Part shown: positions 1-64,000 of the stretch, one piece after another
How the letters are laid out: each line of letters begins with the position of its first letter
Position numbering within the stretch: the stretch's first letter is position 1
Source: Vermamoeba vermiformis
Taxonomy: Eukaryota
NCBI GenBank assembly: GCA_045837725.1
Contig: JBEWZL010000200.1
Location: 124,001 to 188,000, forward strand
Length of the DNA: 64,000 bases
Reading direction: 5' to 3'
Translations under genes and position numbers: made by a program
Notes under the pieces: generated by a model
Database searches by the model: none
Seen by the model: the letters and a program-made list of their open reading frames with translations, nothing else
Told to the model about the DNA's origin: nothing

Positions 1-671
1 TTCTCGTGAGTGTCAATCAACCGCGTTGATTTCAGTGAAAATCACTATGAAAATTTTAACTAATTAAGTAATATTAACGAAGTAGAGATGAAGACGTGCC
101 TTTCCAGCAAGGATTGTCCTCAAACTCAATATTGCCAATTCTCAGATGTAAGTGCGCTGCTATAGATATAGTATATATAACAGATATATTATACTTAGTT
201 GTATTGCGGTCAAACGAGCCAAGGAATATGCGCTCAACGGCCGAACGTCTGCGCTACAAATGACGATGGAGCCTGTGCCTGCGATGGCTATTTCTACCGC
301 AACTCGTGCTATGCTGCTGCAGCGGGCAACAGTCCGTGGTATATGCCTATTTGCCCAAAAGCGTAAACTTTAAGTCTTGGTCTCGCAGGATCCTGAATCC
401 GAACTCGTTACAAATTTTGGCGCTCTGTTAAACAAAAATAAATATTTTGACTAAACTGGTGGCATATTGGTCGAATAATGAACTTCTATCATTTGGATGC
501 TTAATGAACTTTGCTGATTACCAGATCCACAGCTACGGAAAAATGACGAATTTTCTTGTTTCATAAAAGCGTGTGACACCAAGGGCCCGACCTGTGCATT
601 TAAATTCGTATTCTTTTATTGCTAAGCACCTCAAGAGGCAAGTAAGTTGAGAGACTAGTCAGATTTCGAAG

Positions 672-3067
672 ATGTCGGAGAAAGAAGAAAAACAACAGGC
701 TCAAGAGGAACAGGAAGAGCAACAAAATAATAATAACAATAACATGGACGAAGATAGCGATGAAGAAGACGAGGGCATTAATCAGGTAATTAAGGAGCCT
801 CAAACAAATTGGAACTCTTCAAATTTACTGAAAATCTTCGAGAAAATAAGGTTCAAATTTAGCTTTTGTGCCTCTAAATGCCATAATATACGCGTTCATA
901 ATTATCAACGATTTTTTCGCCTTTTAGCAAGCAAGAGAAGCATTGCTTCAGCACATCCTCAGAAATGTTTTCCACGTGCGAGCCAATTCTGAAACAAACG
1001 AAGATTTAGTGCAGCACTTGCAAAAGAGCGGGCTGTTGAAGAACGAAAGGATTATTAAAGGTAATTATTTTAATGAAAAGAACAAAACTTTTCAAACTCC
1101 GAACCAAAAGTTCATTGGATCCGCCTATTTAACTCAAATGGCGGTACCAATCCTCATTAATGTTAATACATGTCATAATCAGTTGTTTGAGAGAAATATT
1201 TGCCCTTTGCTTCCCTGTCTATCGTTCAAAATTTGATGCAAATTTGGCGCTCTTTTTCGTAGCTTATTACAAATACAAAAACTGATAATATCAACAGTAA
1301 TATAATATAAAATGATTAACAACGTTATTTTTACTTACATTAGCCTTCTCCGCGATAAGGGTGTTCAATTTTGAATTTTCTATTTTCAGTGAATTAACCC
1401 TTTTCCTTTTTTAGCAATGCTGGCCATACCACGAGGTCTCTTCGTAACCGATGATGTACGCGATGAGGCCTATATTGATACGCCGCTACGTCTCGCCAAA
1501 CACAACTTCAACTTCAGCGCGCCACACATGTACGCGATGTGCTTGGAGAACCTCGACATTCAACCAGGGCATGCAGTGCTGGATATAGGTAGTGGTACCG
1601 GCCACTTTACTGCAGTAAGTATATAACGTCACTATAATCATTACAACTAGCGCTAACGTCCGTTACAAAATCGATCGAACATCATTTTCGTTCCGTTACA
1701 AAAATTTATCAAATTTATTTTTCATCGTTGAAATTCTCAGAAGTGATCGCCTATTATCGCGCTTCGTTGCTCCAGTGACTCAAATTTCCTATTTATAGCT
1801 ATCAGCGTTCTTAGCGGGTCCGAATGGTTTCGCGCACGGAGTGGATTTGTTCCAGTACATTATCGACTTTGCCGAGAGTAATGTAAAGAAAGTAACAGCC
1901 GTAACTGGTAAACCGAATCAAAAATATAGTTGCCTGGATGTTAATTATTGACGAATACTTTGCAGGAATTCAATTCCCTAACTTGAAGTTCTTCGTGCGA
2001 AATTGTTTCTTGCCCGCGGTCGATGAAGTGAAGTACGACAGAATTCACGTCGGGGCCTGCTGTCCTGAAGGCTATTTGAACTATTTATACGACCTACTCA
2101 AGCCTGAAGGAATATTAGTGGTACGTACCGAAGTCTCATAATGACACCTGTCAAACTGAGTGTCACTCAAATGTCACCGTTATTCATTGCGATTATTTTC
2201 ACAGACTCCGTTTGGCGATCGGTTAATGAAAGCTGTCAAAAACAAAGACGGAACATTCACGACAACATCGTTGTTGCAAGTCAGATACTCGGATCTCATT
2301 CTGCCTTGTAAGGATCTTTCCTAATTAGGAAATTCTCGACAATTTTATTAATTATCATTCTTAGCTGAAACGGAGATTAAAGAGGCTAAAAAAGCTGTCG
2401 CAAAAGAACGAGCGAAAAGAATTCTGATTCCCGAGAGCAACTACTTTGAGCAGATTAAGGGACTCTTGAATAACCCGCATTTATCAGACATTACTTTTAA
2501 TATTGAGGGTATGCCTAGTACTATACATTGTCCAAATTATAAAGATATTTCCTTATTAGGAAAGAAGATCTATTGTCACAGATTCATCCTCCAACTTCGA
2601 TCGGAACATTTTCAAGGAATGTTTTCCAGCGGAATGAAAGAAAGTTCGGCCACGGAGCTCAACATTGTTGATTTTGCCTACGATCCTTTTATGGAAATGC
2701 TCAAATTCATTTACACCGATGACTGCAGTTTGACACCTGACAATTGCGTGTTAATTCTCGAACTTGCTAATTACTACAAACTCGATCGATTGAAGGCAAT
2801 GTGTAAGTAACACCGAGTATATTTGTATACATCCTTATTAATAACAATCGTTTAATAGGCGAGTATCGGTTGCACTTGGATGTGGATACTGAAAATGTAG
2901 CGAGCTTTTTGATGGTTGCCGATCGATTCAATGCACAGCAATTGCGATCATTCTGCTTAGAATACATCTTAGAGAATATCAAGGATGTTATTAAGACTAA
3001 GGCGTTCAATGAACTTGATCGGGATCTGATTAACTCGATCCTGATCCAGTCCGTTCAAGGACTCTAA
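672..3067 (+). CDS. Protein-L-isoaspartate O-methyltransferase-like (PCMT/PCMTD-like) domain fused to a C-terminal BTB/POZ-BACK-like domain; multi-exon
   Basis: Spliced exons give NEDLVQHL...AMLAIPRGLF...AYIDTP...SAPHMYAMCLENL...VLDIGSGTG (SAM motif I) and YDRIHVGA...LKPEGILVTP. These are followed by LSDITFNIEGKKIYCHRFILQLRSEHFQGMFSSGMKES...MLKFIYTD...LELANYYKLDRLKAMC (BTB). GT-AG introns keep the frame. Confidence 0.9.
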
Positions 3068-3191
3068 GAAGACTTTTTTTTGTTCATATTTGTTTTATAG
3101 AAAATAATAATATTTTTAATAAATTACGGTTTTTATTTTATCTACATGATATTTTACATCATTTGTGTTTAATATTTACAAAACTCAACTC

Positions 3192-6100
3192 TTATTCTTT
3201 CTTAGTATCATCCAATAATATCGATTTCAAATCGCGTCTAAACTCCGTGTCTTGTAACATGTGCAACAACGCTTCTTTGAGCAGATCCGTGCTTCGCAAA
3301 AACGAGTCAAATGAACCGCCACCAGACACTAAGCCACTAGCTTGGCCTTGACCAACAGAGGCAATAGAAGCTGGTTGTGTTCCAGGCGAAGTCTTGTGCG
3401 GAGAGCTAGGCGTGTGCGGGGTCGAAGCAGGCGAGATATTGAATTCTTTTTGACGCAGTTTCTTTCGTCTTGCCGAATCGAGCAAGACAGGGATATTAAA
3501 GTCTGATGACGACTTTGAGCGACTGGATCTAGGTTAGTTTAAACGGAAAAAAAGATACAATATGATAGGGGGATACATACTAATGATATACGTACTCCTT
3601 TTGCTGTGGTGTTAACATGCCATTATCTTCCACAAACTGTGCTGGCAATTGAACAGGGCGGATCCGCTTAGCAATTTCCTCGGGCGTAGCACCACCAGTC
3701 ATAGAACGAGCAACATATTTAGTCAAGACCCACTGCTTCTTCTCCTCCCTAATGTAATGTGTTAATTTGACACGTGTCATATGTCAAAAAAGTTGTCAAA
3801 AGTATACGTACAGCGTTGAAGTTGGGGTAGGTTTCGTAATTCCGCTCGGAATTTCTTTCTCCCAAAACTCATTGTGCGTTACGTTGCCCACGTCACGCAT
3901 AAATTTAATAGCCGCAGGGGTCCAGTCGATGGCTGATGAAGGCACGACAAAGGTTGAAATGGTCGGATCCAACGCACGGTGTAACGTCGCGCAATCTTTG
4001 CATACAAATGCTCCTAACGCTACACTAGCAATATCAGCAGCTATATATGGTTGTTAGCGACATCAGTTTTAAAACTGTGTGATCCTGATCTTACGTTCAG
4101 CATTGCACTCGGCACAATGAGAGTTGGCTGCTTCAGTAAGCAGCTCAATGAGCTCCATAGGCAGAGGTTGTGAAGGTCTTCGTCGTTGTTTCGACTAATA
4201 AGTACATTAGGGTCAATATCGGAGGACTAAGTACACTACAGAAAACAATGTGAACGCACCGCTGAATTTCTTTGGATCACTTCGTTCAATAAATTGCACC
4301 AAACAGTAACATTAGAGTCACTATCGGCAGAGAATAAGAGCATCTTGCCATCGCCCTATTATTATCTTCGTTAAGCGTCGCGTCGTCGCAAAACAAAAAA
4401 AAATTATCGTACCAAGCTGATCTGGATCGAAAGCGTGTTGTCTTGCGGCTCGCCATACTTAATGCTACCGTTCTTAAGATCAAATTGTTTTGAAGGTTTA
4501 GCGTCCTTCAGCAAAAAATTAGACAGTCGATCAAAAAAGCAAAAAACAAATTCCGATACCGGGAGTCGAACCCGGGTTTCATGGGTGAGAGCCATGTGTG
4601 CTGCCGCCTACACCATATCGGAATGGTTGAGTTTGAAAGGCAAAATCAGGGGCTCGTTCGTAAAAGGACATAATGCGATCTCACGTACCGCTCGTTCTTT
4701 GTGCACCAGCAACATGCTTCCTTCGGTGCGAATCCAAATCTTTTTCCAACCTTGCTTCTTCGTTTTAGTGAGAATGTAGCCCTCAACGGAGCCATTGGGA
4801 TTTAAGAACGGCATTGTTGCAAGCGGCGAAGGTGTTGCTGTAATATGAACGGTAGCCTAAAAATAGCGTTAGCATTAAAACGAACAATTATAAACAAAGG
4901 TGTCTTACTCGGCGAGAGGGAGAGTCACCAGGGTACATTGAAAAGCTGGCGGAATGGCGAGGACTAGCTGCCTTTCGTGGCGTCGATGAAGCTGAATTCG
5001 AAGTAGTAGACGTTGCCAAATCAGGTTCGCTGCTAGATATGGCCATCTTAGGGCTTTTAGAAGGTACCTCTAATGAAACGCCAGTACTAGCAGCGCGTTT
5101 TTTCTTGCCTTTCCGTGTGAGACGATTAATAAACTTGACGCGTAGCAACATGTTGTTCAAATAATTCGATAAATAATGTCTCAATTTCGGTTCGTATAAA
5201 ATAGTTAAGTATTTTTGGTGAGGCTAGCAAAAAAGGTAAATTTCGCCCTCTGACCGGCAATATTGGTAAAGCGGTAATTCGTATGCAGTAAAAATCATGA
5301 AATTGTTTTAGAAGTGCCGGTAAGGTGTCTAAGTCTCGAATTCTACTTGACTACTAAAAAATTATGTTTCGTACTTGGTGAATTGATCCATTTTTCTACT
5401 TTCACTGCGGCTAAGTTTTGGCGACGTTCTAGGAGATGCACCTGGTACATAATTAGTACTAACACTGAATATTTTGCCGATAGGTAATTCTTTGGCAATA
5501 ATTTCAAAACGGACGTTTGTTCGATTGCATAACTTTTTAGAATCACGTATAATTTCCACCATTAAGCAGTAATATTATTGTACACAATGATTTCAGATTT
5601 CATTTTGCCTCGGGTCTCGGAGATCAGCAAATCCAGTAAATAAAAATTATTTGTACCTGGAGATCCTGGCAAATCATCTAGCCCAAAGAAATTTCTAAGC
5701 TTCTTGTTGTCTCCAAGGTCCTGTGGAATAGGCGAGCTAACTAAAACCTCTTCATCCACATCTGACTTTGTCGGCGAAGACTTGCCAGCTTCTGTTGAAG
5801 AATGAGTTCGCACGTGAAGGGATAATCTACTTCTCCGTAGTGTGGAGGTCATTGTGAGATGTTAGACACAATGAGTACAATTATCGTGCTTAATTAAATT
5901 ATTATATCTAAATAAGTCAAGTCCAAATAACGGTCAAATAATTTTTGCCGAGCTTTCGGAGTATCTGGCCGCGTGATTATTGTAAATTACTCGTCCTAGT
6001 GCATTACAACAAAGCTAGACCAAGTCTATGCTAAATAGACATGCACTAGGCGAAGCGGCAAGTCGTTACGGAACGTCCGAATGCGCGTTCCATCTACGCA

Positions 6101-6517
6101 ATGACCGAATCCGCTTGCTTTTCGTTTGGTAAATATATTTAAGTTAGCTTACCTAAATTAAATTGCACGGAAGAAGTGCGATGAGCTTTGGCAGCGGATT
6201 TAGTTCGGTCCTTTGGTGACTTCAGGATGCCAGATCTGCTCAAGCTGCTTGGTGACCCAGGAATACTATCAGGTGACGTGCCATCTTGTTTTCCATCGCG
6301 TATCTTTATTTATAGAGCGTGAGTAATATTTTAAACGAATTTACAATGAAGATTTTTTTTGCTGATCGAAAAAACGATTGAATAGCAATATCATACCTTC
6401 AAATTAAATCAAAAACAAGATCAATATCGATAAATTGCATTCATATATTAAATTTTTAATCGTTCTTACCTCCGCTGCACGCTCCAAATTCAATCTAAGC
6501 AGATCCTTGTTGCTCAT
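3192..6517 (-). CDS. PH domain + ArfGAP zinc-finger protein; multi-exon, 5' end uncertain (ATG at 6517 or 5852)
   Basis: PH domain: VEGYILTKTKKQGWKKIWIRTEGSMLLVHK...PSKQFDLKNGSI...LLFSADSDSNVTVWCNLLNEVI. ArfGAP: NSHCAECNA...ASVALGAFVCKDCATLHRAL...FMRDVGNVTHNEFWE...KKQWVLTKYV. Upstream Ser/Pro-rich exons at about 6517-6470 and 6303-6153 could not be joined to the rest unambiguously. Confidence 0.8.
4551..4622 (-). tRNA. tRNA-Glu (anticodon CTC)
   Basis: The reverse complement folds as a 72-nt cloverleaf: acceptor TCCGATA/TATCGGA+A, D stem GTGT/GCAC, anticodon arm CATGG-CTCTCAC-CCATG, T arm CCGGG-TTCGACT-CCCGG. A T-rich Pol III terminator (TTTGTTTTTT) follows. Confidence 0.96.
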
Positions 6518-7196
6518 CTTCAAATCTGAACAATCAACTCGCGCAACTGACCGAGCTACTAACCGCACGATAACGACGTGTGTCTATTATAGTGTGGCTA
6601 TGCTAGTGTCGGTCTAGCTAAGTACTGGTTCAATACACCGTTTGTCAAGTTTTTACTCGCAACGGGTGTCATCAATCGCTGTGCGCCCATTGAATTAATT
6701 TAACCAAATTTCAATGAGTTGCGATCTTTTGCACGTGTATTGTATTGCTTGCGCATGAAAACGAGTCGTTCCCCGCAGCACTAAGCCTTCTTAAAAGAGC
6801 AGTTACAAATCTGGTTCGGAGGTGAGCTGATTCTCATTTACTAACCTCTTCTTGCTTACACAGAGCATCTAATGTAATGCAACGATCCATTGTGGACACG
6901 GAGGGCGCGTAAGTGTAATTCTGGCGAATCTCAGTACTCCAAATCTGTTCCGTAGCTAATCCAGCTCGGTACCCACGAAGCAGGACTTGGCACTACTAGG
7001 CCTACAGCAGCACTACCAAGGTGTTGTATGGGTGAACACGATGTCTCGGAGTTTATTTTGCGTGTTTCCACGCGCAGTACAGCTCTCGCGACCATTCTCG
7101 TGGTTTGCCGCCGAAAAAAGCTATGAACGGCAGATCTTCATTTCAAATTGTAAACGAGTTGTGAACAACACTGTTCGTGTAATATAGTATACAAAC

Positions 7197-8526
7197 ATGT
7201 CTGGACTTGCTAGAGGTCGTTTAGCTGAAGAAAGAAAGAACTGGCGAAAGGATCACCCACACGTAAGCAGATACGATAAAATTTTCGATTTTTTCAATAA
7301 TAATTGCTAATAATATTTAATTAACGTGCACTTGATTATGTATGATACAATATAATATTTTTTGGCATTAAATAAGCCCTGTATAATTATGCAGAATAAT
7401 TAATTCTTTTATAAAGGGATTCTTCGCTCGCCCGACCAACAACCCTGATGGCTCCATGAATTTAATGAAATGGGAGTGTGGTATTCCTGGAAAGAAAGGC
7501 GTAAGTGTTATTCTAAAGCTCCATTCTCAAATCCGCTAGGAAATTAAAATAAAGTTTTAAATTTTATTTGCATATCTTTTCTATTAACGAGTTGCTATTA
7601 AATAAGCACTAAATGATATCTTACTTATCAACTGACGGTTATATTTAATTTTTCGTATTTATTTCGGATCTATCAGATTGATCCAGAAGCAAACCGGATT
7701 TATCAGCAAAGTACTAATTTTGTTATATAGACTGTCTGGGACGGTGGTGTATATCCCTTATCAATTGAATTCAGCGAAGATTATCCTACCAAGCCTCCTC
7801 TTTGTAAGTGTAACAGCTTTTGATCTCGCGATCCAACGAATCTTCTGGCGCGAGTCAACCGACCTTAATTATCGAACTTTAATATTATAATGTCAATATA
7901 ATCGATTATAACCATTGAATGTACAAAAGATACGCTTCTCTCAGCTTATAATAATATTCGGTAGAAAAGAAATAATTATTCGTACGAGATCACGCGTACT
8001 TACTGATTTTCTTAATGTTTTTTTGGAGATAGTTAATTAACGCACTATTATATATAATAGGCAAGTTCCCTAAGGGCTTTTTCCATCCCAACATTTATCC
8101 TTCCGGCACAGTTTGTCTCAGCATTTTGAACGAAGATTGGAGACCAGCCATTACTGTTAAACAAGTAAGTGAATCGTTTTATATAGTCTATCCGACACCT
8201 TATATTAAAATTAACATATGCGAGTCATAATGTTGTTAATGGGAGGAAGATTTTGTTACGAGTTTGAAGCGGATCTACTGACTGAAAAAATCTAACTTTT
8301 TTGATTTAACTAGATGTTATTGGGCATTCAAGAGTTGTTAGATAGTCCTAACGAGAACAGTCCTGCACAAAAAGAGGCATATCAACTCTATGTGTAAGTT
8401 ACTTATCGATTTTTTTTATCGTTCGTGGGCACGCAGATCTGACCAACTTTTTTCAATAGTACCGATCGCACTAAGTACTTCGAATGCGTTCGTGAACAAT
8501 CGACTAAGTACCCTGTCCCTAACTAA
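7197..8526 (+). CDS. UBC9: SUMO-conjugating enzyme E2; 6 exons
   Basis: Spliced translation [28 protein letters not shown]...[24 protein letters not shown]...[56 protein letters not shown] matches the Ubc9 signature. Confidence 0.96.
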
Positions 8527-8813
8527 ATAGTTTAGAATATAAATATATCAGTTCATGCAGCCACAGTCCCTCAACAGATCCACGCTGCAAAATTTTTATT
8601 AAATTGTACATTGAAACTTCTATTTTGAATAAAAATCTTTGTAAATGGATATAATGTTAGTGCTATGATTGTTAATATGACCTTTGAGATAAACTAACGA
8701 TAACTAAGCATTTCTCCAGATCTCGTAGCGGATGCTACGCGGATGTGTTGAAAAATAAACTATTAGATCCGATAACTTAGTCGATGTACGAAGTATTTAC
8801 AATGTTTATTCTT

Positions 8814-11204
8814 TTATGGTTGCATGCTGTACAGATCAGGTTTGGTCAACAGATCGTACAAATCGCCGATTGGCTGCTGAATACCTTCAATAAGAGCTAC
8901 GGCCTTGATAATCTTCCAGGGCTTTTTTTCGAATAGTTCGATGTACCGCGGGTCTTTTTCTACTTTTGACCATAATAATTTGACTGTATCTATTTTTGGA
9001 TTTTTGTCGTAGACTCCGATTTGCTTGTGCATTGAGGCCATCGATAATAATTTCATTTCTTCGATATTTAATATGACCTTATGCGATTCCAAGTAATTTT
9101 CCGCAGCTTTTGCGAGTGATTTGTAATCTGAGACTGATTTCATTCTGGAGCACAAAACGGCTTTGATAAGGTCACGTGCTTCTTTCCTAATTTGGGAATG
9201 ATCGTAATCGAATAAAATGTGGCGCATTGACTCCCAGTCGTCTTCTTTCAAATAAGTTTTTGCTATTTCATAATCAGCTATTGCTTCTTCGCCTATAATA
9301 TACGCTGTAGCCTCGCATCTGAATTTATGTGCCAATCCAAGTAATTTCGAGTTATTTTCTTTGTCTTTTTCGTAGTGCGGCACAAGACAACTGAAGTACG
9401 GATCTGCTTTTGCCTTTTCCATGTTCTCTATGGCTGTATTAATTTTCTTCGTGACTTCTTCAATAACAATTGCAAGCTCGTCTAATAAGTGGTCGTAGAA
9501 TCCTTGTTTGAAGAGTAATCGCACTAACGAGTAAATCACGTGCAGATCGGCTGGGTTCAAGTGGAATGCACGGTGATAACATTGAAAGGCTTTTTGTACT
9601 TGGCTGCTTCTTAAATGACACCTATAATAAGCGGTTACTATTATTAAACATTATCTATAATAGGCTGTTCAAAATAACTGAATTAATTTTTGACACTTTT
9701 TTAGTGACACGTGTCAACGCAATTTTTCACAGTTAGCCTTTTATGGTTATATGTGATATGACGTACCATCCCATGAACGCATTTGGTTCGTATAATTCTG
9801 GATTGAGCGACAACATCCGTTGACAATCTTCAATCGCTTTTTCAAAATTGTTCAATTCCGCGTTCAACACTGCTCTGTTATAATACGCTTGGGCGTGTTT
9901 TGGCGCCATTTCAATCGATTTGTTAAAATATTCTTCTGCTTCGTCGTACTCGCTACAAATATTATCAATAAGAATTAATACTTTAATTCTCATAATATTT
10001 TGTTTACGTACCCTATTTCATATAGAGAGTATCCATAATTACTATAAATAATTCCCATGCGCTATTTTTGAAAAAAATAATGTTAGTATTCAACGAAAAA
10101 TTTTTACGAAGAATATTTCATTAATTCGAGCTCGTGGTGATAAATATTTGCAATGATTAAAGTACTATATTATTATACCTTGTAGTCTAATGTCAGAATC
10201 TTTTTGTAGTCTTCAATCTCGAGCATTTGTGACGCTTCTTTATCCTCTTCTTCTTTCGTCAAATTTGATTGTAAATATCCTAGGCATGGGATGTGAGTAT
10301 AGTATTCTTGCAGTGTTATATTGGAAGAGCATAATTGAATGAAATAAAATGTGACCGGATCTGGCAAAAGCCTTGCGTACCTCTGAAATGCAAGAACCGT
10401 GCGTCTTTTGGATCCAATTCTACGGCTTTATTTGCTTCCTCCCAGCCTTTACGGGTCTCGCCTCTAACCCAATGTATATGTGCCTTGATCATATGCGTGA
10501 ATGCAGGGTTTGTACAGACCTTCGAAGAGAGCGGATCCGCTCGTTAATATTTTTGCTTTTATATGAGCGAGTTATGTATGAAATTGGTTATATATTATGG
10601 ATATGTTATATAGGGATCATATATTACCTTTAAGCCGTTCTCAAGGTCAGGCAAAGCGCTCATCGGCTGATTCAGATCCATCCAACACGCGCCCAATTCT
10701 TTCCAGGCCTCGTATGCGTTCGGAAATAAATATAATAATGACCTAAGTACAGACTAACACTTGTCAGCGAAATTTATTCAATTGAGTACGTAGGAAAAAT
10801 TATACGATTTTTCGATAATTTCTCCAGTTATTAATGTCGACTTACCATCGCATTTCTGAATTTATGCAAATCGATTTGAGTAAATGAGAGGTTCATTAAT
10901 TTTTCTTGCTATTAAAATCAAATATTAGCGCCGTAATAATTAGAAAAAATTTTCAGCTTCGTAATAAAAATTAGATCGGCCCGCAGAGTTCATTTGGACT
11001 TACTAAATTTAAATATATATCTTTAGCTAATCGTTGAAAAAATCTGGAGACGAAAGCTGTGCGATAAAGTGATACAGTATCGAGATGCTGCAAGATGTGG
11101 AGAATCGATTCTTCTGACAACAAATCGAACGGTGATAATACAACCTCCATAATCGACATATTCTCTAGCTTATCTGTTATTGATGTTGGACTGTTGGCTT
11201 CCAT
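8814..11204 (-). CDS. F-box + TPR repeat protein; multi-exon
   Basis: N-terminal FDLLSEESILHILQHLDTVSLYRTAFVSRFFQRLAKD (F-box). TPR-like segments AHIHWVRGETRKGWEEANKAVELDPKDAR and EYDEAEEYFNKSIEMAPKHAQAYYNRAVLNAELNNFEKAIEDCQRMLSLNP. Confidence 0.82.
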
Positions 11205-11762
11205 TTCGTCGGATGTAGCAATTAAACTTTTGTCGCTTCGCACTCAACACCCCACATAATCTTAAATTATACAAATACAAAAATTGGCGTTTCCATATAA
11301 AATTAGCATTGTGGAATGATAGAGAGGCAGATCACGCCCTAGGGTAATTATTTAATTTTGGTTATTTATTTGCTAAAATTCTAATATTACGAAATTAAAT
11401 ATATTTACTATTAACTTGATGTAGTCGTAATCTCCGTTGCATATTTTAGCCTTTTTTTAACCAAAGGTAAAGGAGTTAATTTGCTCCATTTTTTGGCATT
11501 AATGTCTGTAACCACTACATATAATAGTATAGTTCTCGATGAGTTAAATATTTACTATTAATAATTCATTACTAATATTGGTAATAACTCAGCGTGACAA
11601 CTTAGGACGAACTTCGTTCGGCTTTTCTAAGCTCTTGCGCAAGTAGATTAAAGTATCCAGGCATACACGTCATGAAACGTAAGTTTATATTTAATTATAG
11701 TGCAAAAGAAGTCTACTACATCGATACGGCGCGTTGAAGTGGATCGCACGAAAGGGCGTAAC

Positions 11763-13323
11763 TTAAATCTTTGCAACAATTTCAACGAGCTGATCCATTG
11801 TCAGCGTAATTCTTCCGTCCATATCAGTATCAGTCACGTCGAATTGTTTTTCTGCGAAAAAAGAATAATGGTAAGCGATCCAGATCCGATCGTTGACGCG
11901 TGTCAAAAAAATTGTTAGGGACTTACTTAAATTAGTCAAGAACGTTACGATCTGCAAATAACACTCGAAATTAATCGAAGTTTCGCCCTTTGCAAATTTC
12001 TTGAACACGGCTTGAACCATCGTCGGTCCAAAATTCAATTTTTGTTCAGTTTTAATGGCCTGTTCGACTTCAGCCATTTCTAAACTATCGCTCTTATCTA
12101 TCATAATACTTGTTAATATAACGCATAGATATAATATTAATATTACCTTTATCGTAAGTATAATAAGCTCCGTGGCAGGCCGCGACAAACTTATGCAATT
12201 GCACGTATTCGTTGAAGTCTGCAAAGATTACTATATTTAGTAATGCACTCGCAAATGGTGATAAATGTACGCACCGATCTTGCCGTCATTGTTTTTATCA
12301 AAGAGGCGCAGTAACCTTCTTACGGTCTTTGCCGCAAATGTGATACCTTAGCAGATCCAATTAGTTCCGATTCAAGCTTACTTTGGCAGTAGCTCGTTAT
12401 AGCTATATATTTATTATAAGTACTTGAAAATACGTACCTGCATATTCTAAGTTGCCTAAACTGTACACATCGGCAAAGCCGCTTCTGTCGCTAAAAATAG
12501 GACCGGTTAATTTTCAATCGAATTTATGATTTTAAGTAATTAGATACTATTATGAAGTGCTATTAAAAATCGATTATTAATATGTACCTTTCAACACGTC
12601 TAAACCAAGCGCGCATTTGAGCCTCTTCTTGCGCGGTGAGTTGAGGTTGAATCTGTCAACCGGAATTGAATCAATTAGCAAAAGTATAAGATAGTTGGAA
12701 TTCCAGATTATAGAGTGGCAATAGATTACGATATTCCTAATTACTTACAGGTGCTTGACCAGGCATCGGTTGACCGGGATCTAAAATAATTCATTAAAGA
12801 TTTTAGAAGATTAAGTATCGTATTCTGCGACAATAGTATCCATAATTATTTAAAAATCGAGGAAAAAATGATCATATTTGTATTGAAGTTTCGTAAAGCC
12901 TTTCAATTTCGAACGACACTTACGTTGCAGATTTGCTTGACCTTGTGGAGCTGCACCATATCCGAACTGACCATGTGATGGAGCATTTGGAGCATAGCCT
13001 CCTGGCTGTTGTCCATAAGCATTTTGTTGAGGAGGATATTGAGATCCGGCAGATTGACTTGGAGGAAACTGGCCCTGTTGCGGTGGATACTGTCCTGGAG
13101 CATTATATTGACCTTGAGGATTATAACCACCTTGTTGCGGGTAATTTCCTTGCTGCGGCGGGTACTGATTCGGTTGAGGCGGGTATTGACCGGATGGAGG
13201 GTATCCTTGACCGTACTGATTGGGCGGAGGATAACCGCCTTGCTGGGGAGGATAGGCTCCTTGTTGCGGAGGGTAATAGCCTTGTTGTTGAGAAGGATAG
13301 CCTTGATTTTGTTGCCACGACAT
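11763..13323 (-). CDS. Penta-EF-hand calcium-binding protein (peflin/ALG-2-like) with Gln/Gly/Pro/Tyr-rich N-terminus
   Basis: N-terminal YPPQQG repeats, then EF-hand loops across exons: [32 protein letters not shown] and [20 protein letters not shown]. Confidence 0.85.
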
Positions 13324-13574
13324 TGTTTTGGTTGTTTGAAATGAAAAAAACCGGTTTCAACCTACAACTTAAACTTAAAACGAATTTAGAACTTTAATGA
13401 ATACCAATATACATAGTACTCAACCAAGGTATTAGCGTGCCTTCACACGAGGTCTAATAAGCCCGGATGCGTCATCCGGTCAGCGATAGATAATGGAACA
13501 GAGCGTCAAATTCATTGAATAATAATCGTTTTACTATTTTACAGTATGTACATTTAAAACATTGCGATAAATTC

Positions 13575-15422
13575 TTATGACGAGTACTGCAAAAAGAATG
13601 AGTAATTGTTCATCACAGGCTGTTGCTGCACTTCTACGGCCCCGTTGACTATCATATTATTCGATAGAGTTTGAGGTTGTGCGTAGGGATTTCCATAAAA
13701 GGCAAGTGCGTTGTGTAAATTTCCATTTTGAAAGTCCTTCAATGTCGTCAGGGCCATCAAGTTGTCTAATAATTCCAGCATCAAATCGAAGGTGTTATAT
13801 TCTGGGGCTTGTTGCTGCAAGTTTGTAAACACGTAGTGAAGGTACTGAAAGTCACGTGACAGCCAGATCTGTTCGGCGGGATCCGTGATCTGCGTGTACA
13901 ATTGGGCCACGACGTGAGTACACTGCGATATCTCTGCGTTCATATTGTGCGGCATATTAACGGCACTGAGGGCTTTAAGACCGTAGACTAATATGCCGTA
14001 GAATCGGTAATGCGAGGAGTCTCGTAGTTGATTCAAAATGGACTCCAGATGCAGTACGTTATCCCACATAATTCTGCATAGAATACTGTTAGTAATGCTA
14101 TTAAATAATTTTATGACACTATTATATCGTACCTTAGTGCATTGCTATCCTCGGCGGTGACGAGTTGAGTTAATCTGGGCAAAGAAACAACGACACGACT
14201 AACATCTTTCAGAAGCATAGTCTCGATCTATTAATTAAATTTAGATTATATTCAAGACATAAATACAATATTAACTTACCTTGCCGTTATTTGAGCCGGT
14301 CTCTAGCTTTGTTAACCACAGATCAGTTTTGCTGCTCTCACATGGCTGGAGCAATACCATCCAAAACGCGATTCTACACCATAATATATTAGTACTATTT
14401 TTAAAAATAATTAGAAATTATTTTGCTTACTCTTCGCTGGTTTGAAGGTCCAAAAACTTGTCGATGCCGATCACCAAGTCTGCCGCGCGTTGCCAAAGCG
14501 GCAGAATAGCTTCAAAGTCTCCATCTGCTTTATGAAGGAACATACGATAGACTAAAGTGAGAATCAATCGTTTAGCAGTGTCGGATTGGTTTCGACATTG
14601 CTCGATCTTGGGGAGCTTGAGGAGCCCATCTGTGATCTGTTGAAAATGCGTTGCAAGCTCGTTCTCTCGTCGAAGCTTCGAACCTGAGACAAAAAAATGA
14701 TTAGAACCCTTTGAAAAGATCCAGAAGAAAAAGAAAACGATCCAAATAAGGAAATTTTGTAAACTTCTAAAGACGGACTTACCTAACGCGAATATTGAGC
14801 TATGCAGCATCGATTGCGATAAAGAATCCATAGTTGCTGCTTGATTACTTGTCAGAAAGTCTTCCGGTAGGCTGTCGATCAGTCGGTTCCAGATTAACGC
14901 TGAATATTCAAGAGTGTATTCTAGAGTAGTGCTAGGCATCAGTGCTTTCATGACATGCGAAAATGAGTTGGTTACTGCAGCCACGGCGTTTAAAACGTTC
15001 GCACAAAAGTCTAAGGTGCGCTTTGAAAATGGCGGACGGCGATTGAAAACTGCGACCGGCGGAGAATTGATAGGCGACTTATTCCGATCTTTCTCTTCAT
15101 ACATTTTTCTCCAATATTCTACGAGTTGTTTTTGCACTTCTAATTCAGCTTCAAGCGCATCCACTCGCTTTTGAAGTTTTCCTACGAGCCCGCCTTTAGG
15201 CTTAACGGCAGGCGAGTTGTATTCGCAAGTAATTCCTCGTTTTCTGCATTGAAAGCATGGCAGTTTGCAGTCACATTTGATCTTGCGCCTCTTGCAGTAA
15301 TCACACGCCGGCTTCTTGGTAGATGGGTTTGGATTTGAGCTCGGATTCGATCCATTGCTGTTCTCAGAGGTATTGTCTTCTGATAGAGAATCAGCATAGT
15401 CTTCGTCTGTATGGTGCTCCAT
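13575..15422 (-). CDS. Zn(II)2Cys6 (GAL4-type) transcription factor, paralog 1 of 4
   Basis: KKPACDYCKRRKIKCDCKLPCFQCRKRGITC followed by a coiled coil. C-terminal WLSRDFQYLH motif and exon layout are shared with the other paralogs. Confidence 0.88.
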
Positions 15423-16099
15423 ATTGTTTAGAACGAAAAACAAGCTCCGTTAAAGGAGTGACACTGTTTTACTCAAAGGCCACGTGAAAGAAACATTTCG
15501 AACGTTTGTAAACTTCCAAAAAAGATGATGAAGTTCCAGAATACCGAAGTATATTTTCAGGGCAAGCTCGCAGTAATTCTTTCCGTTAAAGAGCTCTAGG
15601 ATGTTTAGCTCAGCTGAATCTAAAGGAATCTGTTCGGATTAATTGTTCGTGACCCATGATGCTTGGATTCGAATAATCCCTACAGAAAGCGTTAGTAGCT
15701 GTTACCACAATTTTGCGCGAGGAATGTTGATTCTTCGATTGCCTTGCAAACCGAAATAGCTTCTTTTCAAATCCAACAAAAACTACAAATAATTCAAAAA
15801 AATTCGAATTTTATCCTTAAATCTTACTTAAAGACGTCTTAATATAGAGCGAATTTTAGGATGCGTAAAAAATTTTTTGTGCTGACCGAGCGGATTCAAT
15901 TCCAGAAGGTTCTGTCCGACATCCGAAGCTAGACTCTGCAAATAACATGCTAGTAATCGATGATACGGCTCAATCGAGTGGAAATACTTCATGTTGTAAG
16001 TTTTCATGGGAGGTATTACTAATTGTTCAAAACAAAAATACATTTTTATTTTTGAAACGAGCTCCAAAGAGATCCCGTTCGAGAGTTCGCTCGAACCAT

Positions 16100-17853
16100 T
16101 TAATTGGTCCATAATTGCTCATGGTAAGATTTTGCATTTCTATTGGTATTATTGGGCTCGTTTTTGACGTAGTAATCATTTTCTGGTGACGACATCCGCA
16201 TGATAATATTGTACAACACGCTTAATGTTGAATTAAGCGATTTTTCCTCTTTAAATTGACTTTGTGACTTTGAGAGGATGAAATGAAGGTACTCCAAGTC
16301 ACGTGACAGCCACACTTGAGGCGAATTATTGATCTCGTTGTAAAGCTTTAAAGCTATTTCTATGTACTGATCAATCTCGTTGTGGATTGTATTATGCATA
16401 TACATCGCGAATATCGCTTTTAAGCAGTAGATCCATGCTCCAAAGAAGTAATAATAGAGCGGTTGCAATTTGTCTAACTTTGCTTCTGCCTCATTGATAT
16501 AATTCCACACATAACTATATCCATTAGTACGTGTGTTTTTAAACTATTCTACCTTACATATTATACTCGGGATCTGCTTTGTTCCTCGTCAAAGTCAGTA
16601 CAACTTGCGAAATCACTTGCAATAACAGCCGTTGGGGTTGAAACTGATTATTAATAATTAGTACCATCATTATTGTACATTAATACCTTACGTTAAGACT
16701 GTACTCGCAGGTTAAAAGGGACGGATGTGCATCCGTGCTGAGTCTTGGATCCACAAGTCCTAAACACAAAGTGAATCTGCACAAATTAATTAATTAATGT
16801 CCCAAACTGTGCGCTATTCTATCTCGGAAATCTACGTACTCGTCAAACGAATCGTAATCCAGCCCTGGTTGACAAGCCATCAAAAGCGAGGATGTGCGCT
16901 GCCATATTGACGGGATCTCGATGTAAAATCCGTTGATCTTGTAATAGAACATGGTGTATACTAACGAGAGCGTCATTTGCTTCAAGGCATCGTACTGTAA
17001 CGACGAGATCTCGATCTGACTTGCGATCTCGAGCAAAGAATCAAAACACTGATTGAAATGAACGGCGAGGCCTTCATCCACGGTATCTATCAGCAGAATA
17101 GAGCCTATGATACGAAGAAGAGTTAGTAAATGGTTTGTAGCCGTGGCCGCCAGATCGCGTCTTAATTCTCAAAAAGGAAATTTCAGTCGTGTAACGATCA
17201 AATTAATCAATTGTATAGTGCTTGCCTAGCGCGAATATGCTGCTATGTAGAAGCATCTGAACGATCGTTTCTGTAGTCGTTGTTGTGGCCTTGATATTTG
17301 CAACTAAATCCGCTGGGGCGGTGCCGATCAATCTGTTCCAAAAGATCGAGGCATATTCTACGTCGTATTCGGGCGTGTTCAATGGCATGATAGCTTTCAT
17401 GACGTCCAAAAAAGCCTTTCTTATTGAAGATACGGCAGCTAAAACGTTCGAGCAGAATTCCCTTGTGGATTCGCTCAGCGCTGGTCTATCAGATGCATTA
17501 TAAGGCCTATTCTCGTTATTTTTAGAGTCATGTTCATTGATGTGGTATTCTTTGTCTTCATATAAATTGCGCCAATAGTCCGCTATCTGTTTTTGTTCTG
17601 CGAGTTGAGTCCTGAGCTGATCCACTTGTTTAACCAATTTAGCAATTACTCCAGTCTTAGGCTTAGCAACGGGTGCTATATATTCGCAATTAATGCCTCG
17701 CCTAGTGCATTGAAAGCAAGGCTGTTGACTATCGCACTTGATTTTGCGTCGCTTGCAATAATCGCAGGCTGGCTTCTTTGTAGCAGCAGAATTTTGGTTT
17801 AATTCGGCTAGGTCTTCGTTATTGCTATTCGTTTCAAGGCTAGTTTCATCCAT
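16100..17853 (-). CDS. Zn(II)2Cys6 transcription factor, paralog 2 of 4
   Basis: KKPACDYCKRRKIKCDSQQPCFQCTRRGINC; HSSIFALG at the exon end; WLSRDLEYLH. Confidence 0.88.
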
Positions 17854-19293
17854 CGGATATGGGATCTAGATTTTAAAAATAAAATAGAATAAAATGTTTT
17901 TTTGGATCGGTGTTCCTATTTATGTCAAAAAAATTGAATCATGACGAACATACCCGCTAGTTCTCGGTTATCGAAGATTTATTCGTAGTTGTTATTGTGT
18001 CACAAAACATTAATGCAATGATTCGGTTAGTCATGACTTCAGCTTAGACTAATTTGTTTGTCAGATCTAATGATTTTGATTTTCTAGCGAACTCTATTAT
18101 ACAACAAGACATTAAATATATGACTATTTGCGCGGACATAAAGCTTTTCGGGCATTTTAATCTACAGTTCCGTCAACGCGGTCATTAGCGGGATCGGTCT
18201 TAACTTTTGTTTTTGAAACATTTTAAGTCATTAACATATATACAGCAGTATATACGACCTATCTAATAAGAATCCGCTTAGAGCACAATTAAAGATTCGT
18301 GGCTACAAGAAAAAGTTTTTTTTTGCTTTATAATCCATTCTGTTTGTTCTTTAGCGACAAACACATCGAATAAGGCACAAATAGTCATGTTTAGTTAAAA
18401 ATATCGATCGATAGTGATTAGTGGTCTATATCTGGATGCATCTTAAAAAAAAGTATCGCGACAGTCTCAGACAATAGCCAGAAGAATTTGCCGTACTTGG
18501 TAACTTTGCTTGACCACGAATTGAAAATTGATCTGTCACGTGATAGCGCCAATCCAATCCGCTTAAGCCTAATTTCGCCGTGGGATTCAAAGATAGAAAA
18601 TATATGCAGATCCGTACCTGCCTTCACTCGCCAGCAGTTTCGAGCTAAGCAAGAGCTCCTCAAGTTTGCTTATTGCATACAATGCATGGGAGGTAGTTCG
18701 GGACCTACGCATCCGAAGTATTTCCTAAAATAGAAACATCAATGTTGAGATCTCTCTAGTTTTATAAACCCGCCCTGCTTGATAGCGGAAATTAAATTAA
18801 TTTTTATATGTCAGCGGGATGTTTATACCATACACAATAGTATAGGACCAAATATTGATGTTAGAGTCGTACACGAATAATTTCATTAATTTTTCAATAT
18901 CGAAAATAAATCAAGGACGATTTAAAAAGTAAATCTGCCAATAAAAGGTGCTTAAGAGATTTAAAGGAATTATTTAAAAAATATTTGTATCGTTTCAAGC
19001 CTTTACCTGGTCCGTTTCCGTTCCTCTTCATCTACCACAACCGTGGACGCGCCGAATTATAACATAATCCTGACTATATGCACATCGCAATGCAAAGTAA
19101 GCGCAAACAATATTGGAATCGTTGTGTTTGCATCCGTCTGCGATAAGAACAACTGCTGAAACTTTCTTGCGCGTGATTTTACGAGCTTAAACTATACTCG
19201 AGCAAAGTTCTCAAAGGTATATTTGTGGTACGCAAGTAGTAGCAGCTTGCAATAACCATGAAGGGGTATCGTAGTGCGAAGAAAAAACATTTA

Positions 19294-21088
19294 TTAACAA
19301 TTCATCAGATCCGGTCCTGCAATGTTGTAATTAAATCCAATTGCAAGAGGGGAGTTCTGAACCATTGGGTGTACTAAATAAGAGTCCCCATAATCACCGC
19401 TGTCGCTACTAGCACTATATCCTTCGTACTCTTGCTCGCCGGGAGGGGCTATCATAATGATAATATTATATACTACATCGAGCATATGTTTGTAGTGTTT
19501 GATATTCTCGGCTTGTTCCTGCTTGCTTGATAGCACGTGGTAAAAGTATTCAAAGTACCGACACATCCACAACTGTTGCGACTGATTCGGTATGTGGGCG
19601 TATAATTGTGCGACAATGCTGACACATTGGGCTACTTCATCGATTGCATTTTGGCTTTGCGGCAGAGTTGTTGCGCAAAGCGCTTTCAGACCGTAGATCC
19701 AGACTGCCAGAAATTTGTAGTAGACAGAATCTCGGAGACGATTCAGCGCGAGTTCAAGTGAATTAATGTTCAGCCATTGCCGCCTGGGAAATACAAATTT
19801 AGAAAATTAACTTTATGATTTACCAATAATTATGTTTAAACTTACGATGTTACACCGGAATTTGAATTAGCTTCTAGATTTGTCAATCCGACGTACGATA
19901 ATGAAATATTACGCAAAAATGTGAGTTCTCTCTATAAGGAGAATAGATTAGATTACTACGGCGGACCACTCATTAAAGTCCTTACGCTGTCTATCGTTGA
20001 AAGTTTGTGCAGCCAATAGTCGCGATCATCGGCCTCTATCGGAGCGAACACCGCCGTCCACATTATTATCCTATTAAATCTTGCGGTTACAACTCTGACA
20101 ATTTGTTTTGTGCGTGACAAATTGACACTTACTCGTTCACATGAGTTTTATCTCGTTGCAATTCAATCTGAAGCAATAAATCTTTCGCGCGCTGCCAATG
20201 CGAGCATAAAGTATTATAATCAGATGTTAATACGTCGTAGAATACGCAATAGAGCTGAGATAGGGCGCATTGTCGAGTAAGATCGTTGTTTGTGTTACGA
20301 GTCCAATGGGATCTTAAGGCATTGAGGATCGATTCGGATATTCCTTGAAAGTGTTGGGCAAGATCGTTGTATTGAATCAACAGGGAACCTACCACGATAA
20401 AAAATTAGCGAAATTCTATCGATCCCACACTTTTCCGTAAAAGGAAATGAATTCAAACTTTGAGCCATAAATTAGACGGGTTACCTATAGCAAAGATCGA
20501 GCTATGATTTAGCAAGGGAATTACCGACTCTATTGATAGAACGTCGATTTTGCGCGAAAATTCTTCCGGATTAGAGTTGATCAACCTGTTCCACAGCATC
20601 ATGGAGTATTCTGGGCAGTAATCGAGTGTATTGCAGGGCATCAGAGGCTTCATCACGCTAATAAATGCTTTCATGACAGACGTGACTGCGGTAGCAACAT
20701 TGAAGGAGAAATCCGAAGATCTCTTTGAAAAGAGCGGTCTCTTCCATTGATTTGTCGATTTGACTTGCACCTTCTTGACCTCTTTAGCTTCGTACATCGA
20801 TCGCCAATAATTAGCCATTTTTTTGTTCTCTTCTAATTCAGATGCGAGGTGCGTTAGCTTTGAAGTAAGCTGGGAAATGACGCCGCTCTTTGGAAGTGGG
20901 GCAGGACCTTCATAGGTGCATTTTAGCGCCCTTTTTTGGCACTGGAAGCAATCGGCGAGGCCATCGCACTTGATTTTACGTCGTTTGCAATAATCGCACG
21001 CTGGCTTCTTGTTGGATTTGGCATCGTACTTCACGATAGGCTCGTCCGTAGACAATTCTGATAGGGCGCAATCAGGGTCTATTACCAT
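19294..21088 (-). CDS. Zn(II)2Cys6 transcription factor, paralog 3 of 4
   Basis: KKPACDYCKRRKIKCDGLADCFQCQKRALKC; HSSIFAIG; WMCRYFEYFYH. Confidence 0.88.
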
Positions 21089-21604
21089 TTGCACGCTTTT
21101 ATGGTGGTGTGTAAGTGCAGCACAAATAACAGAAAAGATTTTTTTAAAATTTTTAAACAATTTATACCTTTGCAAGTCTTAAATTGTCAATCAAGTCTCG
21201 ATGTGTCGAACGCGATAAGAAGGTCTTTAAACATTGCTCAGAGGTTTTTCTTTTTGTAAGATGATTATCAAGATTGCCCGCATTAAAAAAAATTATTGCA
21301 ATCTTTGAAAAACCTCAATCGCCGAAGTTTTATCGATAAAAAGTTAATATATTGCTCATAAAGATCTTTGAAAGCCTGAACGATTTCCAATGCAAAGGCG
21401 CTAGTCTACTTTCAGACCAAACTGAAAAAAAAAATCCGGCTTGGGAATTTCCCATTCGAGATGAACGGTTATGGAAGGCCTGCGTAGTACGAAATGTGTT
21501 AAGAAGGAACCCAGTATTCTGCCACATAATAAATAATTATTAACTGTTATTTTTAATTCGAGTTATTTACATGAGTTATATTGTACAAGGAGGCGAAAGC
21601 TATA

Positions 21605-23426
21605 TTAACAAGATGTTGCAAAAGGCGAGTAGATAACAAGTGGATGCATGAACTGATTCGAGCTGTAATTATAAGGCAAACTTTCCATCGAATCCGCATC
21701 TGACGACGAAAGATCAGATCCGTCGGTACTCATCTCAGCAGTTGGTGAGGTCAAAAACATGAATTGAATGTTCTCAACGACATCCAACATGAGATCGTAT
21801 CCATAGATATCGGGCATCTCTTGCTGCAACTCGGTCAAAATGTGGTGAAGGTACTCGATGTCGCGGGACAACCAAACTTGTTCAGAACTGGTAGGGAGCT
21901 GTGTATAAAGATGTGCGACGATCTGAGTGCATCTAGTAATCTCTTCGTTCATTTCATGCGGCATATTAACTGCGACTAGAGCTTTGAGTGCGTAGATCAG
22001 CACGCAGTAGAACGTGTAGTTGGATGAGGCTTGAACATTAACTAAATGGCTCTCAGCTTCGATAACGAGGTTCCATGCTTGTCTGAGGATATTAGTTAGC
22101 TTAAATAATGGTTAAGAAATGTATAATTGGTAACTTACTGAGCGATGGATTCGGTTCCCAGATGCAGTTGGGACAAAAGGCGGAAACCGAGCGTAATATT
22201 CTTCAATAAGATTGACTCAATCTAGTGACACAAAGAATTAATTAATTTTCTAGGTTTGAAATATCTCGATTCACACTTACCGTTCCGTTCGTAGCTTCCA
22301 TCTGGATGAGATCGGTTTGGCTTGTTGGAGCAAATAGCATTATCCAAGCTGAAATTCTATTATACAATAGCATGAGTATCGGTGTCGATGAAAGATCGCG
22401 TTAAATCTAGACTTACTCGTCAGATGTGTCTTCGGCCAGATTCGAGCCAATTTTTCCAATAAAGTCGGCAGTTTGTTGCCATTGCCAACCAATAGACGTA
22501 TACATGCCGCTGGCTTTGTAATAAAACAAGCAATAGATATGAGCTAGCGCTACTTGTCGGGCAGCATCTGGATTGACTTTGCAGTAATTTTCGGCAATGT
22601 TTGTTGTTGACAACAAACCATCGGCAATTTGATGGAAATGAACGGAAAGATCATCGTCTTGGTGCAATCGAGAGCCTAGTATACAAAGATACTGTTAGTC
22701 ATCTCAATGTGATTGGCTGTCACTAAATTGGGCTCGTTCATGCACATGAACGGGTCATTTTCTAAAAAAGGTTGTTTGGGAAAACTTTTAACCATGCCGA
22801 ATAACTTTTAACCACGATGAATAAATTTTAATACTAAAGTAAATAAGCTTACCTAATGCGAATATTGAACTATAATAGAGCATTTCAATGATCGTGTCGA
22901 GATTCAGGGATCGGATTCGGGCGACGACTTCATCAGGTCTGCTGTCCACCAATCTGTTCCATAGCATTGTAGCGTAGGTCAAGTTATATTCGGTAGTACT
23001 AGCAGGCAATAAGGCACGAGTTATATCGATAAAAGCGTTGAGGACCGATGAGACAGCATCCGAAACATTTGAACAAAGTTCTTTTGTTTCAATGCAGAAC
23101 TCTGGTCGTGCAGCGCATACTGATTCGCTCTTATTGCACTTCTCGCACTTTAGTTCCTCGAATTGAGCTCGCCAATAGTCAGCCAATTTTTTTTGTTGTT
23201 CGAGTTCAGATGCGAGTCGGCAGACGCGTTTAGTGAGACGAGCGACCACGTTGCATTCGTTGGTAGTATTATTGGTGCTATACTCGCACTTTAGACCACG
23301 CTTCTGGCATTGAAAGCAATTGGCAAGACCGTCGCACTTGATCTTTCTCTTCTTGCAGTAGTTGCAGGCAGGGCGCTTAGAAGATCTATGAATAGCAGCT
23401 TGAGGGTCAGGAGTTAAGTAGTCCAT
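21605..23426 (-). CDS. Zn(II)2Cys6 transcription factor, paralog 4 of 4
   Basis: KRPACNYCKKRKIKCDGLANCFQCQKRGLKC; YSSIFALG; WLSRDIEYLHH. Confidence 0.88.
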
Positions 23427-24898
23427 GGTATTGTAGTCGTAGTTGTTAATCTGTAAGTCCGCCGAAAAAAAATCGAAGAAGTTCGATCTGCTCTTGAGGC
23501 CTCTTGTTCTCTTTGCTTGAATAATCTGAATGGTGTCTCCGATCAGTTATTTATACTTTTTTTTCCGGCGGAATATCAGTTTTGATGCGTTACACGCGGT
23601 AAAATTCACAAACTCACCTGCCCGTACGCATCGGGTAAGTCACGCATCGCAGAATGGCTTAAACCAACGGCTATAGGCTGCCGTAGCTGTATAACAGCTA
23701 ATAACATCGTTTGTAGCTTACGATGGATACCTTTCGCGACAGCAAAGAGTACAACACCGGATTTACTCGGGTGAGCAGATTCGTTAGTGGATGAAAAAAA
23801 GGAGCGATCTAATCCTGTTAAAAAATAGATGTTAGTACGTAAAGTATCTAAAGGTACACGAGATTATTTTCCTAACCTTCAAAGTGAACTTTTATTGGAA
23901 TCGCTCGTCGCCCAGCTAGATCTCCGTGGTTTCTACCGGTGAAATTCATCCCAGGGCTCGGAGTCACGTTGATTTAAAGATAAAAACGTAGTTTTCGCGA
24001 CAGCTACCGAGTTCTCTGGCTTGTGAGTTTTTTCTTATCGAGTGATCCGCTGTATTAATTATTAGTAAGAAAATATGTTGTGTAATTAATTAATCAGATG
24101 TCAGTGAAAATAGACAATAGCACGGTAATAAATTGTAATATTGCAGATGCTACCTATATTTCTAATTAATAGATATGATAATTGTGTAAATAATTTTAAT
24201 TACTTACCCGCGGAACGGACTCACTTTACCACGGCGTAATTCTCAAAAGATTCGTTGATAAAAAATAATCGTGCCGTTGATTAATAACATTGTTGATAAT
24301 GCAATCGACAACAAGATTTGTAATTACTCGATCGCGAAGAAAAGTCCAAATTTAATGGCGCCACTTACAAGTCATCGACTTAGTAATATTATGCTGTCAT
24401 ATGTTACAAGTTCAGTAGTTCATTGTTTAATTGTGTTTGTGGTTGTGGTTGTGGAGCACATTAAAAAATAATTTAGTTACACGATCTATTTTGAATAACA
24501 CAATGAAGTGTTGGACTGGCAAATAACTCCACGTAGATTATTACGTGCATTATAATGCGCTTGTGGAAATGGTTAACTACGGATTTGCTTTGACGAACAA
24601 ATTATTGATTCTTTTTTTTCTGGTGCTGCTTCAAAAATTGCATTAATATAAATTAAAATATTAGAAGGCATTATCGTAATACTATATATTGCGTTATTAG
24701 AGTCTGATTTAGGGCGGGTAATTGAATTATTTATCGCCACGTGACTTTTCCACGTGATCATCACAAAAACCGGTGACTTTCGGACCATTGTGATATTAAC
24801 TCACTACTTAATGCACCACCACTAGTCCCAAATTATTTTGCCGATTTATTGGCAAAGCAGATCCGAAACGAAAAATCAAGTAATTCACAGGATCCTAA

Positions 24899-27800
24899 AT
24901 GGGCAAAAAGAGGTAAATTGGAATACCACTTGTATATCACAAGTATCAAAAATATTTATTTCTTCCACCGAGATCTTGTAACAAAGTTTTAATTTTACCT
25001 AACGATCTCAGAAAGAAAATTTTTTGCATGTCAATGGCTAATTAAAACAAATATATTATTCTTATATTATTTTAGTGTCCTTAATATTATTGCACGCAAA
25101 ATAACAGATTTTTATTTTTCAGGTGTTGCGAGCAGGATAAAATTCACTGCTCTAAGCGTTGTTCGCTATCCTTTATTCGGATCCGAACGGCATTTAAAGC
25201 AACCTTAGCTATAATGGCTGCTTCTGTATTTTGGTTCGTTCCACAGACCTACATTGTCTTGGATTCGTCCTGGTCAGTGTTGATGATTATTTTGGCCGGT
25301 ATTTCATTATCAGCGAGCCATAGTCTTGGTGGATCTATTCAATCTTCTAAATACCTTCTTGCTTCTGGTAAGTTCCTTTTCGAATCGCGATCTAATCGAC
25401 CTTACGACTTTTCGATTCAATTCATGAAACTCACCGGATCGCAATGAAAAAATGTACCAAGTTGACTAAGGCTAATGAATTTTTATAGGCATTTTGGCGG
25501 CTATACCGAATTTGATCTTCTATACGGTTACACGCGACAATCAATGGCTCGGGATCGGATTGTTTTTCTTTTGGACGGCGTTAATCGGCCTATTATACGT
25601 AGCTGCCGATACAACGCTAACGCACATCACATGCATCAGATTCGTCGCATTGAACTTGCTCATGGTCTTCGTTTTTCCGCCGAAGTTCGATCCTACGGCC
25701 CGTAATTATTATTACTCGCCGCCGGTCCAGAACTTGATTATGATGGTCGTTGCGTACTTGTTCTGCGTTATTACGGTGCTAATATTCCCAACGAGATGGG
25801 TCGTCAAGCTGCCAAACGAGTTTTCCCTCACTTTGAAGAGATGCAACAAAATGTTTGAACTCTTAGTACGACTCTCTAGATTGCCGAAGAAGACCATAGA
25901 GTTGCCCAGATTGCATGAATTAATAGCAGAAGGAGATAGCATGGCGGAGGTGAAGAGATCTATTCTCCACGAAGAACTCCGACGAGAGATCGACCAAGAA
26001 AAATTAGCAAACCTGTCTCAAAAGCTTATCAAGGACGTGCGATGGTTGTCCTCTATCTTAGCCGAGGCCAAATTGGAAAGGTAAGCGCATTTAATTTTCC
26101 GGATGTACCTGCCAGTACGCGATCACGAATTTAATCGGATAAATTTCGGTTATTGCATTCTTTTAGCCGCAATATTAATGTTCGTTGTAGATGGGTCAAT
26201 CCTGAGATATTTGCTGCTGAAGAAGAAATTATCAGAAAACTGGATGGGCTCGTCGGCCATTTAGTTACGATGAGAATTGCGTTAGGCCATGGCTTCATTA
26301 AGACTACAGTCCATGATATATTCCCAAAATTAATGCCGCAGTTCGATTTGCTTCAGAATAGAGTAAGCCAAACCACCAGTACTGCCTTTTCCAAATCAGG
26401 AAATTAATTTTTATCAAATTTAGTTTTACGCGCATATCGATGCGACGAGAGAGAAGTTAACGGACGTGTTCTCGAAGAAACAAAAGGATTATAATCGCGT
26501 AGAAGAGTTAGATACGATTTTAATCGAAGCAAGCAGTCCGAATCTGCTCAAAGAGCGAAGAAACAAATCCGCAAAACCGCTTAGAAGCCTCGTGGACGTT
26601 ATCTCAGACGAATATATTCTTCAAATCAAAGAAATGGAGAATAAGCGCGAGCTGCAAGTCATTCCAACGAACGAAGTTGGTCGGATGAACTTTTATTTGT
26701 GGCGGCTGATCGAGCTCGTCGACAAACTGCAAGCAATTGAAGATGCAGTAACGCAATTCGGAGAAAAATTACGCGGGGATAATACTTGGCAATACAGAAA
26801 TGTTATTGGACACGTGTTGGCTTATCCTTTTTACGACATCTATTTGGTGTTCCGAGATCTGACCCACGGTTCGTAAAATTGCCGTAAAAAAATAATGTGG
26901 ATATAATATATAATACTAACGATATATTTTAGCTTCTGGAAGGCCGCAAAAGAATTACCTGAAAGGGTTGAAGGAGATCTGGCACAACGAACAGTGGAAG
27001 TACCCAGTACGCCTTGCATTCATTGTCAGCGCGGTCAGTGTCGCTTCCATATTTGGTAAGTGGCACCTACGACATATTAATACTATGCCTAGTCTTACTG
27101 AACTATTCCTCTAGTCTCCACGGTGTTGCCAAATGTGCGTGCCTATTGGACCGCAGTCACCATGATTGTGATTCTCACGCCGTCAGTGGGCGCAACATTA
27201 AAGCGCGGCATTCACCGTATTATCGGCACTATTATCGGCGCTATAGTGGCCTGGCTGACGTTAATTATGGCGACCTACACTGATCCCGTGGCAATTCTTC
27301 TCGCGGTGACTTTTGTCTTCTGCTTCTTCGCTACATATGTTCAATACAGTTCTTTATACCAGAAGCCTTATTCTATGTAAGTAGAATTAATTGACGGATC
27401 TACATCCAGGTCTTTATCTGAAACACTAAATTAATTTTTATACTAGGGTCGTAGCAATACTTACATTCTTAGTAATTGCTTATTCAGCCTATCCAAACAT
27501 TGATTATCGTGATTGGGGACCACCTCTATACAGATTCTTAAACATTCTTGCAGGTAAAAGCAAGATCGCGACCAGACAAAAAAAAATTGAATGACCAGCA
27601 ATAATAGAGCGCATATTAATACATTATATCTTCTTTAGGTGTTGTTATTGGTATATTAGCAACATTGCCACTGCCGATGTTAACTTTCAGACGGTTACGA
27701 TCCAGCTTCATTTCGACGGTCGAAAAAAGTGCTGCAATTATGCAATCAACACTCGTTGTCGATCAATTGGTCAATAGACACGATGAAATTTCAAAGAAAA

Positions 27801-28502
27801 TCAAAGAGATCAATGCTATTGTTAAAGTACAAAGCAGGTAAGTGTTGCGTTGCCGGATCCAAATTTTATCAAATTTATTTTTGAGTTTTAAAGCACCATA
27901 ATTCTATCAATAGCTCAATATCGATATATTAGTATTATAGTATTCATTTTTTAATGTTTTAATGCTTCCTTAGTACGATTTTAAGTCGTGATCTGATCTG
28001 TTTTTTCATCAGGTGGTTGAAAGAAGCTAAATCTGAGCTATATTTCCATCGCAAAAAGCGAAGAACATTTATTCGTATTATGGAACATATGGCTAATTTG
28101 GCGTTCTTATTGGTGGCCGTTGAAGAAGTTTGTCGCGGTGGATTCAGCCAACAAATGATCGAGGAAGTCTATGAGCCCTTAAGACACGACTTTGCATATA
28201 TTTCTGAAGTAGCGGAAATACAGGCTCATTTATTCAAGGAATTTATGAGGTCTGACAAGCTACATCCAGCGCATCGAGTTGCCGCCAGAAAAATTAAATC
28301 GTTCTTGAAGAAAATTCAAAAGCGCCATGAGAAGACTAGGAAGCATGAAGTTGATTTAAAGAACTTGCACAAATTGCATCCTGAAATGATCAAATTTAAC
28401 GCATTTTTGTACACGATCGGCTCGCTGATTCAAGAATGGAGAAAGATGATGGATCTGGCGTCGGAAATTAAGCAAAAGAAGAAAATGAAATTAAAGCTGT
28501 AA
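24899..28502 (+). CDS. FUSC/ALMT (aromatic acid exporter-like) multi-pass membrane protein with two hydrophobic modules
   Basis: An ATG micro-exon at 24899 splices in frame to RTAFKATLAIMAASVFWF. The second module reads WKYPVRLAFIV...AYWTAVTMIVILTPSVGATLKRGIHRIIGTIIGAIVAWL...YRFLNILAGVVIG, typical of FUSC_2/ALMT. Confidence 0.8.
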
Positions 28503-28778
28503 ATATTAAGCGGTAAATATGTAAATAAACCTTCTCTTCAAATTAATTTAACCGAATCCGATCAAGCTACGAATTCTTTTTTTGGCCTAATGGACTATTT
28601 CGCAGTTAATTTAGAATATGATATCTTCATACCGATTAAGCTATTCTATTCTTGGGTCATTCTTAATGAACAGTTCGCGGAATTCTTCATTCCATTCGGA
28701 ACGAATCCGCGAGAATAAAAAGGTTCGCAAAAACGATTCAAATCATTAGTAAAAACGAATCGACAACAACAACACAAC

Positions 28779-29879
28779 ATGCGAACTATCTTATTTATTT
28801 GTTTGGCGCTTTACCTCTTCTTTGGAGGCTTTGCTGCCGCTTCACTAACTGACGCTTTGGATGTCGCTCTTCATTTGAAAGAAAACAACAACGTAGACCT
28901 TCTATTTGACCTACAGCAAGTAGGTGTACTACGAGGCAACGGTTCAGTCAATGATTTCTTGCCAGTCCCAGCTTACCCGACTTTTCACCCTGGCCGTCAA
29001 TTTGAACCGGATGTGTTCAATATGAACTGCGCCTTTGCCGAGTTTGTATTCTGCTGCATGGTCGCTGCAATCCCTACTGCATTATTACGAAAGAAATTCA
29101 ATTCTAACCTCGAAACAGCCATTTTTTGGTGGTTTGCTTTTGACGGCTTGATCCATCTGGGCATGGAAGGCAGTTTCGTCTTAATTTCCTTGGAAAATCG
29201 GTTTATCGGAGGTGCAGCGGTCTCGGATAGACATTATCTCATGACTTGTGTCTGTAAGTACCCATTCTGAACGAATTGGAGTTTTTCCGCCGAATCCGAA
29301 TCTGACCGAATCTATTCTTTAGGGACTGAATACGGCAAAGCGGACTATAGATGGTTATATGGTGATCAAAATATCGTTGGGTTTGAACTGTAAGTCTTAT
29401 ATCTAAGCATTCTAACGGACCAGATCTAATTCTTTTAAAGCGTGACGGTTTTCTTCGAAGCACCGCTCTGCTTTTTGATTCTGTACGGCGTAAGTATTTC
29501 CTTTTTCGGACGAAATTTCAATTTACTAACATTCGGATAGATCTTGAGAAACTCAAGCTGGCGTCACGTCGTGCAACTTTTGCAAGTTTTTGTAATGTTC
29601 ACAGGGGCCAGATCTCGATTGCTAATTATTTCCTTATTTAGTATCTGCATGGGCGAACTCTACGGCCTGTTTGCAACATTTGTCCCAGAATGGCTCTACG
29701 GCAGTCCTAATCTCGACGGCAGCTCAGCCTTGTACTTCTGGATCTACCTCGGCTCCAACATTCTTTGGGCTATCATTCCAATTCTTTTGACCGCCCATTC
29801 AAGCGTCGAAATTTCCAAGGCCTTCCAAACTGCAAAGGACTTGGACGGAAAAAAGCCTCAACCTCAAACGATTGGCTAA
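28779..29879 (+). CDS. Emopamil-binding-protein family (EBP/EBPL, sterol delta8-delta7 isomerase-like, EXPERA domain)
   Basis: WFAFDGLIHLGMEGSFV...WTEYGKADYRW...RHVVQLFICMGELYGLFATFVPEWLYGSPNL...YFWIYL resembles EBP-like proteins. There is an extra hydrophobic N-terminal extension. Confidence 0.85.
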
Positions 29880-29985
29880 AAAATGTTTCGATCGATCAGA
29901 TCCGAATCTGGATCTGCTTTCTCTTGTATAAATCAACAATAATAATATATAATAAACTTACGCGCATTCATTATTAAACACTATA

Positions 29986-32900
29986 CTACATCTTTGAGTC
30001 AAGAATAAAATTGAGTTCTTTGACGACTTGATCCATACTCGGTCGATCATCTGGTGATTGAGCCCAGCACTTGCTGATCAGTTCTGCGACTGTTATGGGA
30101 GTGTTAGGCGGGATCGGCAATCGACCGCCGTCAATGACCATGTTGGCGATCTGCCACGGGTGTTCCAAGTGCGAGTAAGGCATTTGTTGTGACATGATTG
30201 TCCACAAAAGAATGCCAAAGCTGTAAATGTCTGCTCCTTTCTCGTATCGCTTGTTCTCCATGATTTCTATCATTAACATTTTAGTACGTCAAACACTGAT
30301 GAATCAGATCAGCAGATCTGACACGTGTCACCACAAACATCTAATCCATTGACCGTGTCATGGTCATCGATGTTTGTGCCGTGTTGCAATTTAGCGTGTC
30401 AAAAAATGTCACGTGATCAGACTTACCAGGAGCCATGTAAGTAGGTGTGCCAACACCCTTGGTGAACTTCATGGTCACTTCTTCGACAATTGATCGAGCA
30501 GTGCCAAAGTCAGTCAGTTTGACATTCACTGATGCTTCTTTGGCTGTCGATGCAACCAACACATTCTCTGCTTTGATGTCGCGATGAAGAATGTTGTTTG
30601 CGTGCAAGAATTGAAGTGCTTCTGCAACATCCAATGCAATCTTCAGTTTCAATCCTGTGTCCAATGGTCTGCTGTTCAACAGTTCTTGAAGATTGCCTCC
30701 TGAAACGAACTCTGTCAAGATGGCAAGCTTTCCAGGCACTTTTGATGCTCCGATGAACTGCACAATGCATCTGTGGTGCAAGTTCATCATCATTTGCACT
30801 TCGCGGTTGAACTCTTCGAACTGTTGAATGTTCATTTCTTGGAACTACGATAGAAACAGAGTTAGTTCGAGCTTGACTTTTTTTGACACTTTTGACATGT
30901 TGACACGTGTCATTTGGTTTATCATTCACTTACCTTGAGCTTCTTGAAGGCGATCGTTTGACCACGATACTTGGCTTTGTACACAGCACCAAATCCTCCT
31001 TCACCAAGTGCTTCAGTCACACCATCAACTTCATCGATGTCAATCCAAGGTGATGGTTCACTTGCACAAACAAACTCGAGCAATGAGAACTGTTTGAGTT
31101 CAGGAACTTCGACCCACAGTGAGATGTTTGTGCGTGTTGTCATTCTCATTTGCAGCATCAGTGTCACATCGACATAACCTTTGTCGCGAATGTCAATCTC
31201 GAACGGGTCAACAGTGAGCTGGTATTTGGTCGACTGAACTGGATGAAAGTTGACACGAAGACTCTTCTCAAGAAGTCGCTCAACAAGGCCTCGGGACCGT
31301 GTAAGCTTTGCGCGGCTCTGCACTCGGAAGGTGTCTTTGTACATGGAGTCAACTTGCAAGAGATTGCCTTTGGTGCCAAAATCGAACTTTGTGTTTGACA
31401 ACTGAATGGGCAAGTCTTCGATTGGTTTGAGTGAGTAGTCTTCTGGTGCATGCCACTGAGGAAGTGAGAACTGATCGTCTGCTCCGTTCTTTGTGGTCAG
31501 TGTCAGCAGTTCCACTCTGTTCAACAATTGTTCAACTCGTCGTTTGCCTCTGAAATATCTGTACGTCACTGCACCGATTACGATGAAGAGTATGGAGCCA
31601 CCAGTTACAGAAATAACTATCGCGATAATTACGCCTGTCCGCATGTTGGTTAATAGTTGCTCAAAAATGACACGTGTCAAAGTGTCAAAGTGTCATTGCT
31701 TACCTTGCGCCACTGAGGTGTCAGGACAGGTCAATGATACCGTCAAGGCTTGTTTTCCTGATCTTTCGCTCGTGGAAGTTGTAATAATGCACTCTTTGCC
31801 TTCCGCAACAATGTTCAATTCATCGGTGGATCCGCAAGAGTAGAACAAGAATGTAGTCTCCAGGTGCGACTCTTCATACTCGCTCATGTCAATGGCGATA
31901 GTGCCTCTTGCTTCGATGCATTCTATATCAATTCTATTGCTGTGTTGAATCACCAAGGTGCCGCCATCAAGCAGAAGTTCTATCGTGAAAAACGTTAAAA
32001 AAAACGGAAGGGGCTTGGCGTTGGTTAATGTAACGTACTTTCAAAGTGGTCTGCGTCTCGTAAGTCAACCGTGGCACCTTTGGGGACGCGCAAAAGATTT
32101 TCAACGGGACATCCATTTGTAACTTCGCACGAGTATTGTGCGAGTGAGCAACAAAATTGGTTTGCGCCAATTGAACACCGTGCAGTACTGTTGCCCGACA
32201 CTCTGAACTGGTCGGGGAGTTGAATGCAGCCAGAAAACGAATTGCCCGTGATATTACTGGTAAGTGTTAGCGTCGTATTAAGGGTAAAGGGCCTTACATG
32301 TTCATCACATTGCCTAAATTGGTAAGTGAAGGCAGTGTTCCGCTGAGCTGGTTCGATGAGAGGTCTCTGTCGTGATATTATATTATGGGAAAGTGGCACA
32401 CGTTAAATAAATTTTTCTTACAAGTGCTCTAGGGCTCGCAAGTTGGCTATTTGACGCGAGACTGTGCCAGTTAGGGAATTTCGCGATAGATCGCTAACAC
32501 ATTAAAACAAGTTAGGTCGTGTGGTACTATAAGAATATATTGGTCTTACATCCGACGAACGCGTTGTAAACTAAAGAGACTGTGCGGGATTGTGCCACTC
32601 AATTGATTGCGACTTAGATCCAGGGCATTGATGCTTCGCAGGGAATCGAACATTGACGGGATCTCGCCCGTGAACATATTGCCTGCGAGGCTCCTGTCAT
32701 GGATTAGTTAGCACGAGAATACTAATGAATGGACTATGGATCATCCTTACAAATAGTGCAAGCTGAAGATTTCTCCCAAGTACGGCGGAATAGGCCCTTC
32801 AATTCGATTGCGCTCGACATTCCTTTAATCGGTCAATTAACGTGATAATTTGATAATTTAGAACACTTACAGAACTTCTAATCCCAAAAGATTAACGAAG

Positions 32901-35900
32901 CTTTGTGGGATGGTACCGGTCAAGCCGTTGAAACTAACATCGCTTAAAAAGGAGTTAAAAAGGTTCAATAGAAATCAGCTTCAACGTACAGTTCACGAAG
33001 GTTTCGAAGTGCTTCTAATTGTGGTGGGATCTGACCGACAAAAGAATTGAACGACAGGTCCCTAGTTAACGTTAGAATGCGGGAAAAACCCTCGTACTAA
33101 ATAACTTACAGTACTTCAAGACTGATCATAGCAGCGATCGATGGCGGAATAATTCCCGTGAAAAAATTTTGGTGCAGTCGACTAAAACGTGTTAGAGATA
33201 AATGAGTACTTTAATAGTATATAAATAAGTACTTACAGTTCTCTTAGTCTTCGTGGTCGCGATGTTATTGTCGGAAGCATTCCTCCGAATAAATTGTTGG
33301 ACAGATCCAGCACCTCAAGCGAGCCAGTAAATAGCGCTTGACCGATGCCACCTGATAAACTGTTGAAGTCCACTCGCCTGCAAAAGTAAATGCTATATTA
33401 GGAAGCTGATAAAGTTAAGTGATTTGACGTACAATGTCTGCAAGTTGGTGAAGGGCGGGAATTCGGGCAGTGGTCCCGTGAGATCATTATGCGATAGGAT
33501 GCTATAATGCAGTTATTATAAATAACGTTGTTGGCGTTCATATTTCTTACACGTTTTGTATTGTTCGCGTGATCAGTGAAGATGGAATTTGACCCACCAA
33601 GTGGTTCTTCGAAACGTCACTAAAAATTATCGATTATTAATTAAGTGTCATACTAGCCGAATGATTAGTAGCCTTACAAGTGTCTCAAGTTTGAACTAAT
33701 AGGAAAATTCGGCAATCTTCCGACGAGATCGTTGTTCGACAGATCACTGACAAAAAAGTTAGCGGCTGACCGGATCTGACACTCACTTTGACGTACAGCA
33801 TTGATAAGAGCGGAAACAGCAAATAATCTTCGTTAAATGTGCCTGAAATCTGGTTTGACGCCAGCGAGCTTTTAAAAATGTTAGACGTTGTCCCGAAAGA
33901 CAGCAAACAAAAACGTACATTGAAGTCAATCGAGCAGGCAATTGCGGCAATGTTCCCGAAAAAAAGTTGTTCGACAGGTCACTATAAATATATATAAGTT
34001 ATTGAACGAATGGATATTGTAACCATGTGACGTACATCAGATCCATAATGGACGCTTGAATGTTTGGAATTTGGCCACTCAGTCGATTATTCTCTAACAT
34101 CCTGAACACATTCGTGAGCTTAGCGAGTCATCATTGGAGTGTACATACAACATAGAGGCCGATATCGTTCGATTTGTAATCGGCAAAGTTCCTTCGAGCA
34201 TGTTGTGGGACAGATCACTAGCGGACAAGTTAGCAGCAGTCATAGGACATAAGAATATTCTTACATTAATCTTGCATTATTGAGCATCCCCATAGGAATA
34301 GTTCCAGTCAACTTGTTGTTGCCGAGATTACTAATTAAAAAAAATTTGTTAGTAGCGATCCAGATCGGATCGGATCGCTTACATTTCACTCAACTGAGGC
34401 ATCTGTGCAGCCGTAGCGGGAATTGTTCCTTCAAGTTGATTGGATTGCAATTGAAGTGATGTTAACCTCGTTAAAGCGTGTAATTCCTGCGGAATCGTCC
34501 CTTGCAAAGCATTGAATTGCACTTGACTGTGATACGATAAGCTATAATAGAAAACACTACCTTATACTTACAATGTTTGTAGCTGACGGCAGTTAGTAAA
34601 ATTGAAGAGCGGGCCTTCAAAATTGTTAAATGACGCAGTGCTGTACGATTCAAAAGTCAGCCCCGGAAAAAATTCTAACAATATGTAACACTCACAAAGT
34701 AAACATTTCTGTCATGTCAGCTAAGCTTGCAGGCAATGTGCCACTAAATTGGTTGTTGTCTAGTTGCCTAATATCGTTAAAGTTAAATAAAATAACATTC
34801 GTTGAGTTTCAGCGCTTACATGGCCATTAGGCGAGACCACTTTGAATACTCCTCGGGAATAGTTCCGGTAAATTGATTGTTTTGTACCAAGCTGCACGTA
34901 CGGTTAGATTGAAATATCAAAATAGTCACTACGTACAATTGACCAAGATTTGTCCAGTTACTCAGCGAGGCAGGCAACTGTCCGGTCAGCAAATTGTTAC
35001 GAATCACAAAATCACGCATTTCCACTGCATTTCCAAGTTCATCGGGCAATGTTCCCGAGAACGCATTGTTTCCGATAAGCCTATATAGAAATTTCAAAGG
35101 TCAAAAAAAAACAACGCTCGGACAGATCGAAGTACTTACAAGTCCCTCAAGTTACTGCAATTACCAAGCTCGGGCGGTATTGTTCCACCCATTATATTAT
35201 TATCTAAAATCCTAAACGACATCTATTAGTTGTTTTCATCGTATAAAATCGTTGCGGCTTACAATTGTTGAAGTCGTTGAAGGTTTCCGAAGGTCGCTGG
35301 AATTGAGCCATTGATTCGATTGTTTCTAACGTTTCTAAAAGAGCGGTATTAAACACTATATATGCAATCGTAGTATTATCGACGTTACATACAATATTTC
35401 CAGGTTCGTTAGATTTCCCATTGCTGCCGGAATAGATCCGAGGAGCAAATTAACACCTTCAATATTACTATATGGGTTCGTATTATTAGTAACAAGTATC
35501 ATACGTGGGTCAGCAAAAGATGGTTCCGACATACAAAATTTTAAGGCTCCGCAAGTTTCCAATTGCGTTCGGTATAGCCCCTGTAATATAAGCACGTTGC
35601 ATATACCTAAAAAAAGCGTTAATGAAATACTAATATAGCCGTATTGTTGTATTGCTTACAGCTCTTCAAGTGTTGCGATGGTAAAAATGTTCGGAAATCG
35701 TGTTATCCGAGCATCAGTAATATCACTACAAGGGTGTTATTAATTAAATTATAAAATAGATTGGTAGGGTGTTAACGTACAGTACTCTGAGACTCGGCAA
35801 ATCTCCGATGCAATCTGGCAGCTCGCGGGACCGACCGGCGTAACCAGGAAGTGACAGTACTTCCAAATTAGGCAAGTCGCAAAGAGGATCCTCGTCAAGC

Positions 35901-36832
35901 TCGCCAACGTAGGAAGGTGCAATACTGAATGATAAATATTTAGTAATTAATTGGAAAAATTTTTGCAAAGCTTACAGGCTTCGCAGATTTCTGAGGCTCG
36001 AATTTGGCAGCGACCTAATGCCGGTTGGCAGAGTACTATAATAATGATTAATCGTTATTAACATCGGCCGATATAACAGGTTAGTGTATGGCTTACAGTA
36101 CTTCCAAAGCTGGAAACGAAGTGCTAAATTGGCGCGGTAGATTTCTAAGTGCCGTATTTCCAGAAAGTATCCTAAAAATATGATAATATATAAGAAAATC
36201 ATGTGATACGGTAAGAAGTGCAATATAATATCTACATACAGTCTTGTTAATCGATTTAAGACCAGAATACTTCGGATCGTTTGGTCATTAAAGTCGGTAT
36301 TAACTAGTTCCCTGCAATAAACATAAGATGAACTGCTTGGTAAAGAAAAATATAAACTTACAGCGCTTGCAATGTATTTTGAAGATTAACTAGAGTTGCT
36401 GGTAAGGCTCTAACTCCGATTGAATTAACAACCCTATTCAATAATAAGTGAGTCTTTAAGTCGGATGTTAGCGCTGTTTCTCGACTTACAAAGACCGCAA
36501 ACTTGTAAGATTTCCTAACGAATCCGGAACCACAGTGACAGATCCTGCAACGCGCCTAAATCCAGATTTAGCTTTGAAATTAATAACATCAAAAGGGTTA
36601 CTTACAACTCGGTTACTACGGAATAATTGTTGCTATCCTCGCAAGTCACTTCTTGCCAAGTGCAGGGATCGCTTGTATTTAGATTTGTGCTTGGTCGAGG
36701 TTGAAATGGCGGATTTAATGCTTGTAAATCTGTAAAAAATTCGTTCTCTTGAGGCAGTAGTGCAGCTGAAATTAAATGTGTGATTGATAATAAAATAAAC
36801 GAGATCAAAACACGATCTTTTCCATTTTTCAT
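29986..36832 (-). CDS. LRR receptor kinase RK1 (signal peptide, LRR-NT, >30 LRRs, Cys-rich cap, TM, beta-rich linker, TKL kinase)
   Basis: Signal peptide, then DPCTWQEVTC (LRRNT). Many LRR exons fit LxxLxLxxNxLxGxIP. TM GVIIAIVISVTGGSILFIVIGAVTY. Kinase motifs GEGGFGAVY, IAFKK, HRDIKAEN, DFG, GTPTYMAPE. Confidence 0.92.
30319..31696. repeat. Intronic palindrome TGACACGTGTCA, three copies in RK1 (30319, 30901, 31668) with flanking half-sites
   Basis: A perfect 12-bp palindrome in each of the three introns around the TM/linker and kinase exons, accompanied by TTTGACAC/AAGTGTCA half-sites. Confidence 0.9.
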
Positions 36833-37212
36833 TTTTACGTTTCTCTATTGCATCAAATAAATAAATATGAATATTGATGCATGTATTATAGCTTCGAAAA
36901 TATTATATAAAATAAATCATACAACTTTCGTGTCAGAAACTCATACAAGCTCACATTGACACGTGCACGCAACGCTTGTCGATTAACTTTTCCTACATTC
37001 GTAGGTTGACTTTAAAGTATTCCGTTAAGCTTCTTTGTTTGCTTGTCATGGCGCATTGTACTATGAACAGATTATTCGTAAAATTACGTTGCAATTCTCC
37101 ATTGTTTTTCAACCTCCTTTACCAACCATTTACATTCAATCTTAGCGGAAGCACTGGCCCCTACGAATAGCGATCGTCTAATATGATCAAGGAAGAATTT
37201 AAATTTGAATTT

Positions 37213-38939
37213 TTATTGAGTGATCCAACAAAGGTACGGCAGTTTTTCTACCAACATTTGTTTAAAACTTGCAAAGTTCGACAATGGTGTGTACACACTT
37301 ATATATTGCAGTCGTGTCATTAGGATCATTGGATATCCTTCCTGAATCTCGGATGTGATTGTTTTGCTGCCGGCTGCCAAATGCGTCAGCCGCGTCAACG
37401 AACTTAATGACAGATAGACATCGTGGTCAATAAGTGCGTCTATTTTAAGGAATTGCAATTTTGGAAGTTGAAGCTGACCCACTGACGAAATTGATTTGAC
37501 TGTCAGTGCCTTCATATTTGTTAGTGTACATAAATACGTATCAGTCACGCTTGTCTTGATGCTGTAGAATTGCTCTAATTTAGTCACTTTTGATAATTGT
37601 TCCGCGTCTTCAATCGTTTTCGCTCTTAAGACTGTCAGGTTCGTCAAGTGCTCAATAACACCTCTTTCCGTGACAGGATTTTCAGTGAAAAGATCCTCCA
37701 GGTTTGTCAACATTCGCATATTGGTGCATTGCAATTGGGGCACTTGGACTTTCAAACGTGTCAAGCGTGTCAAAGTTGACACGTCAACTGCGTATCTTGG
37801 ACAAGATCGTTGTCGCTTTGACATCGAAGATTCGAGTGTTAGTGATTGCAATGCTGTTAGCCTTGATATATCCTTTAGCTGAGGACTGTTGAATGTCAAT
37901 TCTATGTTCAGGGATGTGAGAGTATTGATATCGAAGTGATTGACTAGAGGACTGTTCGTTGCACACAATGAAACGGATCTAAGTTGCAAGCATGGAATAT
38001 GTGCTAATTGCTTAATGTTAATTGATCTACTAGTCACGGATAAGTCCTGCAATCGACTCAACTTGGAGATCTGTCGCCAATCCATCCGTTGATTCTTTAT
38101 CGTGAGTGAAGTGAGGTTCAAGTTCTTTGAAAGTGACTCCAATCTGATCTCTATATTTCTAATGGTCAACTGTTCTAAACTCGTCAAAGGCACTTCTTGC
38201 AGCACATGTTGTTTGATTTGCCTGTCTATCGAGAAATTTACAACCTTCAGATTACAAAATCTCTTAAATTGTTGTAAGGATATTTGTCTGGTGAAACTGC
38301 ACAATATCAATTTTGTTAGGGTCGTCGGGTTAGGAAGGGCTACATAATCAAATTCTTCTTGCCGTAAATAGTCAGTGTGGTCAAACTCTCGCAAATTATC
38401 AAATCGATCTAATCTCAGTGGTGGACTGTAACGCGATCTTAACACTAATCGCGTGAGTCGTGTAAACTCTGCTGCGAGCTGATAGTCATTAAATGGCAGG
38501 CCTAAATCTAGCAATTTTTCGGATGCGCTGAGAGGTTGAATGATTGTGTTATCATTGGTGCATAAGATCTGGCCGGAAAGCTTAATTGAAGAAAGATTTT
38601 GGAGGCCAGCAAGCTTGCAAAAGAACTGCTTTTGGGTTGTCTCGAACTTTTTTCACCACTTTCTTGAATTCGATTGATATTGGTTGATTAATTTGCTTAA
38701 CCGTCAAATCGTCGAGAAAATTCATTAATTGATCATATGGTAACGCTGGAACATTATAATGAATTTTTGGAATCGAGTTGTAATAATTGGTGCAACAGGA
38801 TCTCAGCTGATCAACAGTTTCACTCGTGGCGTACTGCGCCATGTGTTTGATAATTTCTATTGGAATATATATTGACTCGTTCTACATTTAAAAAAGGATT
38901 AGAATGGCAGATCCGCATCCGGTTTTGTTTTATTACCAT
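37213..38939 (-). CDS. F-box-like + leucine-rich repeat protein (apparent +1 frameshift in the T6 run at 38648-38653)
   Basis: ATG at 38939, intron 38936-38882, then NESIYIPIEIIKHMAQYATSETVDQLRSCC (F-box-like). A long exon carries LTxLxxL repeats. Removing one base from the homopolymer joins VVKK to FETTQKQFFCKLAGLQNLSSIKL and the 433-aa ORF. Confidence 0.72.
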
Positions 38940-39097
38940 TTCCTGGAGAAGTACGGTTTACCTGCCTATGTGTACGAAGTTACTTTAACTAGTTTTATGG
39001 TCTCTTCCTCTTTGCGGGCAATTTAACCACCCCAGGACCGTTCCTCTGACGATATCTTTTCTTGCCTTCTTCTCAAAAAGACTTAGCGCTCGATAAA

Positions 39098-42000
39098 ATG
39101 GAGTTGAACGACACAAAAAAGAAAAACAAACATAAAGAACGTTTATTGAAAGTGTGGAATGCTTTGAAAGGAGGTAGTGATTGTTATGGTTCAGATGTCG
39201 CGGATTTGACGTTGTTTACCTAGGCAAAAAGAAAAACAGCACCACTGCCAATACTAGACGTGCAAATTCAAGGCAACCAACCATTTTGTTACGGATCAAC
39301 ACAAAAAAAACATTATCATTAGGCCCCCAAGCAGGAAGAAAAACAAAAGCAAAAAAAGACCAAAACGAACCACCAGGAAAGCCACCAGAAGTGTGCTGGA
39401 AAAAGTGCAAGGAGAATGGGCCGTTTATGGACGTCATAAGTTGTGTTTGGACGTCGGAGTGGCGTATTATCATTTTAATGTTGAACCACGCAGACAGGAA
39501 GCAGAAAATAGATATATGGTCATTTATTTATTAAATCCAAACTAAATTTTTGGTTTTCTTCTTCTCGATCTGCGAGTTTTTTTTTTTTTTTTTTTTTTTT
39601 TATTATTGCCAGTTTATTATTATTTGAATTATTAATTTTTTTTTTGTTATTTTGATCCTAATATTTAATTATTTTTTTTTTTTATTATTGTTATTATTTG
39701 AATATTTGAATTATTTAATATTTTTTGAATTATTTTTTAACTTGCGTTTTTTCAGCAGGGAAGGCGGGGTGTAGTGCTTTGTAGGGAATATATTCTCGAA
39801 AGTCTGGGCGAGGCCATTTGTATTGTCTTCATGACCAGGAGGTGGCTACAGTAGATCTGGAAGAGTGTCAGGGGAATCTAATTTTCTTACATCAGATTGT
39901 CGGTAAATATATTGTTTGGGATGAATGAAAGTTCGTGTTGAGGGGGTGGGGAGAGAAAATATCGATATGTGGCTAGGAAAAAGTATTAAAGAGGGGAAAA
40001 TGTGCCATTATTTGCGAGGGGTGGTCAGAGGATCGGACACGGAGATGAGATGCTGCACGAAAAAGGAAATGAGAAGAGACTAGGAGCTAGGAACAGTGGA
40101 AACAAAATATAGAAAATAGCACAAGGTCTAATAAAGTGTGAGAAAACGAGGCGGATATAAGAGGAGTAAAAAAAGAAGAGGAGGAGGGAGAGAGGAGTGA
40201 GTGGAGGAGAGGGATGCTGAGAGGGAGAGGATAAGGAAGAAGGGGAGAGGGAGGGGAGGAGAGGGGGGGAGAGAGATGCAAGGGAGGAAGCGGGAGAAAA
40301 AGAGGAAAAAGAGGGAGGAGAGAGAAGAGGAGAGAGGGGAGAAAAAGAAAGGGGGAAAGAGAGCGGAAGAGAGGGGGAAAAGGAAGAAGAGATAAAATAG
40401 AGAAGAGAGGGAGGAGAATGAAGGAAGAAAAAAAGATCGAGGAAGTAAATAGAAGAGGGGGGAAAAAGAAGGGAAGAAAAGAGGGGAGGAAAGTAGTGAG
40501 GAGGATGATCAGAGAGAGGTAGGGGAGGCAAAATATTATATATGATAAGGGGGAGGATAGAAAAGAGGAGGAAGGAGGAAAAGAGAGAAAAAATTTAAAA
40601 TAGGGAATAAGCGTAGAAGGAGCTGAAAGAAGGAGAGGAAAGGGAGAAAAAGAGGGTTAGTAGGGAGGGGCAGGGGGGGGGGAAGAGAGGAAGAAAAGAC
40701 CACTGGAAAGGAGGGGAAGCAGAAGAGCGCAGGGAGAGAGAGGAGAAAGGGAGAGGAAGAGAGAGTAGAAAGATGGAGAAGGTCTGAAGAGGAGGAGAGA
40801 GAGGAAGAAGAGAAGGGGAGAAAGGCGGAGGGGGGGGGAGGAAGGAAGGAGGGGAGAAGGAGCAGAGAGAGGAGAAAGAAGAGGGGGGCAGGAAAAGAGG
40901 GGGGGGGGGGGCGAGGGAGGGGAAAGGGGAGAAAAAAAAGAAAAAAGTGATTGTTTGGTTCAGATGTCGCGGATTTGACGTTGTTTGCCTAGGTAAAAAG
41001 AAAAACAGCACCACTGCCAATACTAGGCGTGCAAATTCAAGGCACTCAATCCCTATTTTGTTTATCGGTATTCAGCATTTCCCAATAATCGTAAATTTAA
41101 TTTGTTAATTTAAACACTTTATCATTTAGGCCCTCCAAGCTCAGGATTAGCACATTTATTTATAGAATCTATATCAAATGCATATAACATTAATTTGGAC
41201 GACCACCAGAAAAATCAGATTTTGTTTCGCGAATCGTTGACAAAAGATCCACGGTTCTTATCGTTCCCAACGTCAGTCAGCACAATCACAAGCGATAATG
41301 ATGGCACTACAAATTATTTGTCTTTGTTGCCGCCCGAAATTCTAACGCGGGTCCTTGCGTTAACAAATCTGCCTGATCTGCTCAACATTTCGACATTAAT
41401 CAAATCGTTTGCCGAATGTACGTGATCATGAAGCAATATAATAGTTATAGACTCTAATAATTTAGTTTTGCGAGAGGACGAGTTTTGGAGACGCTATTTC
41501 GGTCCGGTGCAATCTGGAGCTGATCCGGCAATTAATAATTACAAAGCGCTGTTACGCAATTATCAAGAGCCCTTTGAAGTTTATGCAACGACTACTGATT
41601 TATTGTATGAATAGACCGTTTATAATCGTCAGCGAATTAACCTCTTATTTTATTAGCAAGATCCACTTCAGAAGCGCCTACGAGTTCCAAAATCTTCAGA
41701 AATTCGAAGAAATGACTTATTTTGTAACTTGCGTAAGTGGTCGGCGTTAGTATTTTTAAAACAAAAGTCCGATCTTCAAACCAAAAATGTTTATTTACAT
41801 TAGGTTGACACTTCACGGTTTGATGATGAAGAGTACATTGACAATCATTTGCACATCGTAACACAGCATTTAGAACGACAGCGAGACCGAGCCGAACTAG
41901 GATTTCCTATTATGGTGGTGTTCACTCGCATGGATAAATTGACCGAGAAGCTTGCTGACACGCGTAAGCACATGCACCTTAAAATAAAATCAAGACCTGA

Positions 42001-42307
42001 CGTGTGTCAGTCAAGAATTTACATTTCTACAGTGTATTATGTACGATAATTAATATTATAATTTTTTTTAGCAGCGTCCGATCCGGTGAAAAAGTCAGCG
42101 GACGAAGTTATTGAAGAGTTGAAACAGCGTTACAACAAGAGTCAAGACAAATTCGAAGCTCAATATGCAATGGATGAAGATGGCTTTGTTTGGCAGCCGT
42201 TTCTGGACAAAAAATTGCTGTTGGAAGTTGATCGAGGAGATTTACACAAAATTCTATTTGATACGTGGGAAAAATTCAACCATTACACTACGAGTTACGT
42301 AGATTAG
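39098..42307 (+). CDS. F-box protein with a degenerate G-alpha/Arf-like GTPase fold; interrupted in this assembly by a duplicated/low-complexity block
   Basis: Spliced reading IPILFIGPPSSGLAHLF...YLSLLPPEILTRVLALTNLPDLLNISTLIKSF...DEFWRRYF (F-box)...FEEMTYFVTCVDTSRFD...FPIMVVFTRMDKLTEKL. Confidence 0.6.
39176..39275 (+). repeat. ~100-bp direct repeat, copy 1 (copy 2 at 40946-41044)
   Basis: AGTGATTGTT(A)TGGTTCAGATGTCGCGG...GCAAATTCAAGGCA occurs twice, with 3 substitutions and 1 indel. Confidence 0.95.
39577..40945. repeat. Low-complexity block: poly-T/AT-rich tract followed by ~0.8 kb of aperiodic purine (G/A) sequence; probable read/assembly artifact
   Basis: T-run and TTA-rich tract at about 39577-39740, and almost pure G/A from about 40150 to 40945 with no stable repeat unit. 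Confidence 0.85.
40946..41044 (+). repeat. ~100-bp direct repeat, copy 2
   Basis: Matches 39176-39275. Confidence 0.95.
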
Positions 42308-42432
42308 CCACTACAATTTCGAGTATTGTATAAACGGCAATATTGTTACTTTCGCAAACAAGACCAGCCATTCAATGACGGCGCCAAAAGATATTGAAAT
42401 TAATAGGTTTTAAAATTATGTACAATTAATGG

Positions 42433-45400
42433 TTAAATCTTCGAAGCAAGAAGGAAATTGAGTTCTTTGACGACTTGATCCATACTCGGTCGATCATCTG
42501 GTGACTGAGCCCAGCACTTGTTGATCAGTTCTGCGACTGCTACTGGAGCGGTTGGTGGAATGGGAAGGCGCTTGCCCTCGAGGACCATGTTGGCTACTTG
42601 CCACGGGTGTTCCAAGTGCGAGTAAGGCATTTGTTGCGACATGATTGTCCACAAAAGAATGCCAAAGCTGTAAATGTCTGCTCCTTTTTCATATCGCTTG
42701 TTCTCCATGATTTCTACAATAAAACGTTAGTATGAGAGCAACAGCAATTGAACGGCCGTGAGACCAGCAGTTCACGATGACACGTGTCAACATAAACTTT
42801 TGATGTCGTAGAACTTACCAGGAGCCATGTAAGTGGGAGTACCAACACCCTTGGTGAACTTCATGGTCACTTCTTCGACAATCGATCGAGCAGTGCCAAA
42901 GTCAGTCAGTTTGACATTCACTGATGCTTCTTTGGCTGTCGAGGCAACCAACACATTCTCTGCTTTGATGTCACGATGAAGAATGTTGTTTGCGTGCAAG
43001 AATTGAAGTGCTTCTGCAACATCCAATGCAATCTTCAGTTTCAATCCTGTGTCCAATGGTCTGCTGTTCAACAGTTCTTGAAGATTGCCTCCTGAAACGA
43101 ACTCTGTCAAGATGGCAAGCTTTCCAGGCACTTTTGATGCTCCGATGAACTGCACAATGCATCTGTGGTGCAAGTTCATCATCATTTGCACTTCGCGATT
43201 GAACTCTTCGAACTGCTGGATGTTCATTTCTTGGAACTACGATGGAAACAGAGTTAGTTTGAGCTTGACACCTTGATGACACTTTTGACACGTGTCAATC
43301 GCTTTATCGCAATGACTTACCTTGAGCTTCTTGAATGCGATCGTTTGACCTCTATATCGTGCTTTGTACACAGCGCCAAATCCTCCTTCACCAAGTGCTT
43401 CAGTCACACCATCAACTTCATCGATGTCGATCCAAGGTGATGGTTCGCTTGCACTAACGAATTCCAACAAAGAGAACTGTTTGAGTTCAGGAACTTCGAC
43501 CCACAGTGAGATGTTTGTGCGTGTTGTCATTCTCATTTGCAGCATCAGTGTCACGTCAACGAAGCCTTTGTCGCGTACATCGACTTCGAACGGGTCTATT
43601 GTCAGTTGATACTTTCGACGACTGAACTGGATGAAAGTTGACACGAAGACTCTTCTCGAGCAATCGTTCGATTAGTCCTCGCGACCTCGAGGCCTTAGTA
43701 CGTGGCTGTATCCTGAACGTGTCTTTGTACATGGAATCAACTTGCAAGAGATTGCCTTTGGTGCCAAAATCGAACTTTGTGTTTGACAATTGAATGGGCA
43801 AGTCTTCGATTGGTTTGAGCGAGTAGTCTTCTGGTGCATGCCACTGAGGAAGTGAGAACTGATCGTCTGCTCCGTTCTTTGTCGTCAGTGTCAGCAGTTC
43901 CACTCTGTTCAGCAGTTGTTCAACTCGTCGTTTGCCTCTGAAATATCTGTACGTCACTGCACCAATGACAATGAAGAGTATGCAACCGCCCGTAACAGAG
44001 ATTACAATTGCAATAATGACTCCTGTTAAAGTGTTGTAAGTTGACACGTGTCAATGTCTGATTCGTGCAACATACCTCGATCAAGTGACGTGTCTGGGCA
44101 CGAGACAGTAGCAGTGAACAATCGCTTTCCTGCTTGCTCGCGTAGACTCGTGGTCACGGAACAGACTTTGCCTTCAGCCTTCACTGTCATCTTCGACGTG
44201 TCACCGCACGAGAAGTACAAGAACGGCGCGTCATACTGCTCGTCCTCCAAGTCCTGCATGTCGATCTCTATTGCGCCCTCAATGGTGGCACACTCGACGT
44301 CAATTTGCTGGTCTGGCTTGATCACTAGAGTTCCGCCTTGTTCGATCCGAAGTTCTATAAGTTCGCGTGTTAGAATTGACCTTTCGCGAGCGGTATTATA
44401 CTTACTGTCAAAACTGTCTGCGTGCTCGTACTTGACACGTGCTCCTTGTGGAATCAAAAGTAATTGCTCAAGCGGACAACGTTCAGTGAAGTCGCACACG
44501 TATTCAGCGTTTGCACAGCAGAAATTGTTTCTAGCGAGTCCACAAGCAGCTGTACGATTGTTTGACGCTTCAAACTGTTCGGGTAACTGAATGCAGCCCG
44601 AAAACGCGTTGAGAGATATGTTGCTGTTGAATGTTAGAGGATTGAAATTTTCAGATCTATGTCAGGGTGACTTACAAGTTCACCAAGTTCCGCAGATTAG
44701 ACAAGTTTGGTATTGTTCCGCTGAGTCGATTGCGTGAAAGATCACTATTACATCGTCGTTAGTGTTAGTCTTCAGACCATGACCGAATGACTCACAGGAA
44801 TTCGAGCGTTCGCACGTTGACAATAGAAGACGGAATGGTGCCGCTCAGCGAGTTTCGCGCCAAATTACTACGAAGGCGTTAGCTTGCATTAAATGGGTGT
44901 TGCGAAGTGAGACTTACATCCGCGATACGCGCTGCAGATTGAACAAACTGGGCGGAATTTCTCCCGAGAGTCGGTTGTTGCTCAGATCCAGCTGAGTGAT
45001 GGAGCGCAAAGACTCGAATAATAGCGGAATAGTGCCGACCAAGTTGTTGTGAGACATGAACAGGCCTTGTAACGTGTACATCTCGCCAATAAATGAGGGG
45101 AAAGTCCCGTCTAATCTGTTCATCGTGACATCCAAATTTTCAAGCGCTCGTAGATCCACAAAACTCGGCGGGATGTTTCCCGTCAAACTATTTCCAGCGA
45201 CAAGACTATTGAAGGTAATTAATTAGTATAACTTTCCCGGATAACATTGAATCACGTACAAGTCTCGCAAAGACCTGAGCGAACTAAGCTGAGACGGAAT
45301 TTGCCCTACGATCCTGTTGAATGATAGATCGCTAATAATATTGTTAATAAGCAATAGAGGGGATAAGGGTTGAGCTAACTTACAGCACTTCGAGCATTGG

Positions 45401-48400
45401 CAAGTTCGAGAAAGTTGGAGGAATGACACCGCTGAACAAATTAAGACCAAGTCGCCTGCCGCAAAGTTAAACCATGACATATCAGCTGTTCAATGGACTT
45501 ACAGTTCGCGCAGCTGTCTTGGTCGTGCATTTAGCGTCGGAAGAATTCCCGTTAGCATGTTACTTGTGAGATCGCTGAACATGGTTGTTAGAAAGGTCAA
45601 GGTAGCAGAGTCACGTGACTTACATTATTTGAATATTCGGCAAGAACATGGCAGGACTGATGCCGCCGCTCAATCGGTTGTGACCTAACCGCAGCGTGTG
45701 AAGTCCAATAATGAATGGATTGAACCTCGGCAATGGTCCCGTGAATTGATTGAACGACAAAATGCTAGTTATTGCGGGTAAGTATTAGGAATGTAATAAT
45801 AGTAGATTAAAAGTTACTTACATATTTTGAATGGCATTCGTTAAGATCGAGTTTGGAATTGTTCCGCTCAGAATATTGAATGACAAGTCACTAACATTAA
45901 AAGTTAATCGTTACAATAAGTCATATTCTTGTAATAGTAACTGCTTACATATGTCTGAGACTACTAGTTTGAGGGAAGGCAGGAAGGGTGCCCGTCAAGA
46001 AATTGTGCGAAATATCACTGACGCAAACGTTAAGTCGCGTTAATTAGAACAAATGTCTGATAGACAGAACTTACATCGACGTGAGCAGAGGAAGTCTCAA
46101 ATAATCTTCAGGAAAGGTTCCAGTAAAGCCGTTTCGTGCTAGATTGCTAAAACGAAGTCGTAAGTATTATGTGCAACGTTTGGACAAAAACTTACAAAGC
46201 GGTCAATCTCGGGGCTAGAGCTGGCAATGGCCCTTGAAAGAAATTGTCCGACAGATCACTAGTTAGTCTTTGTTAGCAAATAGAAGAGTGCTCGTTGCGT
46301 TATTACGTACAGAAATTCAAGCCTAGGACCAATAATATCTGGCAGCGTGCCGGTGAGTTCGTTGTGTTGTAATTGCCTAACAGAGTGTTCAGTGCTAAAA
46401 ATCACGTGGTTGCGTTACTTACAATACTGAGCAACGCGTGCCATTCGTGAGTGGCAATGGGCCCGTGAGTTGATTGTACGACAGATCGCTAAAAGAGGAG
46501 TTAGAAGAGTTATGGGTGGAGAAGTGGTATATTAAGGTATCCAGGTACTTACATAGCCATGTCTGCGTCACTATCCAAAAGACCAAGCGGAATTGTTCCG
46601 CTTAATCGATTATTACTCAAGTTTCTTTAAATCAAAGGGTTAGTTATTCCGCTTGAGATTGACGTTAAAACCTTACAATTCTGAAAACTGCCGGCCAACC
46701 ATAGTGCGCGGTATCGGGCCTCTAAAATTATTCGCCTGCAGGAAAATACTTCGTAATCCAGGTAACTGATCGAAGGCATCAGGAATTGTTCCGCTGAACG
46801 AGTTGAACTGCAAAGACCTATTTAGGAATAGCTAAGTACGATAGTCAGGCATTTATGAAACGCTTACAATGCTCTTAGCGAGGACATGTTGCGGAATGTG
46901 AATATTGTGCCGGTGAGTTCATTAAAGCCCAGCATGCTACAAGTATTAGATTAGAACAATACAGGCAAAAGAATAAAGATCTTCTTACAGAGCCGTCAAC
47001 GTCGTTAAATTTTGAAAGTTCTGCGGGACCGTTCCCGTGAGCCGATTGTTCTCCATTCGTCTATGCAATAAAAAAGTTAATATGAAAAAATAAATGTTTT
47101 TTCGCGTACAATGTTTGTATTGAAGAAAGCTGCCCAAGTTCTTCAGGGATAGTTCCGTATAATTGATTGTTGTCCATAGACCTTGGTTGATTAATTAAGT
47201 TAAAACGATTGTCATAATAACGTATGAATAAGGATTGATTAACTTACAAAAAATTTAACGCTTGTAGCGAACCAAGCGAAGCGGGAATTGTTCCAGTCAA
47301 CAAATTGTCGTCTAAATGAACGAAACTTAACCGAGGATTCGTAAATGGCGGAATGGTGCCAGAGAGTTGATTGCCGCTCAACAATCTGAATAAGACTTCT
47401 TAGTTTGACAGCAGTATTTTAAGATGCCGCTAAACTTACAAATCACGTAACATAGTACAGTTGATTATAGAATCAGGTATAGGACCAGTTATATCATTCG
47501 AAGCGAGCATACTAAGATACGATTAACAATACCGTCGTATATTAAAAAGTACTTACAATCGTTCCAAACTTCGCAAATTACCAATGTTACTTGGAATCGT
47601 TCCTCTCAATTCGTTATGAGTCATGTCCCTGCATATTATCGTTAATAAGGACTAATAAGGTCGTGGTCCTATGTACGCACAAGATTTGCAAATTAACGAG
47701 GTTGGTGATCGTGTCTGGAATCGTTCCCATCAATAAAGCACCGTTGGCATTACTGCAAAGATGTTAGTAAGCGAATAGTACGGTGATATTGGTTACGTAC
47801 AATCTTCTCAAATTGACTAAATTGCCGATCCGTGGATCCAGTTCACCCACAATTCTAGATCCGTGAATACGCCTAAGTATAATCAATTAATGAACGTGGT
47901 ATATAATACGCCAGTAGATTAGAACGTACAATTCTTCGAGGTTGATGCAGTCGTAAATCTCAGGAAACACTATCAACTGCGATTGAAACAAGTCCCTAAT
48001 TTAGAAAATTAATTAAAAATTGTTCCGCGCGTTTAAAATAAATAAATTTTCGTACAACACTCGCAGTCTTTGCAATCTGCCTAAACAGGACGGCAATCGA
48101 CTCGGTGTAGCGAAGCTCAGATCTAGCACTTCTAAATTCACCACATCGCACAGCCTATCATCTGTCAATCGTGTGTTCGTCATGACCCTAAATTCAATAG
48201 TTAGATAATTCCTGAATTAATGTCTCGTGGACCCTTACAAGCGACGAAGGTTTTGTAATGAGCCAAAAGTTGGTGGTAATGCTACCAACGCAGCTGGAAG
48301 TGATCTATAAATTGGATAATTAATGTTAATATTTAGAAGTTCAATACACTCGTTAGTAGCTAGGCATACAATTCTTCCAAAAAAGGAAATGACGTGCCAA

Positions 48401-49216
48401 AGTTGTCAGGCAGGCGTTGGATAGTTGGCGTCTGAATCAAGAACCTATTCATAATATATATTACATTATGCTAGCGCATAAGTATATACCGAGCACTTCT
48501 TACAGTCGACGCAGATTCGTTAGTACTGTCACACTATTCAGCGTGTTGTTCGTGAAACGAGTACCGGCAATATTTCTAATTTAGGTTAATTTTCCAACGT
48601 TTAATCAAATACTACGAAGCATTAAAGGCTTACAGTTCCACGAGAGAGTTTTTGATTAAGGCAATCTCATCTGGCAAAACAGATAAAAGTGTATTCGTAA
48701 AATCCCTGTAATATCATATTATATACATATAAAACATTAAAAATGAATTTGTGGTATTACATCGACAATTAATGGTTTGATTATACTTACAAACTCGTTA
48801 CTTGCGTGAGGTTGCCTACCGACGCTGGAAGTGTACGAATATTCGCTTGGGCTAAACGGCTTATGATGCATATTAATTAAGATAATAATATTTAACGAAT
48901 GATTCAGCTTTTGTTGAACAGATTCGGCGCCCAAATTTAATTTTTAATTGGAAAATCGAAATTAACCTATTTGCGCCTTTTAATGCAGCATAAGCCGTAC
49001 TTACATTGATATAACGTTATTGCCATCGTTAGAACAGGTTACACCAGACCAAGAACAAGGATCCGATGCGTTTGTTCCAACCTGGATGAACTGTTCATTT
49101 ACCGCCAGAAGGTCAACAAAAAAATTATATTCTTCGCTAACCAAAGCATGCACGGTATTTATTCCACCAACGAAGAGGAGGAAGATCAGAATTGGAATAC
49201 CGTTCCAAATCCGCAT
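42433..49216 (-). CDS. LRR receptor kinase RK2 (apparent +1 frameshift at 43613-43615; sequencing error or pseudogene)
   Basis: Signal peptide MRIWNGIPILIFLLFVGG, then DPCSWSGVTC, an LRR exon array, TM, and a kinase nearly identical to RK1. One extra A in TCGAAAGTAT relative to the paralog frame (S/T-K-Y-Q-L-T). Confidence 0.88.
42778..44053. repeat. Intronic palindrome TGACACGTGTCA, three copies in RK2 (42778, 43286, 44042)
   Basis: One perfect copy in each of the three corresponding introns. Confidence 0.9.
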
Positions 49217-49632
49217 CTCCACATCCACTGATTAAATATACAACTCGTTGTTGTGAACCGTAAGTATCAACAATAGATAATATCAATTTTTACCATAATT
49301 TACGGAATATTTGACGAGTGATTGACAGCTTGTTTCTCGTACGAGGATCGCGAAACAGAAGGTTCGGAGGAGAAACTATCATTGCGACTACGAGCAATAT
49401 ATTTGAAATACCATCATGTTATCGGTATACTACCAGCGACTGTTTTGCATGAGCTGGATCGACATCACAATGGTAAGCCTGAAATATCGTATTCCTTTTC
49501 CGGTGAGACGTCAAGTCAAGTCAAGTCAAAAAATTCGTAACAATTATAGCGTGCTGATTTGAACACTGCAGCACAAAGCTTGGTGTAGTGCAAACGCACA
49601 TGAAGAAGGGGAGCAGACAGTGAATTTTACGG
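49217..49632. promoter_or_regulatory. Putative bidirectional promoter between divergently transcribed RK2 and RK3
   Basis: About 415 bp separates the two head-to-head start codons. Regulatory function is inferred from position only. Confidence 0.5.
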
Positions 49633-52600
49633 ATGCACGTCGCTATTCCATATTATCTGCAATTATTTATTGTTATTTCATGTATATTTTTTGTAAATAG
49701 ATCGTCGTGCTCACTTGTAGAGGAAGAGAGGCAATTTTTTGAAGACTTAACGACAGCAAATCCAGCCTTTGTTCTGCCAGTTAGTGTGGATGATGTTTGC
49801 TCGTGGGGACGTGTTAACTGTACAGAGGACGGTTCGCACGTGATAGGGTTGTAAGTAATAGTCTTTTGCTATCAATCTAATTTGCAAATCTCTTGATTAA
49901 GATTATTCCAGCGCAGATCTGAAAAAGATCACACAAAGTCCAATTTATTTACCAATATTATTTAATGACATAATTCTGGCTTAGCGATCGCCGTATTGAT
50001 TTAATATTAACTTAAATAATTGTAATCAATTGTAAATCTTTCTCTGTGACACACGCGTCTCCTTGATCTGACCAGAAAAGCTCAAATATTTTTAATTAGG
50101 AATCTAGCTCGCCAGCGAGTACCAATTCTGCCGTATTCCATCGCTAATCTCACACACTTGCGTAATTTGTAAGTTTGAACGTTAGTCTGAAGGAAACAAC
50201 AACTAATAATCACCTTATAATTAGGGACCTTTCTTTCGTGGGCATTGGAGACCAAGGAATAGAGCGATTAATTCCTCTGTCAGGCCTCGTTCAGTTGTAA
50301 GTCGATCTAATTTTTTTCTGGATTGCAAAACTGAAAAACCGTTATTTTTTAGAGTCCTACGTCAAACTAACGCTTTTGAGCTTCCTGAGACTTTTGGATA
50401 TTCATTTCCTAATTTGGAGATATTGTACGTCCATGCGCCATTTTTAATATTGAAGCTAATTTTATTGACCAGAGATTTGCCAGACTCGTTAGTTTCTATT
50501 CCAATCGGCTTTAATGAACTTCGAAACTTAAAGAGCCTGTAAGTAAGCCAATGTACACCTCATTCGATCTAATAAAGCTTTCAGAACAATGCGCTTTGGA
50601 AATCCGGCTTACATGGAAAGATTTTGTGGCCTGCCTAACCTCGAAGTCCTCGATTTAGTGAACTCAATCGCTCAATCATTACCGCAATGTTTTAGCAATG
50701 GATTTCCAAAACTACGCACTTTGTAGGTTTAACATTACAATAGTAGATCGCGATCAGACCCTAATTCTTTTTGTTAGAGCTCTCGCTTGGTCGTCTTTGA
50801 GAGCATTTCCTGATATTTTTGGCCTGGAGACTTTAGAGGAATTGTAAGATAATTGTAAAATTATTAATGGGTATTGATCCTGATCTCTTCAGACACATTT
50901 CCATGACAACTCTTAATGTAATGATACCACGCGATATAGGCAGATTAAGGAGCTTAAGGACATTGTACGTATTAATGGTTGCTTGGTGTCATAGGCGCTG
51001 ACTTTGTGATAGGAACTTCTTTTCAGCGGGAATTATTGGCCCGATACCAGACACGATTGGAGACCTGCGAAATCTTGAAAACCTGTAAGTATAGATCTAT
51101 TGCTATATAAGGTAATTTTATGCTAACAGATCTCAGATTGCTTGGAGATAATACTCTCTTGAGCACTATACCAGCGTCGATAGGCAGACTCACGAATTTA
51201 AAGCAATTGTAAGGATTGTTTTCAACGTCTTATTATTCAGTACTAACTATTTTGTAGAACTTTAAGTTCAAACACTTTAGTGAGAGAAATTCCGGAGGAG
51301 ATCTGCAACCTCGAAAAATTAGAAAGTCTGTAAGTATCTGACCACATTCGTCGATAGATAAATGATTAATACGTATATATCGCAGTAATTTAGGCAACAA
51401 CCAGCTATCCGGAGGTATTCCGGACTGCATTGGCAGATTGACGCGATTGCAAAACTTCCAGTTGAGCCACAACACTCTCGACGGCACGGTCCCTTCATCT
51501 ATTGGCGCCTTGACTAACTTGACCACATTGTAAGCACTATTTGAGTACGTAGTTGCAATACTAACGAGCGAATTTTAGGCAATTTAGCAACAACCAACTG
51601 ACCGGAACTTTGCCCGACGAGTTGGGAAATTTACAACAATTAGACGCGTTGTAAGTTCTATATGAATATCTATTTGCATGCTAATTATGTTGCGTAGGTC
51701 TTTCGATAATAATCAATTGGTTGGTACTCTGCCAGCTACCCTTCAAAACCTTCAACGCCTGTTAATTTTGTAAGTCATGCCAACCTAACACGCGCTATTA
51801 ATCGGTATTAATGCATATTATTAGCCAAGCGTCTTTCAATAACCTTGAAGGTCCTCTATTCAACATCTCTAACATGCCTCGCTTGGAGTTTTGGCACGTA
51901 GTATTTCCTCGTGGTTTTCGAATATTATAGTAATAAGTCTTTATAGCGAGGTTCAATTCAATGCTCTGAGCGGTCAATTGCCTGATTTCTTCACGAGCGA
52001 GTGCGGACTCTCTAGCTTTCAAGCGCAATCGAATAATCTCACGGGCACCATTCCTCGGTCCCTGCAGAACTTGAATTATCTGCAGCAATTGTAGGATTAA
52101 TATCAATGTAGTTCATACCATATATGCTAATGTAATATTAATCAGGAATTTGGGCAACAATAGAATTACGGGCACGATCCCAGAACTTTTGTTCACGCAG
52201 CCACAGCGATTAACTGTCGTGTAAGTTGTTTGACAATACGTTAAATTCACGTTGATTCTAAGCTTAGACTCTTTTTAATAGGGATCTCTCGGATAATTTT
52301 ATCACCGGCACTGTGCCTCCTATTATCGCTCGTTTGCGCTCATTGTACGTACAAGACTCGACACGACAAACAAGCAGAACTAACTTTCTTTAATCAGATT
52401 CTTAGAGAACAATAATTTAATCGGTGCTATCCCACCACTGGACAATGCAACGGTGTTGAACTTCATGTAAGTGGAGCGATGTCATCGTTCAATCGTCAAT
52501 TGATAACTAACTGACTGACCAGCGATCTTTCGAATAATAAGCTCGAAGGTACCTTGCCTCCGTTGCCAACACAACTCTTGTTTGCGTGAGTACCGAATAA

Positions 52601-55600
52601 TACCATTGCTCCTCCAATTACTGACTTTGCGAAAGTTCGTTTGCATCCAATCTTCTCACGGGCACATTTCCGATCGAGTACACGCAAATCCCTGGCTTGG
52701 CGACGCTGTAAGATGAGAATTCTATATAGCGCCCTATACTAACGGGTCTTAACTTCAGTGATTTGTCCAATAATGACCTGTACGGCCCGTTCCCGAGAGG
52801 AATTCCGCAGAACCTTCCTTTTCGACATTTAGACGTGTCGCACAATCGAATGAATGGCACGATCCCTTCCGGATTGATTTCACAATCAATTCAGACCTTG
52901 TAAGCTCTCTCCTTACTGTCCGTTTTATATGAAACTAACCGTGACCATATTGTAGAATTTTGTCAAACAATCACTTTGGCGGAACTCTACCGACGTACAA
53001 TTCACTGGCATTCAATTTGCATACATTGTAAGTGGTCCGATACGATATCGTTCAATTCGACGTCAGCGTTAGTGCGCTAATTACTTCAATCAACAGACTA
53101 TTGGACAACAACCGAATCGGAGGAAATGTACCACGTGCCCAATTTTCATTAATGAACCTCGAAGTATTGTACGTGACGTCATATTCGACTTATCAACGGA
53201 ATTAGTTCTTACATTAATTATTCCAGGAACTTGTCTGGCAATCTTTTGCGAGGCAATTTGCCAGCAATTACGCAACGTCTACGTAGATTGCGAGTGCTGT
53301 ACGTAATCTTAATGCATGTCAATAAGCACTCACTAACATTGCTCGTAGTAACATCTCGTTCAATTTTATATCCGGCGTTCTTCCGCCCTCGCTATCGAAC
53401 ATTGTTAATCTCGAAGAGCTGTAAGTATAAGCTCATCGTATCTGAATTTCTAACGTTCGACAGAAACCTATCGGCGAACGACTTTATTGGCACGATTCCT
53501 TCTCAGTTAGGCGCTTTGGCCAGTCTTCGAGTATTGTAAGTTGCAGATGTAAAATCGGTGTATTGATTAAATCTGTCTAGGAACTTGGCCGTGAATCACT
53601 TAACTGGCGGAATCCCGATTAGTTTTGCAGGCCATGAGTCCCTGACGTCACTGTAAGAAAAGAACGGCACCTCTATTAATGATTAACCCGTAAATAGGAT
53701 TCTCAAGTCTAACCAGCTGTCTGGCACTATTCCGAACTACATTTGTGAACTTTTCAATCTTCAACGACTGTAAGAATCCACTCTAAAAATCAGTGCAAAA
53801 TATTAACCGAGCTATTTTTAGTGATTTGTCGGTCAATTATTTCACTGGAACTCTTCCCGAGTCAATAGAACAACTGCGAGGCTTGCACTATCTGTAAGGA
53901 TTACTAACGGTGTCGTTGAAGAGCTCTTCTTAATTGTGCTTAGGGACCTCGGAAAAAATCACATATCGGGCGAGATCCCTGTCAATTTGTTCGCCTTGCA
54001 GCGACTGCGCCGATTGTAAGTCGAACTGACTTAAAATATTCTAATGCGGAGGTGACTAATGCTGATGTAGGGATCTCTCGCAAAACGAACTTTCAGGCAC
54101 TATTCCACAGGAAATATCAAACGCACGCTTGATTGAATGGATAAACTTGTCGCGCAATAAGCTCCAAGGAACTCTGCCTTCATTAATGGGACTAACTGAA
54201 GTCATAGAATTGTACGTACTTGAGATTTCTTAGTAGTCTTCTTCTAACAATCCTTCAGCCATATTGCCTCGAACAATTTAGTCGGCTGCATACAGCTGCC
54301 ACGCATATTTGAAAGTTCTCGGAACAGATCCCACATAGCAGCCTGTTCCATCGACAACAACCGTTTCTGCTGTTCACGCAATGACTACGTGTGCTCTACA
54401 ACAGGTTCGTTGGCTTTTTAATCGCTGCACACGTGCTTTTGATTCTAATCTCGTCATTACAATCCAGATTATTGCCCACTAGATGAAGCTTTGATAATTG
54501 CCAGTGGAGACCGCGTTCGAATCAAACCTCGCTTCCATTATGACAGTAAGCTTTCAGATGTCTTGACGGCGCTTATTTAACACGTATCAGAGCTTGTCGT
54601 AGAGCAAGGCGGCACTCTTGTGATATTGCCCGAGACAAAGTTAGACATTGAGTGCGTGACGGTACTCGGTACAATTGAAGTTGACGTCAGTGAGTTAGAA
54701 GAAGAGTCTATAGACGTGCCATTTTTGTCGTTCTCGTGCGGTGAGACGGAGAGTATGACTATGACAGCTGTGGGCTTTGGAAAGAAATGCGAAGTTTCTA
54801 GCACGACCGTTCAAAATGCTGGCTCGAAACGAAAGTTCACCGCCAAAGTCCCATGTCCTAACAATTTACTGCCAGAAGGTACGGAGTTGAAACCCATTCC
54901 TTTACAGTCGCTAACATACTGCTGTAGGAACGATCATTGCCATCATCGTGTCAGTTACTGGTGGTTTCATTTTAGTGATTGTAATTGGTGGCGTGACGTA
55001 CAGATATTTCAGAGGCAAACGACGAGTTGAACAACTGTTGAACAGAGTGGAACTGCTGACACTGACCACAAAGAACGGAGCAGACGATCAGTTCTCACTT
55101 CCTCAGTGGCATGCACCAGAAGACTACTCGCTCAAACCAATCGAAGACTTGCCCATTCAATTGTCAAACACAAAGTTCGACTTTGGAACCAAAGGCAATC
55201 TCTTGCAAGTCGACTCCATGTACAAAGACACCTTCAGAGTGCAGAGCCGCACCAAGATTGGTCAGTCCCGAGGACTTGTTGAGCGACTACTTGAGAAGAG
55301 TCTTCGTGTCAACTTTCATCCAGTTCAGTCGACCAAGTACCAGCTCACAGTTGATCCGTTCGAGATTGACATTCGCGACAAAGGTTACGTCGATGTGACA
55401 CTGATGCTGCAAATGAGAATGACAACACGCACAAACATCTCACTGTGGGTCGAAGTTCCTGAACTCAAACAGTTCTCTTTGTTGGAATTCGTTTGTGCAA
55501 GTGAACCATCACCTTGGATCGACATCGATGAAGTTGATGGTGTGACTGAAGCACTTGGTGAAGGAGGATTTGGTGCTGTGTACAAAGCCAAGTATCGTGG

Positions 55601-56465
55601 TCAAACGATCGCATTCAAGAAGCTCAAAGTAAGTCGCCAAGAAGGAATGACACGTGTCAAAAGTGTCATCAAGTGTCAAGCTTGAACTAACTCTGTTTCT
55701 ATTGTAGTTCCAAGAGATGAACATCCAGCAGTTCGAAGAGTTCAATCGTGAAGTGCAAATGATGATGAACTTGCACCACAGATGCATTGTGCAGTTCATC
55801 GGAGCATCAAAAGTGCCTGGAAAGCTTGCCATCTTGACAGAGTTCGTTTCAGGAGGCAATCTTCAAGAACTGTTGAACAGCAGACCATTGGACACAGGAT
55901 TGAAACTGAAGATTGCATTGGATGTTGCAGAAGCACTTCAATTCTTGCACGCAAACAACATTCTTCATCGTGACATCAAAGCAGAGAATGTGTTGGTTGC
56001 ATCGACAGCCAAAGAAGCATCAGTGAATGTCAAACTGACTGACTTTGGCACTGCTCGATCAATTGTTGAAGAAGTGACCATGAAGTTCACAAAAGGCATT
56101 GGCACGCCTACATACATGGCTCCTGGTAAGTCCTACCACATCGCAATATTACACGAACGAGGTACTAACGCATTACAGAAATTCTTGAGAACAAGCGATA
56201 CGAGAAAGGAGCAGACATTTACAGCTTTGGCATTCTTTTGTGGACAATCATGTCGCAACAAATGCCTTACTCGCACTTGGAACACCCATGGCAGATCGCC
56301 AACATGGTCATTGAAGGTAAACGCTTGACCATGCCGCCAACCGCGCCAGTGGCAGTGGCAGAACTGATCAGCAAGTGCTGGGCTCAATCACCAGATGATC
56401 GACCGAGTATGGATCAAGTCGTCAAAGAACTGGATTTAATTATCGAACTTGCAAACGCACACTAA
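49633..56465 (+). CDS. LRR receptor kinase RK3
   Basis: Signal peptide, DVCSWGRVNC, about 31 LRR-bearing exons (50100-54403), TM GTIIAIIVSVTGGFILVIVIGGVTY, and a complete kinase. Confidence 0.92.
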
Positions 56466-59400
56466 ACTATTAAACTCTGTAGCGCAGAAATGCCGTTACA
56501 ATCATAAAAATTTATCTGGAACAAGGTCCGTTACGCTATTTTTACTTTACGTTAAGGTTATAACGACAAAAGTAGAATGTAACTTTAATTAGAACATGGG
56601 AAAAGATGCAAACAAGCTTTGAGAAATTTAATTACGCGGATGTGATTCATTTTTTCGACATGACAGCCCAAATTTTCACTTGTCCTCATCAATGGCATTG
56701 TGTCGCTGTGATAGACGGAACAAACATGCTTTGCCATTAATATAATTAAAAGTATGCGAGATAATTATTTATTTGTGCTCATCCAGCTGGTTTTGCTCTT
56801 GCTCACGAGCTTTACGTTTGGCGATTTAATACCCTCCGAGCAAATATTTTTTGAGGAATTATTACAGCAAAATCCCACGCTGAGCCCGAGTTTAAATCCA
56901 GGCGGATCGATTAATCGACCATGCTCTTGGTTCGGTGTTTTGTGCACCGCCACCGGAGAGAATGCTTTAGAGATGTAAGTAATCATTATTTGCAATGGTT
57001 ACAACGGAGTGGTTGCTTGATTGATCTGATCAACCTAATCCATTTCCTTCTAACACGACTGATTCCATTATTTTCATTAGAAGTTTGATACTACAGTTTA
57101 ATGTCATACCAAACTCTATTGGCAACCTTCAATATTTGAGATCGCTGTAAGTTCCAGATCAGCTCATTTTTATTCCCTTATTTTTCTTTAATAAAATGTA
57201 AATATCAAATTAATAATTATGCTAATGCATCTTGCAGAGGGTTGTCGGGCAGAGTATTGGCAATCCCACCAGAAATTGCAAAACTTAATCAAACACTAGA
57301 AAATCTGTAAGTTACGTTACAGATCCGAAAACAGCATGTTATTTAATCTATTTAAGCTATTTATTATTTAATCTAACTGCCTCATTTGCTAGGAGGATTA
57401 TTGGCGCCCAGATCAACGAGACAGATGTCACTTACTTGCTACCGCTTCGTAATCTTCGCATTTTGTAAGTACTTTACTATTATACGCTTAATATTTAAAT
57501 GCTTACTAATTGTTATTAAGAACACTCACTTTGTCAGTCCCTCGGGTCTCAACTTTACCGCCGAACTTCGCAACGTCTTTTCCGAATCTAGTCGAGCTGT
57601 ACGAAAATTCGTTAATACTCACGAGGATAATGCGTACTAATGCCTTCTCAGACAATTGCCAGAATCCTTAACAGCGTTGCCGGATCTGTCGGCCTTGCAG
57701 AGATTGAGAACATTGTAAGTGGACGACGGTACTAACAACAATTATCTAATTATAAATTATAATTAAGGATATTAAGGGGCTATAACGGTCCCTTCCACGA
57801 CTCAATTTGCAATCTAATAGGATTAGAACGGTTGGATCTCGAAAATGCGCTTGGAGTGAGAAGACTTCCTGAATGCATTAACAGAGTTATTAGCTTGCGA
57901 TATTTGTACGTTAATTATTACAATTACGATGCTCAGAATTTAACTTGGATGCAGGAACTTGGCCCGATCCGGTCTTGGATTTGTTCCAAATGTTTATGGC
58001 TTGCGCTTCCTCGAAGAACTGTAAGAATATTCTTTAATAATGAACGTAACCATTCTTATATTAATAAATTATTTAGGTATTTGAACGAAATTAGGGCCGT
58101 GGGAACAATATCACCTGAAATTGGACAGTTGACGAGCCTCAAAATATTGTACGATAGACAGTACACCATATATGGACAAATAATATGATACTGATACTAA
58201 ATTTATAGCCATGGCGAATCTATGACGACAACTAGCGGACTGCTTCCTGATACGATCGGCAATCTCGTAAATTTGGTCGAATTGTATGCGCCGAAATTGT
58301 TCATTTTATTATCGAACTAACCTAGATATTAAATAGGAAGTTGTTTAATAACGAAATTAGTGGCACTATTCCAGCGAGTATCGGGAATCTTAAACAACTG
58401 AAAATGCTGTAAGAAAAATATCTGGTATACTTATTGTACTAATTTATTTGCCTTCAAGAGATTTACGACAAAATAGCTTAGAGGGCACCATACCGAACGA
58501 AATTGTTAATTGTGAGAGCATGGAAGTTATGTACGTAAATTTTGTTTATTGAATCAAAACGACCAAACTAATCACGATCTTTCGATAACGATAGAATGTT
58601 AGATAATAATATGCTCAGTGGTACAATACCGAATGACTTGGGAAGGCTAAAAAACTTGATGGGCCTACAAATCATAAGCAACGTGCTTGAAGGCACAATT
58701 CCTGCGTCATTAGCGCAGTGTAGCAATCTGTCGCTCATGTAAGCATAATTTAACTCGTCGTATTTAACACGATATGTCTAACGTTATCAGCGCGCTCATG
58801 TCAAATCAACTGACCGGAACATTGCCGCCAGAATTCTCACAGCTGTCAAATCTGGTTCATTTGTAAGTCCATGATTTTCATCGACCTTTTGTTTGACATA
58901 TTGACAGGGTTATGGGCAATAATCTGTTGCATGGCACGATCCCGCGGTCGTACTCGAATCTACGTAAGCTCTGGAGCATGTAAGTACTAGGGCAATGGAC
59001 AGCATGTGTCAAAGTGTCACTAACAAGATTGACACGTGTCACAAACTGCTACCCAGTACAGCGAACAAAATTAACAACCTTTACTTTCAGTCAACTGTCA
59101 TACAATAATTTGGAGGGGTCGCTCATTAGCTTTGCTGAAATGCCAGAACTACGGTCAATGTAAGGGCTTTGAACTTACTCTTATGAATCTGCGACACTAA
59201 CGGCGCTAACAGAACAATGGAATTTAATCGCCTTACGGGCGCCATTCCCGACACATTTTACACCAATACGGTGTTGAGTCACGTTTTCTTGCAAAACAAC
59301 GAATTATCGGGCACTATTCCGCAGTCAATCAGTTTGCTGCCAAGCATATTGGACATGTACGACAAAAAAATTTTAGCATTTTTCAGTGCGCTACTAACCC

Positions 59401-62400
59401 TACTGTCGCAGCAATTTGAGCCGAAACCAACTACGCGGAACAATTCATCCTGCAACCTTTCTAGATAGATCATTAGTACGGCTGTACGTAATTAATAGCT
59501 GCGATTAATCATCGATAATTAACTAATTGATGGCAGCGACTACTCGAACAACTTGCTCGAAGGGCCGTTACCTCCTATTAGATCCGCTGTGCTCAACATG
59601 GTGTACGTCTTTCGATTAGTCAATTTCGGACTAAAAGCAAAATACTAACAATAATTTCGAAGAAATCTTGCAAATAATAGGTTGAACGGTTCAATTGGCC
59701 ATTTCAGTGCATGTGGGCAGTGCGCTACTATGTACGTAAATACTAATATTATTATTCGCTTTATTAATCTTAATCTCTGTATAGTGACCTCTCAAATAAT
59801 TTCTTCGAGGGATCATTGCCTGACCTCAACACAAGGATGACTCAGTTGTACGTAAAACAAGGTTACTTTTTGTTCGCAATTACTAACTCAACTTATTGTA
59901 GCGACCTGTCGCGTAACCAATTAAGCGGAACCATTCCCCAATATTACGTTTCGAACACTCATTTGAATCGATTGTAAGTGCAGGATGTTAATTGACCTCT
60001 AATTAACAAATCTAACGGAGCCTATTTTAGGGTGTTAGCGCATAACAATCTTACTGGAGAACTTTTAACGGACGGTTGGCCTCTGCTGCGGCACGTGTAA
60101 GTAAAATGAAAAATTTAATACGACTACAAAAATAACCCAAAAATAGAGATGTCTCTTATAATCAATTGCAAGGAACCATTCCAAGACGACTTATGGAGGT
60201 TGCCCAAGTTTTGTAAGCATCAGATCTAACTTTTTTTTCGTTTTCGGCCTAACTTATTTACTTAGAATTTTTTCGCATAATCAATTCTCTGGCCCATTTC
60301 CATCAGTATTTATCCGAACAGACTTGGTGCGGATCCATTTTGACAATAATAGGCTCTCAGATCTACTTCGTCCTAGTTTCCTCGATCATCCGAACTTGGA
60401 AATTATGTAAGAACAACACTATTAGCGGCTAATTATTACTTTATTAATGCATTAGCAGGGACCTTTCAAACAACAATTTCCGTGGCATGTTGCCGGCAAT
60501 TACATTATCGCAGCCATCGAAGTTACGAGTGCTGTAAGTCACAATCTTACTTGCCAAATAAGGCAATATTAATATGGTATACTGATAGGCGCATGTCTGG
60601 CAATCGCTTTATGGGCGCAGTTCCGGGCACATTTGCGCTGATGGCGAGCCTCGAGATCCTGTATGTCAAACACAAAATTCTAAGAAATCCTAACTAATGC
60701 TTCTTTTGCAGTGACTTATCGAATAACTTACTGAATGGTCAATTACCGCCACAATGGGGCTCATTTAGACACTTGCGTGAATTGTACGGTGAAAATTCTA
60801 GCACCCGCGCGTACCGCTAACTTTTTGCATCTAGGTACCTGTCTGATAATCGATTTACTGGAAACTTCCCGGCAACATTTGATGCTCTTGAGTCCCTCGA
60901 AGTACTGTACGTATAGCTATTATATTATTTTGTAACCTGTCTTCTCACCAATCGCATCAGTGACGTGTCCAACAACAATTTTGATGGACCACTGCCCGGC
61001 GCTCTGTTTAACTTGTTGACTTTGCAATCATTGTAAGACCGTTAAATACAGTAGTAATGTATTGATTATTAATAATTTTGCAGGAACATGGCTCACAATC
61101 GATTCACCGATCAGATCCACATTACTTTGTTCCAACTCTTGCTTACGCTTACGGACATGTATGGCCTTAAAGCTTAGCATACTAACACCTTACTAACCTA
61201 TTATAGTAATTTGAGCCACAACTTGTTCACGGGCACACTGCCGACAACATTGTTCAATTTGCATCGTATCAGACGAATGTACGTTCACCTCGGCAATCCG
61301 TTCTTGCATAATGTACTCATTATTATAACTTCGTAGTGATCTATCGTATAATTCTTTGACGGGCACCATCCCTAGTGCAGTATCAAATATGAGAACTCTC
61401 GAAGAACTGTAAGCCGATAATTTTTCACAGTCTCCTTGCGCGGAATGCTAATTAAACATCTTGTTAGATCGCTATCGGCAAATCAACTGAGCGGAACAAT
61501 ACCTGTATTGTCTGGATTGAAAAACTTGGCCAAATTGTACGTCAACATCAATGACCTGGTCATAAGCAAGGCTCTAACCTTTCCTTATTTAGTAATGTCG
61601 ATTCAAACTCGTTGACTGGCTGTCTGCGGCTACCAACTCGATTCTTAGCCTCAAATAACTCTACGACGTACACAGGTCAATGTTCAATCGAAGGAAATCC
61701 AATCTGTTGCAGTCCAGAGCAGTACACGTGCACGACTAGCGGTACGAACTATGGAGCTAGAGTCAATGTCCGTGTGCTAAACAAGAGTTATCTTTGCAGG
61801 TTGCAATGCAGACCGTGTGTTACATGCCAGTCAAGACCGGGCCTGGGTTATAGTCCGCACTGAAGGCTTTCCCTATGACAGTAAGTTGTCATATTAAGCA
61901 CAATTGTCATTATAACTCATCAACTGCTTTGCAGAAATCATTGTGGACCCGGGAGCAGTGCTGACATTGCCGACAGCTTTCAGTGGCTCAGTCTACTGTG
62001 CAAATGTCACGGGTGTCATCGAAATACTGCCCGTACACAGCGAGACATATGCTCCTACGGTCGTAACTCACACTTGCGGCGTGTTCTCTCCGAGTTCAGT
62101 GTTCATGAGGGACGAGCGATGTCGCATTACAAATCGTGCAGTGAGTGCGCAAGGTGATGCAACAACGTACACGTATGACTGGCAGTGCACGCAGCCTGAG
62201 CCAGCTGTGTCGACTGGAGTGGTTGTAGCTGCTGTAGTTACGAGTGTTGGTGGCACTATTTTGTTCGTGGTGATTGGCATCATTTCCGTGCGTTATGTAC
62301 GAGGCAAACGACGAGTCGAACAACTGTTGAACAGAGTGGAACTGCTGACACTGACCACAAAGAACGGAGCAGACGATCAGTTCTCACTTCCTCAGTGGCA

Positions 62401-63466
62401 TGCACCAGAAGACTACTCGCTCAAACCAATCGAAGACTTGCCCATTCAGTTGTCAAACACAAAGTTCGACTTTGGCACCAAAGGCAATCTCTTGCAAGTT
62501 GATTCCATGTACAAGGACACGTTCACGATGCAAGCCAAAGCAAAGCCGAGCAACTCCCGCGGCTTAATTGAACGACTCATCGAGAAGACTGTGCACGTTC
62601 AGTTCCATCCAGTTCAGTCGTCAAAGTTCCAACTCACCGTGGACCCAGCTGAAATTGATCTTCGCGGCAAAGATGAAGTTAGTGTGACACTGATGCTGCA
62701 AATGAGAATGACAACACGCACAAACATCTCACTGTGGGTCGAAGTTCCTGAACTCAAACAGTTCTCTTTGCTCGAGTTTGTTTGTGCAAGTGAACCATCA
62801 CCTTGGATTGACATCGATGACGTCAACGACATTAGCGAGCCACTTGGTGAAGGAGGGTTTGGTGCTGTGTACAAAGCCAAGTACCGTGGACAACAAGTGG
62901 CGTTTAAGAAACTCAAGGTAAGTTGTGACAATTAATGAAATGACACGTGTCAACACGTCAAAAGTGTCATTTACTAATCGCTGTCATGAACAGTACCAGG
63001 AAATGGACCTACCATTGCTTGAAGAGTTCAACCGCGAAGTGCAAATGATGATGAACTTGCACCACAGATGCATTGTGCAGTTCATCGGAGCATCAAAAGT
63101 GCCTGGAAAGCTTGCCATCTTGACAGAGTTCGTTTCAGGAGGCAATCTTCAAGAACTGTTGAACAGCAGACCATTGGACACAGGATTGAAACTGAAGATT
63201 GCATTGGATGTTGCAGAAGCACTTCAGTTCTTGCACGCGAACAACATTCTTCATCGTGACATCAAAGCAGAGAATGTGTTGGTTGCATCGACAGCCAAAG
63301 AAGCATCAGTGAATGTCAAACTGACTGACTTTGGCACTGCTCGATCGATTGTCGAAGAAGTGACCATGAAGTTCACCAAGGGTGTTGGTACTCCCACTTA
63401 CATGGCTCCTGGTAAGTCTGATCACGTGGCACTTTTTGACACCGTGAAAAATATTGACACGTGTCA
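55648..63466. repeat. Intronic palindrome TGACACGTGTCA copies in RK3 (55648) and RK4 (59030, 62941, 63455)
   Basis: Perfect copies, all intronic, mostly with adjacent AAGTGTCA/TTTGACAC half-sites. Confidence 0.9.
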
Positions 63467-63844
63467 TACGTCGTACATGGTACACTATTGATCATCGTTT
63501 GCGTGTTCATCCAAGCATATATTACCCAATTAGGCAAGTGCTTACTAACATTCACCCCTGCAGAAATCCTCGACAACAAGCAGTACGAACGCAGTGCAGA
63601 TATTTACAGCTTTGGCATTCTGTTGTGGGTGATTATGACGCAAAAGATTCCGTACATTGACGTCAAGAACTCGTGGGACATTGCGCGCATGGTACTTGAG
63701 GGCAAACGATTGCACATTCCTGGCTCAATGTCGATCACAGTCAAGCAGCTGATCGAGAAGTGTTGGGCACAGGAACCGAGTGACAGGCCAACTATTGATC
63801 AAGTCGTGCAGCAGCTGAATTCAATTTTGATTTCAAAAATGTAA
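56754..63844 (+). CDS. LRR receptor kinase RK4
   Basis: Signal peptide, RPCSWFGVLC, LRR exon array (about 57080-61741), TM GVVVAAVVTSVGGTILFVVIGIISV, and a complete kinase with a more divergent last exon. Confidence 0.92.
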
Positions 63845-64000
63845 AATAACACGTGCTTCAATTGGCCGTATTTTAATTTGGATGTGTTGATCTCGAAACC
63901 TGGCAAGGCGGAGTCTTTGTCGTGTTTTTCCATCCCAAAGATGATAATTTATGGTCGACCATAAATCCGTGGGAATAGTATCCCTTGATCTTAAATTAAT

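What the first reader, a model, noticed from the sequence alone, without database searches (positions are those of the whole stretch)
29986..63844. Candidate diversifying receptor system: four giant LRR receptor kinases with variable cassette-built ectodomains and a constant signalling module
Seen: four paralogs share one architecture (signal, LRRNT, roughly 35 plant-type 24-aa LRRs, Cys-rich cap, TM, beta-rich linker, kinase). The ectodomains are hard to align beyond the LRR consensus. From just after the TM (RGKRRVEQLLNRVELL...) long stretches are almost identical in nucleotide sequence, including synonymous sites. Established: variable-LRR/constant-effector layouts occur in immune and self/non-self receptors such as plant LRR-RLKs, brown-algal LRR-GTPases with single-LRR exons, and lamprey VLRs. 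The kinase end (KLTDFG...FTKGxGTPxYMAPE) resembles amoebozoan transmembrane kinases. Inference: this is a protist recognition-receptor family whose sensors diversify while the output domain is actively homogenised.
Basis: partly seen in the sequence, partly recalled or inferred. Interest (0 to 1): 0.88.

Follow-up and report, generated by a model that had tools for sequence, protein, structure and literature searches.

The report
Four protist LRR kinases, shared output homogenised
Four neighbouring receptor-kinase genes of an unnamed protist have very old, strongly diverged leucine-rich-repeat sensor halves, while their intracellular signalling halves are kept almost identical by repeated gene conversion; this pattern is already known from plant receptor clusters and is not a cassette-shuffling system.

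Summary
The four genes are real: A 36832..29986 (-), B 49216..42433 (-), C 49633..56465 (+), D 56754..63844 (+). My models give 36-39 exons and 1536-1577 aa each. All 146 introns are GT..AG, 129 of them phase 2, and most exons encode one 24-aa plant-type LRR.

In the LRR ectodomain synonymous sites are saturated (pS 0.78-0.83). From the TM to kinase exon 2, dS is 0.10-0.47, and 150 nt are identical in all four genes.

Three controls point to gene conversion rather than selection or artefact:
- An A-type relative from a metagenome (L001) is closer to A than A's paralogs are before the TM. It is more distant than the paralogs in the module, and A-L001 dS there is 0.86-1.14.
- The 61 informative sites support all three possible splits, in clusters (P<1e-4).
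- Short-read unitig depth is about 3x higher over the module, and the variants seen there are another paralog's letters.

"Cassette-built" is not supported. The ectodomains are collinear (28 of 42 intron positions shared by all four) and no LRR exon pair exceeds 67% identity.

The linker folds as an ASH/MSP-like sandwich and the kinase is TKL-like. Relatives carry the same module behind Kelch-Ig or EGF ectodomains. B has a frameshift. Two RNA runs showed almost no expression.

The parts
29986..36832 (-). Gene A: LRR receptor kinase, 38 exons, 1574 aa in my model
   Evidence: Dynamic-programming splice model and curation; all introns GT..AG, 33 of 37 phase 2; Pfam LRR_1/LRR_8 and Pkinase
42433..49216 (-). 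Gene B: LRR receptor kinase, 36 exons, 1567 aa if the frameshift is ignored; as written it stops after 1256 aa
43616..43616 (-). One extra base in B's linker (ASH-like) exon relative to A, C and D; this shifts the frame
   Evidence: 4-way DNA alignment, coordinate. Neither X3 nor X4 contigs report an indel at this place, in a bin where both have depth
49633..56465 (+). Gene C: LRR receptor kinase, 37 exons, 1536 aa; its cap is split by an extra intron (54405-54467), as in D
51825..51897 (+). Decayed LRR exon in C. The open LRR-like frame is homologous to an exon of A but lacks an in-phase GT donor, so my model skips it
   Evidence: Sequence reading
56754..63844 (+). Gene D: LRR receptor kinase, 39 exons, 1577 aa; pre-TM and TM-linker parts are fused in one 983-nt exon
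   Evidence: P0002 equals the ORF of this exon
29986..31634 (-). Homogenised module of A: TM, juxtamembrane helix, ASH/MSP-like domain, kinase (3 exons, 2 introns)
   Evidence: Sliding-window identity, dS
42433..44022 (-). Homogenised module of B
54928..56465 (+). Homogenised module of C
62299..63411 (+). Homogenised part of D, from the RGKRR codons just after the TM to the end of kinase exon 2. D's TM and its last exon (63564-63844) are not homogenised
30617..30766 (-). Core of kinase exon 2 (A coordinates): 150 nt identical in all four genes. The flanking windows from 30816 to 30467 are 94-100% identical
31213..31362 (-). Less homogenised sub-block inside the ASH-like domain (64-82% in most pairs, A-C 82-98%). 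Here D keeps the type of its ortholog-like relative P0003
31060..31407 (-). Intracellular beta-sandwich between TM and kinase (A coordinates), ASH/PapD-like/MSP fold
   Evidence: AF2 with a 34-row alignment, mean pLDDT 78.9. Foldseek: OCRL ASH 3qbt E 9.6e-6, CEP192 PapD-like 6fvi, Hydin 2e6j, MSP 1m1s. No Pfam match
30427..30844 (-). Kinase exon 2 of A (HRDIKAEN, DFG, start of APE)
   Evidence: Pkinase 7.7e-31, PK_Tyr_Ser-Thr 1e-27

Best explanation
This is a tandem cluster of four single-pass receptor kinases: two on the minus strand, then two on the plus strand. It sits in an intron-rich protist genome.

Each protein has about 36 plant-type 24-residue LRRs (mostly one per 63-78-nt exon, separated by introns of about 52 nt in phase 2). 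These are followed by a Cys-rich cap, a small extracellular beta domain, one TM helix, a long juxtamembrane helix, an ASH/MSP-like beta-sandwich and an RD-type TKL-like kinase.

The four ectodomains are old duplicates that have kept exon order but diverged to saturation. They presumably bind different ligands (inferred).

The intracellular module has been overwritten repeatedly by short-tract non-allelic gene conversion among all four copies, in both orientations. The receptors therefore share one nearly identical output module and probably feed one downstream pathway (inferred).

Conversion stops at the TM, where homology is lost, and it is patchy inside the module. Part of the ASH-like domain, D's TM and D's last exon have escaped it.

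Shown: the gene structures as models, the divergence contrast, and the signatures of concerted evolution. Inferred: ligand diversity, kinase activity, signalling through a common partner, and any recognition or immune role.
For: 1. Divergence contrast. Ectodomain pS is 0.78-0.83. TM-to-kinase dS is 0.10-0.47. Kinase exon 2 has dS 0.10-0.24.

2. Ortholog control. In the pre-TM exon, metagenome locus L001 is closest to A: 65.3% nt, against A-B 54.1, A-C 51.4 and A-D 40.9. In the TM-linker exon it is further from A (75.4%) than A's paralogs are (88.2, 92.4, 81.6). In kinase exon 2 it is 86.4% against 95.9-97.8. ML trees: the pre-TM tree groups A with L001 (bootstrap 72); in the constant-module tree the paralogs are 0.04-0.15 apart while L001 sits on a branch of 0.26.

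3. Synonymous sites are not constrained as such. A-L001 dS is 1.14 (TM/JM/ASH), 0.86 (kinase exon 2) and 1.55 (last exon).

4. A second ortholog-like protein, P0003, matches D at 70% aa in the pre-TM tail plus TM, where D-A/B/C is 26-36%. In the juxtamembrane stretch D is identical to its paralogs and differs from P0003.

5. Mosaic signal. The 61 two-by-two informative sites split 25 AC|BD, 22 AD|BC and 14 AB|CD. They are clustered along the sequence: 26 changes of split against 39.6 expected, with 0 of 10000 permutations as low.

6. The intron between kinase exons 1 and 2 is 64-83% identical between paralogs. The 182 positional ectodomain intron pairs have mean 0.545, max 0.69. Random intron pairs have mean 0.527, max 0.68.

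7. Not an assembly artefact. X3 unitig depth is about 570-920 over the ectodomains and 2239-2595 over the constant modules. X3's 'other letters' at C:55388 and C:55520 are exactly gene A's letters. Illumina adapter fragments at contig ends show that X3 is short-read data.

8. Architecture.
Against: No transcript evidence supports my exon models. Two RNA runs with the same species label laid only 14 and 9 reads on the 20 kb tested, all near the kinase, so expression and splicing are unverified. One acceptor (56179) is an exception: it is matched by spliced reads that seem to come from another paralog.

B carries a frameshift, so at least one copy may be a pseudogene.

L001 is a 3.4-kb metagenome contig. 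Its orthology to A rests on about 280 nt of the pre-TM exon (bootstrap 72), and its species is unknown.

GC3 is not clearly raised in the module (0.49-0.51 vs 0.43-0.47), so there is no GC-biased-conversion footprint.

The last intron is poorly conserved (26-68%). Tracts therefore often end at exon edges, which pure conversion does not predict and which may need selection as well.

The whole genome was not available, so the number of copies exchanging sequence is unknown.
Confidence: 0.8

Rival explanations
1. One recent replacement. A single unequal crossover or segmental event recently pasted one 3' module onto four old ectodomains, with no ongoing conversion.
For: The boundary lies at or near the TM in all four genes, and the paralogs are star-like in the constant-module tree.
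Against: Divergence within the module is very uneven: 100% blocks sit next to 64-82% blocks, and dS ranges from 0.10 to 0.47 by region. All three incompatible splits are supported, in clusters. D's TM, part of its ASH-like domain and its last exon keep an older type, shared with P0003 or lying outside L001. The 5' boundary differs between genes: A/B/C lie within the TM exon, D lies after the TM.
Confidence: 0.08
2. Purifying selection or codon bias alone. The kinase is simply more constrained, also at silent sites, and no exchange between copies is needed.
For: The module is strongly conserved at protein level across species as well: A-L001 aa identity is 0.86-0.96 and dN/dS 0.04-0.08. Exons are more uniform than the last intron.
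Against: Silent sites in the same exons are diverged between A and L001 (dS 0.86-1.55), but only 0.10-0.47 between paralogs. Paralogs are closer than the ortholog-like relative only inside the module. One module intron is homogenised.
Confidence: 0.04
3. Assembly or polishing artefact. Reads from different kinase copies were collapsed, making the copies look identical.
For: Near-identical repeats of 1.2-1.6 kb are the kind of sequence that polishing can homogenise.
Against: Short-read unitigs of run X3 have about 3x the depth over the module (2239-2595 vs about 570-920), as expected if the same 31-mers truly occur in 3-4 copies. The variants seen are paralog-specific letters that the assembly also carries. 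Contigs of X4, a DNA run from another study, match B's module at 99% or more where they cover it. X3 may be the data the window was assembled from, so it is not fully independent.
Confidence: 0.03
4. Active diversification by exon (cassette) shuffling or somatic assembly, as in brown-algal LRR-ROCO genes, Tetrahymena 90-bp-exon LRR genes or lamprey VLRs.
For: One LRR per symmetric phase-2 exon is the gene structure that permits shuffling (Ectocarpus 72-nt exons in passages of PMC3341825; Tetrahymena phase-2 arrays in passages of PMC6564038). C has one decayed LRR exon, and exon fusions differ between copies.
Against: Exon order and intron positions are conserved: 28 of 42 positions are shared by all four genes and 9 by three. 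The best exon pair is 67% identical and non-positional pairs average 37%. The genes are complete and are not flanked by cassette arrays. The only joint in DNA contigs is a 19-nt intron indel.
Confidence: 0.05

Closest known systems
Tandem plant receptor-like kinase clusters with gene conversion (e.g. the Arabidopsis OAK cluster; passages of PMC3136440 read)
   Same: Tandem LRR-containing receptor kinases in which gene conversion and illegitimate recombination between paralogs give segment-wise identity next to highly diverged extracellular segments. The OAK paper reports an identical 2.7-kb conversion tract between two cluster members.
   Different: The kinase here is not RLK/Pelle-like by similarity ranking (CTR1 131 bits vs IRAK4 about 102 for relative P0001). 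An ASH/MSP-like domain lies between TM and kinase. Here the homogenised part is the intracellular module, whereas the OAK tract covers the extracellular part. The host is a protist and the genes have about 37 introns.
Protist LRR receptor kinases: oomycete LRR-RKs and the 'others' class across EukProt (PMC3268121 abstract; PMC10463195 passages; PMC13091385 section 10)
   Same: A plant-like LRR ectodomain, a TM and a non-plant kinase clade in non-plant eukaryotes. This fusion is thought to have arisen several times.
   Different: None of the passages I read mentions an intracellular ASH/MSP-like domain, one-LRR-per-exon structure or domain-limited concerted evolution. Whether this family is among the 916 sequences of PMC13091385 could not be checked because supplements are closed.
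Ectocarpus type I LRR exons in LRR-ROCO and LRR-kinase genes (PMC3341825 passages; PMC11378527 seen only in the search listing)
   Same: 24-aa LRRs each encoded by a 72-nt exon in candidate receptors with a constant signalling domain.
   Different: In Ectocarpus ROCO genes the LRR domains of paralogs could not be aligned, and exon shuffling is inferred. Here the paralogs are collinear and show no recent exon copies.
[quoted passage not shown]
   Same: Extreme phase-2 bias (129 of 146 introns here) with the junction codon split between neighbouring LRR exons. Some arrays are fused to protein kinase domains.
   Different: The exon unit is 90 bp there against about 72 nt here. Tetrahymena shows thousands of young, nearly identical exons; here the exons are old.
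ASH / PapD-like / MSP domains (OCRL, CEP192, Hydin, VAP)
   Same: Same predicted fold for the linker (Foldseek E 1e-5 to 1e-3, target-normalised TM 0.53-0.70 for single-domain entries).
   Different: No sequence-level family match. Placement between a TM helix and a kinase was not found in the papers searched. No binding partner is known.

Membership tests
Plant-type LRR-RLK (LRR ectodomain + RLK/Pelle kinase) | 24-residue plant-specific LRR consensus LxxLxLxxNxLxGxIPxxLxxLxx in tandem | tested here: met
   Per-position consensus over 16 ungapped blocks x 4 genes: L1, L3, N6, L8, G10, I12, P13, L19, L22. Pfam LRR_1 1.7e-14 and LRR_8 2.8e-11 on a 4-LRR exon.
Plant-type LRR-RLK (LRR ectodomain + RLK/Pelle kinase) | N-terminal cap LRRNT_2 with paired cysteines | tested here: inconclusive
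   PF08263 scores 15.8 bits, below the 20.7 cut-off, on A exon 1; there is no hit on C exon 1. The CxWxGVxC-like motif is visible in all four genes.
Plant-type LRR-RLK (LRR ectodomain + RLK/Pelle kinase) | Kinase belongs to the RLK/Pelle (IRAK) clade | tested here: not met
   By similarity ranking only, with no tree. For the full-length relative P0001 the best PDB match is CTR1 (131 bits), then EGFR, DLK/MLK and LRRK2. IRAK4 scores about 102 bits and no plant RLK appears in the best 60. Kinase exon 2 gives the same picture.
Concerted evolution by gene conversion among tandem paralogs | Paralogs within a genome are more alike than orthologs in the converted segment, and the reverse holds in flanking segments | tested here: met
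   L001 against A-D by region, trees, P0003 against D.
Concerted evolution by gene conversion among tandem paralogs | Homogenisation includes silent and non-coding sites | tested here: met
   dS is 0.10-0.47 between paralogs and 0.86-1.55 against L001. The intron at kinase exons 1/2 is 64-83% identical against a random level of 0.53. The last intron is only partly homogenised.
Concerted evolution by gene conversion among tandem paralogs | Mosaic of incompatible phylogenetic partitions, spatially clustered | tested here: met
   25/22/14 sites support the three splits; 26 changes observed vs 39.6 expected; 0 of 10000 permutations as low.
Exon-shuffled single-repeat-exon receptors (Ectocarpus ROCO, Tetrahymena LRR) | One repeat per exon with symmetric intron phase | tested here: met
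   107 of 150 exons are 60-78 nt, 59 are exactly 72 nt, and 129 of 146 introns are phase 2. These are my models, not transcripts.
Exon-shuffled single-repeat-exon receptors (Ectocarpus ROCO, Tetrahymena LRR) | Evidence of recent exon duplication or reordering between or within paralogs | tested here: not met
   The maximum exon-pair identity is 67%. 60 of 153 best hits are positional counterparts. Intron positions are conserved.
Somatically assembled LRR receptors (VLR-like) | Incomplete germline gene plus flanking LRR cassettes; rearranged DNA copies | tested here: not met
   All four genes are complete from ATG to stop. There are no cassette arrays in the window. The only joint in DNA contigs of X3/X4 over 42400-62399 is a 19-nt intron indel. 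Contigs cannot exclude rare rearrangements.
ASH / PapD-like / MSP fold | Seven- to eight-stranded Ig-like beta sandwich matching solved ASH/MSP domains | tested here: met
   Model pLDDT 78.9. Of the 10 top-ranked Foldseek hits, 9 are OCRL ASH, CEP192 PapD-like, Hydin PapD-like or Chlamydomonas ciliary central-apparatus chains, and the tenth is a mouse sperm central-apparatus chain. This is fold level only.

The most novel reading that the evidence does not exclude
The TM / juxtamembrane helix / ASH-like / TKL-kinase unit may be the common chassis of a large, undescribed protist receptor-kinase superfamily, onto which different sensors have been mounted. The sensors seen are LRR here, Kelch propeller plus Ig in 12 of 34 aligned relatives, and EGF or DUF4215 in others. 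On this reading, gene conversion keeps the chassis uniform across many loci, not only these four. Spliced RNA reads from an unseen paralog match the last exon at 97% or more. Highly diverged sensors would then all report to one co-adapted partner. That would be a germline-encoded recognition repertoire analogous to plant PRR clusters, evolved independently.
Probability: 0.25. Interest if true: 0.7.

Novelty: new variant of a known kind. Interest (0 to 1): 0.45.

Why it matters
The finding gives a clean, quantified non-plant example of domain-limited concerted evolution in a receptor-kinase cluster. The sensor halves are saturated at silent sites, while the output halves are exchanged between copies, including copies in inverted orientation.

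It also defines a receptor-kinase architecture (ectodomain, TM, ASH/MSP-like domain, TKL kinase) that I did not find described in the searches made. Metagenome relatives carry the same module behind other ectodomains.

If the ASH-like domain is a docking site, it suggests how many different sensors could share one downstream partner.

The finding does not reveal a new diversification mechanism.

Tried and rejected
Supplementary tables of the papers were closed and not requested, so I could not check whether this family is in published LRR-RK lists.

- The search for homologous proteins with the TM-linker exon ('longer') gave a single hit, P0001.
- The protein-atlas search gave only a 0.76 hit to a vertebrate TM cluster, which I treat as uninformative.
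- The single-sequence AF2 model was poor (pLDDT 45) and I replaced it with the alignment-based model.
- GC3 as a footprint of GC-biased conversion gave no clear signal.
- RNA-seq support for the gene models: runs X22 and X24 laid 14 and 9 reads on 20 kb, and 26 and 27 of 30 bins had no depth. There is therefore no test of splicing or of ectodomain/kinase combinations.
- Taxon identification: the neighbouring genes (four Zn2Cys6 genes, a BTB gene, an EXPERA gene) and the intron signals do not settle the lineage. Organism names in the run list are coded.
- The first-pass gene models skipped many 72-nt exons. The retrained model still needed six manual corrections, guided by the paralog alignment.
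- Pfam found nothing for the Cys cap, the extracellular pre-TM domain or the linker.

Full report
**What is there.** Stop-to-stop ORFs and Pfam scans showed kinase and LRR pieces on both strands between 29986 and 63844. Introns have clear signals: donor T|GTA[AC]GT, a CTAAC-like branch site and a YAG acceptor.

I wrote a dynamic-programming splice model and retrained it on its own short introns. I then corrected six places by hand, guided by the paralog alignment and the raw sequence. The resulting models are:

| Gene | Coordinates | Strand | Exons | Length |
|---|---|---|---|---|
| A | 36832..29986 | - | 38 | 1574 aa |
| B | 49216..42433 | - | 36 | 1567 aa, ignoring the frameshift |
| C | 49633..56465 | + | 37 | 1536 aa |
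| D | 56754..63844 | + | 39 | 1577 aa |

All 146 introns are GT..AG and 129 are phase 2. The median intron length is 52-54.5 nt. Of the 150 exons, 107 are 60-78 nt (59 are exactly 72 nt) and 19 are 120-147 nt. These are predictions. No transcript supports them, except that spliced RNA reads from what seems to be another paralog end exactly at the acceptor I placed at 56179.

**Architecture.**
- The N-terminus is hydrophobic, with a weak LRRNT_2 match (15.8 bits, cut-off 20.7).
- There are about 35-37 LRR-sized units whose per-position consensus is the plant-specific 24-mer. Pfam gives LRR_1 at 1.7e-14.
- A Cys-rich cap and an extracellular domain of about 90 aa follow. Neither has a Pfam match.
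- One TM helix follows.
- An AlphaFold model of the 233-aa TM-linker exon, built with 34 aligned relatives, has mean pLDDT 78.9. It shows a long helix (residues 2-48) and then a beta sandwich. The single-sequence model had been poor (pLDDT 45).
- Foldseek against the PDB puts the sandwich with ASH/PapD-like/MSP domains: OCRL 3qbt (E 9.6e-6), CEP192 6fvi, Hydin 2e6j, MSP 1m1s and VAP.
- The kinase has the G-loop, VAIK-type Lys, HRD, DFG and APE motifs. By similarity it is TKL-like. The full-length relative P0001 scores best on CTR1 (131 bits), then EGFR, DLK/MLK and LRRK2, with IRAK4 at about 102 bits (exon 2 alone).

**The observation.** blastn between the oriented genes finds only the 3' 1.1-1.6 kb and nothing in the ectodomains. 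On a codon alignment of my models:

| Region | aa identity | Silent-site divergence |
|---|---|---|
| LRR ectodomain | 39-45% | pS 0.78-0.83 (saturated) |
| Cap and pre-TM domain | lower | saturated |
| Juxtamembrane + linker | 85-98% | dS 0.18-0.47 |
| Kinase exon 2 | 95-100% | dS 0.10-0.24 |
| Last exon, among A, B, C | 83-87% | dS 0.34-0.52 |
| Last exon, D vs the others | 55-61% | dS about 2 |

In 50-column windows of a genomic alignment, 150 nt of kinase exon 2 are identical in all six pairs, and several other windows are at 98-100%. A block inside the ASH-like domain is only 64-82% identical.

**Not cassettes.** The four proteins align collinearly. Of 42 distinct intron positions, 28 are shared by all four genes, 9 by three, 2 by two, and 3 are unique.

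I compared 153 LRR-sized exon units all against all. The highest nt identity was 67%. Positional pairs average 0.47 (n=216) and all other pairs 0.37 (n=11412). For 60 of 153 units the best match is the positional counterpart in a paralog.

So there are no young exon copies and no reordering. The differences between copies are small: some exon fusions, an extra intron in the cap of C and D, and one decayed LRR exon in C (51825-51897) that lacks an in-phase donor.

Positions on the concave face (x of LxxLxLxxN) are the least conserved between paralogs (0.21-0.27), against 0.35-0.46 for non-consensus convex positions. This fits divergence of binding surfaces but is weak evidence.

**Why gene conversion.** A scan of metagenome contigs with the TM-linker exon returned two loci.
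- L002 shows the same single-LRR exons, cap, pre-TM domain and TM.
- L001 (3389 nt) carries the end of the cap, the pre-TM exon and the whole module of a relative.

Nucleotide identity of A to L001 and to its paralogs, by region:

| Region | A-L001 | A-B | A-C | A-D |
|---|---|---|---|---|
| Pre-TM exon | 65.3% | 54.1% | 51.4% | 40.9% |
| TM-linker exon | 75.4% | 88.2% | 92.4% | 81.6% |
| Kinase exon 2 | 86.4% | 97.8% | 96.9% | 95.9% |

In the last exon D is the outlier: 64-66% to A, B and C, while L001 is 75-79% to them.

ML trees agree. A groups with L001 in the pre-TM exon (bootstrap 72). In the module the paralogs are 0.04-0.15 apart and L001 sits on a branch of 0.26. In the last exon D groups with L001 (bootstrap 86).

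The same exons are not silent-site constrained. A-L001 dS is 1.14, 0.86 and 1.55 in the TM/JM/ASH part, kinase exon 2 and the last exon.

A second relative, protein P0003, is D-like. It is 70% identical to D in the pre-TM tail plus TM, where D is 26-36% identical to A, B and C. In the juxtamembrane stretch, however, D matches its paralogs exactly and differs from P0003. In the less homogenised ASH sub-block, D shares P0003's residues.

Within the module, 61 two-by-two informative sites support all three possible splits (25, 22, 14) in spatial clusters: 26 changes against 39.6 expected, with 0 of 10000 permutations as low.

The intron between kinase exons 1 and 2 is 64-83% identical between paralogs. 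The 182 positional ectodomain intron pairs are at the random level (0.545 vs 0.527). The last intron is only partly similar, at 26-68%.

Together these are the classical signatures of repeated, patchy, non-allelic gene conversion. It has occurred since the split from the L001 lineage and includes exchange between inverted copies.

**Artefact check.** I laid two RNA and two DNA runs on 42400-62399.
- X3 carries Illumina adapter fragments at contig ends. It may be the assembly's own data.
- Its unitig depth is about 570-920 over the ectodomains and 2239-2595 over the modules. This is expected if the same words truly occur in 3-4 copies.
- Its variant letters at C:55388 and C:55520 are gene A's letters.
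- Neither X3 nor X4 reports an indel at B's extra base (43616). The frameshift therefore stands as assembled: B stops after 1256 aa.
- X4 comes from another study. It matches B and most of C at 99% or more, at low depth.

**Expression.** X22 and X24 are RNA runs with the same species label, and 46-48% of each was read. They laid 14 and 9 reads, all near the kinase, and most run on into unlike sequence. B, C and the D ectodomain are thus essentially silent in those samples.

**Relatives and novelty.** An exhaustive HMMER search of 1.84 billion representatives with the TM-linker exon gave 62 hits at E<=1e-3, 32 at E<=1e-10 and 4 at E<=1e-30. I aligned 34 sequences (three from the window and 31 hits). 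Of these, 12 carry Kelch repeats, 7 Ig_3, 1 EGF_CA and 1 DUF4215 in front of the same module, and 5 include the kinase. LRR-type relatives are probably under-represented, because gene callers miss 72-nt exons.

Non-plant LRR receptor kinases are known (PMC3268121 abstract; PMC10463195 passages; PMC13091385 section 10). Single-LRR exons are known (PMC3341825 and PMC6564038 passages). Gene conversion in tandem RLK clusters is known (PMC3136440 passages).

Two full-text searches for an ASH/MSP/PapD-like domain in receptor kinases, or for Kelch/LRR transmembrane kinases in Amoebozoa, found nothing relevant. In one search, three papers held the terms and none concerned receptor kinases with such a domain. 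In one search there was one paper, the TMK survey. That is a limited search, and supplements were closed.

**Verdict.** The 'cassette-built, diversifying' half is not. This is a new variant of a known kind: a previously undescribed receptor-kinase architecture showing textbook domain-limited concerted evolution.

The whole genome, earlier scan notes and cluster membership were not available.

Noticed in passing
window 30320, 30902, 31669, 42779, 43287, 44043, 55649, 62942, 63456 (module introns); 59031 (D ectodomain intron); 3769 and 9706 (outside the genes); L001:1275: A 12-nt palindrome, TGACACGTGTCA, often flanked by extra TGTCA/TGACA half-sites. The 10-nt core has 15 matches with up to 1 mismatch, against 1.1 expected. 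It sits in 9 of the 11 introns of the homogenised modules, and in the homologous intron of relative L001 although the rest of that intron differs. It could be a regulatory site or a recombination-prone palindrome; this is untested.
   Followed up: partly
window 14430-15449, 17206-17865, 20456-21178, 22791-23546 (all -): Four tandem paralogs with a Zn(2)-Cys(6) binuclear cluster (Pfam Zn_clus, 8e-9 and 3e-10 on the two tested). Each is followed downstream by a conserved second ORF (e.g. 13578-14144, 16103-16543, 19297-19806, 21608-22111). This is a second tandem family in the same window.
   Followed up: partly
window 39187-39280 and 40956-41049: A 94-nt direct repeat (95% identical) flanks about 1.7 kb of extremely purine-rich, low-complexity sequence (GC skew 0.43 in 40001-42000). 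It lies between genes A and B and may be a mobile or satellite element.
   Followed up: partly
window 37216-38652 (-) and 41114-42304 (+): Between A and B lie a 479-aa single-exon ORF with a different, irregular LRR-like pattern (only a weak LRR_EndoS hit, E 0.005) and a gene with an F-box-like N-terminus (no Pfam hit on the piece tested).
   Followed up: no
window 56178/56179: Six RNA reads of X22 join a kinase-exon-2 end that differs from all four genes to the last exon at 97% identity or more. They also carry gene B's letter at 56201. This indicates at least one further, expressed family member outside the window with a near-identical last exon.
   Followed up: partly
window 61912-61932, 48212, 54944, 61864: In X3 contigs, a 19-nt intron deletion and three single-letter variants appear at partial depth (about 300-540 of 780-880). 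These look like allelic variants (heterozygosity or a mixed culture) rather than paralog cross-matches.
   Followed up: no
L001:1127-1183: The relative L001 has an extra 57-nt intron splitting the kinase G-loop (after GEGG). It is absent from all four window genes, so intron gain or loss has occurred within the module.
   Followed up: partly
window 4550-4623 (-), 2352-2807 (+), 12853-13356 (-), 29541-29876 (+): A tRNA-Glu(CTC); a BTB/POZ domain ORF (2.8e-20); a Q/P/G/Y-rich repeat ORF; and an EXPERA (EBP-like) membrane protein exon directly next to gene A's 3' end.
   Followed up: no

Follow-up and report, generated by a model that had tools for sequence, protein, structure and literature searches.

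A recurrent palindromic 12-mer with half-site repeats in introns of LRR-TM-kinase paralogs and other genes of Vermamoeba vermiformis: candidate protein-binding sites

The 12-bp perfect palindrome TGACACGTGTCA occurs in 12 exact copies in a 64-kb window, i.e. the whole stretch of Vermamoeba vermiformis DNA analyzed here, and all 12 copies lie within spliceosomal introns. Their occurrence is non-random, within the window they are restricted to introns, they share a half-site architecture, and they are conserved above their flanks. A motif that is non-random, intronic and under constraint can reasonably be read as a protein-binding signal. Based on sequence comparison, we tentatively propose that the TGACACGTGTCA elements form a conserved intragenic cluster of protein-binding sites, and that the most likely ligand would be a putative paired DNA-binding protein.

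Under a first-order model 0.004 copies of TGACACGTGTCA are expected in the window, and none of 100 dinucleotide-preserving shuffles contained any copy; hence, chance is excluded. The preliminary description of this DNA had counted 12 perfect copies, located them correctly, and rightly assumed that such a 12-mer is expected far less than once in 64 kb. The motif accounts for the most over-represented 8-, 10- and 12-mer of the window and largely explains its surplus of 12-bp palindromes (34 observed versus 14 in shuffles), and no other 12-bp palindrome recurs more than twice in the window. Besides the 12 perfect copies there are two with one mismatch and six with two mismatches, whereas chance alone would give about two copies with no more than two mismatches. 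The one-mismatch copies (2142 and 11894), absent from the preliminary description, lie in two further genes. Allowing for paralogy, the 12 perfect copies represent about six independent loci. A longer sequence common to the copies was sought within the window and not found. A literature search, with subscription journals and supplements outside its scope, yielded no description of TGACACGTGTCA in introns; it returned only primers, plant G-box/ABRE contexts and unrelated work.

Table 1. Positions of the perfect and one-mismatch copies in the window, and of a related, incomplete site. K0, K1 and K2 are the kinase-module introns of the LRR-TM-kinase paralogs A to D.
Match	Position	Location	Neighborhood
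perfect	3768..3779	63-nt intron 3749-3811, minus, splitting ArfGap domain	two degenerate TGACA half-sites upstream (sense)
perfect	9705..9716	129-nt intron 9638-9766, minus, TPR gene	extra GTGTCA 14 nt downstream (sense)
perfect	30319..30330	K2 of paralog A, intron 30267-30426, minus, 160 nt	
perfect	30901..30912	K1 of paralog A, 30845-30933, minus, 89 nt	22-33 nt from 5' splice site, then half-site repeats
perfect	31668..31679	K0 of paralog A, 31635-31703, minus, 69 nt	two extra half-sites, 8-nt spacing
perfect	42778..42789	K2 of paralog B, 42714-42818, minus, 105 nt	
perfect, 14 bp with T/A flanks	43286..43297	K1 of paralog B, 43237-43320, minus, 84 nt	two extra half-sites
perfect, 14 bp with flanks	44042..44053	K0 of paralog B, 44023-44075, minus, only 53 nt	
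perfect	55648..55659	K1 of paralog C, 55629-55707, plus, 79 nt	two extra GTGTCA, 9- and 10-nt spacing; sole copy left in C
perfect	59030..59041	LRR intron of paralog D, 58980-59090, plus, 111 nt (median about 54 nt)	two GTGTCA upstream
perfect	62941..62952	K1 of paralog D, 62918-62993, plus, 76 nt	within 32-nt island
perfect	63455..63466	K2 of paralog D, 63412-63563, plus, 152 nt	
one mismatch (central G to C)	2142..2153	plus intron 2121-2364, upstream of BTB/BACK exons	22-33 nt from 5' splice site; two half-sites downstream
one mismatch	11894..11905	75-nt intron 11852-11926, minus, EF-hand gene	22-33 nt from 5' splice site
related, incomplete site	36930..36965	about 100-130 nt upstream of paralog A ATG (36832, minus)	CACGTGTCAAT plus inverted TGACAC 27 nt away

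Together with the one-mismatch copies, 14 of 14 copies are intronic and spread over eight genes, and none lies in a promoter or other intergenic DNA, which on a rough reading accounts for around half of the window's non-coding DNA. A perfect copy is found in nine of the 11 kinase-module introns of the four LRR-TM-kinase paralogs, and in only one of about 105-139 LRR introns. The two remaining perfect copies belong to introns of an ArfGAP and a TPR gene outside the kinase family, and the one-mismatch copies to introns of a BTB/BACK and an EF-hand gene; the EF-hand gene intron keeps the reading frame and contains no stop codon. The split into nine kinase-module introns, one LRR intron and two unrelated genes that had been reported is correct on intron mapping. 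The implication of its title, that the motif marks the kinase module as such, is not supported, given the copies in ArfGAP, TPR, BTB/BACK and EF-hand introns with normal TA content. The window also encodes Zn2Cys6, BTB, F-box, ArfGap and TPR domains, a repertoire that, taken alone, would suggest a fungus-like eukaryote; a literature search for early-diverging fungi with LRR kinases yielded only unrelated work. In eight of the 14 copies the motif starts 20-25 nt from the 5' splice site. Motif-bearing introns have a median length of 86.5 nt (n = 14), compared with 54.5 nt for 138 LRR intron candidates without the motif. Sites in the kinase genes are located at the 3' end, 5-6 kb from the start codon, and a motif-like cluster was seen in one promoter only, as the incomplete site of paralog A.

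All 12 perfect copies consist of two inverted TGACA pentamers with a 2-bp spacer (TGACA-CG-TGTCA). The tandem half-sites that had been described as their usual company are real: nine of the 12 carry at least one extra exact GTGTCA or TGACAC within 40 nt, where the background predicts about 0.07 per 80 nt. In eight of these nine, the extra half-sites are direct repeats of the adjacent half, the exception in orientation being the LRR intron copy of paralog D at 59030 with its two upstream GTGTCA. Degenerate half-site copies retain TGTCA. Over the whole window, GTGTCA and TGACAC occur 43 and 40 times (15 and 13 expected), while the enrichment of the pentamers TGTCA and TGACA is modest (113 and 95 versus 78 and 75 expected). 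The repeated unit is (G)TGTCA, not CACGTG. Counted by independent loci, the sense-strand form of the extra half-sites is GTGTCA at four and TGACAC at three; this lack of a strand preference is more in line with double-stranded DNA than with a motif in single-stranded RNA.

The four paralogs allow a comparison of the motif with its surroundings. Introns K1 and K2 interrupt the Pkinase profile at 41/42 and 166/167, and K0 appears as a clean presence/absence gap relative to paralog D. A protein search yielded one match, a 44%-identical kinase (JGI source). All four paralogs share exon blocks, up to about 360 nt long, at 100% identity. In K2 of paralogs A, B and D (105-160 nt), the 12-mer is kept despite an identity of 0-63% per 40 columns, i.e. 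in largely unalignable sequence, and the 53-nt K2 of paralog C aligns to both ends of the 105-nt K2 of B. In K1 of paralog D, the motif sits in an island of 32 nt that shares 97% identity with K1 of A, with adjoining exon ends of only 52-75% identity. The K1 introns of A, B and C are 85-94% alike over 33-53 nt. Hence, the earlier statement that the surrounding intron is often not conserved stands for K2 and for K1 of D outside the island, but not for K1 of A, B and C. Paralog C has lost two of its three motif copies, and its exons are still identical to those of the other paralogs. In paralog A, a 25-nt stretch of the K0 cluster is 92% identical to the reverse complement of the K1 cluster. As judged from these alignments, the motif is kept while the flanking intron, and even the exon, diverges, and it appears to be under constraint.

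According to the model that we favor, the 12-mer would form a high-affinity core within a short composite element of DNA. In this element two inverted TGACA(C) half-sites abut, and one to three additional half-sites, spaced by 8-14 bp, usually follow on one side. A sequence-specific protein could occupy the palindrome as a dimer and the repeats as added monomers. Purifying selection would retain the element in transcribed regions, where it would act as an intragenic (intronic) cis-regulatory module; the strongest targets would be the four LRR-TM-kinase paralogs with one to three modules each, the other genes having one. We infer a protein on DNA that is TALE-homeodomain-like rather than of the bHLH/bZIP type, and its binding may exert an enhancer or silencer effect, cause polymerase pausing, or influence transcription-coupled splicing. 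That the promoter of paralog A contains a partial copy together with an inverted half-site is consistent with a bound protein, as are the inconsistent folds of RNA or single strands and the lack of a matching Rfam family. Four features argue against it. The ratio of perfect to one-off copies (12:2) is stricter than usual, since factor sites normally tolerate mismatches; all 14 copies are intronic and none is found in a promoter or in intergenic DNA; a site read at the DNA level has no obvious reason to keep a distance of 20-25 nt from the 5' splice site, as 8 of 14 do; and the sites in the kinase genes are far (5-6 kb) from the start codon.

Alternatively, the motif could act in pre-mRNA. As a self-complementary tag, of which each copy is able to pair with every other, it could let marked introns pair and loop out an exon (skipping or back-splicing); or else a nuclear RNA-binding protein might recognize a stem of 4-6 bp closed by an ACGU loop and thereby adjust splicing or intron retention. 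The restriction of 14 of 14 copies to introns and the start of eight of them 20-25 nt past the 5' splice site would fit such a role, a base-pairing requirement would fit the strictness of the sequence, and both one-mismatch copies are altered at positions 7 or 8, i.e. in the would-be loop. Furthermore, the TM/linker and kinase-core exons are bracketed by marked introns; any two motif-bearing introns can form duplexes at -27 to -69 kcal/mol, versus -7 to -22 kcal/mol when one partner is motif-less; and the K0 and K1 clusters of paralog A are the near reverse complements mentioned above. Nevertheless, we consider an action in pre-mRNA unlikely. Intron pairs from the same gene (-34 to -60 kcal/mol) are no better than pairs across genes, and paralog C as well as the four other genes have no partner in cis, because each has a single motif copy. 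A length of 12 bp is short for intron bridging. Most fold z-scores of the introns are near zero: with RNA parameters, three of ten introns reach z <= -2.25 and the rest range from -1.31 to +1.06, and with DNA parameters one of eight reaches z <= -2. A hairpin as the unifying feature was dropped, as RNA and DNA folding gave no consistent structure. In addition, stems bound in RNA usually covary and are not invariant as here, and the extra half-sites occur in either sense orientation. A search of the whole window against Rfam at the gathering threshold found only a tRNA; in E-value mode, positions 30200-31760 and 58900-63600 gave nothing relevant, the single match (E = 0.92) being exonic. Mimicry of the branch point by TTGAC was considered and set aside, all marked introns having another branch-like sequence (of the looser yUnAy form).

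It is likewise improbable that the copies are functionless remnants of a very small foldback-type insertion, or of local slippage of the unit GTGTCAAA, which would look conserved due to their youth or to micro-conversion. The arrangement (TGACAC-N)n TGACAC|GTGTCA (N-GTGTCA)m is indeed the layout of a miniature foldback element with sub-repeats, and the greater length of the motif introns points in the same direction. The LRR intron of paralog D resembles a minimal intron of 47 nt with an insert of 64 nt, for which an imperfect hairpin is possible, without a target-site duplication at this hairpin, and the alignment of K2 of C with that of B looks as if about 50 nt had been gained or lost. The eight near-copies with one or two mismatches, against about two expected, suggest some decay. 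Yet neutral remnants predict many more imperfect than perfect copies, and the motif outlives its flanks in K2 and in K1 of D. When the 14 introns were compared with the window by blastn-short, non-homologous copies shared only 16-25 nt, centered on the motif; an element of which the copies in unrelated genes have no more in common is not an ordinary MITE or introner. No common termini, shared interior or target-site duplications were seen in the 14 flanks, and K0 of paralog B bears the motif in a minimal intron of 53 nt. Random insertion can account neither for copies in nine of 11 kinase-module introns versus one of about 105-139 LRR introns of the same genes, nor for the missing intergenic copies. 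The remnant of a common MITE had been named beforehand as an explanation that would speak against a signal; within the window, neither a full-length consensus nor defined termini nor duplications were found.

The preliminary description had proposed, as one option, a recombination or gene-conversion signal. In that case, a protein-bound hotspot or nuclease site at the palindrome would drive or delimit the homogenization of the kinase module. The only three intron positions in or beside the homogenized module carry the motif (nine of 11 introns), the four paralogs have fully identical exon blocks (up to about 360 nt), and the 32-nt island in K1 of D could be a short conversion patch centered on the motif; moreover, factor-bound hotspots are known from fission yeast. 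However, paralog identity drops toward K2 from both sides and around K1 of D, and the introns beside the supposed break sites are the least homogenized parts. This fall in identity toward the marked introns argues against a role in starting gene conversion. Furthermore, two tract borders (at alignment columns of about 1100 and 1260) lie in a motif-less exon, paralog C retains identical exons with one copy left, and the copies in the ArfGAP, TPR, BTB/BACK and EF-hand genes lack a paralogous counterpart in the window. A palindrome of 12 bp is also too short for cruciform extrusion. We therefore regard a conversion signal as very unlikely. Even fainter is the prospect that a bound protein delimits a domain of kinase-module homogenization and TA stripping, as part of a DNA-level process that handles the exons between marked introns as one unit; in that case the marked introns would be fences around a segment that is protected or repaired in a special way, and the single copies in other genes inert or incipient fences.

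Close to refuted is the alternative, also raised earlier, that the 12-mer is the end product of a process that cleared TA from the kinase exons and turned the TA steps of a former AT-rich palindrome into TG, CA or CG: the motif is TA-free and built of these steps, TA is missing over 379-404 nt of the neighboring exon, where CA and TG are in excess (1.8-1.9), and the all-A/T counterpart of the motif occurs once in the window (48452), but several changes are open to each TA, which makes one and the same outcome at six independent loci unexpected, the TA content is ordinary around three of the 12 perfect copies (rho 0.77-0.92; 0.86-0.92 around the ArfGAP and TPR copies, two of these loci), intermediate forms are absent from the window, and the half-site repeats are left unexplained.

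If the motif is a bound site, it would imply a regulator of unusually exact specificity with targets inside genes rather than in promoters, among them receptor kinases that combine variable LRR ectodomains with a common kinase module evolving in concert. Should it instead act in RNA, it would represent a genome-wide intron tag without known precedent. In either case, a single 12-mer offers a precise handle, by mutation, pull-down or counting, on the regulation and upkeep of a rapidly diversifying receptor family, and it can be used to ask if the TA-free, 100% identical neighboring exons are linked to the motif.

What remains is the comparison with known systems. Complementary intronic sequences can loop out exons through tens to hundreds of paired bases that are gene-specific. 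Similar to such pairs, complementary sequences flank an exon on both sides here (K0/K1 and K1/K2); different are the universal 12-mer, which often occurs once per gene, and the same-gene pairs that are not better than others. In fission yeast, recombination hotspots can depend on transcription factors, and a bound bZIP/CRE-like short motif can create a hotspot. The palindrome is likewise a short motif resembling a bZIP/CRE site, but the paralog identity profile has no peak at it.

The hexamer CACGTG is the G-box/E-box bound by bHLH or bZIP dimers. It is present at positions 4-9 of 12 of 12 copies and has the dyad expected for a homodimer; hence, the core noted in the preliminary description is there, but it is not the recurring unit. 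The repeats beside the motif (GTGTCA/TGACAC or TGTCA) do not contain CACGTG, and the conserved span of 12-14 bp exceeds a typical E-box footprint. The window contains 25 other CACGTG sites, a population of their own in which the flanks mostly differ and are often TCACGTGA-like: at 23 of them neither side has the TGA...TCA flank, and at two it is present on one side only.

Introners and MITEs are short sequences with inverted repeats that populate numerous introns in unrelated genes; the invasive intronic elements of PMC7789003 are one example. The inverted-repeat motif is similarly distributed across introns of unrelated genes, and the marked introns are longer than the local norm. Our copies differ in that they share nothing longer than 16-25 nt and have neither terminal repeats where the introns end nor a target-site duplication.

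Our motif also resembles the sites of TALE homeodomain proteins; this resemblance rests on the probe sequence in an excerpt of one paper (PMC6158717) and on SELEX data. No TALE homeodomain gene lies within the 64-kb window. Two differences stand out: the two bases in the center are CG in our motif, with an invariant C/G at position 6/7, and GC in the reference, and the motif is intron-only and far stricter than usual factor sites. According to the same excerpt, the canonical TGIF1 site is 5'-ATTGACAGCTGTCAAT-3', with one monomer per TGACA. Like this TGIF1/MEIS site, the palindrome has a 5+2+5 layout with outer T/A flanks, and only the two central bases differ; 14 of 16 positions of the reference agree with TTGACACGTGTCAA flanked by A/T, the extended form that is most frequent here. 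TGIF1/MEIS-type TALE homeodomains also recognize single TGACA/TGTCA units (PMC6158717, excerpt), and such single-unit recognition would fit the half-site repeats beside the motif.

The palindrome TGACACGTGTCA, composed of two abutting inverted half-sites (TGACAC and GTGTCA), occurs in 12 perfect copies in the 64-kb window; our recount reproduces exactly the number and positions given in the preliminary description. The first-order expectation for this 12-mer is 0.004, each of 100 dinucleotide-preserving shuffles contained 0 copies, and the motif is the top over-represented 8-, 10- and 12-mer of the window. The window has more 12-bp palindromes than its shuffles (34 versus ~14), mostly on account of this motif; every other one is present at most twice. 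Near-copies comprise two with one mismatch and six with two mismatches; for the perfect, one- and two-mismatch classes together, chance predicts about two. Hence, perfect copies far outnumber near-perfect ones (12 versus 2). Two of the two-mismatch sites, in poorly annotated DNA downstream of paralog B, may be decayed copies.

The window consists of intron-rich eukaryotic DNA (~40% G+C), which encodes Zn2Cys6 (tandem genes), BTB/BACK, F-box, EF-hand, ArfGap, TPR and EXPERA domains. Its 30-64 kb portion is occupied by four LRR-TM-kinase paralogs (A to D), each with some 25-30 short phase-2 introns that separate LRR exons of 66-72 nt. An intron chain model that keeps the reading frame predicts 28 introns for A, 31 for B (one of them a false call within an exon) and 30 for D, the model for C having ended early; a looser intron rule gives 139 candidates in the LRR parts, with a median of 54.5 nt.

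Coordinates of motif copies, paralogs and neighboring features in the window
Feature	Position	Strand	Remarks
Paralog A	end 29986	minus	signal peptide start 36832
Paralog B	end 42433	minus	signal peptide start ~49216 (read by eye from sequence)
Paralog C	end 56465	plus	
Paralog D	end 63844	plus	
Perfect copy	3768	minus	63-nt intron; interrupts ArfGap domain
Perfect copy	9705		129-nt intron of TPR gene
Perfect copy	59030		111-nt LRR intron of D (58980-59090)
One-mismatch copy	2142		intron upstream of BTB/BACK exons; 22-33 nt from 5' splice site
One-mismatch copy	11894		75-nt in-frame intron of EF-hand gene (11852-11926); 22-33 nt from 5' splice site; intron has no stop codons, retention would add 25 residues
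Upstream N-terminal open frame, EF-hand gene	12850-13356		Pro/Gln/Gly/Tyr-rich
Two-mismatch pair	41956, 41998		
K0 introns	31635-31703 (A), 44023-44075 (B), 54879-54927 (C)		none in D (62100-62200)
Aligned kinase module	29950-32100 (A), 42400-44450 (B), 54480-56480 (C), 61500-63860 (D)		
TA-free kinase-core stretch	30442-30846 (A), 42840-43238 (B), 55705-56109 (C), 63010-63389 (D)		
Cluster in promoter of A	36930-36965		~100-130 nt upstream of start codon; CACGTGTCAAT with inverted TGACAC 27 nt off; sole motif-like cluster seen in a promoter
Half-sites GTGTCA, GTGTCA, TGACAC	37758-37782		within 25 nt; order unlike intronic clusters; inside long open frame of separate LRR gene (37213-38652, minus strand)
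Four GTCAA units, then A's	~49505-49530		5' region of C, possibly in a 5' intron; look like degenerate half-sites
Purine-rich low-complexity tract	40025-41110		G/A tandem units of 20-68 nt; GC skew +0.43; inside 3.8-kb gap from LRR gene to B; several frames open on both strands
CACGTG outside motif (examples)	13853, 16300, 18537, 24738, 24751, 30410, 45612, 63423		24738 and 24751 form a pair 13 nt apart; three CACGTG sites directly follow 5' splice sites
Zn2Cys6 binuclear-cluster open frames (four, tandem)	14427-15449, 17203-17865, 20453-21178, 22788-23546	minus	
tRNA-Glu (CUC), single	4550-4623	minus	between ArfGAP gene and unassigned open frames

All 12 perfect copies and both one-mismatch copies are located in introns, and none of these 14 is exonic or intergenic in the window. 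In the kinase module shared by the paralogs (TM/linker and kinase exons), 9 of 11 introns carry the motif, i.e. those at position K0 in A and B, at K1 in all four paralogs, and at K2 in A, B and D. The Pkinase profile is interrupted by K1 at 41/42 and by K2 at 166/167; K0 appears as a clean gap in the alignment to D, which has no intron at that position. Among the LRR introns of the kinase genes, only 1 of ~105-139 possesses a copy. Once paralogy is taken into account, the 12 copies reduce to about six independent loci, or eight with the near-perfect ones. Intergenic and intronic DNA are, on a rough reading, about equally abundant in the window, and the restriction to introns therefore corresponds to roughly 0.5^6 to 0.5^8; at ~6-8 independent loci, confinement to introns is suggestive, not proven. 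Judged from its sequence context within these 64 kb, the motif would be an unusually exact intragenic cis-element found only in introns. At the level of titles and abstracts, a literature search for the 12-mer and its sub-strings did not turn up any account of an element of this kind in introns.

The lengths of the 14 marked introns, i.e. those holding a perfect or one-mismatch copy, range from 53 to 244 nt (median 86.5 nt). Measured from the 5' splice site, the start of the motif is at 20-25 nt in eight of them and at 30-97 nt in the remaining ones, and the sequence common to unrelated marked introns amounts to merely 16-25 nt around the motif. Further exact half-sites lie within 40 nt of 9 of the 12 perfect copies and are repeats of the adjacent half in eight of these nine, the exception being the LRR intron of D. 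The architecture can be written as (TGACAC-N)n TGACAC/GTGTCA (N-GTGTCA)m, with start-to-start distances of 8-14 nt; degenerate repeats retain TGTCA. Read in the sense of transcription, the extra half-sites are GTGTCA at four independent loci and TGACAC at three. At 16 of 28 flanks, the 12-mer is bordered by T (left) or A (right). The LRR intron of D has twice the length normal for its family; its ~64 extra nucleotides can fold into an imperfect hairpin (z = -2.25 for the RNA fold), and a minimal intron of 47 nt is left without them.

The kinase module has a mosaic structure, in which A, B, C and D share exon blocks that are 100% identical and reach ~360 nt in length. Identity is 52-80% in other parts of its exons and 20-60% in the LRR region. 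On either side of K2, paralog identity drops within ~40 nt of the intron. A, B and D retain the perfect 12-mer at K2 despite introns that are mostly unalignable. At K1 of D, a 32-nt island that includes the motif plus two half-sites matches K1 of A at 97% identity; the adjoining exon ends show just 52-75% identity to the other paralogs. The K2 intron of C (53 nt), which aligns to both ends of that of B (105 nt), lacks the motif, as does K0 of C. The motif, kept at K2 of A, B and D and at K1 of D but gone from K2 of C, is therefore conserved beyond its surroundings, yet losable. The module as a whole displays mosaic concerted evolution, with diverged exon stretches and heterologous introns between the identical blocks, which occupy the same places as TA-free runs. 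Between K1 and K2, the kinase-core exon of each of the four paralogs is devoid of TA for 379-404 nt (mean TA spacing in the window: 14 nt), with CA at 1.86, TG at 1.77 and CG at 0.46 relative to expectation; TA-free runs in the TM/linker exon are shorter (96-195 nt).

The recurring unit of these clusters is the half-site (G)TGTCA/TGACA(C) rather than CACGTG, which the preliminary description regarded as a G-box/E-box core. CACGTG occurs at 37 sites versus 10.5 expected; 25 of these are outside motif copies, and most have other flanks, often TCACGTGA-like. Our analysis leads us to propose, tentatively, that the motif is a composite site which a putative dimer-forming DNA-binding protein would occupy and which selection would keep inside genes. 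The promoter of A also has a partial site, accompanied by an inverted half-site. Three properties count against a protein-binding site: the sequence is strict, the copies are confined to introns, and a certain distance from the 5' splice site is preferred.

The same three properties would suit a motif acting at the RNA level, the main rival, and pairing is possible between any two marked introns (-27 to -69 kcal/mol). However, pairs within one gene are no better than those between genes, and several genes have one copy alone; we consider an RNA-level role rather unlikely. A known RNA family or a consistently stable fold is rejected: Rfam searches yielded no match to the motif introns, and z-scores reach -2.25 or below in 3 of 10 introns with RNA parameters, and -2 or below in 1 of 8 with DNA parameters. 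Paralog identity, which is lowest, not highest, beside marked introns, speaks against the earlier proposal of a recombination or gene-conversion signal; moreover, two tract borders fall in exon without a motif, and C still has exons identical to those of the other paralogs. An end product of TA erasure, suggested as well, is at odds with the same 12-mer at independent loci and with three copies amid normal TA content. An ordinary MITE or introner is dismissed, as marked introns share no consensus and show neither termini nor duplications.

For the composite protein-binding site, the closest comparison is with the TGIF1 homeodomain, whose canonical site 5'-ATTGACAGCTGTCAAT-3' binds one monomer per half (PMC6158717). 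The TGIF1 site resembles the motif in its inverted TGACA pentamers, 2-bp spacer and T/A flanks; this layout, together with the half-site as recurring unit, is why a site for a dimer-forming protein is favored.

Follow-up and report, generated by a model that had tools for sequence, protein, structure and literature searches.

The window, by which we mean the whole 64-kb stretch of DNA analysed here, contains four tandem receptor kinase genes whose LRR ectodomains are encoded almost entirely as one repeat per exon. In our judgement these arrays were probably built by copying one 72-nt phase-2 exon together with its intron before the genes split, and have only eroded since, with visible exchange among the genes restricted to the cytoplasmic half. 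The one-repeat-per-exon layout itself is real, yet well known already. The predicted protein order would be a signal peptide, an N-terminal cap, about 37 plant-type LRRs of 24 residues, a Cys-rich cap, a stalk, one transmembrane (TM) helix, an ASH/MSP-like sandwich and a TKL-like kinase, and this domain make-up suggests a likely role as a cell-surface sensor family, in which diverged ligand-binding surfaces feed a common signalling module.

Gene model of RK3

RK3 was modelled from sequence on the forward strand as 38 exons (49633..56465), giving 1559 codons with no internal stop. The exon models combine GT/GC..AG sites, open frames and the LRR register; the LRR splice sites are predictions, several LRR acceptors could be moved by multiples of 3 nt, and the acceptors of the stalk exons were picked by resemblance to the paralog RKA and to L002, a metagenome relative. 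Exon 1 (49633..49850) encodes a signal-peptide-like start and an N-terminal cap (..CSWGRVNCTEDGSHVIGL), the latter named from its motif alone because it has no Pfam match at E<=0.01; the intron after this exon is in phase 2 and 249 nt long. The curated LRR array (50100..54211) consists of 31 exons, flanked throughout by phase-2 introns and with LRR_1/LRR_8 Pfam matches on single exons. Exons 1-16 of the array lie at 50100-50168, 50225-50296, 50353-50424, 50473-50538, 50585-50722, 50778-50843, 50893-50964, 51013-51084, 51137-51208, 51258-51329, 51386-51529, 51579-51650, 51698-51769, 51825-51893, 51947-52090 and 52146-52220, and exons 17-31 at 52282-52344, 52398-52466, 52523-52585, 52636-52707, 52759-52899, 52956-53027, 53097-53168, 53227-53298, 53349-53420, 53464-53535, 53581-53652, 53698-53769, 53822-53893, 53944-54015 and 54071-54211.

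The array is followed by the C-terminal cap exon (54259..54404; ..CSIDNNRFCCSRNDYVCSTT), which lies between a phase-2 and a phase-1 intron and ends one nucleotide beyond the 54403 given in the initial annotation. Two stalk exons (54468-54545 and 54591-54878, together 54468..54878), predicted to be extracellular, are each followed by a phase-1 intron and match no Pfam family. A single exon (54928..55628) then carries the TM helix, an ASH/PapD/MSP-like beta sandwich (AlphaFold, Foldseek) and the start of the kinase, which is completed by exons 55708-56125 and 56179-56465, the last containing the stop codon (55708..56465; Pfam Pkinase 1.9e-30, PK_Tyr_Ser-Thr 7.8e-19). The last two splice junctions are backed by the contiguity of the relative P0070 in a tblastn search, and RNA reads from similar copies span the joint 55626/55706. 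Automatic gene-finder models varied with parameters, and one run skipped the exon at 51825..51893, without which the frame stays intact. This exon has a GC donor (exon end TG, intron start GCACGT) where its counterparts in the three paralogs have GT, and its repeat, unit 17, aligns in 4/4 genes.

Exon size, intron phase and the junction codon

As the initial annotation had counted by eye (about 31 exons, mostly 63-75 nt, with a few doubles of ~140 nt), the LRR region of RK3 comprises 26 single-repeat exons (63-75 nt) and 5 doubles (138-144 nt). Their lengths are all divisible by 3: 18 of 72 nt, three of 69, two of 66, two of 63, one of 75, two of 144, two of 141 and one of 138. The exon at 51013-51084, cited there as an example, is indeed exactly 72 nt long and encodes NFFSAGIIGPIPDTIGDLRNLENL. 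Introns after the first measure 43-69 nt (median 52). From exon 1 to the cap exon, 32/32 introns are in phase 2 and cut the first Leu of LxLxxN, so that the claim of a uniform interruption of the beta-strand Leu codon is borne out, while the five introns downstream of the cap exon have phases 1, 1, 1, 0 and 1. The claim that donors nearly always follow TT, CT or AT also agrees with the exon-end dinucleotides at these 32 introns (TT 19, CT 9, AT 1, GT 1, GC 1, TG 1). Were the three phases equally likely, the chance of this uniformity would be (1/3)^32, but since all repeats derive from one unit, their introns do not count as independent events.

The same pattern had been annotated in the three paralogs, and it extends to all of them. 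RK4 (forward strand; ATG at 56754, cap exon 61593-61741, stop at 63844) has 33 LRR exons at 57081..61536 and 34/34 introns in phase 2. On the reverse strand, RKB (previously RK2; ATG at 49216) has 30 LRR exons at 44676..48859, with 30/30 counted introns in phase 2, and RKA (previously RK1; ATG at 36832) has 32 at 32298..36555, with 32/32. One RKB exon (44918..45205, reverse strand) holds four repeats in 288 nt and finds its best PDB sequence matches in the ectodomains of plant LRR-RLKs. RKB and RK3 are arranged head to head. The window also holds fungal-type Zn2Cys6 ORFs.

Over the four genes, 128/128 counted introns are in phase 2, and the codon they split encodes L (84), I (22), F (14), V (4), M (2), C (1) or A (1), that is, L/I/F/V/M at 126/128, with xLxxN coming next; an exon ending in NT always yields a hydrophobic residue at the junction. 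Among the LRR-region exons 107/126 are 60-78 nt long, 18 are doubles and one is a quadruple. Donors are GT at 127/128 introns, and GTAAGT or GTACGT at 72/128. All four genes therefore show one LRR per exon of ~72 nt together with phase-2 introns at the first Leu throughout.

The plant-specific (PS) class of LRR has a 24-residue unit with the consensus LxxLxLxxNxLxGxIPxxLxxLxx. The ectodomain repeats of the four genes show both this unit length and this consensus; in 14 gap-free units from each gene (n=56), N9 is found in 52/56, G13 in 53/56, P16 in 52/56 and L1 in 49/56. Moreover, the best PDB sequence matches of the ectodomains are all plant LRR-RLK ectodomains (GSO1, ERL1, FLS2, PEPR1), with E-values down to 1e-89.

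Reality and expression of the genes

Retention of the LRR-region introns would introduce an in-frame stop in 114/128 cases and a length that is not a multiple of three in 91/128, and the predicted introns are thus taken to be real interruptions. In three RNA runs, mapped with a cut at 95% identity, depth was 0 over the LRR exons of RKB, RK3 and RK4. This result, the single GC donor and the shifting of automatic models with parameters would all be compatible with genes that are silent or decaying and whose orderly exons partly reflect gene-modelling artefacts, an explanation that we nevertheless regard as very improbable. Open frames are kept across about 37 repeats in 4/4 curated models, the LRR register is recovered solely when the predicted introns are removed, and a relative encodes an uninterrupted LRR-kinase of 1289 residues on a 4-kb contig. 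Furthermore, most mapped RNA reads are only 95-99% identical to the window (52/56, 43/49 and 111/113 in the three runs), and the lack of depth possibly arises because the RNA stems from a strain or gene copy below 95% identity, given that the LRR parts evolve faster and would fall below the cut. In one DNA run the kinase part was 3-7 times deeper than the LRR part, so further family members probably exist. In L002, exons of 72, 72, 144, 72, 72 and 69 nt are each followed by a phase-2 intron, and after the last of them comes a cap exon left in phase 1.

Collinearity of the ectodomains and the origin of the arrays

The ectodomains of the four genes compared (RKA, RKB, RK3 and RK4) are collinear unit by unit, at a protein identity of 40-46%, and differ by seven intron absences and one repeat missing from RK3. 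Their alignment has 36 intron columns, of which 25 are common to 4/4 genes and 7 vary by presence or absence; the remaining 4 fall at the exon-1 boundary (two columns, through alignment offset), at the unit absent from RK3 (one) and at the boundary of the cap, which was curated in just two genes (one). Since intron positions are shared unit for unit, the tandem copying would predate the four-gene split. Under our preferred explanation, a 72-nt exon in phase 2 on both sides would have been copied in tandem together with its intron, with no DNA-level trace now left, and the uniform phase-2 introns would still document the way in which the repeats were assembled. After the split there would have been erosion alone: the seven lineage-specific intron absences, three of which made the 288-nt exon of RKB (the matching repeats are cut by 2 introns in RKA and by 3 in RK3 and RK4), and the loss of one repeat in RK3.

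An alternative is that introns were gained repeatedly, in parallel, at a preferred insertion site in each repeat rather than copied with the exon. Introns of different repeats are indeed no longer alike, and positions occupied in some paralogs only, such as column 719 (present in RKA and RK3 only), can be read as gains. However, the usual proto-splice site has the exon end AG, unlike the NT observed here; moreover, 25 positions are common to the four paralogs, and RKB's two adjacent absences, beside one that it shares with RKA, resemble loss. The identical place and phase in rice and brown algae (PMC3050792, PMC11378527) also make unit copying simpler, and we give parallel gain very little credence.

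The initial annotation had noted that any exon could be removed or duplicated without a frameshift, which is the case: 126/126 LRR exons are divisible by 3 and lie between phase-2 introns, and only 4/1988 possible skip junctions create a stop codon. A symmetric layout of this kind would permit in-frame loss, gain and skipping of repeats, and the annotation saw in it a substrate for combinatorial splicing or exon shuffling. Present use of the symmetric exons, whether through combinatorial skipping that yields many isoforms or through ongoing shuffling among family members, could further draw on the in-frame skippable RK3 exon with its weak GC donor, on the absence of exactly one whole unit from RK3, which implies that whole-repeat changes do happen, and on the skipping or shuffling of modular LRR exons known in human NLRP3 (PMC6642158) and brown-algal ROCOs (PMC11378527). 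We consider it improbable, because the paralogs are collinear and have no exon-sized DNA in common, and because donors are otherwise strong. Within and between the LRR halves of the four genes the longest common DNA word is 13-16 nt, and blastn-short found 17 matches in them, the longest 23 nt and all with E>=0.005, with no near-identical exons at non-corresponding positions. A six-frame scan of the 64-kb window with an LRR-unit HMM placed 131/140 domain matches within curated exons; just 2 of the 9 outside them score at least 5 bits (independent E-values 1.9 and 4.5), and no relic or antisense LRR exons were found in the window, these being the marks of shuffling at Ectocarpus ROCO loci (PMC3341825). 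Consequently, the suggestion of exon shuffling finds no support in these genes.

Comparison of individual repeats points the same way. The annotation had proposed that exons collinear and congruent between paralogs would speak against shuffling, and such exons are what the four genes show: they fall into a single collinear alignment, and in each comparison 13-27 of 36-37 units find their top match in the positional partner. The remaining 10-23 units match best elsewhere, and each gene pair has 0-13 off-diagonal pairs that exceed both positional scores by more than 8; comparisons of 24-residue units are noisy, and old or small exchanges may go undetected. Mean positional scores are 40-53, against 22-25 (sd about 12.5) for other unit pairs, or about two standard deviations higher. 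Neither recent exchange nor recent duplication of LRR exons is evident in the four genes.

The cytoplasmic half

Between the paralogs, exchange can be seen in the cytoplasmic half alone, as patchy gene conversion; this half is homogenised and near-identical across the four genes (54980..56465 in RK3, forward strand). Identity jumps at about 54980 in RK3 coordinates, the kinase exon is 94-98% identical, and a run of 191 nt is the same in 4/4 paralogs, while introns within this tract are only 20-80% identical.

The exon at 54928-55628 begins with a hydrophobic stretch modelled by AlphaFold as a long helix. The sandwich that follows has no Pfam match; its model (pLDDT 78.6) retrieved OCRL1 ASH (1.1e-7), CEP192 PapD-like (2e-6), HYDIN (1.3e-5) and MSP (2.4e-5) in Foldseek, with TM-scores by target of 0.58-0.71, and this predicted domain between TM helix and kinase is classed as ASH/MSP-like by fold likeness only. 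In a phmmer search of PDB sequences with the kinase, JAK, CTR1, TNNI3K, PAK and ROCO4 ranked above IRAK4 and a plant lectin RLK (8.6e-19 to 3.5e-14). The kinase appears TKL-like, and we do not file it as RLK/Pelle. The order of parts is that of plant LRR-RLKs, with extracellular LRRs, a single predicted TM helix and a cytoplasmic kinase (Pfam LRR and Pkinase), and the cytoplasmic module has its nearest named relatives among the Amoebozoa. In relatives, the same module stands behind Kelch/Ig or EGF ectodomains. The combination of LRRs, TM helix, ASH-like domain and kinase may help studies of how amoebae sense prey or partners.

Comparison with known systems

Vertebrate modular LRR genes (gonadotropin receptors and NLRs) also have similar-sized LRR exons with in-phase introns. 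In gonadotropin receptors the LRR introns are in phase 2 (as cited in PMC11378527), and the exons of NLRs meet at the same point of the beta strand as here, skipping of exon 5 being proven by cDNA for NLRP3 (PMC6642158). However, NLR repeats belong to a class of 28-29 residues, and their skipping is shown by cDNA, whereas the present genes are known from DNA sequence. Tetrahymena LRR genes with 90-bp exons likewise have equal-length LRR exons in tandem and an extreme bias towards phase 2, features interpreted as a single exon-intron unit having expanded clonally (PMC6564038). There, the unit is 90 nt, copies are young, alike in DNA and number in the thousands, and a link to a LINE-like element is described (PMC6564038); the present arrays, in contrast, are old, have a 72-nt unit and have lost their DNA likeness.

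LRR-TM-kinase proteins outside plants are known from oomycetes, choanoflagellates and green algae; their kinases form lineage-specific clades, which has been taken to mean that the architecture was assembled independently (PMC3268121, PMC10463195). In the available text of these two sources the word 'intron' occurs 0 times, and neither an ASH-like domain nor an amoebozoan LRR-kinase family is listed.

Brown-algal LRR-ROCO genes, in Ectocarpus and others, place each repeat on a 72-nt exon of its own, with phase 2 throughout (PMC11378527, PMC3341825). Their effector is a ROC-COR GTPase rather than a TM helix and kinase, and their shuffling was documented through conserved exons, relics lying within introns and exons in opposite orientation, none of which we found in the present genes; displaced near-identical exons, relics and obscured repeat paralogy, the ROCO-type marks of shuffling, are not seen in the four genes. 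The LRR-kinases of Ectocarpus are a nearer analogue and are reported as non-shuffling despite their modular exons (PMC3341825), so that layout alone is no predictor of shuffling. The present family adds a counter-example to the common shortcut of taking a fully symmetric exon array as sufficient evidence of shuffling or combinatorial splicing.

The initial annotation was right to compare the layout with plants and brown algae, and the likeness extends to the 72-nt, phase-2 arrangement cut at the first Leu of xxLxLxx (PMC3050792, PMC11378527). Rice LRR-kinases have 72-nt exons with phase-2 introns at this codon (PMC3050792), and plant LRR-RLKs (rice group 5, SERK/LRR-RLK II) share with the present family the 24-residue repeats, the occasional exons of 66, 69, 75 or 144 nt and the LRR-TM-kinase order. 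The present family differs in its host, which is no plant given the fungal-type Zn2Cys6 ORFs in the window and the amoebozoan nearest named relatives, in a kinase that is not clearly RLK/Pelle, in the ASH/MSP-like domain between TM helix and kinase, and in having about 37 repeats, nearly all on single exons, with introns of ~50 nt. What is new is a non-plant, non-algal lineage with plant-type LRRs one per 72-nt phase-2 exon, its introns at the codon used in rice, and this added lineage bears on the question of whether the exon unit is ancient or arose several times. A tentative and rather unlikely extension of our explanation is that one ancient cassette underlies the 72-nt phase-2 exon cut at the first Leu of LxL, and that it came to plant LRR-RLKs, brown-algal arrays and the present, probably amoebozoan, family by inheritance, or by transfer together with its introns, each lineage having added its own signalling module. 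Were this true, its introns would be among the oldest traceable intron positions in a repeat family, and it would account for 'plant-type' ectodomains on unrelated kinases.

Exon-intron structure of the LRR arrays

The one-repeat-per-exon, phase-2 layout of this gene family is real and far from chance. Four paralogous LRR receptor-kinase genes were found by a six-frame scan for LRR and kinase motifs together with the density of donor sites, two on the minus strand (RKA, the RK1 of the initial annotation, ATG at 36832; RKB, its RK2, ATG at 49216) and two on the plus strand (RK3, ATG at 49633 and stop codon at 56465; RK4, ATG at 56754). Exon models were built with several home-made parsers and then merged by hand, guided by the LRR register and by likeness among the paralogs. 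Models from a longest-frame parser, which read through short in-frame introns, were dropped, as were those from a high-intron-bonus parser, which over-spliced the kinase part, and PWM/codon models, in which several acceptors were mis-set owing to the scarcity of AAG acceptors (11 of 128) in training. The curated RK3 model comprises 38 exons (1559 codons) and is free of internal stops.

The LRR region of RK3 (50100-54211) is divided into 31 exons, 18 of which are 72 nt long, the remainder measuring 69 nt (three), 66 nt (two), 63 nt (two), 75 nt (one), 144 nt (two), 141 nt (two) and 138 nt (one). The initial annotation had described about 31 exons of 63-75 nt with some doubles of ~140 nt, and this layout holds, as does its example exon at 51013-51084, which is exact; its end of the region is amended, the C-terminal cap exon that closes the array (54259-54404) ending at 54404 rather than 54403. 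At 249 nt, intron 1 is unusually long; the 31 that follow it as far as the cap exon range from 43 to 69 nt, and the median of all 32 is 52 nt. From exon 1 to the cap exon every one of these 32 introns lies in phase 2, and the five downstream of the cap exon have phases 1, 1, 1, 0 and 1. The last two exon bases preceding the 32 introns are TT (19), CT (9), AT, GT, GC and TG (one each), and since the following exon always starts xLxxN, the split codon is that of the first Leu of LxLxxN, in agreement with the Leu codon originally proposed. The same pattern had been claimed for the other paralogs, and across the four genes 128 of 128 counted introns are indeed in phase 2 (the count leaves out the introns preceding the RKA and RKB cap exons, both of which are also phase 2), with junction residues L (84), I (22), F (14), V (4), M (2), C (1) and A (1).

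Judging from sequence, the counted introns are true interruptions, given that retention would create an in-frame stop in 114 of the 128, that the lengths of 91 are not multiples of three, and that 127 start with GT (GTAAGT 46 times, GTACGT 26 times). A CTAAY branch-like motif occurs in 69 of them, and a GC donor follows the RK3 exon at 51825-51893 (plus strand). The LRR exon models are predictions, for which indirect backing comes from three sources: 131 of 140 domain matches of an LRR-unit HMM fall within curated exons; a relative on a 4-kb contig encodes an uninterrupted LRR-kinase of 1289 residues, continuous across two introns modelled in the kinase part; and L002, a locus of a relative on a metagenome contig, has exons of 72, 72, 144, 72, 72 and 69 nt, each followed by a phase-2 intron, and then a cap exon that is exited in phase 1. 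The metagenome scan yielded two such loci, the other of which (L001) has upstream sequence too short to display LRR exons. So symmetric a layout is predicted to leave the frame unharmed when a repeat is lost or skipped in frame, and the original expectation of skipping without frameshift is borne out by the models, in which a stop arises at just 4 of 1988 possible skip junctions.

Collinearity and the question of exon shuffling

The layout had initially been read as a substrate for combinatorial splicing or exon shuffling, and a unit-by-unit comparison of exons among the four genes, set beforehand as the test, counts against the latter: the four ectodomains form one collinear alignment that reaches from the N-terminal cap to the last repeat. 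Their alignment contains 36 intron columns, 25 of which are common to all four genes, while seven differ only in presence or absence, the intron being absent in RK3 (two columns), RKA (one), RKB (two), RKA and RKB (one), and RKB and RK4 (one). The remaining four comprise the exon-1 boundary, which an alignment offset divides between two columns, one column at a unit that RK3 lacks, and the cap boundary, which was curated in two genes only. Three more repeat boundaries carry no intron in any of the four genes. Exactly one 24-residue repeat (unit 2), present in RKA, RKB and RK4, is missing from RK3, a clean whole-exon difference, and the 56-nt RK3 intron between exons 2 and 3 (50169-50224) holds no trace of it.

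Individual units tell the same story. The number of units whose best match is the positional partner ranges from 25 and 27 of 37 in the RKA-RKB comparison down to 14 and 13 of 36 in RK3-RK4, against about one expected by chance, and unit scores average 40-53 for positional pairs versus 22-25 (sd ~12.5) for other pairs. Each gene pair has between 0 and 13 off-diagonal pairs that exceed both positional scores by a margin above 8, and these follow no pattern. Furthermore, blastn between the LRR halves of the four genes found no alike stretch, the longest common word within or between these halves being 13-16 nt and the best short match 23 nt, and an LRR-unit HMM run over the window detected no relic or antisense LRR exons. 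With collinear genes, LRR DNA devoid of exon-sized likeness and no relic exons, active exon shuffling in the four genes is not supported. For the selection check then suggested for the xxLxLxx positions, a crude comparison of positional partners over the 14 gap-free units out of 37 gives an identity of 0.26 on the concave face versus 0.30 at other x positions, no clear signal; at the DNA level the LRR parts are no longer alignable.

The intron positions are older than the divergence of the four genes, since which the changes have been few and mostly absences. The array probably grew through tandem duplication of a single 72-nt exon together with its intron, which would have fixed the phase, and adjacent intron absences, such as those giving the 288-nt exon of RKB, probably represent losses.

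Ectodomain, cytoplasmic module and relatives

Pfam searches with single exons return LRR_1/LRR_8 and Pkinase/PK_Tyr_Ser-Thr matches, and none for exon 1, the stalk exon or the exon encoding the transmembrane (TM) helix and sandwich. The repeats are of the 24-residue plant type, with N9, G13 and P16 kept in 52-53 of 56 sequences (14 gap-free units in four genes), and the leading matches of a four-repeat exon among PDB sequences are all plant LRR-RLK ectodomains (GSO1 at 1e-89, then ERL1, FLS2 and PEPR1). When the kinase is compared with PDB sequences, JAK, CTR1, TNNI3K, PAK and ROCO4 outscore IRAK4, and the kinase is not clearly assigned to RLK/Pelle.

A Pfam-negative domain of ~150 residues, encoded within 54928-55628 and the matching parts of the paralogs, separates the TM helix from the kinase. 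Its predicted structure (model pLDDT 78.6) is a beta sandwich with a fold like OCRL1 ASH, the PapD-like domains of CEP192/HYDIN, and MSP, and on the strength of this model we take it to be an ASH/PapD/MSP-like sandwich. A search with the TM-exon protein among longer proteins only gave one match, and an ESM Atlas search no usable one (best score 0.75). A search of 1.84 billion representatives with the cytoplasmic module gives 62 relatives at E<=1e-3. Of these, 11 were covered by a Pfam scan, in which six carry Kelch repeats (three with Ig domains), one EGF and kinase domains, one a kinase only, and three are Pfam-negative; given the Kelch/Ig and EGF relatives, the module is therefore used behind various ectodomains. 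The two relatives with organism names are transcripts of Vermamoeba vermiformis and Mastigamoeba balamuthi, at ~30% identity, so the closest named kin of the module are amoebozoan, a tentative lead to the origin of the window. The CTAAY motifs of the introns and the Zn(2)-Cys(6) ORFs of the window had at first pointed to a fungus.

The halves of these genes differ in their likeness to one another. From ~54980 to the stop codon, paralog DNA is 81-93% alike, this tract spanning 54980-56465 in RK3, ~31580-30039 in RKA, ~43970-42486 in RKB and ~62270-63844 in RK4, and identity rises from 0.39-0.52 to 0.82-0.95 inside a single 100-column alignment step. The kinase exon reaches 94-98% identity, with 191 nt the same in all four genes, yet two introns within the tract are just 46-80% and 20-46% identical and the ectodomain proteins 40-46%. 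Because the kinase half is near-identical while tract introns and ectodomains have diverged, the best reading of this mosaic is gene conversion in patches along the cytoplasmic half, ending close to where the TM exon begins. Additional copies of the kinase module beyond these four are hinted at by a DNA run mapped on 44400-62180, since its word depth on 54481-56259 (2400-5700) is 3-7 times that on the LRR parts (~640-1000).

Raw reads of three RNA runs that share the species label of the best-matching DNA run were mapped onto 44400-62180 (minimum share 3), giving 56, 49 and 113 reads, of which just 4, 6 and 2, respectively, are at least 99% alike. They are confined to bins in 54481-56852, the kinase part, except for two bins elsewhere at a depth of 0.04; across the three runs, whose reads are mostly <99% alike, LRR exons have zero coverage and LRR regions no joints.

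Neighbouring features

The RKB and RK3 starts lie head to head, ~416 nt apart (49216-49633), and the two genes may consequently have a common two-way promoter region; 288 nt separate the RK3 stop (56465) from the RK4 ATG (56754). Between RKA and RKB is a GA purine-rich low-complexity tract of ~750 nt (40174-40927), visible as a spike in GC and AT skew and as overlapping tandem-repeat rows. Elsewhere, four successive minus-strand ORFs (14430-23546) each encode a fungal-type Zn(2)-Cys(6) binuclear cluster domain (E 1e-8 to 3e-10), and have the look of tandemly arrayed transcription-factor genes of one family. A BTB/POZ-domain ORF occupies 2352-2807 on the plus strand (E 2.8e-20), and the sole Rfam match over the window is a minus-strand tRNA gene at 4551-4622 (62 bits).

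Comparison with known systems

A literature search on amoebozoan and early-fungal LRR-kinase families turned up neither this family nor its exon layout. Beyond plants, LRR receptor kinases have been described in oomycetes, Monosiga, Chlorella and Ectocarpus, where they are interpreted as having been invented independently (PMC3268121, PMC10463195, PMC2939053, PMC7496461). Modular LRR exons are likewise described elsewhere: brown-algal ROCOs have 72-bp, phase-2 LRR exons, and phase-2 introns are noted in the same source for gonadotropin receptors (PMC11378527); Tetrahymena has arrays of 90-bp, phase-2 LRR exons (PMC6564038); and in human NLRs exon borders fall at a single beta-strand place, with exon 5 of NLRP3 being skipped (PMC6642158). 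In Ectocarpus, ROCO loci contain relic and antisense LRR exons, a hallmark of shuffling, whereas the window is without them; for Ectocarpus LRR-kinases with modular exons, the same source reports no shuffling (PMC3341825). Rice LRR-kinases are described as having 72-nt exons, 144-nt doubles and phase-2 introns that cut at the first Leu of xxLxLxx (PMC3050792), the same layout as in the four genes. The layout is thus of an already known kind, here in a new lineage.

Follow-up and report, generated by a model that had tools for sequence, protein, structure and literature searches.

To our knowledge, few regularities of genome composition have gone unexplained for as long as the scarcity of TpA, for which mutation and selection are hard to separate. 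TpA (UpA in RNA) is reportedly under-represented throughout genomes and coding sequences. Here we describe four paralogous LRR receptor-kinase genes (RK1-RK4) of a eukaryote, which lie together in a 64-kb stretch of DNA (the window) and whose cytoplasmic exons have lost nearly all TA. As in the general scarcity, TA is low at silent sites and codon boundaries, with CA and TG in excess. However, the general scarcity is usually mild, whereas in the RK genes TA falls to between 0 and 0.2 of expectation, in one module of one family, and the depletion ends inside one exon, at the putative TM segment. Low CpG and low UpA also go together in vertebrate mRNAs and RNA viruses, and here too both self-complementary pyrimidine-purine dinucleotides are low and TG and CA are high. 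Unlike the vertebrate case, the host is not a vertebrate, the CpG o/e of background genes is at or above 1, the effect is local to one family and the CpG deficit is modest, at 0.55-0.75.

A second set of comparisons concerns multigene families. Concerted paralogs elsewhere resemble the RK genes in being more similar within a genome than to the same type in another genome, in their identical synonymous tracts and in their mosaic relationships. The relative weight of codon bias and conversion in yeast duplicates is reportedly debated, and conversion is said to raise the efficacy of selection in theory. The known concerted cases are highly expressed genes with codon bias, whereas the RK genes combine low-looking expression with a dinucleotide rule that is independent of frame. 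GC-biased gene conversion has reportedly acted in multigene families such as those of histones and Hsp70, where, as here, a shift in composition is tied to conversion tracts. In contrast to those families, GC3 in the RK module only rises from 0.46-0.47 to 0.50-0.53, CpG goes down, and the introns of the corresponding tract in a relative known from metagenomes (L001 and L002, from two different assemblies) are unaffected. Fungal RIP likewise marks duplicated DNA at specific dinucleotides, CpA/TpG and TpA. However, RIP turns CpA into TpA, and the RK genes show the opposite, with TpA missing and CpA/TpG in excess. The portions of the literature at hand on TpA and gene conversion, and on UpA depletion and concerted evolution, hold no description of this pattern.

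Four receptor kinases and their TA-poor exons

Among named kinases, the closest are those of Pelomyxa and Entamoeba, at ~50% identity. The translation contains HRDIKAENV and DFG, and Pfam places PF00069 (1.9e-30) and PF07714 (1.5e-27) on 55708-56124 and PF07714 again (7.8e-19) on 56181-56465. The ectodomain exons encode 24-residue LxxLxLxxNxLxGxIP units, and tblastn with P0003 (LRR Pfam domains) matches upstream exons in all four RK genes. After the LRRs comes a hydrophobic stretch, IIAIIVSVTGGFILVIVIGGV, taken by its hydrophobicity as a putative TM segment, and then a juxtamembrane domain for which a Pfam search with the RK3 sequence returned no match. Gene models were built by custom splice dynamic programming and corrected by eye, so the ectodomain parts are approximate (Table 1). 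Splicing of RK3 intron 2 is seen in three RNA runs as a join from 55626 to 55706 that skips 79 nt. RK2 carries a +1 nt frameshift in its juxtamembrane exon (44022-43321).

Table 1. Coordinates of RK gene features in the window (CDS, coding sequence)
Feature	Position	Strand	Remarks
RK3 LRR ectodomain	50589..54878	+	mostly 72-nt exons, introns ~50 nt; TA normal; internal control; model approximate
RK3 putative TM + juxtamembrane exon	54928..55628	+	juxtamembrane domain ~230 aa; TA normal to ~55043, depleted from 55044
Conserved block 1 (RK3 coordinates)	55044..55211	+	92-98% four-way identity; the sole TA of each copy is in a Tyr codon (TAC)
Conserved block 2	55408..55469	+	100% four-way identity; 0 TA
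RK3 intron 2	55629..55707	+	TGACACGTGTCA at 55648 and more GTGTCA copies; splicing in RNA reads
RK3 kinase exon	55708..56125	+	kinase subdomains III-VIII; TA-free from start to 56108
Conserved kinase block	55750..56079	+	330 nt, 98% four-way identity; all four copies free of TA
RK3 last exon with stop codon	56179..56465	+	containing 3' CDS segment: silent TA 5 vs ~14.5 expected
RK4 putative TM + juxtamembrane part	62217..62917	+	within exon 61935-62917
RK4 kinase exon	62994..63411	+	holds TA-free run 63010-63389
RK4 last exon with stop	63564..63844	+	divergent type: 63-65% to RK1-3, 77% to L001
RK1 cytoplasmic part	29986..31634	-	exons 31634-30934, 30844-30427, 30266-29989 + stop; TA-free run 30442-30846
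RK2 cytoplasmic part	42433..44022	-	exons 44022-43321, 43236-42819, 42713-42436 + stop; TA-free run 42840-43238

The earlier note, which had been made from the letters of the window, claimed that TA is missing from the kinase exons of RK3 and RK4 and rare in the preceding RK3 exon, and our counts bear this out. Base composition predicts 30.5 TA in 55707-56108 (402 nt) and 27.5 in 63012-63388 (377 nt), and neither stretch contains any. The 608 nt of 55021-55628 hold 7 vs 42.5 expected, six of them in Tyr codons (five TAC, one TAT) and one in a Leu CTA. The four longest TA-free runs of the 64-kb window (55705-56109 and 30442-30846, both 404 nt; 42840-43238, 398 nt; 63010-63389, 379 nt) are one and the same kinase exon in RK1-RK4, and a low-complexity polypurine tract at ~40.1-41.0 kb holds the next by length, of 224 and 161 nt. 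Over most of the 64 kb, 500-nt sliding windows give o/e values of ~0.6-1.2 for TA, ~0.9-1.7 for CG and ~1.0 for TG+CA; in the four islands these are 0.14-0.4, 0.55-0.9 and 1.4-1.7, and outside them a single sliding window (at 39001, 0.49) has a TA o/e below 0.5. With TA at 0.14-0.4 and TG+CA at 1.4-1.7 in the repeated DNA, RIP is disfavoured as an explanation. The background TA o/e in the window is ~0.85 and holds no excess of TA, so the suggestion that the exons are protected from a genome-wide decay of CA/TG to TA finds no support.

Other coding sequence is replete with TA, as had been claimed, with 4.9 per 100 nt in 57 LRR exons and 3.6-8.9 in 21 ORF segments of other genes; the cytoplasmic RK exons have 1.5-1.8. 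The further claim, that the central kinase stretch has no Tyr and uses Phe instead, is weak. The kinase exon does lack Tyr before TYMAP, but the cytoplasmic Tyr content is 2.1-2.3% vs 2.6-2.8% in four relatives, and F/Y exchanges run in both directions, so a purge of Tyr at the amino-acid level is not apparent.

Depletion sets in just past the putative TM segment, which is also where DNA homology between the paralogs begins. Silent TA numbers 3-7 in the putative TM segment (~6.5 expected), 0 in the conserved blocks that are ~98-100% identical among copies (~26.5 expected), and 4-5 in the 3' part of the CDS (~15 expected). In the variable juxtamembrane block there are 1-2 vs ~10 expected in RK1, RK3 and RK4, and 6 vs 10 in RK2. 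Overall TA density is 0.17 per 100 nt in conserved blocks and 3.6 in variable segments. The ectodomain exons (~3 kb), the putative TM segment and the 3' UTR (by inspection) of the same mRNAs are not depleted.

A silent-site rule independent of frame

The TA deficit of the cytoplasmic exons is real and not a product of chance. In a recoding null, the protein was kept fixed and codons were redrawn 5000 times from the LRR exons and other genes of the window. The RK3 cytoplasmic CDS (1401 nt) has 21 TA vs 77.5±6.4 expected, and none of the 5000 draws came as low (minimum 55); the longest TA-free run of the spliced CDS is 437 nt vs a recoding maximum of 219. Codon-shuffled controls, on which the earlier note had staked its claim, likewise fail to reproduce the TA-free runs. 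When the synonymous codons of RK3 itself were permuted, boundary TA averaged 30±3.9 with a minimum of 17, vs 5 observed (0/5000 as low), and the longest TA-free run reached 332 nt. RK1 and RK4 gave the same outcome in both nulls.

The deficit affects silent positions in any frame, and Tyr codons are kept. At codon positions 2-3, TA o/e is 0.09-0.15 in the cytoplasmic exons, 0.75 in the LRR exons and 0.74 in other genes; at the boundary of positions 3 and 1 the values are 0.16-0.29, 0.86 and 0.96; and at positions 1-2 (Tyr) the cytoplasmic exons have 0.41-0.48 vs 0.52 in other genes. Against the recoding null, TA stands at 16 vs 68.3 (z -8.5), CA at 139 vs 88 (z 8.5) and TG at 112 vs 84, with mononucleotide content unchanged from the recoded expectation, so that CA and TG stand in for TA. 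CpG is lowered as well, to 0.73 by the same null, and this milder deficit may be a separate effect at the DNA level.

Codon usage follows suit. The xTA codons are nearly unused (ATA 0 vs 0.20, GTA 0.03 vs 0.21, TTA 0.04 vs 0.21) and C-ending two-fold codons are favoured (TTC 0.76 vs 0.47, AAC 0.72 vs 0.45, TAC 0.83 vs 0.55), while the shares of GAA and AAA are unchanged and that of CAA is somewhat lower. In a very conserved domain whose protein sequence hardly varies, these preferences could mean that codons are optimised for abundant or accurate translation and that TA is avoided only incidentally. However, the boundary effect equals the codon effect in strength and was never matched by permuting the genes' own codons, and four-fold boxes favour NCA codons, ending in A, as a dinucleotide rule would have it. 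Moreover, the amino-acid-variable juxtamembrane block is equally depleted, conserved residues next to the putative TM segment are not, expression looks low in three RNA runs, and the other conserved-domain genes of the window are normal. We therefore regard optimisation as distinctly improbable, and the translational codon bias of highly expressed genes does not fit the low read depth or the boundary deficit that permutation misses.

Several other constraints on the coding sequence were also rejected. As regards avoidance of cryptic splice sites, GTRAGT is expected only 0.2-0.3 times per CDS even with background codons. YTRAY occurs 12-14 times vs ~13, CTGAY 6 vs 2.3 and CAG 30-34 vs 17-19, and TA is at normal levels in the window's other long ORFs. 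Cryptic poly(A) signals were rejected as a cause. Alternative reading frames over the exons are short (at most 117 aa), and TGA is in excess (40 vs 28.9), so the cause does not lie in a need to keep other frames open either.

Homogenisation within genomes and divergence between them

The kinase exon clusters by genome, with 94-98% identity among RK1-4 and 84-86% from one group to the other; L001 and L002 are identical (100%). The last exon clusters by type across genomes, with 76-79% between RK1-3 and L002 (RK4 in Table 1). In a 110-codon block, synonymous differences number 2-4 among RK copies vs 32-36 to L001/L002, and the relationships between paralogs shift along the alignment. These comparisons argue for concerted evolution of the kinase exon through interlocus gene conversion, and they uphold the earlier observation that the TA-poor exons coincide with homogenised multi-copy sequence. 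Summed contig depth is ~7000-8400 over the conserved blocks vs ~700 over the LRR part, which suggests that the family has more members outside the window, bringing the converting copies to perhaps ten or more.

The L001/L002 pair allows exons and introns of one tract to be compared. The tract covers ~600 nt at ~99.7% identity, from part of an exon through intron 2 and the kinase exon to most of intron 3. Counted from the sequence, its introns are TA-rich (7 TA in 85 nt and ~10 in 64 nt), and the exons share the TA-poor island, with 3 vs 20.1 TA at positions 2-3 and 5 vs 13.4 at positions 3-1 (0/2000 permutations as low). L002 has a GC3 of 27% yet avoids TA, and its ectodomain ORF and putative TM segment are normal. 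Between the two lineages, roughly one in three third positions of the conserved block is different. When the differences between RK and L002 were polarised with L003 and L004, 25 supported the RK state, 19 the L state and 44 were uninformative, the comparison being saturated.

The earlier note also proposed that conversion itself produces the pattern. Heteroduplex repair, break initiation or error-prone synthesis might favour TG/CA over TA, a molecular drive that would accumulate over many events. Consistent with this, TA is wholly absent precisely in the blocks of ~98-100% four-way identity, depletion begins where homology begins, the high depth of the blocks is in keeping with many copies, the loss of TA and CG roughly matches the gain of TG+CA, and intron cores near the cytoplasmic exons are somewhat TA-poor (TA o/e 0.58 vs 0.98 in LRR introns). 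However, those intron cores reach 0.78 once clusters of TGACA/TGTCA/CACGTG are masked, and the two introns inside the L001/L002 conversion tract keep their high TA. In addition, little-repeated variable segments are TA-poor in the intact copies and not in the frameshifted RK2. GC3 and base composition barely move and CpG falls rather than rises, so this is not ordinary GC-biased conversion, which is disfavoured by the GC3 of 0.50-0.53 vs 0.46-0.47, the mononucleotide content that matches recoding and the lowered CpG. With TA-rich tract introns and a GC3 that hardly shifts, an A-to-G or repair-synthesis bias is disfavoured, and we consider a conversion-associated bias of any kind unlikely.

Transfer of the block from a donor of distinct composition (a virus, say, or another genome), without amelioration so far, would account for a dinucleotide content so sharply unlike its surroundings. 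This was another of the causes first proposed and appears very improbable. The exons sit within ordinary intron-bearing genes and have the mononucleotide content of the background, and the nearest kinases on viral contigs (18 loci) are only 28-41% identical. Furthermore, the signature is present in two lineages that have diverged at a third of third positions, and L001/L002 keep it against strong AT pressure.

Possible selection on the message and the local motif

A silent-site deficit far beyond what chance or codon usage gives, found only where the copies are kept alike, suggests selection on the spliced message more than a quirk of mutation. We tentatively favour purifying selection that acts against UpA, in the mature mRNA or its translation, within a module that evolves in concert. 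Among the causes listed in the earlier note, selection on UpA agrees best with the data, given that the effect is restricted to exons and silent sites and that TA-creating changes are under-represented in intact copies. Of the private differences of RK4, 7 of 128 create TA vs 19.6 expected (P<0.001), and of those of RK1 and RK3 together, 1 of 29 vs 6.1 (P=0.009). In the frameshifted RK2 the figure is 4 of 32 vs 5.9 (P=0.28), a contrast that consists of one copy and one inserted base, possibly an assembly error. Third-position transitions in reads and contigs of other copies show a weak trend in the same direction, with 3 of 24 creating TA vs 112 of 445 (25%) possible. A simple argument from the stability of the whole mRNA fails for a purge of the cytoplasmic part only, since UA is plentiful in the ectodomain, putative TM segment and 3' UTR of the same mRNAs.

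Interlocus gene conversion keeps the juxtamembrane and kinase parts alike among copies, and TA has gone wherever the protein permits, at xTA codons and NNT-ANN boundaries, with CA or TG taking its place. Selection against UpA would act on intact copies and be especially effective in, or specific to, the converting module, and conversion would spread and freeze the TA-free state, so that the most homogenised blocks would be left without any TA. Any general selection would be weak, since the boundary TA o/e of other genes is 0.96. It is conceivable, if somewhat doubtful, that conversion exposes weak genome-wide selection against UpA (its strength multiplied by copy number), or that a lineage-specific UpA-directed nuclease or surveillance system acts on the cytosol-translated part of immune-like receptor messages. 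If such amplification were true, silent UpA would be zero in exons only and the introns of the same tracts TA-rich, and the family would show in nature, and quantitatively, that selection gains efficacy through concerted evolution. Amplification by copy number also predicts a gradient, which the variable juxtamembrane block fits imperfectly, as it lies at ~1.7x baseline contig depth yet has a silent TA of 1 vs 10 expected.

The RK genes can separate mutation from selection in three ways, through exons and introns of one tract, through homogenised and unique exons of one mRNA, and through copies that are either intact or broken. Should the exon-only purge hold family-wide, they would provide a clean natural experiment on UpA selection in mRNA and a test of the theory that gene conversion strengthens weak selection. 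In such families, near-zero synonymous divergence together with an extreme dinucleotide bias will mislead dS-based dating and measures of codon usage.

Also counting against selection on UpA are the drop in CpG, which it does not predict, and the seemingly low expression of the RK genes. In three RNA runs with the same species label, no reads fall on the RK3 LRR exons, and depth over the shared blocks is at most ~9 per strand, from reads that are 95-99% alike and mostly continue into other sequence. RK expression thus looks low.

The palindrome TGACACGTGTCA had been noticed alongside the RK genes, and this association is confirmed: 10 of its 12 exact copies in the window lie in RK introns, and it recurs in intron 2 of L001/L002. 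In the partly available literature, the 12-mer matches only unrelated Ebola virus work. Compared with the remainder of the window, the four loci have 4.2x the density of TGACA/TGTCA and 6.6x that of TGACAC/GTGTCA, and motif clusters cover 326 of 870 nt (~37%) of the intron cores near the cytoplasmic exons. Within exons, ACTGA, ACTGAC and GACAC exceed own-codon permutations (z 2.9-4.7). All of this would be in keeping with a positive constraint, under which the exons are packed with CA/TG-rich elements akin to TGACAC/GTGTCA (e.g. binding sites of a regulator common to the family), or the message resists a UA-specific nuclease on a 3' sub-transcript. However, the permutation null ignores TA avoidance, so that CTG-A or TTG-A replacing CTT-A or TTA can by itself yield much of the k-mer excess. 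The divergence of a third of third positions between lineages means that no fixed nucleotide element is conserved in the block, no Rfam family was found in 54000-57000, and the three RNA runs contain no reads that mark the start of a sub-transcript. A positive constraint therefore seems rather unlikely, a shade more so than biased conversion. Other repeats in the window amount to two stretches of ~200 nt with 68-70% identity among other genes.

Gene models and TA content of the cytoplasmic exons

The DNA of the window is eukaryotic, with a GC content of ~40% and numerous short introns of the form GTAAGT...CTAAC...YAG. Its four LRR receptor-kinase genes, RK1 to RK4, encode an LRR ectodomain followed by a transmembrane (TM) segment, a juxtamembrane domain of ~230 residues and a protein kinase domain. 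They were modelled with our own splice-aware dynamic programme; the ectodomain parts of the models are approximate, and the three cytoplasmic exons are secure, with one intron between them confirmed by RNA (read joint from 55626 to 55706). The nearest named kinases belong to Pelomyxa and Entamoeba (~50% identity), and metagenome proteins reach 69%. The juxtamembrane domain is without a Pfam match. It is kept in related metagenome proteins (P0001-P0003 and P0005), the ectodomain of P0005 being of Kelch type and not LRR, and it looks like an undescribed module common to several receptor types.

Features of the window and their coordinates
Feature	Position (nt)	Strand	Remark
RK1, RK2		minus	paralogous receptor-kinase genes
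RK3, RK4		plus	paralogous receptor-kinase genes
LRR ectodomains	~50600-54900, 57000-61900, 32000-35600, 44100-48200		approximate
Juxtamembrane domain	54930-55628 and paralogs		~230 residues
Conserved blocks (RK3 coordinates)	~55044-55211, 55408-55469, 55750-56079		~98-100% four-way identity, synonymous sites included
Additional base, RK2 juxtamembrane exon	~43640	minus	frame broken
Alternative bases, RK3 ectodomain	51229, 54703-54760, 54944		~40% of summed depth
TGACACGTGTCA, exact copies	3768, 9705, 30319, 30901, 31668, 42778, 43286, 44042, 55648, 59030, 62941, 63455		12-nt palindrome
Zn2Cys6 genes	14430-23546	minus	four in tandem
T-rich tract	39577-39723		
Polypurine tract	~40100-41000		~800 nt

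The TA deficit of the cytoplasmic exons is due to neither codon usage nor chance. Our counts agree with those of the earlier note: TA is absent from 55707-56108 and 63012-63388, and 55021-55628 contains seven, six of them in Tyr codons. No TA-free run in the window is longer than those of the RK1-4 kinase exons (379-404 nt), and the fifth and sixth longest lie inside a polypurine tract. In 500-nt windows, the observed/expected ratios (o/e) over most of the sequence are roughly 0.6-1.2 for TA, ~0.9-1.7 for CG and ~1.0 for TG+CA, as against 0.14-0.4, 0.55-0.9 and 1.4-1.7, respectively, in the four islands.

When the RK3 cytoplasmic protein was held fixed and its codons sampled from the LRR exons and other genes of the window (recoding), 77.5±6.4 TA were expected and 21 observed (0/5000 that low; minimum 55). 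Permuting the synonymous codons of RK3 itself gave 30±3.9 TA at codon boundaries, where five are found (0/5000; minimum 17). The longest TA-free run of the spliced coding sequence, 437 nt, exceeds the maxima of both nulls (332 by permutation, 219 by recoding), and RK1 and RK4 gave the same outcome. Codon shuffling, set beforehand as the refuting control, thus does not reproduce the deficit. In the RK cytoplasmic exons TA o/e is 0.09-0.15 at codon positions 2-3 and 0.16-0.29 across boundaries, compared with 0.75 and 0.86 in 57 LRR exons and, for other genes (21 ORF segments), 0.74 and 0.96. Tyr codons are ordinary (0.41-0.48 vs. 0.52 in other genes).

Compared by dinucleotide with the recoding null, TA falls to 16 from 68.3 (z -8.5) and CA rises to 139 from 88 (z 8.5), with TG at 112 vs. 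84, CG at 46 vs. 63 and GG at 43 vs. 65. Base composition is the same as in the null, and the shift in GC3 is small (from 0.46-0.47 to 0.50-0.53), so that neither a GC shift nor a codon preference of the tRNA type is at work. The deficit is a frame-independent dinucleotide rule at silent sites. Ordinary GC-biased conversion is ruled out by the same flat composition and by CpG going down and not up; RIP is excluded too, as it would act in the opposite direction. Avoidance of cryptic splice sites is likewise ruled out (sequences resembling a donor would number below 0.5 in any case, and those resembling a branch site or CAG are undepleted), as are overlapping reading frames. A search for known RNA families over the RK3 region found none.

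Concerted evolution and the limits of the deficit

Aligned with MAFFT, the cytoplasmic loci of RK1-4 form a mosaic in which three near-identical blocks alternate with segments differing in all copies. The TA-poor stretch coincides with this homogenised multi-copy sequence, a co-location that the earlier note had suspected. Silent TA, which the protein does not require, numbers 3-7 in the TM segment (~6.5 expected), zero in the combined conserved blocks of each copy (~26.5 expected) and 4-5 in the end of the kinase exon and the last exon (~15 expected). The variable juxtamembrane block, with ~10 expected, has one in RK1, one in RK3, two in RK4 and six in RK2. Depletion therefore begins in mid-exon, directly past the TM segment, where DNA homology between the copies starts; it peaks with homogenisation yet extends beyond the identical blocks.

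Comparison with L001 and L002, two metagenome loci from 65 returned, shows that the RK copies evolve in concert. Their module is 95% identical to RK in protein and 84-86% in kinase-exon DNA. The kinase exon clusters by genome (RK1-4 94-98% mutually, L001 and L002 100%), and the last exon clusters by type across genomes (RK4-L001 77%, RK1-3-L002 76-79%, 63-67% between types). Within a 110-codon block, RK copies have 2-4 synonymous differences among themselves and 32-36 from L001/L002; identity within the genome is therefore due to homogenisation and not to nucleotide constraint kept between lineages. For a DNA run labelled as the same species, contig depth sums to ~700 on the LRR part and 7000-8400 on the blocks; the sum is not a copy number, but suggests perhaps at least 10 family copies in the genome.

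Private differences, sites at which one copy deviates from three agreeing copies, should create TA in 15-21% of cases given the sequence and the observed change classes. TA-creating changes number 7/128 in RK4 (19.6 expected, P<0.001), 1/29 in RK1 and RK3 together (6.1 expected, P=0.009) and 4/32 in RK2 (5.9 expected, P=0.28). The juxtamembrane exon of RK2 has one base more than those of RK1, RK3 and RK4, which breaks its frame. These counts fit selection on intact copies; the contrast comes from one broken copy, whose insertion could be an assembly error. If the insertion is real, RK2 has become a pseudogene very recently; ignoring the inserted base, it reads through 465 codons without a stop, and its conserved blocks are still identical to the other copies.

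A second lineage and possible causes

The ectodomain ORF of L002 is normal in TA (observed/expected 11/11.2 at codon positions 2-3 and 16/17.9 across boundaries), as is its TM segment. The corresponding values are 3/22.2 and 6/13.8 in its juxtamembrane exon and 3/20.1 and 5/13.4 in its kinase exon (0/2000 permutations that low in each), and this avoidance persists despite third positions of 72% A+T. The effect is weak in the more distant relatives L003 (3/13.4, 11/14.2) and L004 (17/22.8, 11/16.1). Persistence in two lineages, together with viral matches of only 28-41% identity, rules out the foreign donor that had been offered as the origin of the block.

A tract of ~600 nt with ~99.7% identity and diverged flanks is common to L001 and L002; it spans part of an exon, intron 2, the kinase exon and the majority of intron 3. 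By our own count on the printed sequence, its introns hold seven TA in 85 nt and ~10 in 64 nt. Conversion in L001/L002 thus acts on genomic DNA including introns, and yet TA-poverty there is confined to exons. A conversion- or repair-linked bias in this genome, as the earlier note had proposed, is a possible source of the deficit, but two observations contradict it: the TA-rich introns of the L001/L002 tract, and the low TA content of variable segments in the intact copies. Intron cores of the cytoplasmic part in the window have a TA o/e of 0.58, vs. 0.98 in 81 LRR introns; clusters of TGACA, TGTCA and CACGTG make up 326 of their 870 nt, and the remainder has 0.78.

The reading we favour, tentatively and somewhat short of calling it probable, is that UpA is selected against in the spliced mRNA and that conversion carries the TA-free state from copy to copy and locks it in. 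Selection on the mature mRNA would remove silent UpA, and gene conversion would then propagate and fix the result among copies. In theory, gene conversion among copies raises the efficacy of selection, and it is an attractive account that many copies multiply a weak, general anti-UpA selection; an imperfect copy-number gradient speaks against it. Selection against UpA leaves unexplained why the purge is limited to the cytoplasmic part of the mRNA, why the variable juxtamembrane block is so clean, and why CpG drops from a background o/e above 1. The CpG drop may have a cause of its own that acts on repeated sequence at the DNA level, proposed because the introns of the region are also lower in CG (1.17 vs. 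1.55).

High expression as a driver is unsupported by three RNA runs, which have zero reads on the RK3 LRR exons. Reads on the shared blocks are few and come from other copies, as they are 95-99% alike and mostly continue into other sequence. TpA scarcity and concerted evolution are known phenomena, also alongside codon bias in highly expressed duplicates; the RK family differs in being weakly expressed and in a purge independent of frame. A full-text search of the literature, judged by its listings, gave no description of this combination: a near-total, frame-independent purge of TA, restricted to exons and to a single protein module in receptors of weak expression, and ending at the edges of inter-paralog homology.

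The intronic palindrome and other features of the window

The palindrome TGACACGTGTCA occurs 14 times in the window with at most one mismatch (0.18 expected), 12 of these being exact. Its co-location with the multi-copy genes holds: 10 of the 12 lie in RK introns, nine of them flanking cytoplasmic exons, and the intron copies are frequently accompanied by further GTGTCA/TGACAC. It recurs in intron 2 of L001/L002 (L002 ~1274-1285), where the remaining sequence is unlike that of the window. It is likely a functional intronic element. L002 has an additional TA-rich intron of ~56 nt (1128-1183) in its juxtamembrane exon, past the GEGG codons, that is missing from RK1-4.

In the LRR ectodomains an exon is mostly 72 nt (24 codons) long and corresponds to a single repeat, or else is a multiple of that length, with introns of ~45-60 nt whose position is constant from repeat to repeat. 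The alternative bases in the single-copy ectodomain of RK3, seen in DNA-run contigs, could be allelic or strain variants. Among sampled words of 52000-57000, 6-35% were found in runs labelled as water and aquifer metagenomes or as several other organisms (X5-X20), which is uninformative on habitat. The remaining genes (90 ORFs scanned) include BTB, ArfGap, TPR, F-box, ALMT-like and EBP genes and the four of the Zn2Cys6 binuclear cluster type, which are 68-70% identical to one another over ~200-nt stretches and normal in TA content. The polypurine tract (GA-rich, low-complexity) has a GC skew of 0.43 and an AT skew of 0.31, and, apart from the kinase exons, it alone in the window contains long TA-free runs.
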